NCBI GenBank assembly: GCA_951406725.2
Contig: OX597814.1
Location: forward strand, 20,026,001-20,090,000
Length of the DNA: 64,000 bases
Source of the DNA: Octopus vulgaris
Lineage: Eukaryota
Reading direction: 5' to 3'
Shown here: positions 1 through 64,000 of the stretch, one piece after another
Layout: the number at the start of each line of letters is the position of its first letter
Numbering within the stretch: the first letter of the stretch is position 1
Program-made: the position numbers and the translations under genes
Notes under the pieces: generated by a model
Told to the model about the DNA's origin: nothing
The model's database searches: none
The model's input: the letters and a program-made list of their open reading frames with translations, nothing else

Positions 1-286
1 ATGCTTGCATGGGTTGCACAAAAATGTTTTTCAGTGCCTACTGGAATCATAATCCAGACACACCATAAATTGTGCAGACATGCTAAACACTAAGGCAATT
101 GTCATTTTATTCATTCTTTCACTTATTCATCCATTCATCCATCCATTCATCCATTCATACATACGTATATGTTTTGTGCGTGTGTGTGTGTAATTGCACA
201 CACAATTACTGAGAAAGAGAGTGAAAAATGGTAAAGTGTAATGCATAAATGAAAATCAGAAGAATTCCTTTTTTTCTTTGTTGCAG

Positions 287-340
287 ATTGCAGAAGAGAT
301 GGAAAAAGAAAGAAAAATGTTTCAGTTACAAGCATGTGAA
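287..340 (+). CDS. ASAP1: Isolated internal coding exon of an ASAP-family ArfGAP (BAR domain), copy 1
   Basis: tttttctttgttgcag|54 nt|gtaagt, phase 0-0. Encodes IAEEMEKERKMFQLQACE, matching the recalled ASAP1 BAR segment IAEEMEKERRLFQLQMCE. No neighbouring ASAP exons recognised, so it may be a pseudo-exon. Confidence 0.75.
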
Positions 341-1065
341 GTAAGTATCTTTAATGACAAGACGGGCATCTGACTGTAAAGCAATGCTTTAGTAATATTT
401 ATTCGTTTGACCTTTACTACCACTGCAAAATAGACAATATAATGAACAAAATATCAGAATGAAAATTGTATTTTTACCATTCAGCTGGTCATTATATTTC
501 TTGACCATCCAACACTGACATCAACAGATCAGCTGTCCTCTATTATAATGACCATCACTACTGGCAGTTCATGTTTACCAGGTCACTATGTAACTGACCA
601 CTAATAACTGATATCTACTCATTGCTAATGTATATGTAATAAACCCTTAAAGAGAGAGCCCCATGATTACCACAGTCCAATGACTGAAACAAGAAAAGGA
701 TAAAAGATAGATAGTCCCCCAAAACATTTAGTCATGGGACCCCTAGGCTAATCCCTGCTTTGATAGTGAAAGTGGGCTTAACTCTAGCATTTAATCCAGC
801 CATTTCTGATCCAGATATTCTCCTGGTTTTATGTTAAAACTGAGCAGATCCAATGTCTCACACCTACCCTACAAGGTCATTATAAAAATAAACAACAACA
901 TCATAGAAATTGTGAAGCTATGAGAAAATGCATGATTAATTCAAAACAATGTGAATAAATAAGGTTTACATTTGACAATGAAATCTGAATGTTCAAGAGT
1001 TAAAGTTGTATTTGTGTGGCCTATTCTATCCATATAAGTTACCACAAGCATCCACATAAATCTTT

Positions 1066-1645
1066 AGCATTGCTAGCTTTCCATACTTTGTGATTTTGTT
1101 ATTGCTAGCTTTCCACACTTTGTGATTTTGGCACTGCTAGGTTTCCATACTTTGTGATTTTGGCACTGCTAGCTTTCCATACTTTCTGATTTTGGCACTG
1201 CTAGCTTTCCATACTTTGTGATTTTGGCACTGCAAGATTTCCATACTTTGTGATTTTGGCACTGCTAGTTCACCATACTTTGTGACTTTGGCACTGCTAG
1301 CTTTCCATACATTGTGATTTTGGCACTGCTAGCTTTCCATACTTTGTGAATTTGGAATTGCTAGATTTCCATACTTTGTGAATTTGGAATTGCTAGGTTT
1401 CCTTACTTTGTATTTTGGCAATGCTAGGTTTCCATACTTTGTGATTTTGGCACTGCTAGGTCTCCATATTTTGTGATTTTGGCACTGCTAGCTTTCCGTA
1501 CTTTGTGATTTTGGCACTGCTAGCTTTCCAGATTTTGTGATTTTGGCACCGCTGCCCTTGCATACTTTGTGATTTTGGCACCTGGCCTTCCATACTTTGT
1601 GATTTTGGCACCACTGGCCTTCCATACTTTGTGATTTTGGCATTT
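1066..1645. repeat. 32-bp minisatellite array (ctttccatactttgtgattttggcactgctag)
   Basis: Period 32 (e.g. 1141 vs 1173). Further arrays at ~2530-2755, 8000-8735, 10565-10700, 11060-11410, 17000-17900, 18760-18850, 20345-20745, 26995-27125, 28070-28200, 28865-28960, 29215-29345, 29550-29715. Confidence 0.95.
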
Positions 1646-2930
1646 TCACCGAAAATTTTACCCATAAATTTTTCGAAAATTTTCACTGAAAATTTTACAC
1701 AAAAATTTTTCGAAAATTTGCACCAAAAATTTTACCCAAAAATTTTTCGAGATTCTTCACCGAAAATTTAACCCAAAAATAGATTTATGTTATTGCTGCT
1801 GCTCCTTTATGTGTATATATAGAGTGAATTCTCGTTTACTACTTCTGTCACGATGCCTCGCCATCCACAATAAACCAGATTCTGGTTTACACTTAACAAC
1901 TATGACGATGTCGACGTTAAATAGACTTCAGCATATGGAGCATATTCGTTATATGGTTTTTCGAAAATTTTAACCGAAATTTTTAACAAAAATTTTTTGA
2001 AAGTTTTTCGCGAAAATTTTCCCCAAAAATTTATCGAAAATATTCACCTAAAATTTTACCCGAAAATTTTTAGAAAATTTTCACTGAATATTTAACCCAA
2101 AAATTTTTCGAAAATTTTCACCGAAAATTTTAGCCAAAACTTTTTCGAAAATTTTCACCGAAAATTTTACCCAAAACTTTTTTGAAAACTTTCACCAAAA
2201 CTTTTCCGAAAATTTTACACGAAGAATTTCAACAGATTTTTCCGAAAATTTTAAACGAAAACGATGTCGACGTTTATACACTTCAGCATATGGAGCATAT
2301 TCGTTATATTGTTTTCGCAAATTTTAACCAAAATTTTTACCGAAAATTTTCCCCAAAAATTTATCGAAAATTTTCACCTAAAATTTTACTCAGAAATTTT
2401 TGGAAAATTTTCACTGAAAACATTACCCAAAAATTTTTAGAAAATTTTACCCAAAAATTTTTAGAAAGTTTTCACCACAAATTTTACCCAAAAAGTTTTC
2501 GAAAATTTTCACAGAAAATTTTACCCCAAAATGACTTTCCATAATTTGTGATATTCGGACAGCTGGCCTTCCATACTTTGTGATTTTGGCACTACTAGCC
2601 TTCCATACATTGTGATTTTGGCACCACTGGCCTTCCATACTTTGTGATTTTGGCACCGCTGTCCTTCCATACTTTGTGATTTTGGCACCGCTGGCCTTCC
2701 ATACTTTTTGATTTTGGCACCGCTGGCCTTCCATACTTTTTGATTTTGGCATTTTCAATGTACAATTTCAGCTAAAACATTTTCCGGAAATTTTCACTGA
2801 AAATTTTAACCAAAAATTTTTCGAAACTTTTGAGAACATTTACCCAGGAATTTTCAGAAAATTTTCACCGAAAACGATGTCGACATTTATAGACTTCAGC
2901 ATATAGAGCATGTTCGTTATATGGTTTTTC
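1645..2930. repeat. A/T-tract satellite (12-13-bp quasi-palindromic monomers cgaaaattttcac / ccaaaaattttt) with Rep-like cassettes
   Basis: Continuous AAAATTTT monomers, often in a ~37-bp trimer. Confidence 0.9.
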
Positions 2931-2988
2931 TACAGGTGGTGTACAAAACAAACAGATGTAGTAGTATAACGCTCAGGAATAGAAAAAT

Positions 2989-3024
2989 CTTTTACGTTTC
3001 GAGCCTACGCTCTTCTACAGAAAG
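2989..3024 (-). ncRNA. Degenerate minimal type I hammerhead-like motif in a probable Penelope pLTR fragment (second copy 11705-11740)
   Basis: Minus strand cuuu-CUGUAGA-A-gagc(guag)gcuc-GAAACGUA-aaag. Stem I, stem II and GAAA are present; the core has U in place of the conserved A6. Confidence 0.5.
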
Positions 3025-3065
3025 GGACACAGAAAAAACAAGGAGAGAAAAAATGTGTGTAGTGG

Positions 3066-3435
3066 CTGAGCAAAACGCCCCCGTCCAATGGACGGTGCTG
3101 AGTTGTCAAACATTTAAACCAAATTTTCTCTAAACAACTTCTCCGACCGTCCCATAGGCCTCCCCTTTGAGAAGCACTGATTAAACCTAAATTTGAGACA
3201 CCAGCAAAAGAAGAAATAAAAATAGACTTCTTTTCTATTCCAAAGAAAAACGATTTCCCACGGCTTTATCGATCGCATTCTCACCTGGAATCGATTTTTG
3301 TAATTTTTTCAAGACTTATACACACCCTGATACCGTCGGTATCTACATATCAAATTTGAGCGCAATCGGGTGGAGGATGCCCGAGATCCTAGAAACCACA
3401 CACACAGACAGACTGAACGGATTTTATATAAGAGA
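3066..3435 (-). mobile_element. Non-autonomous Helitron-like element (second copy 11782-12152)
   Basis: Minus strand starts A|TCTCTTATATAAAA followed by a (GT)-rich tract. It has a 3' hairpin ccgtcc-att-ggacgg (3081-3095) ~10 nt before a degenerate CTAG (ctcag). Confidence 0.6.
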
Positions 3436-3834
3436 TTTGTTACAGAAATAACTAAACTTTTAGATCGACAAATCTTCCGCTCTCTATCACCACCAAATTA
3501 TCGATATATATTTACCAAACTTTTTGACTATCTCTTTCTCTGTATGCGTATTAATAACCACGCATGACTTTCATTTTCTTTAAAACTTCGTCTTCTAATA
3601 TTATACTTTCATTTTATGATACACTGCTTATCGCGCACAAAATGCTTAGCTTCCAAATCCTGTTTACTGACTGAGTAAAAATGATCAAAGTTTAAACCCC
3701 TAAAGTTTTTCTAAAAAACCTTTTGAAATACATGCTGCACAAAATAGGATTCATCGTGAAAAGTATATCAATATACCAAATTTGAAACTTTTACATAATT
3801 CTAAAATTTCAAAATCTGTGTCAGCGACAGAAAA

Positions 3835-3835
<1 letters not shown>

Positions 3836-3920
<85 letters not shown>
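3836..3920. repeat. (TC)n microsatellite (copy at 12554-12627)
   Basis: Perfect dinucleotide run. Confidence 0.98.
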
Positions 3921-3923
<3 letters not shown>

Positions 3924-3990
3924 ATTCGTCTATCTCTTTCATTTTCTCGTGGTAAACTTTCCCACTGTATAAAATTATATCGCTCATGTT

Positions 3991-5166
3991 GAATCTGATG
4001 TCACTACCTTGAGTTCAGCAAGGCCTTTGACAGGGTGGGTCATAAGATCCTCTTGCAAAAACTATCCCACACTGGTGTCTCCGGAAGAACCTAACACGTT
4101 GTTGTCGAAGGAGGAAAATCAAGCCCAGCCAAAGTCAGTAGTGGCGTTCCACTATTGTGTTGGGCCCACTTCTTTTCATCATCTATTTCAATGACATTAC
4201 TGACATCATCAAGCACAGTAACATAAGAATCTTTGCAGATGATTCCAAGATTCAGAAGGTCATCAATGAAGTGGGTGACCCGGTATGCCTTCAGTCAGAT
4301 CTACTGGCTGAGGACAAATTTGAGTTAATCTACTTCGGAAAGAGGATACCATGAAACTCCCATACTCCCTTCCTTCAGGTGAAACGGTTATGGCATCCAA
4401 CAACATCAGAGAGTTGGGATTAATTGTAGACAGCAACATAAACTGTGTCTCTCATATAAACAGCAAAGTTAACATGGCCCGCAGGATGTGTTCCTGGATT
4501 CTCGGAACTTTCCAGTCGAGAGATATCCACACCATTATCCTTCTCTTCTCTACTTTTTCCCGACCCCACCTTCAATACAGCTGTCCACTGTGGTCGCCCC
4601 ACACGAAACAAAGTATCATCAAAATTGAAACACCTCAAAGGACAATTACAAAAAAGATAGCTGGCATGACAGGCCTTGACTGTGAGGGTCGACTAGAAAA
4701 GCTCAAGCTTTTTTCCCCTCCAACGCCACCGTGAGTGCAACATCATCTGCATGATGTGGAAAATGTTCCATCGGCATTGCCCAAATGATGTTGACATCGC
4801 CTCTAAGATACACTCAAGACTTGGGCCCTGTGCTATCCGCCCACAACATAAATCATACTCGCATTACGTTACAACAATACGTCACAATTATTTCACCTCA
4901 GTTGGCCCCACTCTCTTTACACCAAAACACATTAAAACAGAAACAGACTCCATTAAGTTCAAAAAGTCTTTGAACAAATTCCTTCAAAAAATTCCGGATA
5001 AATCTCCTACATCCGGATATGTCTCCGTAAACAATAACTCTCTCCTCATGTTGGCCATGTTGTCCGATTCCTGATTTGAATGACTTTGCCAGGTGGTGCT
5101 ATTAAGTTAGACATGGCCTTGGTCAATACTGGCCGAAACCTATCAAAGTATCAAAATATCAAAATA
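3991..5166 (+). mobile_element. 5'-truncated CR1/L2-clade LINE (RT C-terminal half + 3' tail), degenerate
   Basis: FSKAFDRV, LGPLLFIIYFND, IFADDSKI, RPHLQYSCPLWSPH motifs across frameshifts; tail of (tatcaaaa)-like repeats. Confidence 0.88.
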
Positions 5167-5239
5167 AAGCGTTGTAGCTTTATACCAATATGCTGCATAG
5201 AGAGTTTTACTCCAGGACCACTTTCTGAATAGCTTTCCA

Positions 5240-5980
5240 ATAAATTTTATGAAAGCTCAGCCTAGAAGGTGGTCGAGTGCGTCTATTAGACTACGTCTGC
5301 AATTTTGCTCAGATTAAGCACTATTATTTCTACTAAGTTACGATCAAAGAAACTCGTTGGTGTCACCTTAACATTATGGATGGGTGCCTTATAATTTGTG
5401 AAGCAGGTGTTCCGGGTATTTTTACCTCTTATTGGGTGGAACACTGTGTGTTCCATGAGTAACATGTTTGTAAGGACAAGTAGAGACACTGCCTACTTTC
5501 GCTTATGCAGTGAGATACCTGCGAGGAGGCATCCCTCAGGCCATTCGACATTAGGAAGATCGAAGTATTCAGGGGGAGTATATGAAGGCTGTCATCAAGG
5601 TGGGTTAATACCTCTTCCATCACTATGAGGCTATCTTCGAATGAGCCCCCATAATTTGGAGAGCATCTGCTAAGCGACATGTAGTACTTATTACCACTTT
5701 GATTTGTGTAATGTGCACAACCAGTGTGTCATAGACTGAATTTGAGTGTGACAGCAAGACAATAGACATTACATCTTCCCGGATGAACATCGCAACTCTA
5801 CTATGAGCTCTTTTTCTCCTATCAGTTCGAAACACAACATACTTTGGTATGTGTGTTTCACCATTTGCTATGTCAGCAGTCAAAATGCATTTCTGTTAGT
5901 GCCATGCATATTGCTCGATTACATGTAACTGGGGCTTTGTGCTGATGGGATGTTACAAGGCCACTGGCATTCAGCAGTAA
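5240..5980 (-). mobile_element. LINE apurinic-like endonuclease fragment (copy at ~13940-14690)
   Basis: ALTEMHF...ETHIPKYVVFRTDRRKRAHSRVAMFIRE resembles the APE motifs LTETH...Y..R.DR...GGVA. Confidence 0.65.
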
Positions 5981-6204
5981 CTCTGTCTGTATACATACAT
6001 GCATGCATCCATCCATCAATCCATCCATCCATCCATACATACATACATACATACATACATACATACATACATACATGTACGTATGTATAAGCATGTATGT
6101 CAACTGAGATAAATAGACAGACAGACAGTAAAAATTATATAATTTCGTAGACGTAGAAATGCTGTATGATTAGAGGGCAATTGGAACATACCAAATAGTT
6201 GGAT

Positions 6205-6546
6205 ATTGGGGAGACCTCCTTCGGTCATGAATGACCATGGGATTGCACCTAGAAAGTTACCCTCCGAGGTACAAGTCCGGGCAAGGTTGCTTATGGAAGG
6301 CCAGCAGTTGCCCATGCATACCAGCCTCTCCTCTCCAAGTCACCGATGGTATCCGAGGGAAAGACAACGGCTGATGCAGTTTGGCACCAGTAATGTCGCA
6401 ACTCATTTCTATAGCTGAATTAACAAGAGTAACGTGAAATAAAGTGTCTTGCTCAAGAACACAACACCTAGCCCGGTCCATTATTCGAACTCACAACCTC
6501 ACGATCGTAAGCTCGAGGCTCTAACCACTGAACCATGCGCCTTCAC
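6205..6546 (-). mobile_element. tRNA-derived SINE, family A (copies 14964-15303 minus, 33528-33870 plus)
   Basis: Head gtgaaggcgcatggttcagtggttagagc (A box) and gttcgaa (B box); body shared among the three copies. Confidence 0.8.
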
Positions 6547-6719
6547 AATTGGGTATTACATGTCGACAATATAGTGGCAATCTAGTTCACTTTTCTTATA
6601 TTCTGTGTCAACGAGAGAATTCAAGGGAAATAACTACAAAATATACTTTTAGAGTTGTCTCCTCTTGAAAATTTTATTTTAAAGCTAAATAAAACTGACG
6701 TACGATTCTGCTGAAGGCC

Positions 6720-6882
6720 ACATCATCATCATCATCACCATCGTTTAACTGGGATCTGGGAAGTTCACGGGTGCCAGGCGAGGCTGGCAACGGCCAAGAT
6801 CGGATGGTCTTGTTACGTATATATGTATGTGTGTATGTATGTATATGTGTATATATATATATGTATGTATGTATGCGTGTGC

Positions 6883-6927
<45 letters not shown>

Positions 6928-6930
6928 TAC

Positions 6931-6992
<62 letters not shown>

Positions 6993-7000
6993 GCATGTAT
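6720..7000 (-). repeat. RTE-type 3' end with (ATG)n tail abutting a compound (TA)n/(CA)n microsatellite (copies 15478-15826, 18975-19270)
   Basis: catcatc...gtttaac...gggatctgggaag matches the 3' end of the RTE element at 58633-59540. Confidence 0.75.
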
Positions 7001-7317
7001 ATAATCATGTTCCATGCTTGCATGTGTTGCACAGAAATGTTTTTCAGTGCCTACTGGAAGCATAATCCAGACACACCATAAATTGTGCAGACATGCTAAA
7101 CACTAAGGCAATTGTCATTTTATTCATTCTTTCACTCATTCATCCATTCATCCATCCATTCATCCATTCATCCATCCATTCATCCATTCATACATACATA
7201 CATCTTTTGTGCGTGTGTGTGTAATTGCACACACAATTACGGAGAAAGAGAGTGAGAAATGGTAAAGTGTAATGCATAAATGAAAATCAGAAGAATTCCT
7301 TTTTTTCTTTGTTGCAG

Positions 7318-7371
7318 ATTGCAGAAGAGATGGAAAAAGAAAGAAAAATGTTTCAGTTACAAGCATGTGAA
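7318..7371 (+). CDS. ASAP1: ASAP-family exon, copy 2
   Basis: Identical 54-nt exon with intact AG/GT sites in macro-unit 2. Confidence 0.75.
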
Positions 7372-8734
7372 GTAAGTATCTTTAATGACAAGACGGGCAT
7401 CTGACTGTAAAGCAATGCTTTAGTAATATTTATTCGTCTGACCTTTACTACCACTGCAAAATAGACAATATAATGAACAAAATATCAGAATGAAAATTGT
7501 ATTTTTATCATTCAGCTGGTCATTATATTTCTTGACCATCCAACACTGACATCAACAGATCAGCTGTCCTCTATTATAATGACCATCACTACTGACATGT
7601 CATGTTTACCAGGTCACTATGTAACTGACCACTAATAACTGATATCTACTTATTGCTAATGTATATGTAATAAACCCTTAAAGAGAGAGCCCCATGATTA
7701 CCACAGTCCAATGACTGAAACAAGAAAAGGACAAAAGATAGATAGTCCCCCAAAACATTTAGTCATGGGACCCCTAGGCTAATCCCTGCTTTGATAGTGA
7801 AATTGGGCTTAACTCTAGCATTTAATCCAGCCATTTCTGGTCCAGATATTCTCCTGGTTTTATGTTAAAACTGAGCAGATCCAATGTCTCACACCTACCC
7901 TACAAGGTCATTATAAAAATAAACAACAACATCATAGAAATTGTGAAGCTATGAGAAAATGCATGATTAATTCGAAACAATGTGAATAAATAAGGTTTAT
8001 TCTAGCTTTCCATACTTTGTGATTTTGGGACTCGTAGCTTTCCATACATTGTGATTTTGGCACTGCTAGCTTTCCATACTTTGTGATTTTTGCATTGCCA
8101 GATTTCCATACTTTGTGAATTTAGAATTGCTAGGTTTCCATACTTTGTATTTTGGCAATGCTAGGTTTCCATACTTTGTGATTTTTTTCATTGCTAGCTT
8201 TCCATACTTTGCGATTTTGGCATTGCTAGATTTCCATACTTTGTGAATTTGGAATTGCTAGGTTTCCATACTTTGTATTATGGCAATGCTAGGTTTACGT
8301 ACTTTGTGATTTTGTTATTGCTAGATTTCCATACTTTGTGAATTTGGAATTGCTAGGTTTCCATACTTTGTATTATGGCAATGCTAGGTTTACGTACTTT
8401 GTGATTTTGTTATTGCTAGCTTTCCATACTTTGTGATTTTGGCACTGCTTGGTTTCCATACTTTGTGGTTTTGGCACTGCTAGATCTCCATATTTTGTGA
8501 TTGTGGCACTGCTAGCTATCCATACTTTTTGATTTTGGCACTGCTAGGTTTCCATACTTTGTGATTTTGGCACTGCTAGGTTTCCATACTTTGTGATTTT
8601 GGCACCGCTGTTTTTCCATACATTGTGATTTTGGCACCTCTGGCCTTGCATACTTTATGATTTTGGCACCTCTGGCCTTCCATACTTTGTGATTTTTGCA
8701 CCACTGGCCTTCCATACTTTGTGATTTTGGCATT

Positions 8735-11640
8735 TTCACCGAAAATTTTACACGTTAATTTTTCGAAAATTTTCACCAAATATTTTCCGAAAATTTTCAC
8801 TGAAAATTTTACACAAAAATTTTACCCAAAAATTTTTCGATATTGTTCACCGAAAATTTTACCCAAAAATAGATTTATGTTATTGCTAAAAATAGATGTT
8901 TATGTGGCTGCTGCTACTACTTTCTGTGTATATATAGAGTGAATTCTGGTTTACTACTACTGTCAAGATGCCTCGCCATTCACGATACACCAGATTCTGC
9001 TTTACACTTAACAACTATGACAATGTCGACGTTTATAGACTTCAGCATATGGAGCATATTCGTAATATGGTATTTCGACAATTTTCACCGAAAATTTTAC
9101 CCAAAAATTTTTTTTAAATTTTTGCCGAAAATTTTCACCAAAAATATTTCGAAAATTTTGACCAAAAATTTTTCCCAAAAATTTTTGGAAGATTTTAACC
9201 AAATATTTTACGAAAATTTTCACCGAAAATTTTAACCAAAAATTTTTCGAAGATTTTACCCAAAAATTTTACGAAAATTTTGAACGAAAATTATTTAAAA
9301 GTTCTCACCGAAAATTTTCCCCACAAAATTTTTGCAGAATTTTCACCGAAAATTTTACCCAAAAATAGATTTATGTTATTGCTAAAAATAGATTTTTATG
9401 TGGCTGCTTTCTGTGTATATATAGAGTGAATTCTGGTTTACTACTACTGTCAACATGCCTCACCATCCACGATACACCAGATTCTGCTTTACACTTAACA
9501 ACTATGACGATGTTGACGTTTATTGACATTAGAATATAGAGCATATTGGTTATATGTTTTTCCGAAAATTTTCACCGAAATTTTTACCCAAACATTTTTT
9601 GAAAATTTTTGTTGAAAATTTTCCCTAAAAATTTAGTGAAAATTTTCACCTAAAGTTTTGCTTAAAAATTTTTTGAAAATTTTCACCGGAAATAATACCT
9701 AAAAATTTTGCGAAAATTTTCACCGAAAATTTTACTCAAAACTTTTTCAAAAGCACCGCTGGCCTTCCATACTTTGTGATTTTGGCACTGCTAGCTTTTC
9801 AGCATATGGAGCATATTCGTAATATTGTATTTCGAAAATTTTCAACGAAAATTTTACCCAAAAATATTTTGAAAATTTTTACCGAAATTTTCAGCAAAAA
9901 TATTTCGAAAATTTTCACCGAAAATTTTGCCCAAAAATTTTTCGAAAATTTTACACAAAAATAGATATTGCTAAAAATAGATTTTTATGGGCTGCTGCTG
10001 TTGCTTTCTGTGCATATATAGAGTGAATTCTGGTTTACTGTCACGATGCCTCAGCATCCACAATAAACCAGATTCTGCTTTACACTTAACAACTATGACG
10101 ATGTCGACGTTTATAGACTTCAGCATAGGGAGCATATTCGTTATATGGTTTTTCGAAAATTTTAACCGAAATTTTTAACAAAAAATTTTTTTTTTATTTT
10201 TGCCGAAAATTTTCACCAAAAATTTATCGAAAATATTCACCTAAAATTTTACACGAAAAATTTCACCAAATTTTTCCTAAAATTTTAACCGAAAACGATG
10301 TCGACGTTTATAGACTTCAGCATATGGAGCATATTCGTTATATTGTTTTTCGCAAATTTTAACCTAAATTTTTACCAAAAATTTTCCCCAAAAATTTATC
10401 GAAAATTTTCATTTAAAATTTTACTCACAAATTTTTCGAAAGTTTTCACTGAAAACATTACCCAAAAATTTTTAGAAAATTTTCACCACAAATTTTACCC
10501 AAAATTTTTCGAAAATTTTCACCAAAAATTTTCCGAAAATTTTCACGGAAAATTTTACCCAAAAATGGCTTTACATTCTTTGTGATTTTGGCATCGCTGG
10601 CCTTCCATACTTTGTGATTTTGGCACCACTGGCTTTCAATACTTTGTGATTTTGGCACCGCTGGCCTTCCATACTTTGTGATTTTGGCACTGCTAGCTTT
10701 TCCCCAAAAATTTATCGAAAATTTTCACCTAAAATTTTACTCAAAAATTTTTCAAAAATTTTCACAGAAAATGCTACCCCAAAATTTTTCGAAAATTTTC
10801 ACTAAAAGTTTTAACAAAAACGTTTATGTGGCTGCTTTCTGTGTATATATAGAGTGAATTCTGGTTTACTAGTATTGTCAACATGCCTCACCATCCACGA
10901 TACACCAGATACTGCTTTACACTTAACAACTATGACGATGTCGACGTTTATACACTTCAGCATAGGGATCAAATTCGTTATTTGGGTTTTCAAACATTTT
11001 GAACGAAAATTTAACCCAATAATTTGTTGAAAATTTTCACTGAAAATTTCACCCCAAAATGGCTTTCCATACTTTGTGATTTTGGCACCGCTGGCCTTCC
11101 ATACTTTGCGATTTTAGAACCACTGGCTTTCCATACTTTGTGATTTTGGCATCGCTGGCCTTCCATACTTTGTGATTTTAGAACCACTGGCTTTCCATAT
11201 TTTGTGATTTGGCACCGCTGGCCGTCCATACTTTGTGATTTTCGGACCACTATCCTTCCATACATTGTGATTTTTGGCACCACTGGCCTTCCATACTTTG
11301 TGATTTTGGCACCGCTGTCCTTCTATACTTTGTGATTTTGGCACCGCTAGCCTTCCATACTTTTTTATTTTGGCACCGCTGGCCTTCCATACTTTTTGAT
11401 TTTGGCATTTTCAACGTACAATTTTACCTAAAAATTTTCCGAAAATTTTCACTGAAAATTTTTACCCAAAAATCTTTCGATACTTTTGAAAACTTCTACC
11501 CAGGAATTTTCAGAAAATTATCACCGAAAACGATGTCGACATTTATAGACTTCAGCATATGTAGCATGTTCGTTATTTGGTTTTTCTAAAATTTTCACCG
11601 ATAATTTTAACCAAATCTTTTTCGAAAATTTTCACCGAAG
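8735..11640. repeat. Expanded A/T-tract satellite with four full Rep-like cassettes
   Basis: Same monomers; cassette ATGs at 8968, 9455, 10046, 10883. Confidence 0.9.
8968..9075 (+). pseudogene. Endogenous CRESS-DNA (circovirus-like) Rep N-terminal fragment, representative copy
   Basis: Translates MPRHSRYTRFCFTLNNYDNVDVYRLQHMEHIRNMVF. (R)xCFTLNNY is RCR motif I of Circoviridae/CRESS Reps, followed at the usual spacing by the Y-x-V-F strand that precedes motif II. Confidence 0.65.
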
Positions 11641-12551
11641 ATGAAGACAGGTGGTGTACAAAACAAACAGATGTATTAGTATAACGCTCAGGAGTAGAAA
11701 AAATCTTTTACGTTTCGAGCCTACGCTCTTCTACAGAAAGGGACACAGAAAAAACAAGGAGAGAAAAAATGTGTGTAGTGGCTGAGCAAAACGCCCCCCG
11801 TCCATTGGACGGTGCTGACTTGTCAAACATTTAAACCAAATTTTCTCAAAACAACTTGTCCGACCGTCCCATAGGCCTCCCCTTTGAGAAGCACTGATTT
11901 AACCTAAATTTGAGACACCAGCAAAAGAAGAAATAAAAATAGACTTCTTTTTTATTCCAAAGAAAAACGATTTCCCACGGCTTTATCGATCGCATTCTCA
12001 CCTGGAATCGATTTTTGTAATTTTTTCAAGACTTATACACGCCCTGATACCGTCGGTATCTACATATCAAATTTGAGCGCAATTGGGTGGAGGATGCCCG
12101 AGATCCTAGAAACCACACACACAGACAGACTGAACGGATTTTATATAAGAGATTTGTTACAGAAATAACTAAACTTTTAGATCGACAAATCTTCCGCTCT
12201 CTATCACCACCAAACTGTCGTTATATATTTACCAAACTTTTTGACTATCTCTTTCTCTGTATGCGTATTAATAACCACGCATGACTTTCATTTTCTTTAA
12301 AACTTCGTCTTCTAATATTATACTTTCATTTTATGATACACTGCTTATCGCGCACAAAATGCTTAGCTTCCAAATCCTGTTTACTGACTGAGTAAAAATG
12401 ATCAAAGTTTAAACCCCTAAAGTTTTTCTAAAAAACTTTTTGAAATACATGCTTCATAAACTAGGATTCATCGTGAAAAGTACATCAATATACCAAATTT
12501 GAAACTTTTACATAATTCTAAAATTTCAAAATCTGTGTCAGCGACAGAAAA

Positions 12552-12630
<79 letters not shown>

Positions 12631-12697
12631 ATTCGTCTATCTCTTTCATTTTCTTGTGGTAAACTTTCCCACTGTATAAAATTATATCACTCATGTT

Positions 12698-13872
12698 GAA
12701 TCTGATGTCACTACCTTGAGTTCAGCAAGGCCTTTGACAGGGTGGGTCATAAGATCTTCTTGCAAAAACTATCCCACACTGGTGTCTCTGGAAGAACCTA
12801 ACACGTTGTTATCGACGGAGGAAAATCAAGCCCAGCCAAAGTCAGTAGTGGCGTTCCACTATTGTGTTGGGCCCACTTCTTTTCATCATCTATTTCAATG
12901 ACATTACTGACATCATCAAGCACAGTAACATAAGAATCTTTGCAGATGATTCCAAGATTCAGAAGGTCATCAATGAAGTGGGTGACCCGGTATGCCTTCA
13001 GTCAGATCTACTGGCTGAGGACAAATTGAGTTAATCTACTTCGGAAAGAGGATACCATGAAACTCCCATACTCCCTTCCTTCAGGTGAAACGGTTATGGC
13101 ATCCAACAACATCAGAGAGTTGGGATTAATTGTAGACAGCAACATAAACCGGGTCTCTCATATAAACAGCAAAGTTAACATGGACCGCAGGATGTGTTCC
13201 TGGATTCTCAGAACTTTCCAGTCGAGAGATATCCACACCATTATCCTTCTCTTCTCTACATTTTCCCGACCCCACCTTGAATAGAGCTGTCCACTGTGGT
13301 CGCCCCACACGAAACAAAGTATCATCAAAATTGAAACACCTCAAAGGTCAATTACAAAAAAGATAGCTGGCATGACAGGCCTTGACTGTTAGGGTCGACT
13401 AGAAAAGCTCAAGCTTTTTTCCCTCCAACGCCACCGTGAGTGCAACATCATCTGCATGATGTGGAAAATGTTCCATCGGCATTGCCCAAATGATGTTGAC
13501 ATCGCCTCTAAGATACACTCAAGACTTGGGCCCTGTGCTATCCGCCCACAACATAAATCATACTCGCATCACATTACAACAATACGTCACAATTATTTCA
13601 CCTCAGTTGGCCCCACTCTCTTTACACCAAAACACATTAAAACAGAAACAGACTCCATTAAGTTCAAAACGTCTTTGAACAAATTCCTTCAAAAAATTCC
13701 GGATAAATCTCCTACATCCGGATATGTCTCCGTAAACAATAACTCGCTCCTCAAGTTGGCCATGTTGTCCGATTCCTGATTTGAATGACTTTGCCAGGTG
13801 GTGCTATTAAGTTAGACATGGCCTTGGTCAATACTGGCCGAAACCTATCAAAGTATCAAAATATCAAAATAA
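12698..13872 (+). mobile_element. CR1/L2-clade LINE fragment, duplicate in macro-unit 2
   Basis: Near-identical to 3991-5166. Confidence 0.88.
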
Positions 13873-15635
13873 AGCGTTGTAGCTTTATACCAATATGCTG
13901 CATAGAGAGTTTTACTCCATGACTACTTTCTGAATAGCTATCCAATAAATTTTATGAAAGCTCAGCCTAGAAGGTGGTCGAGTGCGTCTATTAGACTACG
14001 TCTGCAATTTTGCTCAGATTAAGCACTATTATTTCTACTAAGTTACGATCAAAGAAACTCGTTGGTGTCACCTTAACATTATGGATGGGTGCCTTATAAT
14101 TTGTGAAGCAGGGGTTCCGAGTATTTTTACCTCTTATTGGGTGGAATACTGTGTGTTCCATGAGTAACATGTTTGTAAGGACAAGTAGAGACTCTGCCTA
14201 CTTTCGCTTATGCAGTGAGATACCTGCGAGGAGGCATCCCTCAGGCCATTCGACATTAGGAAGATTGAAGTATTCAGGGAGAAGTATATGAAGGCTGTCA
14301 TCTAGGTGGGTTAATACCTCTTCCATCACTTTGAGGCTATCTTCGAATGAGCCCCCATAATTTGGAGAGCATCTGCTAAGCGACATGTAGTACTTATTAC
14401 CACTTTGATTTGTGTAATGTGCACAACCAGTGTGTCATAGACTGAATTTGAGTGTGACAGCAAGACAATAGACATTACATCTTCCCGGATGAACATCGCA
14501 ACTCTACTATGAGCTCTTTTTCTCCTATCAGTTCGAAACACAACATACTTTGGTATGTGTGTTTCACCATTTGCTATGTCAGCAGTCAAAATGCATTTCT
14601 GTTAGTGCCATGCATATTGCTTGATTACATGTAACTGGGGCTTTGTGCTGATGGGATGTTACAAGGCCACTGGCATTCAGCAGTAACTCTGTGTGTATAC
14701 ATACATGCATGCATCCATCCATCAATCCATCCATCCATCCATCCATCCATCCATACATACCTACATACATACATACATACATACATACATACATACATAC
14801 ATACATACATACATACATACATACATACATGCATGTACGTATGTATAAGCATGTATGTCAACTGAGATAAATAGACAGACAGACAGTAAAAATTATATAA
14901 TTTCGTAGACGTAGAAATGCTGTATGATTAGAGGGCAATTGGAACATACCAAATAGTTGGATATTGGGGAGACCTCCTTCGGTCATGAATGACCATGGGA
15001 TTGCACCTAGAAAGTTACCCTCCGAGGTACAAGTCCGGGCAAGGTTGCTTATGGAAGGCCAGCAGTTGCCATGCATACCAACCTCTCCTCTCCAAGTCAC
15101 CGATGGTATCCGAGGGAAAGACAACGGCTGATGCAGTTTGGCACCAGTAATGTCGCAACTCATTTCTACAGCTGAATTAACAGGTGTAACGTGAAATAAA
15201 GTGTCTTGCTCAAGAACACAACATCTAGCCCGGTCCATTATTCGAACTCACAACCTCACGATCGTAAGCTCGACGCTCTAACCACTGAACCATGCACCTT
15301 CACAATTGGGTATTACATGTCGACAATATAGTGGCAATCTAGTTTACTTTTCTTATATTCTGTGTCAACGAGAGAATTCAAGGGAAGTAACTACAAAAAG
15401 TAATTTTCAAGTTGTCTCCTCTTGAAAATTTTATTTAAAAACTAAATAAAACTGACATACGATTCTGCTGAAGGCCACATCATCATCATCATCGTTTAAC
15501 GTCCGCTTTCCATGCTAGCATGGGTTGGACGGTTCAACTGGGATCTGGGAAGTTCACGGGGGCCAGGCTAGGCTGGCAACGGCCACGATCGGATGGTCTT
15601 TGTTACGTATATATGGATGTGTGTATGTATGTATA

Positions 15636-15825
<190 letters not shown>

Positions 15826-15827
15826 TA

Positions 15828-16870
15828 AACTTAGATAAACTTAGATATGTTTCGACCAAAGATTGGTCCAGGCCATGTCTAACTTAATAGCACCACCTGA
15901 TAGGATTATTCGAATCCTGTTTAAGTCAAGTTTTGTTTAAGTCAAGTTTTGTTCAAGTAGTGAGTTCTTGTTGGGTGAGTTGTATCCAGTTTTGTTCAAG
16001 TAGTGAGTTCTTGTTGGGTGAGTTGTATCCAATTATGGGTGGCTTATCTGGTATTCTTTGAAGGAATCTATCCAGACTCTGTTTAAAGTTGATGGGATCC
16101 TTTTCCTCTTTGATCTCACACGGGACAATGTTAAATAGGGCAGGGCCTGTTGAGGAAAAGAAATTATGTTGCAGTGTACATGTATGTTGTGATCTTGAAT
16201 TTGGCAGGGGACGTGTAGCCCGTGGTCCAAGTCTTGGATGAACCTTGAAGCTAATGTTCAGGTCGTTTGGGCAAAGTTGGCGGTATATTTTCCACATCGT
16301 ACAATTGATGTACCGCTCACGGCGACGCTGGAGGGAGTAAAGTTTCAAGGCTTTAAGGCGATCCCAATAATCGAGAGCGGCCATGCCTTCAATTTGTTTA
16401 GTGAGAGCCCTCTGGGGTGACTCAATTCTGGAGATGTTTTGTCTTGTGTGAGGAGACCTCAGTGGGCAGCAGTATTCAAGGTGTGGCCGTACAAAGGAGG
16501 AAAAAAGTGTTATGATGACACCTTGTTCTCTGGACTGGAAAGTTCTTAAGATCCAGGAACTCATACCCTACGAGCTATATCGACCTTCTTGTTGATGTGT
16601 GCACTCCAACTGAGATCGTCATCAACAATTACACCCAGGTCTCTGATATTGTTAGAGGCTGTGAGCGGTTCCCCTGAAGGAAGAGAGTATGGTTGTTTTA
16701 GTGAGGAATTTCTTCCAAAATTCATCAGCTCAAATTTTCCCTCATTCCGTTGCATTTTGTTTCTGTCTGCCCATTGACTCACAGCATATAGATCAGACTG
16801 GAGTTGAGTTCGGTCTGCTTCTTCATTGACGATTTGCTGAAGCTTAGTGTCATCAGCGAATATTTTCAGC
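15828..16870 (-). mobile_element. Younger 5'-truncated CR1/L2-clade LINE inserted in a (TA)n tract
   Basis: KIFADDTKL, RPHLEYCCPL, LYSLQRRRER. The 3' end caggtggtgctattaagttagacatggcc is shared with 5090-5118; tail (tatctaagtt)2. Absent from the homologous tracts at ~6985 and ~19270. Confidence 0.9.
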
Positions 16871-19133
16871 GAATATATATATATACACACATGCATGTAT
16901 ATAATCATGTTCCATGCTTGCATGGGTTGCACAAAAATTTCTTTCAGTGCCTACTGGAATCATAATCCAGACACATACCGTAAGCATCCACATAAATCTT
17001 TAGCATTGCTAGCTTTCCATACTTTGTGATTTTGTTATTGCTAGCTTTCCGCACTTTGTGATTTTGGCACTGCTAGGTTTCCATACTTTGTGATTTTGGC
17101 ACTGCTAGCTTTCCATACTTTCTGATTTTGGCACAGCTAGGTTTCGATACTTTGTGATTTTGGCACTGCTAGCTTTCCATACTTTCTGATTTTGGCACTG
17201 TTAGGTTTCCATACTTTGTGATTTTGGCACTGTTAGCTTTCCATACTTTGTGAATTTGGCACTGCAAGATTTCCATACTTTGTGGTTTTGGCACTGCTAG
17301 CTCACCATACTTTGTGATTTTGGCACTGCTAGCTTTCCATACTTTGTGATTTTGGCACTGCTAGCTTTCCATGCATTGTGATTTTGGCACTGCTAGATTT
17401 CCATACTTTGTGAATTTGGCTAGATTTCCACTGCTAGGTTTCCATACTTTGTGATTTTGGCACTGCTAGCTTTCCATACTTTCTGATTTTGGCACTGTTA
17501 GGTTTCCATACTTTGTGATTTTGGCACTGTTAGCTTTCCATACTATGTGAATTTGGTACTTGCTAGATTTCCATACTTTGTGAATTTGGAATTGCTAGGT
17601 TTCCATACTTTGTATTTTGGCAATGCTAGGTTTCCATACTTTTTTGATTTTGTCATTGCTAGCTTTCCATACTTTGTGATCTTGGCTTTGCTAGCTTTCC
17701 ATACTTTGTGATTTTGGCATTGCTAGGTTTCCATATTTTGTGATTTTGGCACTGCTAGGTTTCCATAATTTGTGATTTTGGCACCGCTGCCTTTCCATAC
17801 ATTGTGATTTTGGCACCACTGACCTTCCATACTTTGTGATTTTGGCATACTTTGTGATTTTGGCACCACTGGCCTTCCATACTTTGTGATTTTGGCATTT
17901 TCACTGAAAATTTTACCCATAAATTTTTCGAAAATTTTCACCAAAAATTTTCCGAAAATTTTCACTGAAAATTTTACACAAAAATTTTTGGATATTGTTC
18001 ACCGAAAATTTAACCCAAAAATAGATATATGTTATTGCTAAAAATACATTTTTATGGGCTGCTGCTGCTTCTTTCTGTGTATATATAGAGTGAATTCTGG
18101 TTTACTACTACTGTCACGATGCCTCACCATCCACAATAAACCAGATTATGCTTTACACTTAACAACTATGACGATGTCGACGTTTATAGTCTTCAGCATA
18201 TGGAGCATATTCGTTATATGGTTTTTCGAAAATTTTAACCGAAATTTAAAAAAAAAATTTTTTGAAAATTTTTGCCGAAAATTTTCCCCGAAAATATATC
18301 GACTATTTTCATATAAAATTTTACCCGAAAATTTTTCGAGAATTATCAGTGAATATTTCACCCAAAATTTTTCGAAAATTTTACCCAAAACTTTTTTGAA
18401 AATTTTCACCAAATCTTTTCCGAAAATTTTACACGAAAAATTTCCGAAAATTTTAACCCAAAACGATGTCGACGTTTATAGACTTCAGCATATGGAGCAT
18501 ATTCATTATATTGTTTTCCGCAAATTTTAACCAAAATTTTTACCGAAAATTTTCCCCAAAAATTTATCGAAAATTTTCACCTAAAATTTTACTCAGAAAT
18601 TTTTCGAAAATTTTCACTGAAACATTACCCAAAAATTTTTAGAAAATTTTACCCAAAACTTTTTAGAAAACTTTCAGCACAAATTTTACCCAAAAATTTT
18701 TCGAAATTTTCACCAAAAATTTTCCGAAAATTTTCACAGAAAATTTTACCCAAAAATGGCTTTCCATTCTTTGTGATTTCGGCACCGCTGGCCTTCCATA
18801 CTTTGTGATTTTGTGCCGCTGGCCTTTCATACTTTGTGATTTTGGCACTTTTATTATATTGTGTCAACGAGAGAATTCAAGGGAAATAACTACAAAAAGT
18901 AATTTTTAAGTTGTCTCCTCTTGAAAATTTTACTTAAAACTAAATAAAACTGACGTACGATTCTACTGAATGCCACATCATCATCATCATCATCATCGTT
19001 TAACGTCCGCTTTCCATGCTAGCATGTGTTGGACGGTTCAACTGGGATCTGGGAAGTTCACGGGGGCCAGGCGAGGCTGGCAACGGCCACGATCGGATGG
19101 TCTTTGTTACGTATATATGTATGTGTGTATGTA

Positions 19134-19210
<77 letters not shown>

Positions 19211-19214
19211 GCAT

Positions 19215-19272
<58 letters not shown>

Positions 19273-19565
19273 GCATGTATATAATCATGTTCCATGCTTG
19301 CATGGGTTGCACAGAAATGTTTTTCAGTGCCTACTGGAATCATAATCCAGACACTCCATAAATTGTGCAGACATGCTAAACACTAAGGCAATTGTCATTT
19401 TACTCATTCATCCATTCATCCATCCATTCATCCATTCATACATACATACATCTTTTGTGCGTGTGTGTGTAATTGCACACACAATTACGGAGAAAGAGAG
19501 TGAGAAATGGTAAAGTGTAATGCATAAATGAAAATCAGAAGAATTCCCTTTTTTCTTTGTTGCAG

Positions 19566-19619
19566 ATTGCAGAAGAAATGGAAAAAGAAAGAAAAATGTT
19601 TCAGTTACAAGCATGTGAA
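19566..19619 (+). CDS. ASAP1: ASAP-family exon, copy 3
   Basis: Same exon with one synonymous change (GAG>GAA); splice sites intact. Confidence 0.75.
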
Positions 19620-22600
19620 GTAAGTATCTTTAATGACAAGACGGGCATCTGACTGTAAAGCAATGCTTTAGTAATATTTATTCGTCTGAACTTTACTACC
19701 ACTGCTAAATAGACAATATAATGAACAAAATATCAGAATGAAAATTGTATTTTTACCATTCAGCTGGTCATTATATTTCTTGACCATCCAACACTGACAT
19801 TAACAGATCAGCTGTCCTCTATTATAATGACCATCACTACTGGCATTTCATGTTTACCAGGTCACTATGTAACTGACCACTAATAACTTATATCTACTTA
19901 TTGCTAATGTATATGTAATAAACCCTTAAAGAGAGAGCCCCAGGATTACCACAGTCCAATGACTGAAACAAGAAAAGGATAAAAGTTAGATAGTCCCCCA
20001 AAACATTTAGTCATGGGACCCCTAGGCTAATCCCTGCTTTGATAGTGAAAGTGGGCTTAACTCTAGCATTTAATCCAGCCATTTCTGGTCCAGATATTCT
20101 CCTGGTTTTATGTTAAAACTGAGCAGATCCAATGTCTCACACCTACCCTACAAGGTCATTATAAAAATAAACAACAACATCATAGAAATTGTGAAGCTAT
20201 GAGAAAATGCATGATTAATTCAAAACAATGTGAATAAATAAGGTTTACATTTGACAAAGAAATCTGAATGTTCAAGAGTTAAAGTTGTATTTGTGTGTCC
20301 TATTCTATCCATATCAGATACCATAAGCATCCACATAAATCTTTAGCATTGTTAGCTTTCCATACTTTGTGATTTTGTTATTACTAGCTTTCTGCACTTT
20401 GTGATTTTGGCACTGCTAGGTCTCCATACTTTGTGATTTTGGCACTGCTAGCTTTCCGTACTTTCTGATTTTGGCACTGTTAGGTTTCCATACTTTGTGA
20501 TTTTGGCATTGCTAGCTTTCCATACTTTGTGATTTGGCACTGCTAGTTTTCCATATTTGTGATTTTGGCACTGCTAGCTTTCCATACTTTGTGCTTTTGG
20601 CACTGCTAGCTCACCCTACTTTGTGATTTTGGCACTGCTAGCTTTCCATACTTTGTGATTTGGCACTGCTAGCTTTCCATACTTTATGATTTTGGCACTG
20701 CTGGCTCTCCATACTTTTGATTCTGGCACTGCTAGCTCTCCATACTGCAAGCTCACCATACACGATAAACCAGATTCTGCTATACACTTAACAACGGTGA
20801 CGATGTTGAGGTTCATAGACTTCAGCATATGGAGCATATTCGTTATATGGTTTTTCGAAAATTTTAACCGAAATTTTTACCAAAAAATTTTTTGAAAAAT
20901 TTTTGCCGAAAATTTTCCGCAAAAATTCATCGAAAATTTTCACCTAAAATTTTACTCTGAAATTTTTCGAAGATTTTCCCTGAAAATATTACCCAAAAAT
21001 TTTTCGAAAATTTTCACTGAAAATTTTACCCAAAAATTTTAAGAAAATTTTCACCACAAATTTTACACAAAAATTTTTCGAAAATGTTTACCGCAACTTT
21101 TACCGAAAATTTTCACTGAACATTTTCCGCAAAAATTCATCGAAAATTTTCACCTAAACTTTTACTCAAAATTTTTCGAAAATTTTTACTGAAAATATTA
21201 CCCTAAAATTTTTAGAAAATTTTCACTGAAAATTTTACCTAAAAATTTTTTGAAAATTTTACCACAAATTTTACCCAAAAATTTTTGGAAAACTTTACCC
21301 AAAAATTTTTCGAAAATTTGCACCAAAAATTTTGCGAAAATAATCACCAAAAATTTTTCGAAAATTTTCACCACAAATTTTACCCAAAAATGTTCGAAAA
21401 TTTTCACCGTAACATTTACCGAAAAATTTTCGAAAATATTCACCAAATATTTTTCGAAAATTATCCCCAAAAATTTATCGAAAATTTTCACCTAAAATTT
21501 TACTCCAAAACTTTTCGAAAATTTTCACAGAAAATTTTAACAAAAAATTTTTCGTAAATTTTCAGCACAAATATTACCCAAAAATTTTTGTAAAATTATC
21601 ACTGAAAATTTTACCCAAAACTTTTTAGAAAATTTTCACCAAAAATTTTCAGCAAAACTTTTTAGAAAATTTCCACCGAAAATTTTACCAAAAAATCTTC
21701 CGAAAATTTTCACAAAAAATTTTGCGAAAATTATCACCGAAAATTTTCCCCAAATATTTTTCGAAAATGTTCACCGAAAATTTTACCCCAAAATAGATTT
21801 GTGGCTGCTTTCTGTGCATATATAGAATAAATTCTGGTTAACTACTACTGTCAACATGCCTCACCATACACGACACACCAGTTTCTGCTATACACTTAAC
21901 GACGATAACGATGTTGAGGTTCAGAGACATCAGCATATGGAGCATATTCGTTATATGGTTTTTCGAAAATTTTAACCGAAATTTTTACCAAAAGATTTTT
22001 TTAAAATTTTTGCCGAAATTTTTCCCCAAAAATTCATCGAAAATTTTCACCTAAAATTTTACTCAGAAATTTTTCGAAAATTTTCACTGAAAATATTACC
22101 CAAAAATTTTTCGAAAGTTTTCACTGAAAATTTTACCCAAAAATTTTTAGAAAATTTTCACCACAAATTTTACACAAAAATTTTTCTAAAAATTTTTCCG
22201 TAACATTTACCGAAAACTTTTTCGAAAATTTTCACCAAATATTTTCCGAAAATTATCACCGAACATTTTCCCCTAGTATTTTTCGAAAATGTTCACCGAA
22301 AATTTTACCCAAACAGATTTATGTTATTGCTAACAATAGATTTTTATGTGGCTGCTTTCACTCTATATATACACAGAAAGCAGCAGGCACATAAAAATCT
22401 ATTTTTAGCAATAACATAAATCTATTTTGGGTAAAATTTACATTGAATATTTTCGAAAACTTTGGGTAAAATTTTCAGTGAAGATTTTCGAAAAATTTTT
22501 AGGTAAAATTTTACGTGAAAATTTTCGGCAAAAATTTTGAAAAAATATTTCGGTAGATTTTTATGTAGCTGCCTCACTATCCACGATACACCAGGTTCTT

Positions 22601-24515
22601 ATTTACACTTAACAACTATGACGATGTCGACGATTGTAGACTTCAGCATATGGAGCATATTCGTTATATGGATTTTCCAAAATTTTCACCGAAAATATTA
22701 CCCACAAATTTTTCGGAAATTTTCACTGAAAATTTTACCCAAAAATTTTTCGAAGATTTTAACCAAGAATTTTATGAAAATTTTCACCGAAAATTTTACC
22801 CAAAAATTTTTCGAAGATTTTAAACGATAACGATTTCAACGTTTATAGACTTCAGCATATTCGTTATATGGTTTTTCGTAAATTTTCACCGAAAATTTTA
22901 CCCAACATTGTTCAAAAATTTTTCACGGAAAATTTTCCCAAAAAATTCTTTGAAAATTTTTGCCGAAAATTTTCCGCAAAAATTTAGCGAAAATTTTCAC
23001 CTAAAATTTTGCATAAAAATTTTTCGGAATTTTCACCGAAAATTATGCCCAAAAATTTTGCGAAAATTTTCACCGAAAATTTTACCTAAAAATTTTTCGA
23101 AAATTTTCACCAAAAATTTTCAGAAAATTTTACACGAAAAATTTCCCCAACTTTTTCCGAAAATTTGAACCGATAACGATTTCAACGTTTATAGACTTCA
23201 GCATATGGAGCATATTCGTCGTATTGTTTTTCGTAAATTTTCACCGAAAATTTTTCCCGAAAATTGTTCAAAAATTTTTCACGGCAAAATTTGCCCAAAA
23301 ATTTTTCGAAAATTTTCAAAAAAATTAGATTTATGTTTTTGTTTAGATTTTTATGTGGCTATTGCTACTACTTTCTGTGTATATATAGATAGAATTCTGG
23401 TTTACTACTACAGTCAAGATGCCTCACCATCCATGATACACCAGATTCTGCTTTACACTTAACAACTATGACGATGTCGAAGTTATATAGACTTCAGCAT
23501 ATGGAGCATATTCGTTATATGGTTTTTCGAAAATTTTCACGGAAAATTTTTCCCAAAAATTTTTTAAGAATTTTTACCAAAACTTTTCCCCAAATATTTT
23601 TCGAAAATTTTCAACGAAAGTTTTACCCAAAAATTTTCACAAAATTTTCACCGATAATTTTCCCCAAATATTTTTCGAAAATGTTCATCGAAAATTTTAC
23701 CCAAAAATAGATTTATGTTATTGCTAAAAATAGATTTTTATATGGCTACTTTCTGAGTATTTATAGAGTGAATTCTGGTTTACTACTACGGTCAAGATCC
23801 CTCACCATCCACGATACACCAGATTCTGCTTTACACTTAACAACTATGACGATGTTAACGATTATAGACTTATATAAACTTATATTTGCCCAAAAATTTT
23901 TCGAAAATGTTTACTGAAAATTTTACCAAAAAATAGATTTATGTCAATGCTGAAAATAGATTTTTATGTGCCTGCTGCTTTCTGTGTATATATAGAGTAA
24001 ATTCTGGTTTACTACTACTGTCAAGATCCTTCATCATCCACGATACACCAGATTCTGCTATACACTTTACAACTATGACGATGTTGAGGTTCATAGACTT
24101 CAACTTATGGAGCATATTCGTTATATGGTTTTTCGAAAGTTTTAACCGAAATTTTTATTAAAAAATTTTTTGAAAATTTTTGCCGAAAATTTTCCTTAAA
24201 AATATATCGACTATTTTCATCTAAAATTTTACTCGAAAATTTTCACTGAAAATTTTACCCAAAAATTTTAACCACAAATTTTACTCAAAAGTTTTTCGAA
24301 AATTTTCACCGGAAATTTTACCGAAAAATTTTTCGAAAATTTTCAATGAAAATTTTTCGAAAGTTCTCACCGAAAATTTTCGGCAAATACTTTTCCAAAA
24401 TGTTCACCGAAAATTTTACGCAAAAATAGATTTATGTTATTGCTAAAAGTAGATTTTTATGTGGCTGCTTGCTGTGTATATATAGAGTGAATTCTGATTT
24501 ACTACTACTGTCAAC

Positions 24516-24623
24516 ATGCCTCACCAACAACGATACACCAGATTCTGCTTTACACTTAACGACTATGACGATGTTGACGTTTATAGACGTCAGCATATAG
24601 AGAATATTCGTTATATATTTTTC
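24516..24623 (+). pseudogene. CRESS Rep-like fragment copy
   Basis: MPHQQRYTRFCFTLNDYDDVDVYRRQHIENIRYIFF in the ORF track, reading on into satellite. Confidence 0.6.
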
Positions 24624-24983
24624 CGAAAATTTTCACGGAAATTTTTACCCCAAAATTTTTTGAAAATTTTTGCCGAAAATTTTCCGCAAAAATTTAGCGA
24701 AAATTTTCACCTAAAATGTTGCTTAAAAATTTTTCGAAAATTTTCACCGAAAATTATACCCAAATTTTGCGAAAATTTTCACCGAAAATTATACCCAAAT
24801 TTTGCGAAAATTTTCACCGAAAATTTTACCTAAAAATTTTTCGAAAATTTTCACCAAAAATTTTCAGAAAATTTTACACGAAAAATTTCCCCAAATAGAT
24901 TTATGTTATTGCTAAAAATAGATTTCCTGTGTCTGCTTTCTGTGTATATATAGAGTGAATTCTGGTTTACTACTACTGTCAAC

Positions 24984-25091
24984 ATGCCTCACCATCCACG
25001 ATACTCCAGATTCTGCTTTACACTTAACAACTATGACGATGTTGACGTTTATAGACATCAGCATATAGAGCATATTCGTTATAAGTTTTTC
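24984..25091 (+). pseudogene. CRESS Rep-like fragment copy
   Basis: MPHHPRYSRFCFTLNNYDDVDVYRHQHIEHIRYKFF. Confidence 0.6.
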
Positions 25092-27801
25092 CGAAAATTT
25101 TCAACGAAATTTTTACCGAAAAGTGTTTTGAAAATTTTTGACGAAAATTTACAACTAAAATTTTGCTTAAAAATTTTTCAAAAATTTTCACCGAATATTT
25201 TACCTAAAAATTTTTAGAAAATTTTCAACAAAAAACTTTCCGAAAATTTTACACGAAAAATTCCCCAAATTTTTCCGAAAATTTTAAACGATAACGATTT
25301 CAACGTTTATAGACTTCAGCATATGGAGCATATTCGTCATATGGTTTTTCGTAAATTTTCACCGAAAATTTTCCCTAAATTTTTCAAATCTTTTCACGGA
25401 AAATTTTCCCCAAAATTTTTCAAAAATTTTCACGAAAATTTTACCCCAAAATTTTTAGAAAATCTTCACTGAAAATTTTACCAAAAAATTTTTCGAAAAT
25501 TTTCACCATAAATTTTTCACGAAAATCTTTCGAAAATTTTCACCAGAAATTTTTCGAAAATTTTCACTGAAACATTTACCGAAAACTTTTTCGAAAATTT
25601 CCACCAAATATTTTCCGAAAATTATCACCGAACATTTTCCCCTAATATTTTTCGAAAATGTTCACCGAAAATTTTACCCAAACATAGATTTATGTTATTG
25701 CTAAAAATAGATTTTTATGTGGCTGCTTTCACTCTATATATACACAGAAAGCAGCAGGCTCATGAAAATCTATTTTTCGCAATAACATAAATATATTTTT
25801 GGGTAAAATTTACAGTGAATATTTTCGAAAACTTTTTGGGTAAAATTTTCAGTGCAAATTTTCAAAAAATTTTTAGGTAACATTTTACGTGAAAATTTTC
25901 GGCAAAAATTTTCCATAAATATTTCGGTAGATTTTTATGTGGCTGCCTCACCATCCACGATACACCAGGTTCTGCTTTACGCTTAACAACTATAACGATG
26001 TCGACGATTATAGACTTCAGCATATGGAGCATATTCGTTATGTGGTTTTTCGACAATTTTCACCGAAAATATTACCCACAAATTTTTGAAAAATTTTCAA
26101 CGAAAATTTTACCCAAAAATTTTTCCAAGATTTTAACCAAAAATTTTACGAAAATTTTCACCGAAAATTTTAACCAAAAATTTTTGGAAGATTTTACCCA
26201 AAAATTTTACGAAAATTATTCGAAAGCTCTCAATAAAAATTTTCCCCAAAAATTTTTAGAAAGTGTTCACCGAAAATTTTACTCCAAAATAGATTTATGT
26301 TATTGCTAAAATTAGATTTTTATGTCGCTCCTTTCTGTGTGTATATAGAGTGAATTCTGGTTTACTACTACTGTCAAGATAACTCACCATCCACGATACA
26401 CCAGATTCTGCTTTACAATGAACAACTATGACGATGTTGACGTTTATAGACATCAGCTTATAGAGCATATTCGTTATATGCTTTTCCGAATATTTTCACC
26501 GAAATTTTTACCCAAAAATTCTTTGAACATTTTTGCCGAAAATTTTCCCCAAAAATTTAGCATAAATTTTCACCTAAAATTTTGCTTAAAAATTTTTCTA
26601 AAATAATAATAATGTCGACGATTATAGACTTCAGCATATGGAACATATTCTTTATATGGTTTTTTGAAAATTTTCACCGAAAATATTACCCACAAATTTT
26701 TCGAAAATTTTCACCGAAAATTTTACCCAAAAATTTCTTGAACATTTTTGCCGGAAATTTTCCCAAAAAATTTAGCATAAATTTTCACCTAAAATTTTGC
26801 TTAAAAATTTTTCGAAAATTTTCACCGAAAATAATACCTGAAAATTTTGCAAAAATTTTCACCGAAAATTTTACCCAAAAATTTTCCACAAAAATTTTTC
26901 GAAAATTTTCACCAAAAATTTTAGCCAATAATTTGTTGAAAATTTTCACCAAAAATTTTCCGAAAACTTTTACGGAAAATTTTACCCGAAAATGACTTTC
27001 CATTCTTTGTGATTTCGGCACCGCTGGCCTTCCATACTTTGTGATTTTGGCACCACTGGCTTTCAATACTTTGTGATTTCGGCACCGCTGACATTCCATA
27101 CCTTGTGATTTTGGCACTGCTAGCTTTTTACCAAAAATTCATCGAAAATTTTCACCTAAAATTTTACTCAAAAATTTTTCAAAAATTTTCACTGAAAATT
27201 TTAGCCCCAAATTTTTTTTGAATTTTCACCACAAATTTTAACAAAAAATTTGTCGAAAATTTTGACCGAAACATTTACCGAAAACTTTTTTGAAAATTTT
27301 CACCAAATATTTTCCGAAAATTATCACCGAACATTTTCTCCAAATATTTTTCCAAAATGTTCGCCGAAAATTTTACCCAAACATAGATTTATGTTATTGC
27401 TAAAAATAGATTTTTATGTGGTAGATTTTTATGTGGCTGCTTCACCATCCAGGTTCTGCTTTACACTTAACAACTATGACGATGTCGACGATTATAGACT
27501 TCAGCATATGGAGCATATTCGTTATATGGTTTTTCTAAAATTTTCACCGAAAATATTACCCAAAAATTTTTCGAAAATTTTTACCGAAAATTTTACCCAA
27601 AAATTTTTCGAAGAATTTAGCCAAAAATTTTACGAAAATTATTCGAAAGCTCTCACCGAAAATTTTCCCTAAAAATTTTTGGAAAATGTTCACCGAAAAT
27701 TTTACCCAAACATAGATTTATGTTATTGATAAAAATAGATTTTTATGTGGCTGCTTTCTGTGTATATATAGAGTGAATTCTGGTTTACTACTACTGTCAA
27801 C

Positions 27802-27909
27802 ATGCCTCACCATCCACGATACACCAGATTCTGCTTTACAATGAACAACTATGACGATGTTGACGTTTATAGACATCAGCATATAGAGCATATTCGTTAC
27901 ATGTTTTTC
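27802..27909 (+). pseudogene. CRESS Rep-like fragment copy
   Basis: MPHHPRYTRFCFTMNNYDDVDVYRHQHIEHIRYMFF. Other motif-I copies near 1853, 9455, 10046, 10883, 18119, 20752, 21856, 22570, 23419, 23797, 24026, 25943, 26379, 27437. Confidence 0.6.
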
Positions 27910-29880
27910 CGAAAATATTCACCGAAATTTTTACCCAAAAATTTATTGATCATTTTTGCCGAAAATTTTGCACAAAAATTTAGCATAAATTTTCACCTAA
28001 AATTTTGCTTAAAAATTTCAATCGAAAATAATACCTAAAAATTTTGCGAAAATTTTCACTGAAAATTTTGCCATACTTTGTGATTTTGGCACCGCTCGCT
28101 TTCTATACTTTGATTTTGGCACCGCTGGCCTTCCATACTTTGTGATATTGGCACCGCTGGCCTTCCATACTTTGTGATTTTGACACCGCTGGCCTTCCAT
28201 AATTTTTCCAAAATTTTCACCGAAAATTTTACCCAAATATTTTTCGAAAATTTTCCTCAAAAATTTTTCCAAAATTTTCATCGTAAATTTTCACCGAAAA
28301 TTTTACCCAAATATTTTTCCAAAATTTTTACCGAAAATTTTCAACGAAAATTTTCCCCAAAAATTTTTCCAAAATTTTCACCGAAAATTTTCTCCAAAAA
28401 TTTTTCAAAAATTTTCACCGAAAATTTTCCCCAAAGCTTTTTCCAAAATTTTCACTGAATATTTTCCACGAAAATTTTCCCCAAACATTTTTCCAAAATT
28501 TTCACCGAAAATTTTATCCAAAAATTTTTCCAAAATTTACACCGAAAATTTTGCCCAAAAATTTTTCGAAAATATCCACCGAAAACTTTACCCAAAAATT
28601 TTTTGAAAATTTTCACTGAAAATTTTACCAAAAAATCTTTCCAAAATTTTAACATAAAATTTTCTCCAAAAATTTTTCCAAAATTTTCACCGGAAATTTT
28701 CGACAATTTTCACTGAAAATTTTACCAAAAAATTTTTCCAAAATTTTCGAAAATTTTCACTGAAAATTTTACCAAAAAATTTTTCCAAAATTATCACCGA
28801 AAATTTTGTCCAAAAATTTTTCCAAAATTTTCCCCAAAAAATACTTTGATTTTTCGAAAAATTTTGCCATACTTTGTGATTTTGGCACCGCTCGCTTTCC
28901 ATACTTTGTGATTTTAGCACCGCTGGCTTTCAATACTTTGTGATTTTGCCACTGCTAGCTTTTCCCCAAAAATTTTTCGAAAATTTTCCCCAAAAATTTT
29001 TCGAAAATTTTGCCCAAAAATTTTTCGAAAATATCCGCCGAAAATTTTACCAAAAAGTCTTTGCAAAATTTTCACAGAAAATTTTCTCCAAAAATTTTTG
29101 CAAAATTTTCACGGGAAATTTTCGAAAATTTTCACTGAAAATTTTACCAAAAAATTTTTCCAAAATTTTCACCGAAAATTTTGTCCAAAAATTTTTCGAA
29201 AATTTTCACCAAAAAATACTTTGTGATTTTTCGAAAAATTTTGCCATACTTTGTAATTTTGGCACCGCTGGCCTTCCATACTTTGTGATTTTAGCACCGC
29301 TGGCCTTCCATACTTTGTGATTTTGGCACCGCTGGCCTTCCATACCTTTTCAAAATTTTTCACCGAAAATTTTACCCTAAAAATTTTTCCAAAATTTTCA
29401 CTGAAAAGTTTACCCAAAAATTTTTCCAAATTTTCACCGAAAGTTTTCTCCAAAAATTTTTCCTAAATTTTGAACGAAAATTTTGTCAAAAAATTTTTCG
29501 AAAATTTTCACCGAAAACTTTGCCCAAAAATTTTTCGAAAATTTTCCCAAAAAATACTTTGTGATTTTTCGAAAAATTTTGCCATACTTTGTGATTTTGG
29601 CACCGCTCGCTTTCCATACTTTGATTTTGGCACCGCTGGCCTTCCATACTTTGTGATTTTGGCACCGCTGGCCTTCCATACTTTGTGATTTTGGCACCAC
29701 TGGCCTTCCATACTTTTTCCAAAATTTTCACCGAATATTTTACCCAAAAATTTTTGGAAAATTTTCCCAAAAATTTTTTGGAAAATTTTTACTGAAAATT
29801 TTACCCAAAAATTTTGGGAAAATTTTCACCGAAAATTTTGCACGAAAATTTTTGGAAAATTTTCACCGCAAATTTTTCCC

Positions 29881-30539
29881 AGCCGGAACGAGAAACAGAG
29901 TCACTCCGACTACGGGAAACAGAGCCACTGCGACTACGACTGCGAGGTCGGTGCCCGATTGCACGGCACAGATCATCGATTCGCTGCGTAAGCTAATCGA
30001 TCTTCTCAGCTAATGAATTGTTCGTCGGAGGGGGCTCTGTACATGCGTACAGGCACCGTGATGGAGATGGTTCCCGATAACTCTAATATTTTGTCGGCTA
30101 TCGTGGCAATCTGGTCTACAGACACAGACTCCAGTGCCGTGGCCAATATTGTCTGCACGTGGGCAGGTAGCCTGGAAAAGAATATCTTCCGTAAGAGTGG
30201 CGCGTCCGCTGCATTGCCGCTAAGCTCCCTTAGGTGGAGCAGGAACTGGGATGGAGTCCTGTCCCCCAACTGCTCGTCGGCCATCAGCTCATTGAACTGA
30301 CTCTCCTCCGACCGCGTGTTGCGGCGGAGGATTTTGGCCTTTACTGATGCGTATGTGGCGTCAGGGTGGGGACTCATTATGAGATCCCTGACCGATGTGG
30401 CGAGTCGGCAAGGCAAACTCGAGTATAGTAGATGTAACTGCTGCTGTGGAGGAACGGCATGTGCGGCAAAATGGGACTCCACCTGGGCAAGCCACAGACC
30501 CGCATCCCCTGTGAATGAAGGCAAACCTGATGCAGCCAT
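29881..30539 (-). mobile_element. Gypsy/Ty3 LTR retrotransposon gag fragment
   Basis: LPSF...LWLAQVESHF...YASVKAKIL...LGDRTPSQFL...IFFSRLP. After a frameshift an SR-rich segment (RPRSRSRSGSVSRSRS) is cut off by satellite at 29880. Confidence 0.85.
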
Positions 30540-30909
30540 GTTTGTCCGAAGAATCGTCTGTCAGAAAGGGGCAGAAGGTATGAACGAGAAATGGAGAACA
30601 CGTGGAACCGACAAAGCAAATCAAAATCGTTTTTTGTGTACTGGTGTGAGTGTGAGTGCACCTCGTGGGTAGTAAAAAATAAGTGTGTGTGTGCACAAAG
30701 GAAAACAAAGGTACAGAAAAGAAAAAAAATAATGTGTGCGTGTTTTTTTTCTTTTTCTTTTTCAGTGTACTGAGTGCGATGAATAAAGCTTTTGTTTGTA
30801 CCCACCTCGCCGTCCTGAAAGGAAAAGAAAAATGAAAAATGAAAACTGAGTGTTCAGTGCTCTATCTGGCAAAACCTGTTTGCTGCGTCCTCTGTTCTTT
30901 TTTTTTTTT

Positions 30910-30921
30910 TCGGGGTCACCA
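30910..30921 (-). promoter_or_regulatory. Primer-binding site complementary to the tRNA-Trp 3' end
   Basis: Minus strand TGGTGACCCCGA begins 2 nt after the LTR end. Confidence 0.8.
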
Positions 30922-30923
30922 AT

Positions 30924-31325
30924 TGTAACAGGATCTGGAATCGGTATCACTGAAGGGGTGTCGATCCGATCCCGTCACATACAATTTAGTTAGATATAAC
31001 AGACGAAGTCAGGTTATCAGTGAAAGACAGCAGTTTGTTTATTAATCATGATGGTGTACGTATCTCTGAAGGGAAAACGACAGCCGAATCTGTTGTACAG
31101 CTTCTTGTTCGTTGGTTGAAGTGGTTCGATGTCGTCCGCGGCTAAGTCGGTGTAGTTATCAGAGACTACCAAAATGCACGTCTGTTAACGATGGCTGAAA
31201 CGGTCAGAGAGGATGAATGAGTGAGTGTGCCTTAGGGGGTCAGTTTCCCGCACATGCGCATGGGGAAGACTTCCGGTGGCCACCCGGAAGTAGTCCCATT
31301 CTGCGCATGCGCGCTGAACCTTACA
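30924..31325 (-). mobile_element. 5' LTR (402 bp)
   Basis: TGTAA...TTACA termini, minus-strand AATAAA at 31038-31043, adjacent PBS and gag. Confidence 0.85.
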
Positions 31326-32149
31326 CTGTAGCATCACTACAGTGTTATTATAAATATTTACCAAATTTTTATCCAGTCACAATTATGTTTATCAACAACT
31401 AATCTTTCTATGAAAATGTTGGTGTGAATACGCATGCGACAGGACCGTACACAGAAATTTTGTTTCAGAAAAGTACATCTTACATACCTTGCTGTCAGTT
31501 CATTGGATTAATCCCAACAAAATACTACAAGTTTAATCACTGGCTCAGCACCTGTGTTTGTGTTCTTGATTCCAAAATAATAAAAACTTCCAAAATGGAA
31601 CTTTGTCCATGTGTATCCACATGCGTATATGTGCCTGTGTCTGTGTTGGTTGTGGTTGGGGGTCGGTTTAGTGCGCGAGAAAAGCATTTATGGAAATGTA
31701 CTGATAAAAATTCTATTAAAATAAGTTATCTTTATATGCCATGTTTGCAATTCTTTATATAAATGATAGCAAAGTGTGTATAAAATGAAATTAAAATTCT
31801 GGTTCAATAACAGATTGATCAGGTTAGTAAAGTTTTAACGTTTTTGGTAACAACATATTCTCTCTTCTAGTTAAATATTGAAAAAGAAAGGAAATGCCAC
31901 CCACTGTTTTGCAAGAGAAATTAAATATTGGCGGTAAGGACTAAACCCCTTGTTTCATTACCACAATTAAAAAGCGTTTATCTTTACTTTAAAAAAAAAA
32001 AGGTGGGGTCGTATACGTATGACGGAGAATTATTCAATATTGTGTTTGTTTCTACCAGAATCATTAACCTTAAACCGACGAAACAAAACTGGTGCATACG
32101 ACAGGTATATAAAACATATTTCTGTTTATTTTCTCTGTTCATTCGCATA

Positions 32150-32545
32150 AGGCGCAGGAGTGGCTGTGTGGTAAGTAGCTTGTTCACCAACCACATGGTT
32201 CCGGGTTCAGTCCCACTGCGCGGCACCTTGGGCAAGTGTCTTCTACTAGAGCCTCAGGCCGACCAAAGCCTTGTGAATGGATTTGGTTGACGGAAACTGA
32301 AAGAAGCCCGTCGTATATATGTATATATATGTATGTGCATGTATGTTTGTGTGTCTGTGTTTGTCCCCCTAGCATTGCTTGACAACCGATGCTAGTGTGT
32401 TTATGTCCCCGTCACTTAGCAGTTCAGCAAAAAAGACCGATAGAATAAGTACTGGGCTTACAAAGAATAAGTCCCGGGGTCGAGTTGCTCGATTAAAGGC
32501 GGTGCTCCAGCATGGCCGCAGTTAAAATGACTGAAACATGTAAAA
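32150..32545 (+). mobile_element. tRNA-derived SINE, family B (copies 40973-41305 minus, 56692-57460 plus, 57810-58200 minus, partial ~37140-37290)
   Basis: Head ggagtggctgtgtggtaag...ggttcagtccc, caccttgggcaag core, internal (TA/TG)n, 3' end atgactgaaac. Confidence 0.85.
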
Positions 32546-32559
32546 AAAAAAAAATAAGC

Positions 32560-33076
32560 AGTAAAAATTTTTGCACACACACACACACTCAAACAGAAAT
32601 TTCCCAGACATTTAGCTGTTATTTTTAGCAGTTCATTTTCAGTTGTAAACAACAGGATGGGGTGGCGAGGGGTGTATGGATCAATTTTAGAGTTCTTCAT
32701 AGAAAACTTGAAATTAAAATTTTTTTTCCATATCCTTAATCTCCGTATTCTCCCACATAGATTGAAAAATTTTTTTTTTAAGTGAAAAATTAAAAATTTT
32801 GGGGGAGGGGGGAATTTCAAATTTTGTAAACATGTTTATTTTGCATATTCAGAATCTCAGTCATTGAAAGCATAGAAATCCGCTGAAAAAAATCAAAAGG
32901 GTCGTATAGGGTGGGGGGAGCTACAGCCCCCTATATGGCCAAAGGCCATAATTTGGTCCCCAAGAACATTCCTCAAGTAATGAAAAACCTTCATGCCGAA
33001 TTTAGTATAGATTGATCCAGCAGTTTGGCCATGCATAGAGGACACACACACATACAGTGAATTTTATATGTATAGA
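32560..33076 (-). mobile_element. Helitron-like fragment (5' end visible)
   Basis: Minus strand begins ATCTATACATATAAAA...(GT)n like the other Helitrons here; 3' CTAG not found. Confidence 0.4.
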
Positions 33077-34307
33077 TGGTTATGAAAATTTTAGAAACAT
33101 TTAATTTTATTTAGAAAAAGTGATTGTATCTTTCTAACAATTCAGTAATTAGCTCATGAACTTTACACAACATCAAAGAAAGTGACATTATTTGAATTGC
33201 TTATTGATTTGCTCTTGGGAATCTTCAGGTGATTTTAGACCAACAAACAAGTATGTTAGAAAAGTTAAGTTGACCAGCTCACCAAGCTACATAGTGAAGC
33301 AAGACATATGCATAGACATACACAAATATGTGCACATGCATGTACTTACACATCCTCATATATTTATAGTTTCCAAATATATGCATACATTATAAATCAT
33401 ATATGCATAACTTATACACCATAGAGTTATATAATGTGCAGGCTGCTGAGAAGACAAAGAGATTTATTTCTGAAGTTAAGTTACATAATTTTGTGGTCAA
33501 CATGCTATTAGTATTGTTATTACTACTGTGAAGGCGCATGGCTCAGTGGTTAGAGCATGGAGCTTACAATCGCGAGGTTGTGGGTTTGATTCCTGGACCA
33601 GGCTGCGTGTTGTGTTCTTGAGCCAGATACTTTATTTTGCGTTGCTCCAGTTGACTCAGCTATAGAAATGAGTTGTGACATCACTGGTGCCAAGCTGTAT
33701 TGGCCTTTGCCTTTCCCTTGGATAATATCAGTGGTGTGAAGAGGGGAGGCTGGTATGCATGGGCAACTGCTAGCCTTCCACAAACAACCTTGTCTGAACT
33801 TGTGGCTCAGAGGGTAACTTTCTAGGTGCAATCCCATGGTCATTCATGACCGAAGGGGGTCTCCTTCTCCTCACTACTTAAGTACAGTAGAGAGTGCTGA
33901 TTATATGTAGAATTAGCAGAGTTCTTTAAACTATTTATTATTTCATATGATGCACTATGACTAATAATAGTAATAACCATATGATTATTAAAGCCACTGG
34001 AATAAGGATAGTTTTAGATAGTTGCATAATCTTCCTTTACATGAAAGTTAGTGCAATTGTGAGGACGGAAGTTGATAGAGGTATTGGAGACCAAACAGGA
34101 GAATTTGAAGGCATAATGAAAGGACTGTATGGAAGAGAGGAAGGAATCAAAAGATGAATGAATCGGTGATGGTGTAGGGGTAGTGGTGGGTACCAATGAA
34201 GATAGTGGTGTTGGAGAGGTAAGGTCAGGTGTACGTAGTAGTGTGGCGAAAGCAAGGGAAGGAGCCAGGTTGGGTGCAAGGAGTGGGGAAGAAACTAGGG
34301 ACCAGAA

Positions 34308-36482
34308 GGTGTCAGGTTACACATGAATTTGCCTAGGGTTGCATATCAGTAGCCAATGGTTTGAAAATCATTAACAGGGTGTGCCTTTTGTGGCAACAAT
34401 AAGAGTTCTGTTAAAGAAATATAACTCGAACTGAATATATTGGGTGATACCTTCTTATGTTTGTTCACCCATTTCCAGATATCTACACACACACACATGT
34501 ATGTGTTGTGTGTATATATATCATGCATACACATACATATTTCCTTTCGCAGACTCTCGGCTTACATCTTTTATTTGCTCTTCTCCTCTCTAAAGCATTC
34601 CATTCCATTTTGCCGCCGTAATTTTCCTTAGATCAACTTCTACCAGTCATTTACGACTGCTTTAACTTATATGGCATCCATTAACTATTTCCACATTACT
34701 TGATGTAGAAACAAAAGCCTTTCTTTTTTCCCTACGATAATATTTGTGCCATTTAATCTTTCCTGTCAACAGAAAGCATTTTTGAGTAAAGTTGAAAACA
34801 TATTCTCAAATCATATTTTCTATAAATTCATTTTAGTTGTTAAGATGTATGTTATGTTACTGTATCTACAAGATCCAATAAAAAACATCAGGACTGGTGC
34901 TATAAAAAGAAAACTACAGCACATATCAATTTGGTATTTAATCTCTTTGGAAATAGTGCCATTATGTAGCCACACACTTTATCAAATGTCATTTCAATTG
35001 GTGAAATAATTTTTGAGTGAGTAGCTGTCTCATACAATTAAAGAGATCCTGTTCAGCTGAAACCTGATCTTTTTGAGATGACCAGGCACTAAGAATGAAT
35101 ATTCCAATAATGAGACCAGTACTTGACTGCTAATCTGTTTCATAGACTTTGTAAAGGTGAAAGATATTGTTGAACCTGTGTGTATCATATTTAATGTAAA
35201 TACATAAAAAAAGTAAATTTACTGCAGTATTTATCTAAAGATAATATTTCATATGGACAAGCTGCATTTAAAAATACAATATATATTAAAGACAGATGAA
35301 AATTGTTCTAGCAGCAGCTGGTGAGTATGCTAGATGCATTTCTCTCTTGTTGAGCATTGTCAATGGCACCTATTCAAATCCACAAATTTCATAAGGTTGG
35401 CTCTGATTACATGCTATTGATAGTATCCAACAAGACATGAATGCATCTAGCATTCTCATCAACCACTGTTAGGATGATTTTTTTTCTGCCTCTGATAAAT
35501 ATTGCATATTGAAACACAGCATATCCAGTTGAGGTATTATCTCTGGCTGAACACTGCAGGAAATTTGCCTTTTGCAATGTATTTATATTACATATAATAC
35601 ATAGATTGATATATATATATGTTTGTTTATATCTTGCTTAATTTTTGCAAATTTTTTTTTATATGGAAATGTTAATTTGTAAATATTAAATAAAGCCCCA
35701 TCACTAGAATTTCAGTAAGACAACAAAAATTTAAAGGTATATAAAGATTTCTTCATCGATTCTTGTTCTCCTTATAGGCAGAACTTTCAGAGTACACATT
35801 AGATAACTCTTTACTCCTTGAGAATGCCAATTCTATTAGATTATTACTTAGACATTTAGTAGCATAACTACACACATGCACATGTTGTATGTATTTATGT
35901 ATATGTATATGGTATAGTGCTTGTTAACTTTTCAAAAGACTTGTAATACTACAGTTATTGAATCAATGTAATTCTGTAATCAAAATCCAAGATTAAGTTA
36001 CCAGAGGTTAATAACAGGGCTCAAGAATTTTCAATGTCTACATTTAAAGCAAAGCTGATAAAAGACAGATGTAATTAACACACATAATGGTTAAATATTT
36101 ACTGAAATACTTTATTAATATAAACTGTAATGAAACATACAAGCAAGCATTGATTTCACTTTATTGAACCAGTAAATGTTTACAGGCAACAATATATTAT
36201 TAAAATAAAATTGCTAAGAAAAGATATTTGAAAAGGTATAATATTTTTTTTGTAAATGTATGACAAATACAAGTTGATAATATTGATTTAGATTAATGCT
36301 GGTTTATAATCTTTAATTGAATAGATATGACCATAATCCTGCACAATTACAACAACTATAATGACTTAAGTTACTCTACTAAAAAATATTCTAAATAAAT
36401 TTGCTCACTTACATTATCTACATAATGCAATGTAATATTCCATAAGAGGAAAATCTTTGACAAGGTAATATCATCTTATATT
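34308..36482 (-). repeat. Inverted duplicate of the serpin 3' flank (partner 44322-46899)
   Basis: Reverse complement matches 44322-46899 throughout, except for the 392-bp Helitron. Confidence 0.95.
35185..35595. mobile_element. Old fold-back MITE inside the duplicated flank (partner ~45598-46012)
   Basis: Imperfect arms, e.g. gagtatgctagatgcatt / aatgcatctagcattctc and aaatttactgcagt / actgcaggaaattt. Confidence 0.6.
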
Positions 36483-36780
36483 TCAGATATTGAAAATATA
36501 GATTTTATAAAAAATGCAGAAAAAAACCAGAATTATTATTAATGATTGGGTTAAGAATAAAACAAATGATAAAATTACTGATTTGTTACCTAGTGGAAGT
36601 TTGACAAATCATACGGTACTACTTCTTATTAATGCTGTGTACTTTAAAGGAATATGGGCTGAAAAATTCCCAAAAAAAGCAACATACTCTAAACAGTTTT
36701 ATTTAAGTCCATACAAGACTGTATCTCATGATTTTATGTATATATCTGAATATTTTAATACAAAAGTAAGCAAGAACTAT
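36481..36780 (+). pseudogene. Serpin pseudogene fragment (copy of 43535-43833)
   Basis: TRIIINDWVKNKTNDKITDLL...LLINAVYFKGIW is nearly identical to the intact gene; 1-bp frameshift at the start; truncated at both ends. Confidence 0.93.
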
Positions 36781-37479
36781 TAGCTATTAAATGTGAGGTT
36801 AATTGTCCAAAAGATTATAATCTTATCTGAATTACATTCATCTTCGGTAAAGGTGGTTGTCTTTGAATAGAGAAGCTCAAGTATTATAAAGAACAGGAGT
36901 TCGAGAAGCTATTATTTTTGTTGGATGCAAAGAAAGGACTTTACCAAACTGGGCAAGACAGACTATACCAAGACAGACTATATGAATGAAACATGTATGA
37001 AAAATATGATGCTACAGGATGCACAGACATGGAAACAAAGTGTAGAACTATAGTATATAAGAGAAATGGAATGCGATTCTTTTTACATCCATTGTCATGT
37101 GGTGCAGGAAGTGGAGGGACAAATGCAACCAGACGTGCACGTGCACACACACATACACACACACACATACACACACAGATGAAGGGCTTCTTTCAGTTTC
37201 TGTCTACGAAATCCACTCACAAGGCTTTGGTTAGCCTGCACCAAATGGTTGGGAAGTAAACTTCTTAGCAGACAGCCATACCTGCACCTATTTAGTGGAT
37301 GTGTAATACATTCTAATGACAACCATTTTTTCCCTTCAAATTGGTTGTGGTTTGTTTGTACACATGATGACTGAATTTTGCAATTTAGGCAAAATCTCAT
37401 GAAATGACTTTTTCTTAATTGTATTATATAATGCATTGGGCAAAGATTTGAACCTTGATGTAACCAACAAAACAGTTAG

Positions 37480-37970
37480 CATAGATAGGGGGCCCACCCT
37501 TGTTGCCATAACAACTCTAGCAAGCAATGAGGCAGCAGTGTGAGGAAGTGAGTAGCCACAAGTGCAATTGTAGCCGTGGCCAGTGCTGATGTCATATAAC
37601 TGGCACCCATGCTGGTGACATGTAACAAGTACATTTTGAGTATTGGGCCTCATGGAGACAAGATGGCTGATGCCAGTGGCATGTGAAAAGCATCTTCTGA
37701 GTGTTGGGCCTCACAGAAGCAATGACAAATGACTGAGATCTTTGGTATTATGCTGTGCTTGAGTAGAATACCCATCAAGCCAAGTGAAATTGTAGTCATG
37801 GCAGATACTAGTGTCATGCAACTGGGACCCATGCTGGTGACATGTAAAAGCACCTATTACACTCTCAGAGTGGTTGGCATTAAGAAGGACATCCAGCCAT
37901 AGAAAATATGTCAAATCAGACTTGAGCCTGGTACAGCTTCCTGTTTGCCAGCCCTGGTCAATCCATCCTT
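37480..37970 (+). mobile_element. Degenerate RTE-family 3' UTR fragment
   Basis: gagtggttggcattaagaaggacatccagcc...tcagacttgagcctggtacagc is similar to 53260-53330. Confidence 0.6.
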
Positions 37971-37971
37971 T

Positions 37972-39240
37972 TTGAAAATGAAATCCAAGCCTACTTGAAG
38001 GCTTGGATTTCCTTTTCAAACAAGGACAAAGGTTCACAATTAAAACTAGTTTCACTTGTTCCTCTGAGAACCTAATTTATGTAATAACGTGCTCGGGTTG
38101 CAGACACAACTTTATTGGACAAACAAGTATGACCTTGAGAAAGGGAACCACTCTACATAAAGAGCAAATCCGTTTCCCACAATTCAGGCAAATTCCTCTC
38201 AGTGAACAAATAGAAAAATGTGCGGATAACATCAAACCAAATTTCATAGTCTTCACCTTCTACCAGTGCAAAGACACAATTTCTCCACAAGAACGTTTAA
38301 ATAAAGAAACTTTTTTCATTGAAAAATACAGAACATGTCTTAATATGCATGCATAACCAACTTTTATCGTTTTACATATTTCAATTCACAATTATATCAC
38401 TGTACATAAATCCCCTCACTAAACAAGGTTTTCAAAACTTGCTTTTGTCTGTACATATATATATATATTCCCCTCCCATTACCGAAAGCTGAACAGTTAT
38501 CTCCCTTACCCACAACAATAACAATAATATTGATAACCAATTGCCTCCCCTCATTTATCTACTTGTGCAGCCATTCACTCGTGAATATCATCACACACAA
38601 CATGGACAAAATTTCTTCTTAAGAAGAAATACATATTCAAATAAGTAAAACATAATATCATGAATAGCGAAACCAGTCGATATATTAAAAATTATATTAA
38701 AACTATGTAAAGAGTGCGTATTTTCCTTTTTTAATTTCTTATATATATATATGGGTACAAGGGCAGCACCAGTCATTGCGAACCTAACAATGGGCTACCT
38801 GGAAATAGTTATATACCAGGAATCTTTATCGACCTTTGGAAACCCCCTTTCTCAATACATAAAAGAGAATTGGAAAAGATTCCTGGACGACTGTTTTATA
38901 CTCTGGAATGAAAACACAGATAAACTCCTAAAATTCAAAAACCTATTGAACAGCATCAACCCAAATATACAGTTCACAATGGAGTACAACCAAAAGGAGC
39001 TTCCATTCTTAGATATACTGATTAAGAAAATTAACCTAACAATAGAAACAGACATATTTTACAAAGCCACAGACGCCAAACAATACCTACTTTTTGATTC
39101 ATGCCACCCAAGACACACTAAAACAACCATCCCTTTCAACCTTGCAAAAAGGATATGCACAATAGTGTCAGAACAAAATACCAGGAACTTTAGACTACAA
39201 GAACTCAAAAACACCCTAATTGACAGACACTACCCAGTTC
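37972..39240 (+). mobile_element. Penelope-like element fragments: GIY-YIG (38003-38356), then RT (38751-39240)
   Basis: NLIYVITCSGC...FIGQT...L..R (GIY-YIG); MGTRAAPVIANL, RFLDDCF, LPFLDI, FYKATD..YL.FDSCHP (PLE RT). Confidence 0.88.
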
Positions 39241-39544
39241 GACGCACATACACATTTTGTGTATGTTTCGTTAACGAACTCTGTCAAAACATTGGCTTTC
39301 TGACTCGCTTCTTATATACTTGGTTTCCATATTTGTTGACGAACAAAGCACATTGTCAATGGTGTAATATGTACTTTATTCCTAGAAATTCAATCTGATC
39401 TATACATTCTATACGATGAGGTACTCTCCTACTTCATTGTTACTACAAGTGGATGAGTAATTTCTATAATGACACATACCAGTACATAAATTACTACCAA
39501 CAATTAAACAGTTCTAATACTTTACTCTGCATGGTCACCATACA

Positions 39545-39714
<170 letters not shown>

Positions 39715-42689
39715 AAAAGAAGTTCTACTATTCTGACAGAAATAATAATAACAACAAGGTTTCGAGGGATCTAGTTAAATCAATTCACAGAATGTGCATT
39801 TTTTAAAAGGAAATAAAAAATCTGTTATATTGATGTAGTTTTCCACTCTTATTGCTGTGAAGCCATGATGTTGTGGAGAAAAAATTTGAGGGAAAAGTTT
39901 CAGAGGTTTAAAAATCGAAAAAACTGTGTATTTTTAGCCAATAGTGAGACAGAAATTTTCTGCATTGTAGCGGTGTCAACTTTAAGGTTGGGAAATTTAT
40001 AGTTTAGTATCTGTGAAATGACCGAGCTAATCTAGTTTCACACCAAATATGTAACCAGTAATGGGGGATGAAGAAACCTGTGACCAACAGCGACCCACAG
40101 CTCCCTGTCAGCAGAATTATTCGTGTGATATTTAGTTTAAATTTGTTGTGATTTTCCATAATTTATTCAGCAAATTGCGTATTTTTCTTAATAGTTGAGA
40201 AGCATTCAGTTGAAACTCTGGCTATGTCCATCATGTATCATGCTGATTCTGTCCCAGAATTACATTAAGGCCACATCTATGGAATACTCATCCAAATCAC
40301 ACTATAATTAGATCCTGGACTTGTAATTAAAAGGCCTAACCATGTCACACTGGGTTGTACTGATTCTACTTATGGATTACTTTGTGGGTACATGTGTGTT
40401 GTGGTATACTCAGCTAGTTATATGTTAATATAATGTGTAACTATAAGACTACAAGCTGACAGAATCAATACCACACTGGGCAAAATGCTTTACATTCTGA
40501 GTTCAAATTCCACCTAGGTTCATTTTGCCTTGCATCCTTTGAGGGTTGATAAAATAAGTATCAGTTGAATGCGCAACCAGTTGAGTTGATCATACAACTG
40601 GAATGGTCATCAAAAGCAGATGAAGATCCATTTCCTTTAATTTTTGTTTACTTATACGCATCAGCAAAAGAGCCAATGAGGTAATCTGTGTGGTTGTTCA
40701 ATTTGCTACAAATAACAACCAAATCTCCCTCACACTGTGCTCTAACATTTAAAAAATGAAAGACACATTAAATTATGTTGTCCTACATCTTCAATAAAAA
40801 TACAGAATGGCTCATTCTGGCCTCACCTGTTGTTTAAACTGAGTGGTACAATTAAATGGCTTGAATGTGGATGCAGCTATTTGAATCAACAGTAAAAACA
40901 GAAAAACTTCATGAAATATATGTAAAATATCTACAATAAAATTCTAATTGATAACTATTTACTACTACTATTTTACTTGTTTCAGTCATTTGACTGTGGC
41001 CATGCTGGAGCACCGCCTTTGGTCGAGCGTATCGACCCCAGGACTTATTCTATCGGTCGCTTTTGCTGAACCGCTAAGTTATGGTGACGTAAGCACAGCG
41101 GCATCGGTTGCCAAGCGATGTTGGGGAGGACAAACACAGATACACAAACATACACACACACATACATATATACGACTGGCTTCTTTCAGTTTCCGTCTAC
41201 CAAATCCACTCACAAGGCTTTGGTCGACCCGAGGCTATAGTAGAAGATACTTGCCCGAGGTGCCACGCAGTGGGACTGAACCCAAGCTACTTACCACACA
41301 GCCACTGATAAGTATAAATTTTTATGGAAACAAAATGCAGGTGAAGAGAATCTCATGGTGTGAAGAATCAAAGCAACATTTGGGTGAAGCGAAACACCAC
41401 ACAACATGCGATTGTCATAGTAACAACCTGTTAATGCCTCGCTGTCTGTTGACCGGCTAAAGTTACCCACATTTTGCAACTTTAATTCCAAATAGCATCA
41501 GATTCTTTAATTTACAAGATAAAGTAATTGGTTGATCGTAATCAAAATTCACAGTTGCATCAAAACATCGAAATTGAAAGCAAACTGTGCAAAATTCAAG
41601 GGGGCTGATTGTGTGAATCAATTTAACTAGATCTGGTTTTGAGTCTAGCTGATATTAGCTGTAAAGCAGAATTTACAGGATTTCTTGTCTAACTGAAAAG
41701 ATAGCTACTTGACACATCGGTTAAAAAATACAGACAAGGTTTTCTCATCTGGTCTCTGCAAGCTCCTACTCCGTCTCACCAAACGACAATTTAATAAATG
41801 TTCACAAGTGAAAGGGTAAAAAAAGAACTGAAGTATAGCAGTTGAATAATAAGGGAAAAAATAATGATTATATATAGAAGTATAAAGTAGAGTCAGCTAG
41901 TAAAATGCCTGAAAATAGTGGGATTGAATTCAGAATTGTCACTGAGTAAAGAGGGAAAATTCTGGTCATTAATGACAAGAATTATTTATAACACCATGAC
42001 ATAAATGGTTCAATTTGGAAGGTTTAAATATGGAGAGCTAGCTGAATCAGAAGAGGGGTTTGAACATGTATGTACACACATACACACACACACACACAAA
42101 CACACACACAAGCATATATATATATATATTTACTTGCTCAATGGTATAAATATATATATATATATACTAACAGCCAAGCCCGGTTTCATACAGACACGGA
42201 TATCGTAAGAAGTGGCTTGATGAGCTTTATAAGTGGTGACCACAAGCTAAAAACATCTCTGTTCATTATAAGTGGTGACCACAAGCTAAAAACATCACTG
42301 TTATAAAGTCATCAAAAATCGGATCCTTTTCTATAAAAATATACATATACTAAAAGATTTGAACCCAAAACTGTTCCAACTCCAAAACGCTGTGAAGGTG
42401 AAGAAACTACTGAGACTGAATAGAAAAAAGAACAACACACACCACAACAGAAATAGTAAAAAAAATTTATTTCTTTTTCTCTCCAACTTTTCCTCTTTCT
42501 TCTCTTTTTTTTAAAAAAAAAAACCTCTATGACTGAACTTTCTATAATGTACATTTGTTATGATCTTAACTAAACATTTACAGTGATATTACTATCTACC
42601 CTTGTGAAACTCATTGAAATTTTTGTGAACATTTGATGGTTTAAACCTGTTTGTCCAATTTTTACCTTATAACTTTAAACTGTCTTAAA

Positions 42690-42751
<62 letters not shown>

Positions 42752-43173
42752 TATCTATATTATAAGCATAACTACTCAATAGGGACAAGTCATTTACAAA
42801 TTATACTAATATACCAATGTTTTTTGAAAAACTGATTTGGGTATGATTAGTATATTTGTAGTATATTCCCTATTAAATAATTATCAATATATATATTAAT
42901 TTGTATATATATATATAACTATAATAAGATATATATCCTTAATTGTTAAACTATATATAAATATATATAAGTTCAGCAAAATTTAGATTCCGATGAATGT
43001 GGTACTGATGATATTTGGAATTAAAGTTGCAACATAAGATATTTCAGACTTTGCTCTCATAGATGTCTTCATTTATATTTATGTATACTACAATATTTTG
43101 AAATGTTTGCAAAAAGTTATTTTGTATATTTTATTTTCATAATCTATATTCTTCAGACACTACTATATATAAT

Positions 43174-44328
43174 ATGGACTCAGCAAAGGGACAAGACATC
43201 AATGACCTTGCTGCTTCAGTAGATTATTTTACAAACAATCTTTATCAAGCTGTGGCTGCAGGAACCAATGAAAATGTTTTCATGTCACCATTCAGTGTTG
43301 CTACTGTTTTATCAATGGTTTATTTTGGAGCAAGACAAAACTCTGCCACACAGTTGGAAAATGTTTTGAAGATAACTTCAACTCCAGATTCTGTAGCTTT
43401 GGCTTTCAAAGAATATTTTTCACTTTTGAAAAACTTGGATAAACTTATCACATTCAATTCAGTGAATTGTTTATATGCTAATGAAAAATACCACATTTCA
43501 GACAAATACAAGATCAATATTGTAAAATATTTCTTTTCAGATATTAAAAATGTAGATTTTATAAAAAATGCAGAAAAAACAAGAATTATTATTAATGATT
43601 GGGTTGAGAATAAAACAAATGATAAAATTACTGATTTGTTACCAAGTGGAAGTTTGACAAATCATACGGTACTACTTCTTATTAATGCTGTGTACTTTAA
43701 AGGAATATGGGCTGAAAAATTCCCAAAAAAAGCAACATACTCTAAACAGTTTTATTTAAGTCCATACAAGACTGTATCTCATGATTTTATGTGTATATCT
43801 GAATATTTTAATACAAAAGTAAGCAAGAACTATAAAGTTGTTGAGTTACCTTATATAGAAAAATCTTTTAGTATGTTTGTAATTCTTCCCAATGAAATCA
43901 ATGGTCTTGCTGTTTTAGAGAAGGAGATTAATGCTCAATTTCTCAAAAAAATTGTTAACAGAAAAAAGTTCAAAGAGAGGTATTTAGAATTAAATATGCC
44001 AAAATTTCGTTTACAATGTAGTTTTAATTTGGGTGATGTTTTGAAAAAGCTTGGACTCTCTGATATTTTTGATCCTCGAAAAGCTGATTTATCTGGAATG
44101 ACTGATAGTGAAAACAATATTTATGCCAGTGAAATGTTTCACAAAGCATTTGTTGATGTTGATGAAAAAGGAACAGAAGCCGCAGCTGCATTTGGAATGT
44201 CTATGATTGACGGCGTAAAAACTGTTGATATGCAATTTGATGTAAATCACCCATTCATATTTCTAATTGTTGACAACGAAACTGAAATGATTCATTTCAT
44301 TGGTAAAGTAACAAACCCTACAATATAA
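43174..44328 (+). CDS. Intracellular serpin (serpin B / leukocyte elastase inhibitor-like), 384 aa, uninterrupted CDS
   Basis: NVFMSPFSV, INDWVENKT, NAVYFKGIW, MPKF, hinge EKGTEAAAA, signature FDVNHPFIFLI..., FIGKVTNP. No signal peptide. A splice acceptor (ttcttcag, 43156) lies 17 nt before the ATG. Confidence 0.96.
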   Translation: MDSAKGQDINDLAASVDYFTNNLYQAVAAGTNENVFMSPFSVATVLSMVYFGARQNSATQLENVLKITSTPDSVALAFKEYFSLLKNLDKLITFNSVNCLYANEKYHISDKYKINIVKYFFSDIKNVDFIKNAEKTRIIINDWVENKTNDKITDLLPSGSLTNHTVLLLINAVYFKGIWAEKFPKKATYSKQFYLSPYKTVSHDFMCISEYFNTKVSKNYKVVELPYIEKSFSMFVILPNEINGLAVLEKEINAQFLKKIVNRKKFKERYLELNMPKFRLQCSFNLGDVLKKLGLSDIFDPRKADLSGMTDSENNIYASEMFHKAFVDVDEKGTEAAAAFGMSMIDGVKTVDMQFDVNHPFIFLIVDNETEMIHFIGKVTNPTI

Positions 44329-44408
44329 GATGATATTGCCCTGTCAAAGATTTTCCTCATATGGAATATTACATTGCATTATATAGATAATGTAAGTGAG
44401 CAAATTTA

Positions 44409-44800
44409 TCTCTCTATATATAAAGCTGAAGTTGTCTGTGTATGGCAGGTTTGGTAACCTTCAACTAATAATGTCTCCTCCGAGACCCTGCGGCGCAAGT
44501 TGACCAAAATTGAGAGCATGATAGAAGAAGGTTTGCTCTTCCTTCCGTGGAAGAAAAAATTAAAATCGGACCATGTTAACACCAAAGATTATTTACATCA
44601 ATAAGGTGCTTTTTTACTATGAAAATCCCTATTTTTTATGATTTTTTTACTGCTGTGTCGGCATTTTTCGGTGTATTTCAACCAGAAAAATGTTCACTTA
44701 AAGAGTATAACAAGCTATATAATGCAAAATTTTTACTTTTCAAAAATTCCAATTCTAAAGGGTCAAAACAAACCTGAGCAACGCCGGGCGATACTGCTAG
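44409..44800 (+). mobile_element. Non-autonomous Helitron (392 bp)
   Basis: 5' TC, 3' CTAG, subterminal imperfect hairpin cctgagcaacgccggg. Inserted between A and T with no TSD; the empty site is seen in the inverted copy at ~36380-36408. Confidence 0.92.
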
Positions 44801-47027
44801 TTTATAATATTTTTTAGTAGAGTAACTTAAGTCATTATAGTTGTTGTAATTGTGCAGGATTATGGTCATATCTATCCAATGAAAGATTATAAACCAGCAT
44901 TAATCTAAATCAATATTATCAACTTGTATTTGTCATACATTTACAAAAAAAAAAAATATTACACCCTTTCAAATATCTTTTCTTAGCAATTTTATTTTAA
45001 TAATATATTGTTGCCTGTAAACATTTACTGGTTCAATAAAGTGAAATCAATGCTTGCTTGTATGTTTCATTACAGTTTATATTAATAAAGTATTTCAGTA
45101 AATATTTAACCATTATGTGTGTTAATTACATGCGTCTTTTATCAGCTTTGCTTTAAATGTAGACATTGAAAATTCTTGAGCCCTGTTGTTAACCTCTGCT
45201 AACTTAATCTTGGATTTTGATTAAAGAATTACATTGATTCAATAACTGTGGTATTACAAGTCTTTTGAAAAGTTAACAAGCACTATACCATATACATATA
45301 CATAAATACATACAACATGTGCATGTGTGTAGTTATGCTACTAAATGTCTAAGTAATAATCTAATAAAATTGGCATTCTCAAGGAGTAAAGAGTTATTTA
45401 ATGTGTACTCTGAAAGTTCTGCCTATAAGGAGAACAAGAATCCATGAAGAAATCTTTATATACCTTTAAATTTTTGTTGTCTTACTGAAATTCTAGTGAT
45501 GGGGCTTTATTTAATATTTACAAACTAACATTTCCATATAAAAAGAAATTTGCAAAAATTAAGCAAGATATAAACAAACATATATATATATCAATCTATG
45601 TATTATATGTAATATAAATACATTGCAAAAGGCAAATTTCCTGCAGTGTTCAGCCAGAGATAATACCTCATCTGGATATGCTGTGTTTCAATATGCAATA
45701 TTTATCAGAGGCAGAAAAAAAAATCATCCTAACAGTGGTTGATGAGAATGCTAGATGCATTCATGTCTTGTTGGATACTATCAATAGCATGTAATCAGAG
45801 CCAACCTTATGAAATTTGTGGCTTTGAGTAGGTGCCATTGACAATGCTCAACAAGAGAGAAATGCATCTAGCATACTCACCAGCTGCTGCTAGAACAATT
45901 TTCATCTGTCTTTAATATATATTGTATTTTTAAATGCCGCTTGTCCATATAAAATATTATCTTTAGATAAATACTGCAGTAAATTTACTTTTTTTTATGT
46001 ATTTACATTAAATATGATACACACAGGTTCAACAATATCTTTCACCTTTACAAAGTCTATGAAACAGATTAGCAGTTAAGTACTGGTCTCATTATTGGAA
46101 TATTCATTCTTAGTGCCTGGTCATCTCAAAAAGATCAGGTTTCAGCTGAACAGGATCTCTTTAATTGTATGAGACAGCTACTCACTCAAAATTCCTTTCA
46201 CCAATTGAAATGACATTTGATAAAGTGTGTGGCTACATAATGGCATTATTTCCGAAGAGATTAAATACCAAATTGATATGTGTTGTAGTTTTCTTTTTAT
46301 AGCACCAGTCCTGATGTTTTTTTTATTGGACCTTGTAGATACAGTAACATAACATACATCTTAACAACTAAAATGAATTTATAGAAAATATGATTTGAGA
46401 ATATGTTTTCAACTTTACTCAAAAATGCTTTCTGTTGACAGGAAAGATTAAATGGCACAAATATTATTGTAGGGAAAAAAGAAAGGCTTTCGTTTCTACA
46501 TCAAGTAATGTGGAAATAGTTAATGGATGCCATATAAGTTAAAGCAGTCATAAATGACTGGTAGAAGTTGATCTAAGGAAAATTACGGCGGCAAAATGGA
46601 ATGGGATACTTTAGAGAGGAGAAGAGCAAATAAAAGATGTAAGCCGAGAGTCTGCGAAAGGAAATATGTATGTGTATGCATGATATATATACACACACAC
46701 ATACATACATGTGTGTGTGTGTAGATATCTGGAAATGGGTGAAGAAACATAAGAAGGTATCACCCAATATATTCAGTTCGAGTTATATTTCTTCAACAGA
46801 ACTCTTATTGTTGCCACAAAAGACACACCCTGTTAATGATTTTCAAACCATTGGCTACTGATATGCAACCCTAGGCAAATTCATGTATAACCGGACACCA
46901 CAATGCCAGTTAACTCCTGTAAGTAGGAATCGATTGGGACTTGGCTACTCTTTCTAGTGACTCAAGAATGATTTTCATTCTAAGTTTGTATGAACAACAA
47001 CATTAAATTGATCATCAATAGATATAT

Positions 47028-47540
47028 TCATCATCATCATCATTGTTCGACCGTGGTCGAGACAATGGAATTTACCATGCTACGCCAGACTTCACGGTCC
47101 ATCATGGCATTACGGAGGTCCTGTTGCTGGATGCCTGTATCCCTGGAGATTACATAAGGGTAGGAGAGTGTGCGCCCTCTGGTATTGCGAGTAGATGACT
47201 TCCAGAGGAGAAGAGTAGAAATTACTTCTTTTTCAGCTCTACAACAATGTCCAGCAAACTGGACTCTCCTACCTTTCACAAGAGGTGACACAGGTGGTAG
47301 TTTCCCATATATTTGCATTTTGGTTGGATGGCGCTTCCACGAGAGATTTTGAGCTCTCATAAGGAGGTGAGTGTAGGTTCCATCCAACTTGCCTCTCAAG
47401 CTTCTTTGATGACGTCCAGGTTTCTGAGCCATATAGTAGAATTGGTTCGAATGTGGCTTTGAAGATTTCAAGTTTGAAGTCTCTACTTAGATTTGATGAC
47501 CAGATCTTATGCATGTCATTACAGGCTGACCAGGCCATTA
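47028..47540 (-). mobile_element. RTE-like LINE 3' fragment with (ATG)n tail
   Basis: IFKATFEPILLYGSETWT, LDGTYTHLL, QFAGHCCR, AMMDREVWR. Confidence 0.85.
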
Positions 47541-48053
47541 CGTAGTCACATATACACTTAAACTAACGTATGATGTACTTTTAGCTGTTTTTTCACTTCA
47601 GAAGAAGTTAAAGGGGGAAAAAGAACTATAAAACAAGAAAAATGAAAATCTTGTCAAGGTAGCAACATGTGTATTTCTTTGTCATCTGAATTTTGATGTT
47701 ACTAACTTTGAACACTTCATCATCAAAGAAACCGCTTATTAATCACCATGTTATTCAAACAACCTCTTTGTTGCATTTGCATATAAGTGTCACTTTTTCT
47801 TGCTCATTGTCACCCTCTCACTCTCTCTCTCTCTCTCTCTCTCTCACACAGACACACTCTGCCTGTCTCTTTTGTGTCTTTTTTTCTATTTAACTTGCTG
47901 TCATTCTCTCTCTCTTTCTCTCTCTCCCTCTTCCTCTCTCTCTCTCTCTCTCTCTTGTTCGTTGCCTCTTCATCTGTATCTCTATCTCTCTTTCTCTTGA
48001 GTATGTTTTATCATACTCCTCATGGTAATGTCATCAATTTTTCTATTTAATGT

Positions 48054-48375
48054 TGTAGTGAACCCTGGTGGTCAAGACAGGAAGCAAAATGGAAAAGGGA
48101 TTTAACGAGCTTCTAGGAAGTTCTTGAACATTCTGGAAGCTTCCGGTTTATGTGGAAGTCGGAGACTTCCAGTTCATCCCTTATATAAACTGGAAGCTTC
48201 CAGAATGTTCAAGATTCCTTCTTTTATTATAAGGGATGAACCAGAAGTCCCCAACTTCCATGTAAACCGGAATCTTCCAGAATGTTCGAGAACTTTCTAG
48301 AAGCTCGAGGGAGATTACTCTTGTTAAATCCCTTTTCTGTTTTGCTTCCTGACTTGACTGCCAGTGTTCATTACA
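48054..48375. mobile_element. Fold-back MITE with TGT...ACA ends and 4-bp TSD (ATGT); Ginger-like
   Basis: Imperfect arms of >120 bp (aaaagggatttaac / gttaaatccctttt; ttcatcccttata / tataagggatgaa); ATGT at 48050-48053 and 48376-48379. Confidence 0.75.
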
Positions 48376-50059
48376 ATGTCTACATGAGGTTAGGATCAAA
48401 ACCACCACATGCAAATCTGTGATATAATTTCCCAATATACTTTAATTCTTCCTTGTTTTGTTGATCTAATATTGTAAATAACTTCAGCTACTGCAAGGTC
48501 ACGTGAATTATAATATTAAATTTTTCTTTCGTAAACTTTGGAGTCTTTAACAGTTTATACAACTCAATCTACTATTAAAATATCAGCACACTGGATTCAG
48601 GATGACAACATATAGATATAAACCTTATCCTATGCCGGGTATTTATCAAAATTTATACACATGATAAAATTAATGAATTAGATCTTTTCTGTTTGGCTCA
48701 CACTTTTTGAAATGTTTAAATGAAGAGAAAATCTTCAAATTTGGTATATTGATGTAATTTTTCAAGCTGAATCTTACGTCATTCACTTGTCCCACCAAAA
48801 AATTTAGAAAAATATTACAGTGGTTTAAAGTTTGATTGCTTTTACCTAATCAGAAAACAGGATCTGGATGCTGGCATTTTCTGCGTGATAGCTGTCTTTG
48901 ACGACATTAGACAAAACATTACAATCACAATGGAAGATTTAGTAAATTTGGATCTAGTTGGTTTGGCTACTAGCATCATTTTTTATTCGAATTGATTTCA
49001 TATTCAGTGTAATGATACACTTTTATATGCTAATAAATGATGTGTAAATCATTTTCACTATAAATCAATAAATAAAGAGTTAGTAGCAATTAAAGTTTGA
49101 AAATTTTGGGTAATTTTAGCTAATCATAAGCCACAGACATATTCATGCCTGTTTCCATAACAACAAGCCAAACATGAGAACTCTTTTGTTAGTAAGAAAG
49201 CACATGTGTTGACAAGTATATTCTACATGATGCCACATGCATTGATACTGTGTTCTGTTGCTTGTACTCATCTGTTGCTTGTACCCTGGTCATGTGAAGT
49301 GCTAAAAATAACAGCTAAATAGGCCTTAAATCACGCACCACCCCATTTTAAAAAGTCTTTTTTTTTTCTGTAATTGTATGAATTCCTGTATGTAGAGTAT
49401 GAATTTGCAAAAATTTTCTGATAATTCCAAATTTTAAAGAAGTTATAAAGAGTTATATGTTGTACATTAAGCAGAATTTGATTTGTTTAGTTTCATATAA
49501 AACACTTGCTATTTTCAGAATGTTGACAACACGTGCAGTTATGCACAAAATGATAGCTTCCAAATCCTGTTTCTTGAGTGGGTGAAAATAATCACACTTT
49601 AAACCTCTATAACTTTTTAAAAACATTTTTCTGGAAAAAGTGAAATAACTCCAGCAATTCAGCCTGGAAAAATGTATTCATGTGCTAAATTTTAAAATTT
49701 TCAATAAACTTTAATTTTTGAAATGCTGGCAGCCCAAACCTACAAGATCCATACATTTTAATGGATAAAGTCATGTGATGTGCTAGAACAAGCATGTAAA
49801 CAATATAAAAAGGAAAATCCTCAATGAAATTTTTCAAATATGAAAAATTAACAAAAAAACAAACAAAAACAAACAAAACAAAAACCTGAATGTTAAATCA
49901 CAAAAAAAAAAAAAACTGTAGTTCACTTCATGTAAACAATATATATATTTTGTAGCGAAAATTCAAAGACTATGATGCACTCTTGGAGTTTATTAAGCAA
50001 ATTACAATTTTTGAAGATACAAATCAAACCATAGAATGGATGTTACAGCATCATTTATT

Positions 50060-50410
50060 ACTTCATTTTACAGAGGCCCATGTGCTTTCCACTTGTGTGT
50101 GGGTACCATCTTTGGAGTTAATCAACTAAACGATGTGGTTCACTGTTCTATGTTGAAAATTATAACCATCAGTTTTCGGTATGTGAAAGTAGACCCTCCA
50201 CAAGTTACTGAAAAATGTTTCCTGGAAGAATGAACTGATGTATGCATTCTTCCTGAATGTCATGATTCTGATATGGCACTGCATAAAGAAAAGCATGTCT
50301 GGTCTTGCAACACACTCTTCCAAAAACATACTGCTCAAGTAGCACCCTTCTTCAATTGTATTTACATCTTGAGTAGACTGTTTCATCTACCTCAACAGTC
50401 CTCCCATAAT
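50060..50410 (-). mobile_element. Merlin / IS1016 (ISXO2-like) DDE transposase relic
   Basis: Manual translation: GRTVEVDETVYSRCKYN*RRVLLEQYVFG...VPYQN...ILPG / IFSNLWRVY...HRTVNH / DGTHTQVESTW, matching Merlin motifs VEIDE, KYNRGR, WVFG, SD.W..Y, H.TVNH, HT..IE..W. Confidence 0.8.
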
Positions 50411-51039
50411 AGGCTTTACTTTGGTTTGTTACTTTGGAAACAGGCACCAATATGTCTGTGACTTTTGATTGGCTAAATTTACCCAAACTTTGCAAACTTT
50501 AAAAGTTATTAACATTTTATTAATTAATTTATGGAAAAAATGAATTTCATTTCCATTATCAGCACACAAAACTATATCAATACACCAAATTTGATATCAA
50601 TTAGAACAAAATCGAAGGAATTGAAAAGTGTGAACCAAGCAGAAAAGATCCAATAAATTCTTCATGGCTCAAGATTGCTTTACTTGTGTCATCCTTAATT
50701 AGCTATTGCAAATCGTTGCTTTAAAACTATGTAAGTAAGCATATGCAGTTATAAAACATTTTCTCATTATGATACATTTAAGGTGCTGTTTTGCTTTAAG
50801 TTATATTACCATATCAGTGAGATATACATTTAAAATATATTTATTCCTTTATTCCTTCAGTTTTTTCATAATGTCAATTCAGAAAAGAATTGAAAATGTT
50901 AAAAAAAAATACAGAATGAAAGATCTGGTATAATCAAAATGAGTGGGAATGCAACATATGTTCTGAAACAGCAGTGTGTAGAATTTCCTCCATTAAATGG
51001 CATTACTTTCACCTTTTTATAATGGTAAACTGCAGACAA

Positions 51040-51255
51040 GATTAAGAAAGCAATTGTATAGTGGAAATAAAGTGGAAGCCTGAGGGGAAAAGAGCAGCAG
51101 GGTGCCCTAAAACTACATGGGAAAGGGTCATTGACAAGGAAAGGAGAAAAGAAGGGTGGAAACTGGAATGAGATCAAGACAGTGAAAGAAAACAGAGCTG
51201 GTTGGAGAGATCATATTGCAGCTTTATGTGTCCCATGGCATGAAAAGAACTAACC
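51040..51255 (+). mobile_element. Old RTE-like LINE 3' fragment
   Basis: Ends ...NRAGWRDHIAALCVPWHEKN*, typical of an RTE ORF C-terminus. Confidence 0.5.
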
Positions 51256-52103
51256 AAGCTGTATGCTAATCCACTTTTCCAATGTATATGTAATACTTTG
51301 CTAGTTTTCAACATTCAAAGGTGGTTTATTATTTTGAAATTATATAGAAAGTTAGTTGTTGTTTAGCTCCAGGTCAGCCATACAGTTGCTACAGGTATAT
51401 ATGTCAGTGGAATACTCACCACTTACAGTTAATTTAATGAGTAGGTAGATCAGTTGATTGAACAGTTGAGTGCTCATCATCAATACCAAACTTTAAACCA
51501 CTGTAATATTTTTCTAAATTTTTTGGTGGGACAAGTGAATGACGTAAGATTCAGCATGAAAAATTACATCAATATACCAAATTTGAAAATGTTCTCTATC
51601 GTTATAAGTCTGATGTTTTGCTTTGTGTAAGAACCATCCGAAAAATCTAGAGCTAAATTTTACTTGAGTAATCTGAAAAATTACTCAATTTTTTAAAAAT
51701 ACAGAATTGAAAGGAATTAATTCATTGGTAACATTTCAAAGTTAAAAAAATCAAGATGAAAGAGTCTTTTTCTTTCAGTATTTTCTCAACTTGGGCCATG
51801 ATACATTTCATTGAGCCACAGTGGAAATCAGGAGAGGAAAAGAGGCACAGGGTTGTAGAATTGGTTAGGTGGGAGCTGGTTTATTTAGTCTGGCTGCATG
51901 CTGTTCCCAATATTTGTATTTTATTAACATGTTTATTTACTGACTGACGCTATAATTGTTACTTTACAAAAAGCTACTGAATACCAGTAGCTAGTATGTA
52001 AGAGGAGAAAATGCTCTGTATTCATGCTTGGCAAGAGGTCAGAGTGGCATAGCTACCAAGAAAGCTTTATGAGTCTCCTGGCTCTGCTGCCTTGTATTTT
52101 CCA

Positions 52104-52251
52104 TGCATCGGGGATCTGGGAAGCCAGAAGGCTGCACCAGGCTCCAGTTGAAACATTGCCAGATAAGACTGGAGCCTGGTGCAGCCTTCTGGCTTCCCAG
52201 ATCCCGGTCGAACCGTCCAACCCATGCTAGCATGGAGAACGGACGTTAAAC

Positions 52252-52284
<33 letters not shown>
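52104..52284 (+). mobile_element. RTE 3' end with (ATG)n tail and a 5' inverted duplication
   Basis: Perfect 38-bp inverted repeat 52111-52148 / 52168-52205. Related copies at 52725-53030 (minus) and 53220-53418 (plus). Confidence 0.8.
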
Positions 52285-52286
<2 letters not shown>

Positions 52287-53429
52287 GGCACAAATCTGAA
52301 TGAAATTTTCTATTGATCTTAACACCTACACAAATGTTCCAGAATAATGAGTAGCTGAAATATGGACCAGCATCACCTGATATGGACAGTTGTTGCCGAA
52401 TATAGCCTTTTCTCATTCCTGAATTGACAATTTCAAATGCTGAGTACTGCTACAGGCTCAATGAAGGAGTCCACACAACTAGCTATCTGTTTTTCCCCAA
52501 AATATTCTTTTACTGCCTGTCATTCTTTAAAATTTACACACAAAAATATGCATACAAATAATGCATTTTCTATATCTTCAGTTCTGTCACGACAGAGAAA
52601 AAAAAAAAAAATTCATTTCACACTTTGATAATAATTTATTGATTTAAAAAATATCAAACTGACATTGGAAAGTCTAGTAAGAATTGAATATTATATTTCT
52701 GCTTTGAAGTTCACATATGATGATGATCATCATCATCATCATTTAATGTCTGTTTTTCCATGCTGGCATGAGTTGGATGGTTTGACCGAAAACTGGTAAG
52801 CTGGGGAGCTGCACTAGGTTCTAGTCTAATTTGGCATGGTTTCTATGGCTGGATGCCCTTCCTAATGCCAACCACTCCAAGAGTGTAGTGAGTGCTTTTT
52901 ACATGCCACTAGCACAGGCGCCAGCTATGTAACACTGGCATCAGCCACAACTACAATCTCTCTTGGTTCGACAGGTCTTACCAAGCATGGTATATCGTCA
53001 AAGGTCTCAGTCACTTGTCACTGCTTCTGTGAGACAGATATATTGAGCAAACAGGTAATCAATCTTAAGTAAATGGTTAATGAAAAATATTGCATATTTA
53101 ATAAAATAAAGACAAACACTCAAGAACTCATCGAACACATATACAACCAGAACCACAAACTCTAAGACAGGGACATTGTCTGGTGAAAGTTTTAGTTTAG
53201 ATCAATTTATTCACTCGTATGTGCCGGTGGCACGTAAAAAGCACCCACTACACTCACGGAGTGGTTGGCGTTAGGAAGGGCATCCAGCCATAGAAACATT
53301 GCCAGATCAGACTGGGCCTGGTGCAGCCTTCTGGCTTCCCAGACCCCAGTTGAACCGTCCAACCCATGCTAACATGGAAAGCGGACGCTAAACGATGATG
53401 ATGATGATGATGATGATGAAATCCAGTGA

Positions 53430-54090
53430 TAGTCTTTAAGGGTGGCTTCCTTGAACTTTGAGACAGTATTGTATTGTTTCTGAATGGTAAACCGCTTAGT
53501 GAAGAAATCTTAGCTGACATATTCTACCTTTCAGATATATTTGAAGGGTTAAATTTGCTGAACAAAAGCTACAAGGTAAAAAAACAAAACAAAACAATCT
53601 TTTAATTTGTAAAGAGGTTATTAGAGCTTTCCATGGAAAACTTAATAAATTCAGGATGAATATTAGGAGTTTATGCATTTACCAACACTTGATATTAGTG
53701 AGGAGGAGTAGGAAGAGGGTGGTATTTTAGAGTACATTGAGGTCTTGAAGAAATTGCACAATGGTACAGAAATTAGGTTAAAAGATCTCCTGGAAATAAA
53801 TTTTCCAAGCTTGGTCATAGACCCCTTTAGGACAAATGCAGCTGGTATTGATATTAAACTACAAGAAAGCTTTATTGAGTTGCAGAGTAATCAAATTACT
53901 CCAGTAAAATTTAACCATGGCTTCACTTATGGACAAGTAGTAAAATTGCTTTGAAATTCCCTTTCTACTATCAAAAGCTTGCAATTACTTAAAAATTATA
54001 AGTAAAGGTGATATTTGTCTGTAACAACCATGGACTTCTGATATTGAAAAACTTATGAAATTGTATCAGCCACAACGTTCTTATTCAATG
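53430..54090 (+). mobile_element. hAT (Buster/Charlie-like) transposase C-terminal relic
   Basis: Degenerate ...LNKKLQG..., RLKDLLEINFPSLVIDPF, LQESFIELQSN and terminal SDIEKLMKLYQPQRS. Confidence 0.65.
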
Positions 54091-54639
54091 CAGTAAAAAG
54101 GTAATATGATATTTTTTATATTTTGCTAAACGATTATATTTTTGTACCAAGAGAGTAACATATTTTTTTTAGAAGTTATTAATTTCCTGGGTGCCAAAGA
54201 TTTTTTGTTACAATGTATAATTATGAATGGTTGTTTTATTGAACCCACAAAATATATTTGTTCTGTGTGTAAAATAGAATAATAGAGGGATTAAGTATGC
54301 AATTGATAGACACTAATATTTTTAGGGATTTTATACATTAATAGTTGAAAACAGATTAAATTTTTGTTCAGAAATTGTTTTCATTACAAATTATCAATGT
54401 TGAAATACATTTCGTGATAATGACACTAATTTAAAACAATATGTAAAAGGTTATTATTTCATAAATTTTACAAATTTTATTTTTATTAAAAATTTTTTAT
54501 TTTTTATCAAAAGTGACCTATTTCTACTATTAATCCTAACTCTTACAAAACGGGAATACTTTTTTTTTCCCACAAATAATGACCAGGGGACCACAGAAAA
54601 ATTAAAGATTCCAAGTGAACCACTGCAAAACATACAACG

Positions 54640-54746
54640 GACTTTTATAACAGACGGAACTTATTTTCACTCGTCACAAGAACCGGTCTTCCCGAGGCAG
54701 ATCGCGCCAATTTTAAACTAAACATTGTCATCGGAGCCGAATGCTG
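54640..54746 (+). promoter_or_regulatory. Candidate promoter / non-coding first exon of the right-edge gene
   Basis: Local CpG enrichment ending in a strong donor CTG|GTAAGC at 54746/54747. Confidence 0.45.
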
Positions 54747-55693
54747 GTAAGCTGTGTTGTTTAAAGAATATATACTACAAAATTATGCATATATATTTAT
54801 GTGTTCATTTATTTCCATTTTTTCTGTTTGTTTTTAAACTTTTTCTTATCATAAATCTCAACCCTACAAAACTATTCTTTTTAACTGCGTCATTATTTTC
54901 CCCCAAGCTGATGAAATAAGTATCGGTACTACGATACTAGTACCTAAGTATCTATAATGTAGTTTTAATTCAATCGACACTATATTACTTTAGGAAGTAG
55001 CATTATACCGAGTCGAAATAAATATAGTACAATATTGTAAAACATCTTTTCAATAACGGAGCGTCCCCGTCACAAAGTATCTTCCAGTATATCTCTCGTA
55101 TTTGTTTAGAAAATTTAGATGCTTATCGATGTTTTAGATATACAGTTGGTAGTAATTCAACTGTTCCTTAGTTCTAAGCACGCTTGGTGGTATCTGAGTT
55201 GGAAAACAGTTGTATAAATACACGCCTTCAAATGTTTAATACTGTGAAAATATATACGTGATATGGCTTAACTCTTAATTTCTGGTTACCCCTGCCGCTT
55301 TGATAATTTCATCTCATCTTTTTTCTTATTTCGGGCACGGTCTCTTTTTTTTTCTTTTTGTAAGATGGTAGCGTGTAGTTGGACTGCTATTTCTAATGTC
55401 TCGGACGACTACGTAGAGGTTCCTTTCATGAAAACTGATGTTGCAGGAGAAAAACGTTGATATTTTAGTGAAACATAACTGCACTCACTTCAAGTATCAC
55501 TTCATGTAAAAGTGATAGTTATTTGAACACGTGAACCTATACACTTAATTGAATACTTTGAAATTATTTACAATACATATCTTTTTTATATGCATTTTGA
55601 CGGAGTTATGGAATAAGCACCGATAGGATTTATTAACTAATATCATGACCAACATGTTAAAAGAAATATTTATGGGAATAAACGATTTACCTT

Positions 55694-56417
55694 ACCGGCA
55701 TTCTTTCGTTAGAAACAACATAAAATCAGTTAATATAAAGATCTTCACTAGTTAACAAAAACAAAGGAAAACACAGCCTGCTGGGTGTTAAACAACTGTG
55801 TAGCAAACGAATATGACAAAAAAAAATTTGCGCAAACGAACCTGAGTGGGTGAAGGATTTTCGGAAAATTCACAAGATCCGATTTTGGGCTGTTATTTCT
55901 AGCATGTGGATAGCCTGCTTGAAGGTCAATTGGGAGAGGAGGGCGTTGGGGGTATATATATATATATATATATATGGTACTATTTGAGAACAGTGGTCCC
56001 GGTGCGCGCACTCGCGTAGTCGCGCATCCGCGCTAGCTAGTCGTGACTAGTCGATCCTACAACGACTACCTATCAAAGTAAATAAAACAAAAACACAGTA
56101 AATAATTTTTGAAACAAAGTAAATAACACACAAAAACACAAAGGATCGACTAGTCATGACTAGCTAGCGCGGATGCGCGTACCGGGACCACTGTTCGCTA
56201 GTAGTACCAATATATATCCATTTTCTTGAAAGTTATGACGGAAAAATCGGATCTTGTGAATTTTCCGAAAGTCCCCCCCCCACTCCCAGGTTCGTTTGCA
56301 CAATTTTTATTTGTCATAATCGTTTTCTAACACAGTTGCTAACACCCAGCAGGCCGGTTTTTTTTTGTTTTTGTTAACTAAAATCTTACCGGTATTGTTT
56401 CTAATGAAAGAAGACCG
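55694..56417. mobile_element. Long-TIR MITE containing a nested second MITE (55976-56208)
   Basis: Outer arms ~55696-55890 / 56243-56417 flanked by the direct repeat atttacctt. Inner GGTACTA...TAGTACC with ~90-bp CpG-rich arms, inserted in (TA)n. Confidence 0.8.
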
Positions 56418-57020
56418 ATTTACCTTCATAACTTTTTTCCAATAGATACATGAGTTTTTTGGGGTGGGTGGGGGAGCAAAGTAAAACATTATTAATTAGA
56501 GGTTAAAAGGCAATCACGACAGGGGCTAGTGCAGTTCCGCCCCTCTCCTTGAAAAATGCATTAAAAAAAATTTTTTTTTGGGATTCCTACGTTTTAAACG
56601 TCGGAGACGAATATGCAAAAAAAAAGGAATTTACTCCCCCCCCCCAACCCCACTCCAATTTAAAATTTTGAACTTTTCGAAATTTTTTCCCAGTGGCTGT
56701 GTGGTAAGTAGCTTGCTTACGAACCACATAGTTCTGGGTTCAGTCCCACTGTGTGGCACCTTGGACAAGTGTCATCTACTATAGCCTCGGGCCGACCAAA
56801 GCCCGAGTGATTGTGAGTGGATTTGGTAGACGGAAACTGAAAGAAGCCCATTGTTTGTATGTATATATATGTGTATGTGTGTGTGTATATATTTGTGTGT
56901 CTGTGTCTTTCCCCCCCAACATCGCTTGGCAACCAATGCTGGTGTGTTTACGTCCCTGTAACTTAGTGGTTCGGCAAGAGAGACCGATAGAATAAGTACT
57001 AGGCTTACAAAGGATAAGTC

Positions 57021-57383
57021 TTACAAACAATAACTCTGAGCACCTTTTCAAACTCCACCCGTGGACATATTTACAAAGTCAGAAAACAGCACAGCTCCCA
57101 TGACTTTAGGAAACATTTTTTCACACTGAGAGTTGCTGAAGCATGGAACAAACTGCCGGCATCAGTTGTTAGTTGTCGGAGCACTGCATCCTTCAAAACT
57201 TCCATGCTTTCTGAGATTCGCCAACACTACACCTGATTTTCTCCCCTCCATACACACACAAGCATGTATCTGACTCATACATTGTTTGCTTTCCAGACAT
57301 TTGTACATTACTGCATATACTTTATACGCACTTTCTGACAAGTTGTGGTGCACCTGAGCACTGTATACAATAATTTCATTATT
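57021..57383 (+). mobile_element. CR1 LINE 3' fragment inserted into a family-B SINE
   Basis: TRGHIYKVRK...RKHFFTLRVAEAWNKLP...SFK; (ATT)n tail; TSD ATAAGTC at 57014-57020 and 57384-57390. Confidence 0.85.
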
Positions 57384-58632
57384 ATAAGTCCTGGGTCAAG
57401 TTGCTCGACTAAAGGCAGTGCTCGAGCATGGCGACAGTCAAATGACTGAAACAAATAAAAGAGTAAAGAGTAAGTGTTTTAGATGATGGAGATTTCGAAT
57501 ATGTAAGAAACCACGTTTTCAAAATTTTAAATTCAATAAGCATATTAGATGTGTGTATAAAGAGATAGATATGAATGTCTTCCTGGGGCTAAAAGCAACA
57601 ATAACACCGTCTTCTATAGGACTGTTACATTTAGTTGACAAATCTATTTTATAAATAAACAGACAGGGATAAAAAAGATAGATAGATAAATGTATAAATA
57701 GATGAAAAAGTTCATAATTTAAAATTGGGGGAGGGGGTGAAATTTGAACCCCTTATTAAACTTTATAACATTATTTAAATATTGCTTGTTTCTCATAATA
57801 TGGTGTATACTCTTTTACTTGTTTCAGTCATTTGACTGCGGCCATGCTAGAGCACCGCCTTTAATCGAGCAACTCGACCCTGGGACTTATTCTTTGTAAG
57901 CCCAGTACTTATTTTATCGGTCTCTTTTGCCGAACCGCTAGGTGACGGGGACATAAACACACCAGCATTGGTTGTCAAGCAATGCTAGGGGGACAAACAC
58001 AGACACACAAACATACACGCACACATATATATGTATACGACAGGCTTCTTTCAGTTTCTGTCTACCAAATCCACTCACAAGACTTTGGTTGGCCTAAGGC
58101 TATAATAGAAGACACTTGCCCAAGGTGCCACGCAGTGGGAATGAACCCGGAACTATATGGTTGGTAAGCAAGCTACTTACCACACAGCCACTCCTACACC
58201 TACTTAGTTGACTTTTTTAATACCAAAGATGAAGGCGGTCAATTCTTTTGACTACTTAGTATTCCATTCGAATTGGTGTTTATGTTGTCGATACCAGAGA
58301 GGTAGATGAAAGTAATTGTTATAAAACGTTTAATTTTGCATTCTTTGTTTCAATATTCATATAAACATTAATTGTTGTTTACCCATGTTGCTCCTATCCT
58401 GCAGACTTATGACCAAAAACATTTCCACTGTGACCATCCTATTTTTTAGTGGGTAAGCATGTTTGTTTTTATTTATTTAAACAGAAAGGATTTGATTTGC
58501 CGAAGATTTAGTTGGTACGTCTGGCTAGTCGACTGACAGCGCAGTCTATTAAATTTAATTTGCTTGTATAAACAAAGAAATGTAGTGAGCCTCCACTATG
58601 TAGTGTGATAGTAATCTCTCTCTCTCTCTAAA

Positions 58633-59540
58633 TCATCATCATCATCATTTAACGTCCGCTTTCCATGCTAGCATGGGTTGGACGGTTCAATTGGGGTCTG
58701 GGAAGCCAGAAGGCTGCACCAGGCCCAGTCTGATCTGGCAGTGTTTCTACAGCTGGATGCCCTTCCTAACGCCAACCACTCCATGAGTGTAGTGGGTGCT
58801 TTTTACGTGCCACTGGCACAGGTGCCAGACGAGGCTGGCAAACGGCCACGATCGGATGGTGCTTTTTACGTGCCACTGGCACGGAGATCAGACTAAGCTG
58901 GCAAACGGCCACGATCGGATGGTGCTTTTTACGTGCCACTGGCACGGAGGCCAGTCAGGGCGGCGCTGGCTACGGCCACGTTCGGGTGGTTCTCTTACAT
59001 GCCACTGGCACTGGTATCACAGCTACAAATTCCATTGATGTTGATCGATTACAATTTTGATTTTCACTTGCCTCAACAGGTCTTCACAAGTGGAGTTTTG
59101 TGTCCCAAGACGGAAAGGAATGCATAAGTGGGCTGGCTACATCCCAGGTAGAGGCCACAGGATTATGGCCTCACTTGTCCTGCCGGGTCTTCTCATGCAC
59201 AGCATACTTCCAAAGGTCTCGGTCTCTAGTCATTTCCTTGGTGAGACCTAAAGTTCGAAGGTCATGCTTCACCACCTCGTCCCAGGTTTTCATGGGTCTA
59301 CCTACCTCTTCCACAGGTTCGCTCAACCACTAGGGTGTGGCACTTTTTCACACAACTATCTTCATCCATTCTTGCCACATGACCATACCAGCACAAACGT
59401 CTCTCTTGCACACCACATCTGATGCTTCTTAGGTCCAACTTTTCTCTCAAAGTACTTACACTCTGTCGAGTATGAACACTGACATTACACATCCATCGGA
59501 GCATACTGGCTTCATTTCTTGCGAGCTTACGCATATCCTC
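58633..59540 (-). mobile_element. RTE LINE 3' fragment with 3' UTR and (ATG)n tail
   Basis: EASMLRWMCNVS...RRLCWYGHVARM...GRGR; internal ~66-bp tandem repeats in the UTR. Confidence 0.88.
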
Positions 59541-59649
59541 AGAAATGTAATAAATCTTGAAAGTATTTTCTTATACAACACAATAGCTTAGAATTGATTT
59601 TGTTATATTTTTTTTAAACTTCCAGTTCTTACAAGCATTGTGATAAACC

Positions 59650-59676
59650 ATGGGGAAACCTGTGAAAGACAACTCG
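59650..59676 (+). CDS. First coding segment (exon 59626-59676) of an uncharacterised gene
   Basis: Acceptor ttttaaacttccag, Kozak-like aaccATGG, MGKPVKDNS, phase-0 donor TCG|gtaaat in frame with 63371. Confidence 0.6.
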
Positions 59677-60034
59677 GTAAATATATCTGTTTTTTAATGA
59701 ACTTTAAAACTAGAGATTGTCTCTCACTTGTATTGAATTGTTGTTTTCATAAATGCAGGCTTTTTAAGGTCTAGTTGGAAGGGGAAGAGCAAAATTTACC
59801 ATCACTCTAGAAACCTGGCCTAAATGCTTGTAACAAAGTGAACTCTGCTAAAGAGTCCCAAGATTCAGTTAATCTTAAATTCTCTGCAGATTAAGTCTAA
59901 AAATGTTATTAAACATAGCTACTTCAATGTAAAATGAAATTTAACTATCATTATTTCAATGTGGATTATTTATTTGAAATTAAATTCAGTGTTGTGTATC
60001 TATTTAATAGTTTTAAAAAAATTAACAAACAAGA

Positions 60035-60470
60035 CAGTTAGTTGGCAGAATTGTTAGCATGTTGGGTGCAATGCTTAGTAGCATTTTGCTTGTCTACGTC
60101 CTGAGTTCAAATTCCACCAGGGTTGACTTTACCTTTCATCCTTTGGATAAGTACCAGTTAAGCAATGGGGTTGATGTAATCGACTTACCTATCCCCTGAA
60201 CTTGCTGATCTCATGCCAAAATTTGAAACTATTATTAAATAACAAACTAATGTGGCAAGCTGGTGGAATTATTACTGCACTGGAAAAACTGCTTTCCAGC
60301 ATTTTTTCCATCTTTAATTCTGAGTTCAAATGCTGTTGGGGTCAACTTTACCCTTTGCCTTTCACCCTCTTAGGGTCAATAAAATAAGCACTAGTTGAAC
60401 TCTGGGATTGATGTAATCAATTTACTACCTCCCCAAAAATTGCTGGCTTTGTGCCAGAATTTGAAATCAA
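60035..60470 (+). mobile_element. Two tandem old SINE copies, family C (also ~40470-40570)
   Basis: ctgagttcaaat B-box plus a ctttcatcctt...gataa..agtacc domain reminiscent of Nin/Meta-type SINE central domains. Confidence 0.55.
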
Positions 60471-61721
60471 CAAGTAACAAGCTGACTCATACAGTTCTTA
60501 TTTAATTTTAAATATTGATAATTAGCAGAAGAATCATGAGTGGAATTAGAATTCCAGAGAAGTGGAGGATCTAAAGCTTAAGATGCCTGATCAAAATATT
60601 TGATATTGGTCAAATTTTTGTAGCTGTATCTGATAGGAACAATTATGCAGCAGGGAAAAGATGATATTAGTTAATGACTAATAGTCTTTTGAATTATTCT
60701 AGAATATTTTGGTTTTAATAGATTTCATTGCTGAACTTTAGCCATCACCATACATGCTGAAGTTGTGATGAAAGAAGCACTATGTAGATGTACAACATTG
60801 TACACACATAGGAAGGATGGTCTGGGAATTGAAATATGGTTAGGGCATGTAGATTCATTGAGTGGATGTAGGTAGGAGTAGTATAGAATTGATCTCATGA
60901 AAACATTGTTTTTGTCACAGTCGAAAGGTCATAGTTCTAGATTGTGTCAAGCTAATGGCCTTTTCTTGGATGCAGTATAGCAACTACAGTATTCTTTCAC
61001 AAAACAGGTTTGCTCAACTGGGTATATCTGAGAAACTACAAGAATCAGTTGTACAAAATAGTGGTCAGGACTAATCTTTTACGTTTTACAAACCCACCCT
61101 GTAGAATTGACCAATTTGGGTCGGTTGACTTTGAACTAGCATTGTTAAGTTGGCAAAAGTGTGCTGACTTTTCATTTAACAGCAGACTGAAAACAGTTCA
61201 ATGGGGGAAAAAATTGACTGTAAAGTGGAGATATTACTTCTTTTCTTGCACTAAATGATTATATGTTTTGAAGTTCATCAATTATCAGATTAAAAAGTCT
61301 TTATGAAGATTTTTATTATTTGCATAATTGATTACCTTCAAATTATGTTTATGTCTGATGTGGAAATTATGCCTAACTTATGTTTTCATTATGTATTGTT
61401 GAAAACATAATACATATGGCTCCATGCCGTTAAAAATGACGGCTAATTGTAGTATTTTATATATAAATAAGGTACATAATAATCACAGATACAAACATTC
61501 ACATACTTCCCTTGTACATGCATACACAGAGTTGAAATGTTGTTTGATTTTGCTTTTCAGCATTGAATGTTCACCATCCCACTTCCATTGTACGCGCACA
61601 CACACATTCACAAGACCCACTTTTATATACATACACATATACTCACGCAGAGTTGAAATGCTGTTTGATTTTTTTTTCACTATAGAACTTCCATTATCCC
61701 ACTACCAAGTTTGCTGTCAGC

Positions 61722-61976
61722 CCTTCTTTCCTTATTCATCTATCACCCCTTCCTTCCTTATTCATCTATCACCCCTTCCTTCCTTATTCATCTATCACCC
61801 CTCCCTTCCTTATTCATCTGTTACCCCTTCCTTCCTTATTCATCTATTACCCCTTCCTTCCTTATTCATCTATTACCCCTTCCTTCCTTATTCATCTGTT
61901 ACCCCTTCCTTCCTTATATCTATCACTTCCTTCCTTATTCATCTATCACTCCTTCCTTCCTTATTCATCTATCACA
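61722..61976. repeat. 26-bp pyrimidine-rich minisatellite (ccttccttccttattcatctatcacc)
   Basis: Period 26 (61741, 61767, 61793); about 9-10 units. Confidence 0.92.
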
Positions 61977-62824
61977 CATTCCTTTCTCATTCATATGTTG
62001 TGACAGAGAAATACACAAGTGTATTATTATAGCAGAAAATATGGATGGTAAATCAAATTAATACACTTGGCAATGTTCACATACTTCTCTTGTTCATATA
62101 CACACATATACTCACAGAGTTGAAATGCTGTTTGATTTTTCTTTTCAGCATTGACCATTCACTATCCCACTTCCATTGTGCACACACACAAACATTCATA
62201 TACCTCCCTTTTACACATATACTCACACAGAGTTGAAACACTGCATTTTTTTTTCACCCCTTCCTTTCTCATTCATATGTTGTGGCAGAGAAAAACAAGA
62301 TACACAACACACTCTTTGCCACTTTCTCTCTCTCGTTGCTATTACTTTCTCTCACTCCCTTCTTAGTCAGGGCTATTACTCTCACTACTTCTCCTTCACT
62401 GAATTACTATTTTCTCTCCTCTCCCTTCACTTATACTATGCTCCTTCCTGTTCCTTCCTGTGTGATTTTGGACAAATATATATAAAATCACTCATTATAT
62501 TTGGAGATTTTGAAATAGATTGTTATTGAATGCTACGAAAATATGGAAATGTTTTCAACAAAAGTTAAAAATGTAACTTTATTTTCTACCTTAATTATAA
62601 AAAATGTAACTTAATTTTCTACCTTAATTATATTGAGTCTGTTTATACTTTCGCTGCCTGTATTTTGTAATATATTTTCAACTATTTTGTAATATATATA
62701 TTTGTTTTCAATTTAGGATTCCAGCCAGCCAAAAATTTCATTTTTTATGGTAAGGCACAGCATTTCATATGTATTCAATTTCAAGTTTTGCACTTTGATT
62801 ATTGTATCATCATCAGAATATTGA

Positions 62825-63030
62825 GGTCATGTGTGGCGTGGTGCAGAGTCCTGTTGCCACACATAGGGTCTTCCAGCAGCCACCCTGTTGAGTTTGAGGC
62901 CATGTGGGAAGATGAATAACATCGCCATCACTAATGATCACTCCAAACACCATGATGTTGACTGGATGTTTGATTTTTATCATTCTCAATACATGTTTTG
63001 GGGACATGGCAAGTCAACAGTTGTTCTGTG
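62825..63030 (-). mobile_element. Tc1/mariner-superfamily transposase fragment
   Basis: KHPVNIMVFGVIISDGDV and, in another frame, AGRPYVWQQDSAPRH. Confidence 0.75.
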
Positions 63031-63370
63031 TGTTCACCATCTGTTTGTATTGGAGCTTCTGGCGCGAATGCCAAGCAGTACAGCAATGTTCTTTATAAAT
63101 TTCTGGCAGAGTGAATTGCTTTACGGTACTAGTTTTCTCACAGACAGTGCCCAACTGACCCCCACCATACTGTGTAGTTGACAAAATCAAAAATAAACAA
63201 TGTGCGAAATTAAAATTATAAAATGCCAACAATTTACCCATTGCATCCTGTATACATGCGCACACACACACACACACATAACTTCATTCCATATATCTTT
63301 ATATTGTATTGTAATGTTCTATTTTTGATCATATAAGAAATAAAAGAAATTATCTTTATTTTGTTTTCAG

Positions 63371-64000
63371 AATAATTCAAATAAAAGCATGTTTTCTGTT
63401 GTTGGAAAACCAAATTTCAAAAACCGATTACGGCTGTCAAAAAAGGCCTCAACTGTTTATGTGGCGGAACAACCAGAAAATTTTAGAAATAGTCAATTTA
63501 AAGCATGCAGCCAAACAGAAATTTCTAAAAGTCCTAAAAAGCCTCCTGTTTCATGTCAGACCTCCACTGATCTATTGCTGTTTAAAATGTATGGTGGTCA
63601 AAAACAGAAAATCACAGACACTAATGAATCAAATACAATTCCTGATATACAACTTGAAGGATCTTGTTCTAAAAGATCTCCTGTTTCTGATTTAACTAAT
63701 TTTGGTCCATATCCTCTCCCAACTACTTCAGGCATATTGAAATCAGTAAAAGAGGAAACTGTTCATCTTCACAAATCAGATGAAATTTCTGAAGTCTCTC
63801 ATCATCAGACCTGTACAAAGAATGACGGTGCTTCTGATCATTTAACTACTTTTAGTATATGCCCTCTGCAAAGTTGTTCCAATCTGTCAGAATCTATGAA
63901 TGCAGAAACTGTTAATCTTGATGATTCCAACATTATTCTTGAAACACCAGTTAAAAAAACTTGTATCAAAAAAGCAAATGCATTTGATGGCAATGGAAAA
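63371..64000 (+). CDS. Large coding exon of an uncharacterised protein, open to the window edge (210 codons)
   Basis: Acceptor ttttgttttcag at 63370. Frame NNSNKSMFSVVGKPNFKNRLRLSKK...NAFDGNGK has no stop; missed by the ORF track because it runs off the end. Confidence 0.8.

Follow-up and report, generated by a model that had tools for sequence, protein, structure and literature searches.

The 5′ end of a Rep gene from a CRESS-DNA virus has, in the reading that we favour and hold to be likely, been captured once into a dispersed minisatellite of the Octopus vulgaris genome, where it would since have spread, probably as a passive passenger, without encoding a working Rep. We analysed the resulting cassette in a 64-kb stretch of octopus DNA (G000:C1:20026001-20090000; hereafter, the window) and across the genome (2.8 Gb, 227 contigs). 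The cassette is of Rep ancestry, has a single 3′ junction, is present at at least 35 loci on 13 contigs, decays near-neutrally, and sits in a carrier that also occurs without it. It is an ssDNA-virus fossil whose amplification involved an unusual carrier, a minisatellite, and points to a route by which a ~200-bp scrap of an ssDNA virus reached well over 100 genomic copies as a dispersed minisatellite module. This route differs both from capture by LINEs and from tandem repetition of a viral piece with its own origin.

Using one natural copy as blastn query against the 64-kb window, 33 cassette pieces were found between positions 1775 and 27897 (Table 1). These comprised 18 pieces with motif I, 10 3′ partials, most of which begin at the same internal point, and 5 leader-only pieces, in agreement with the ~18 motif-I copies plus partials counted by an earlier, sequence-only reading of this DNA. 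That reading had also placed the coding part always on the + strand, and indeed all coding parts lie there, including the 12 copies that keep the exact motif-I frame; the inverted pieces are two leader-only ones (22357-22427 and 25728-25798). Among the 18 motif-I copies, 6 are open (ATG plus 36 codons), 4 contain stops, 2 are frameshifted, and the other 6 are truncated or without an ATG. The A/T-tract satellite in which the cassettes were said to be interspersed is present as a 37-bp repeat, but it forms four separate array blocks rather than one tract. Besides this unit (S), the blocks contain a 32-bp minisatellite unit (M), and other host DNA lies between them. Part of the copy number in the window stems from ~7-8 kb segmental duplications with 93-98% identity, within which the first three array blocks are located, and the mean identity among cassettes is 87.7% (91 pairs, 14 long copies). 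Judged from these alignments, the segmental duplications are more recent than most of the cassette divergence.

Table 1 Array blocks, cassette pieces and an example cassette in the window
Feature	Position	Strand	Content
Array block 1	1063..2929	+	M, S, frameshifted cassette 1775-1961, 3′ partials 2261-2315, 2874-2929
Array block 2, motif-I cassettes	8002..11642	+	8867-9075, 9363-9561, 9966-10153, 10822-10990
Array block 2, 3′ partials	within 8002..11642	+	n=3, at 9798, 10295, 11530
Array block 3	16999..18848	+	Stop-bearing cassette 18019-18226; 3′ partial 18463-18517
Array block 4, first motif-I cassettes of 12	20342..29880	+	Starts 20752, 21805, 22567, 23323, 23705, 23931
Array block 4, remaining motif-I cassettes of 12		+	Starts 24424, 24893, 25944, 26287, 27449, 27712
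Array block 4, 3′ partials		+	n=4, at 22823, 23173, 25287, 26611
Array block 4, leader piece and distal part			Leader piece (27383); repeats M and S extend to ~29880
Leader fold-back 1	22311..22427	.	Forward piece then inverted piece
Leader fold-back 2	25684..25798	.	Within local ~0.9-kb duplication of fold-back 1
Example leader	8867..8967	+	~25-bp unit present twice; (GCT)n; ATG 39 nt downstream of TATA-like box
Example coding part	8968..9075	+	36 codons, CRESS Rep N-terminus with motif I; enters 37-bp repeat before motif II

Including its leader, the cassette measures ~200 bp and not the ~170 bp given at first. The leader had been taken to hold a viral promoter. A TATA-like box is present, and its distance to the ATG, 39 nt in the cassette compared with 42 nt in a viral insertion elsewhere in the genome (L055, described below), makes it plausible that the near leader is viral; at the DNA level, the leader matches L055 only weakly (E 0.86). 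No origin hairpin was detected in the cassette leader (folding z 1.38 and -0.64 versus shuffles) and the canonical nonanucleotide was not found there, while the same origin test was positive for the stem-loop of L055 (z -4.19). The cassette hence lacks the stem-loop origin with nonanucleotide upstream of rep by which CRESS-DNA virus genomes are recognised. Scored cassette matches all stop by residue ~38, consistent with the proposed truncation before motif II, and motif II (HUH), motif III (YxxK), and the SF3 helicase are absent from the cassette matches of a genome-wide tblastn search, so that no active Rep is encoded. The alignment to a longer Rep fossil (L011) extends two residues past the cassette-repeat junction, at which microhomology would therefore be possible. 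The 37-bp S unit itself folds as a hairpin (z -3.97).

Several lines of comparison identify the cassette as the 5′ end of a Rep gene that came from a CRESS-DNA virus. CRESS Reps are defined by motifs I (UUTU), II (HUH), and III (YxxK), as set out in the accessible text of PMC6668415; the cassette has motif I near its N-terminus together with an endonuclease-domain profile match, and is devoid of the remaining motifs and the SF3 helicase. A profile check had been suggested for the 36-aa peptide, which by itself gave neither a Pfam nor a PDB match. It did match a test profile built from 148 public CRESS Reps with the closest relatives left out: 16 of 2164 window pieces scored at E<=6e-4, all of them cassette copies (lowest E 5e-7), compared with E 0.58 for the best non-cassette piece and E 0.46 for the best piece of the reversed-window control. 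With the same profile, one cassette copy reached 25.9 bits versus at most 7.1 in the 1958 scored of 2000 shuffles. In pairwise comparison, the window peptide shares 21 of 35 residues with the N-terminus of L011 (PF02407 Rep, G000:C14), and cassette peptides are 60-66% identical to this Viral_Rep fossil. Identity to L011 by codon position (22/31/18 of 35, and 25/32/19 for the copy in L016) is what past selection at the protein level would produce. Best among 334 targets were L011 and the Logan proteins P0006 and P0156, and in a 39-row tree two cassette copies joined P0006 (98/90), then L011 and P0034 (98/91); the two copies, with residues in no more than 35% of the columns, are placed down to this level only. 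IMG/VR contributed 80 loci with 33-50% identity, and the best N-terminal match among them, L066, was set aside since it scores below the octopus-linked Reps and groups apart from them.

The missing Pfam and PDB matches of the isolated peptide could suggest that the Rep likeness arose by chance, or that the cassette, read in a different frame, is part of a transposon or a host gene. We regard this as exceedingly improbable: profile, pairwise, codon-position, and tree evidence all argue for Rep, and identity of 60-66% to a Rep with motifs I, II, and III refutes chance likeness. As for another frame, no better match was obtained, the other five frames of one cassette copy having no Pfam match and window positions 1-31000 no Rfam match.

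Genome-wide tblastn yielded 143 matches, 141 of which were cassette-type (150 of 173 candidates scored). Together with further matches, among them those of an exact cassette 25-mer, these by our own count, a lower bound, represent the at least 35 loci on 13 contigs, 33 of which were retrieved, with both orientations occurring across the genome. Longer Rep matches at L015, L017, L019, and L024 proved to be repeat-derived artefacts. The 25-mer occurred 57 times and its control not once. Out of 38 regions examined, 37 hold a total of 232 cassette hits, and 140 hits span the coding part, which gives a minimum for the genome-wide copy count that had been proposed as a check. Of the 140 coding-span copies, 63 have an ATG and an open frame, frameshifts affect 32 and stops 26, the ATG is missing from 12, and 7 carry in-frame indels; 58 of 140 thus have a stop or frameshift. 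Pairwise differences were spread evenly over the codon positions (0.104 / 0.095 / 0.100), and pN/pS among the same copies was nominally slightly under 1 (0.89, or 0.80 without CpG codons), values that come from non-independent pairs. CpG columns were more variable (0.154, n=10) than the others (0.094). The cassette thus decays roughly neutrally; the feature is real and most likely functionless, and passive decay may be compatible with a role at the RNA level.

Copies are almost as alike between regions (90% identity) as inside them (91%). The same 9 repeat bases follow codon 36 in 99 of 196 copies, and the next seven commonest variants are repeat-like too, which points to a single capture. This common junction with the 37-bp repeat, recurring at many loci, is in line with the proposed capture into a repeat and co-amplification. 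In four public sequencing runs with four organism labels from four studies, 186, 48, 121, and 131 contigs matched the cassette; one of these runs may be the source sample, and the labels are coded and need not equal the number of species. Loose ends of the contigs from these runs were mostly repeat-like or leader-like, and none of those inspected (24 of 97 rows) continued into Rep. In two further runs, which may be RNA, 10 and 2 contigs matched the cassette, and organism labels E and F, with only 5 and 4 low-depth contigs, were left out of the comparison.

The carrier repeat is independent of the cassette. The 32-bp M unit has 179 exact matches in the genome, and of 20 regions picked by M away from the listed cassette hits, 19 were free of cassette, the remaining one having a 35-bp hit outside the array. 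Arrays are dispersed mosaics of three modules with internal inversions, 0.2-10 kb in size as far as long arrays are not collapsed in the assembly, and their ends fall in any module. Classical satellites, by contrast, are defined by a single unit repeated head to tail over long stretches of heterochromatin. Other DNA has entered the carrier as well: a 230-bp piece in an M/S array (L158:4760-4989, G000:C5) matches the 18S rRNA start and the DNA preceding it, as identified through an rDNA unit after a direct Rfam search had missed it. Others like it are scattered over the genome (40 matches scored among 84 candidates). The piece may have arrived via a dispersed rDNA-derived repeat, and two regions neighbouring L158 hold other co-amplified host pieces.

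Location on many chromosomes, the hairpin of the 37-bp unit, and the internal inversions might also be expected if the composite arrays were non-autonomous mobile elements (rolling-circle, Helitron-like, or Rep-mobilised) with the cassette as cargo or cis element, and GRD elements of Nicotiana have been likened to Helitrons in the accessible text of PMC5014472. We consider such mobility improbable. Neither shared termini nor a consistent target-site duplication was found among 47 bounded blocks, a few of which are unrelated microsatellites and in which the duplication finder was swamped by repeat words. Array-end repeats of >=6 bp were no commoner (31/47) than in mismatched controls (138/228), and those at 10 bp (13/47 versus 23/228) were mostly words of the repeat itself. 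Arrays begin and end inside any module, the cassette is without stem-loop or nonanucleotide, and it is absent from most of the arrays selected through M. The arrays therefore do not show the conserved termini and target-site signature of MITEs, Helitron-derived, or SINE-like elements.

Insertion sites could be compared with empty copies of a known repeat for 4 of 39 arrays. Three insertions replace ~78, ~68, and ~20 target bases (the 68 being based on a single empty copy), and the fourth, a small array at L166, has a 14-bp duplication, the only clear target duplication seen. The latter would agree with LINE-mediated retrotransposition of array transcripts, a process with precedent in the LINE-1-linked expansion of carnivore circovirus fossils to 10-20 copies (as reported in PMC6372831). 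However, target bases are deleted in three of the four informative cases, the array ends inspected have neither a poly(A) tail nor a common 3′ end, and the shared flanks of the arrays have no constant LINE partner, which together make retrotransposition very improbable.

Under the favoured reading of a single capture followed by passive carriage, a piece of viral DNA would have been patched into a germline break in the hairpin-prone 37-bp repeat. Slippage and unequal exchange could then have made the cassette a module of the array, and could also have given rise to the derived 3′ partial module and the local fold-backs. Array pieces would have been copied to new sites via repair-linked templated insertion or as reinserted circles. 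As a module of single origin, the cassette may serve as a lineage tag for tracing the movement of arrays between chromosomes.

A passive history has to be weighed against the idea that the arrays are a source of piRNAs or siRNAs, forming a host memory against an octopus CRESS lineage and possibly transcribed from a captured viral TATA promoter. The high copy number, the presence of both orientations genome-wide, the retained TATA-like leader, and the repeated endogenisation of the same lineage speak for it, as do the siRNAs that arise from tandem repeats of yam EGV1 according to the accessible text of PMC5014472. Still, the carrier also takes up unrelated DNA, and the piece is short and has ~30% DNA divergence from its closest genomic relative; we therefore see a small-RNA memory as unlikely. 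The same low probability is given to its fullest form, in which the virus-derived promoter and Rep start would be a working minisatellite module that transcribes arrays on many chromosomes and feeds anti-CRESS small RNAs. If true, this would amount to minisatellite-borne antiviral memory in a cephalopod.

Other CRESS fossils in the genome place the favoured passenger reading in context. A PF02407 scan of the genome (3 candidates scored) returned one Rep, L011 (C14; E 5e-23), which carries motifs I, II, and III. Its top PDB matches (E 2e-14) are, we presume, circovirus Reps, and two further ones (E 2e-9) presumably nanovirus-type. A search for a longer parental Rep, as had been recommended, thus found a relative and no direct parent: none of 11 EVE loci examined was closer to the cassette than L011, the best EVE match at the DNA level, and L011 was rejected as direct parent with only 71% identity over 77 bp. 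In its surroundings, L011:780-2016 (G000:C14) is an endonuclease-only Rep fragment lodged in a split IS1595/Merlin-type transposase.

Protein P0034 served as a bridge to L055 on C15 (L137:4804-7004, G000:C15), a near-complete, ambisense CRESS-type insertion that includes a TATA-like box and, in its stem-loop, the canonical nonanucleotide. Its Rep is disrupted where the motif II region has been lost; motif III and the helicase are present, the helicase-containing frame spanning 354 aa. The opposite strand holds an Arg-rich, capsid-like ORF, whose atlas neighbours fall into clusters with ~30% Circo_capsid members (score 0.90), a match taken as a lead only. The insertion also has a terminal repeat of ~57 nt, such as the integration of a circular molecule would leave. 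Searching for the helicase led to 10 matches at 8 places, L055 itself among them. At L140 (G000:C11:25609750-25613148; 1129-2028, minus strand), an open 299-aa CRESS helicase frame (PF00910) shares 88% identity with a protein of O. bimaculoides, C-terminal tail included, and lies beside an ORF that converges on it and is akin to L137's capsid-like ORF. This is probably an old shared insertion, and the helicase frame has possibly been co-opted. Helicase motifs of the octopus relatives read G-N-S-G-K and V/I-F-D-x-T-R and differ from those of P0007 and P0016, which are of the P-G-x-G-K-S / D-D-F type; with this other motif set among its relatives, a circovirus in the strict sense is no more than a possible source of the cassette. 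Together, these comparisons suggest that the virus group behind the cassette entered octopus genomes repeatedly, and the cassette and the other fossils connect octopuses, as hosts, with an unclassified CRESS lineage.

We compared the cassette with known amplified Rep fossils, using the accessible parts of the cited papers. Nicotiana GRD2/3/5/53 and yam EGV1 likewise consist of a truncated, degenerate ssDNA-virus rep with upstream intergenic DNA that was multiplied (PMC5014472), and GRD is reported there to evolve neutrally. They differ in that the viral origin is kept, the viral piece itself is repeated, and one or two chromosomes are involved (PMC5014472), whereas the octopus cassette is a ~200-bp, origin-free module inside a host minisatellite on 13 contigs of an animal genome. 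Of the GRD-type combination, a truncated rep with a viral origin in clustered direct repeats, it has the truncated rep and lacks the origin. In CVe-Carnivora-4, a single rep endogenisation was also amplified as passenger of a host repeat, there LINE-1 with 10-20 copies (PMC6372831), while octopus has at least 140 near-full copies, carried by a mosaic of 32/37-bp minisatellite units. A geminivirus-like transposon of Tuber melanosporum has a Rep remnant multiplied (42 copies) within a host repeat and possesses transposase ORFs and 37-bp terminal inverted repeats (PMC3198968), while fixed ends and coding capacity are both absent from the octopus carrier. Rep fossils are known from mollusc genomes (CRESS-group elements, PMC6069186; Aplysia, PMC3198968), with 1-4 copies of the CRESS-group elements in bivalves and gastropods (PMC6069186). 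No mention of their amplification as repeats was found in the accessible parts of PMC6069186 and PMC3198968, and the words 'octopus' and 'cephalopod' do not occur in the accessible main text of the former, the supplements of which may list octopus elements. Our literature search, covering sources outside subscription journals, found no description of a minisatellite module derived from a Rep fragment and no matching paper on virus-derived satellite DNA or on EVEs and piRNAs of cephalopods; nor was there one on cephalopod CRESS fossils, although supplements of the cited papers may list octopus elements.

Additional sequence features were noted around the arrays. In the window, a ~54-nt exon-like piece with splice-site-like ends at 283-340 and 7314-7371 is repeated in the ~7-8 kb segmental duplications and is present upstream in L035, too. 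A degenerate stretch at 3960-5100, which by eye we take to be the 3′ part of a LINE reverse transcriptase, is inserted where array blocks 1 and 2 end and belongs to a segment (2932-6076) duplicated at 11647-14782. Array block 4 is closed by GC-rich DNA at 29881-31330 that resembles, by eye, gag plus LTR of an LTR-retrotransposon on the minus strand. Outside the window, a ~390-bp MITE-like fold-back lies immediately upstream of the cassette at L049:5180-5555, L047, and L048, near long tandem arrays of short units; this flank, shared by L047-L049, was considered as a parent element and dismissed as fold-back sequence at probably paralogous sites. Finally, window positions 34308-36395 and 44801-46899 form an inverted duplication of 2.1 kb with 97.6% identity.
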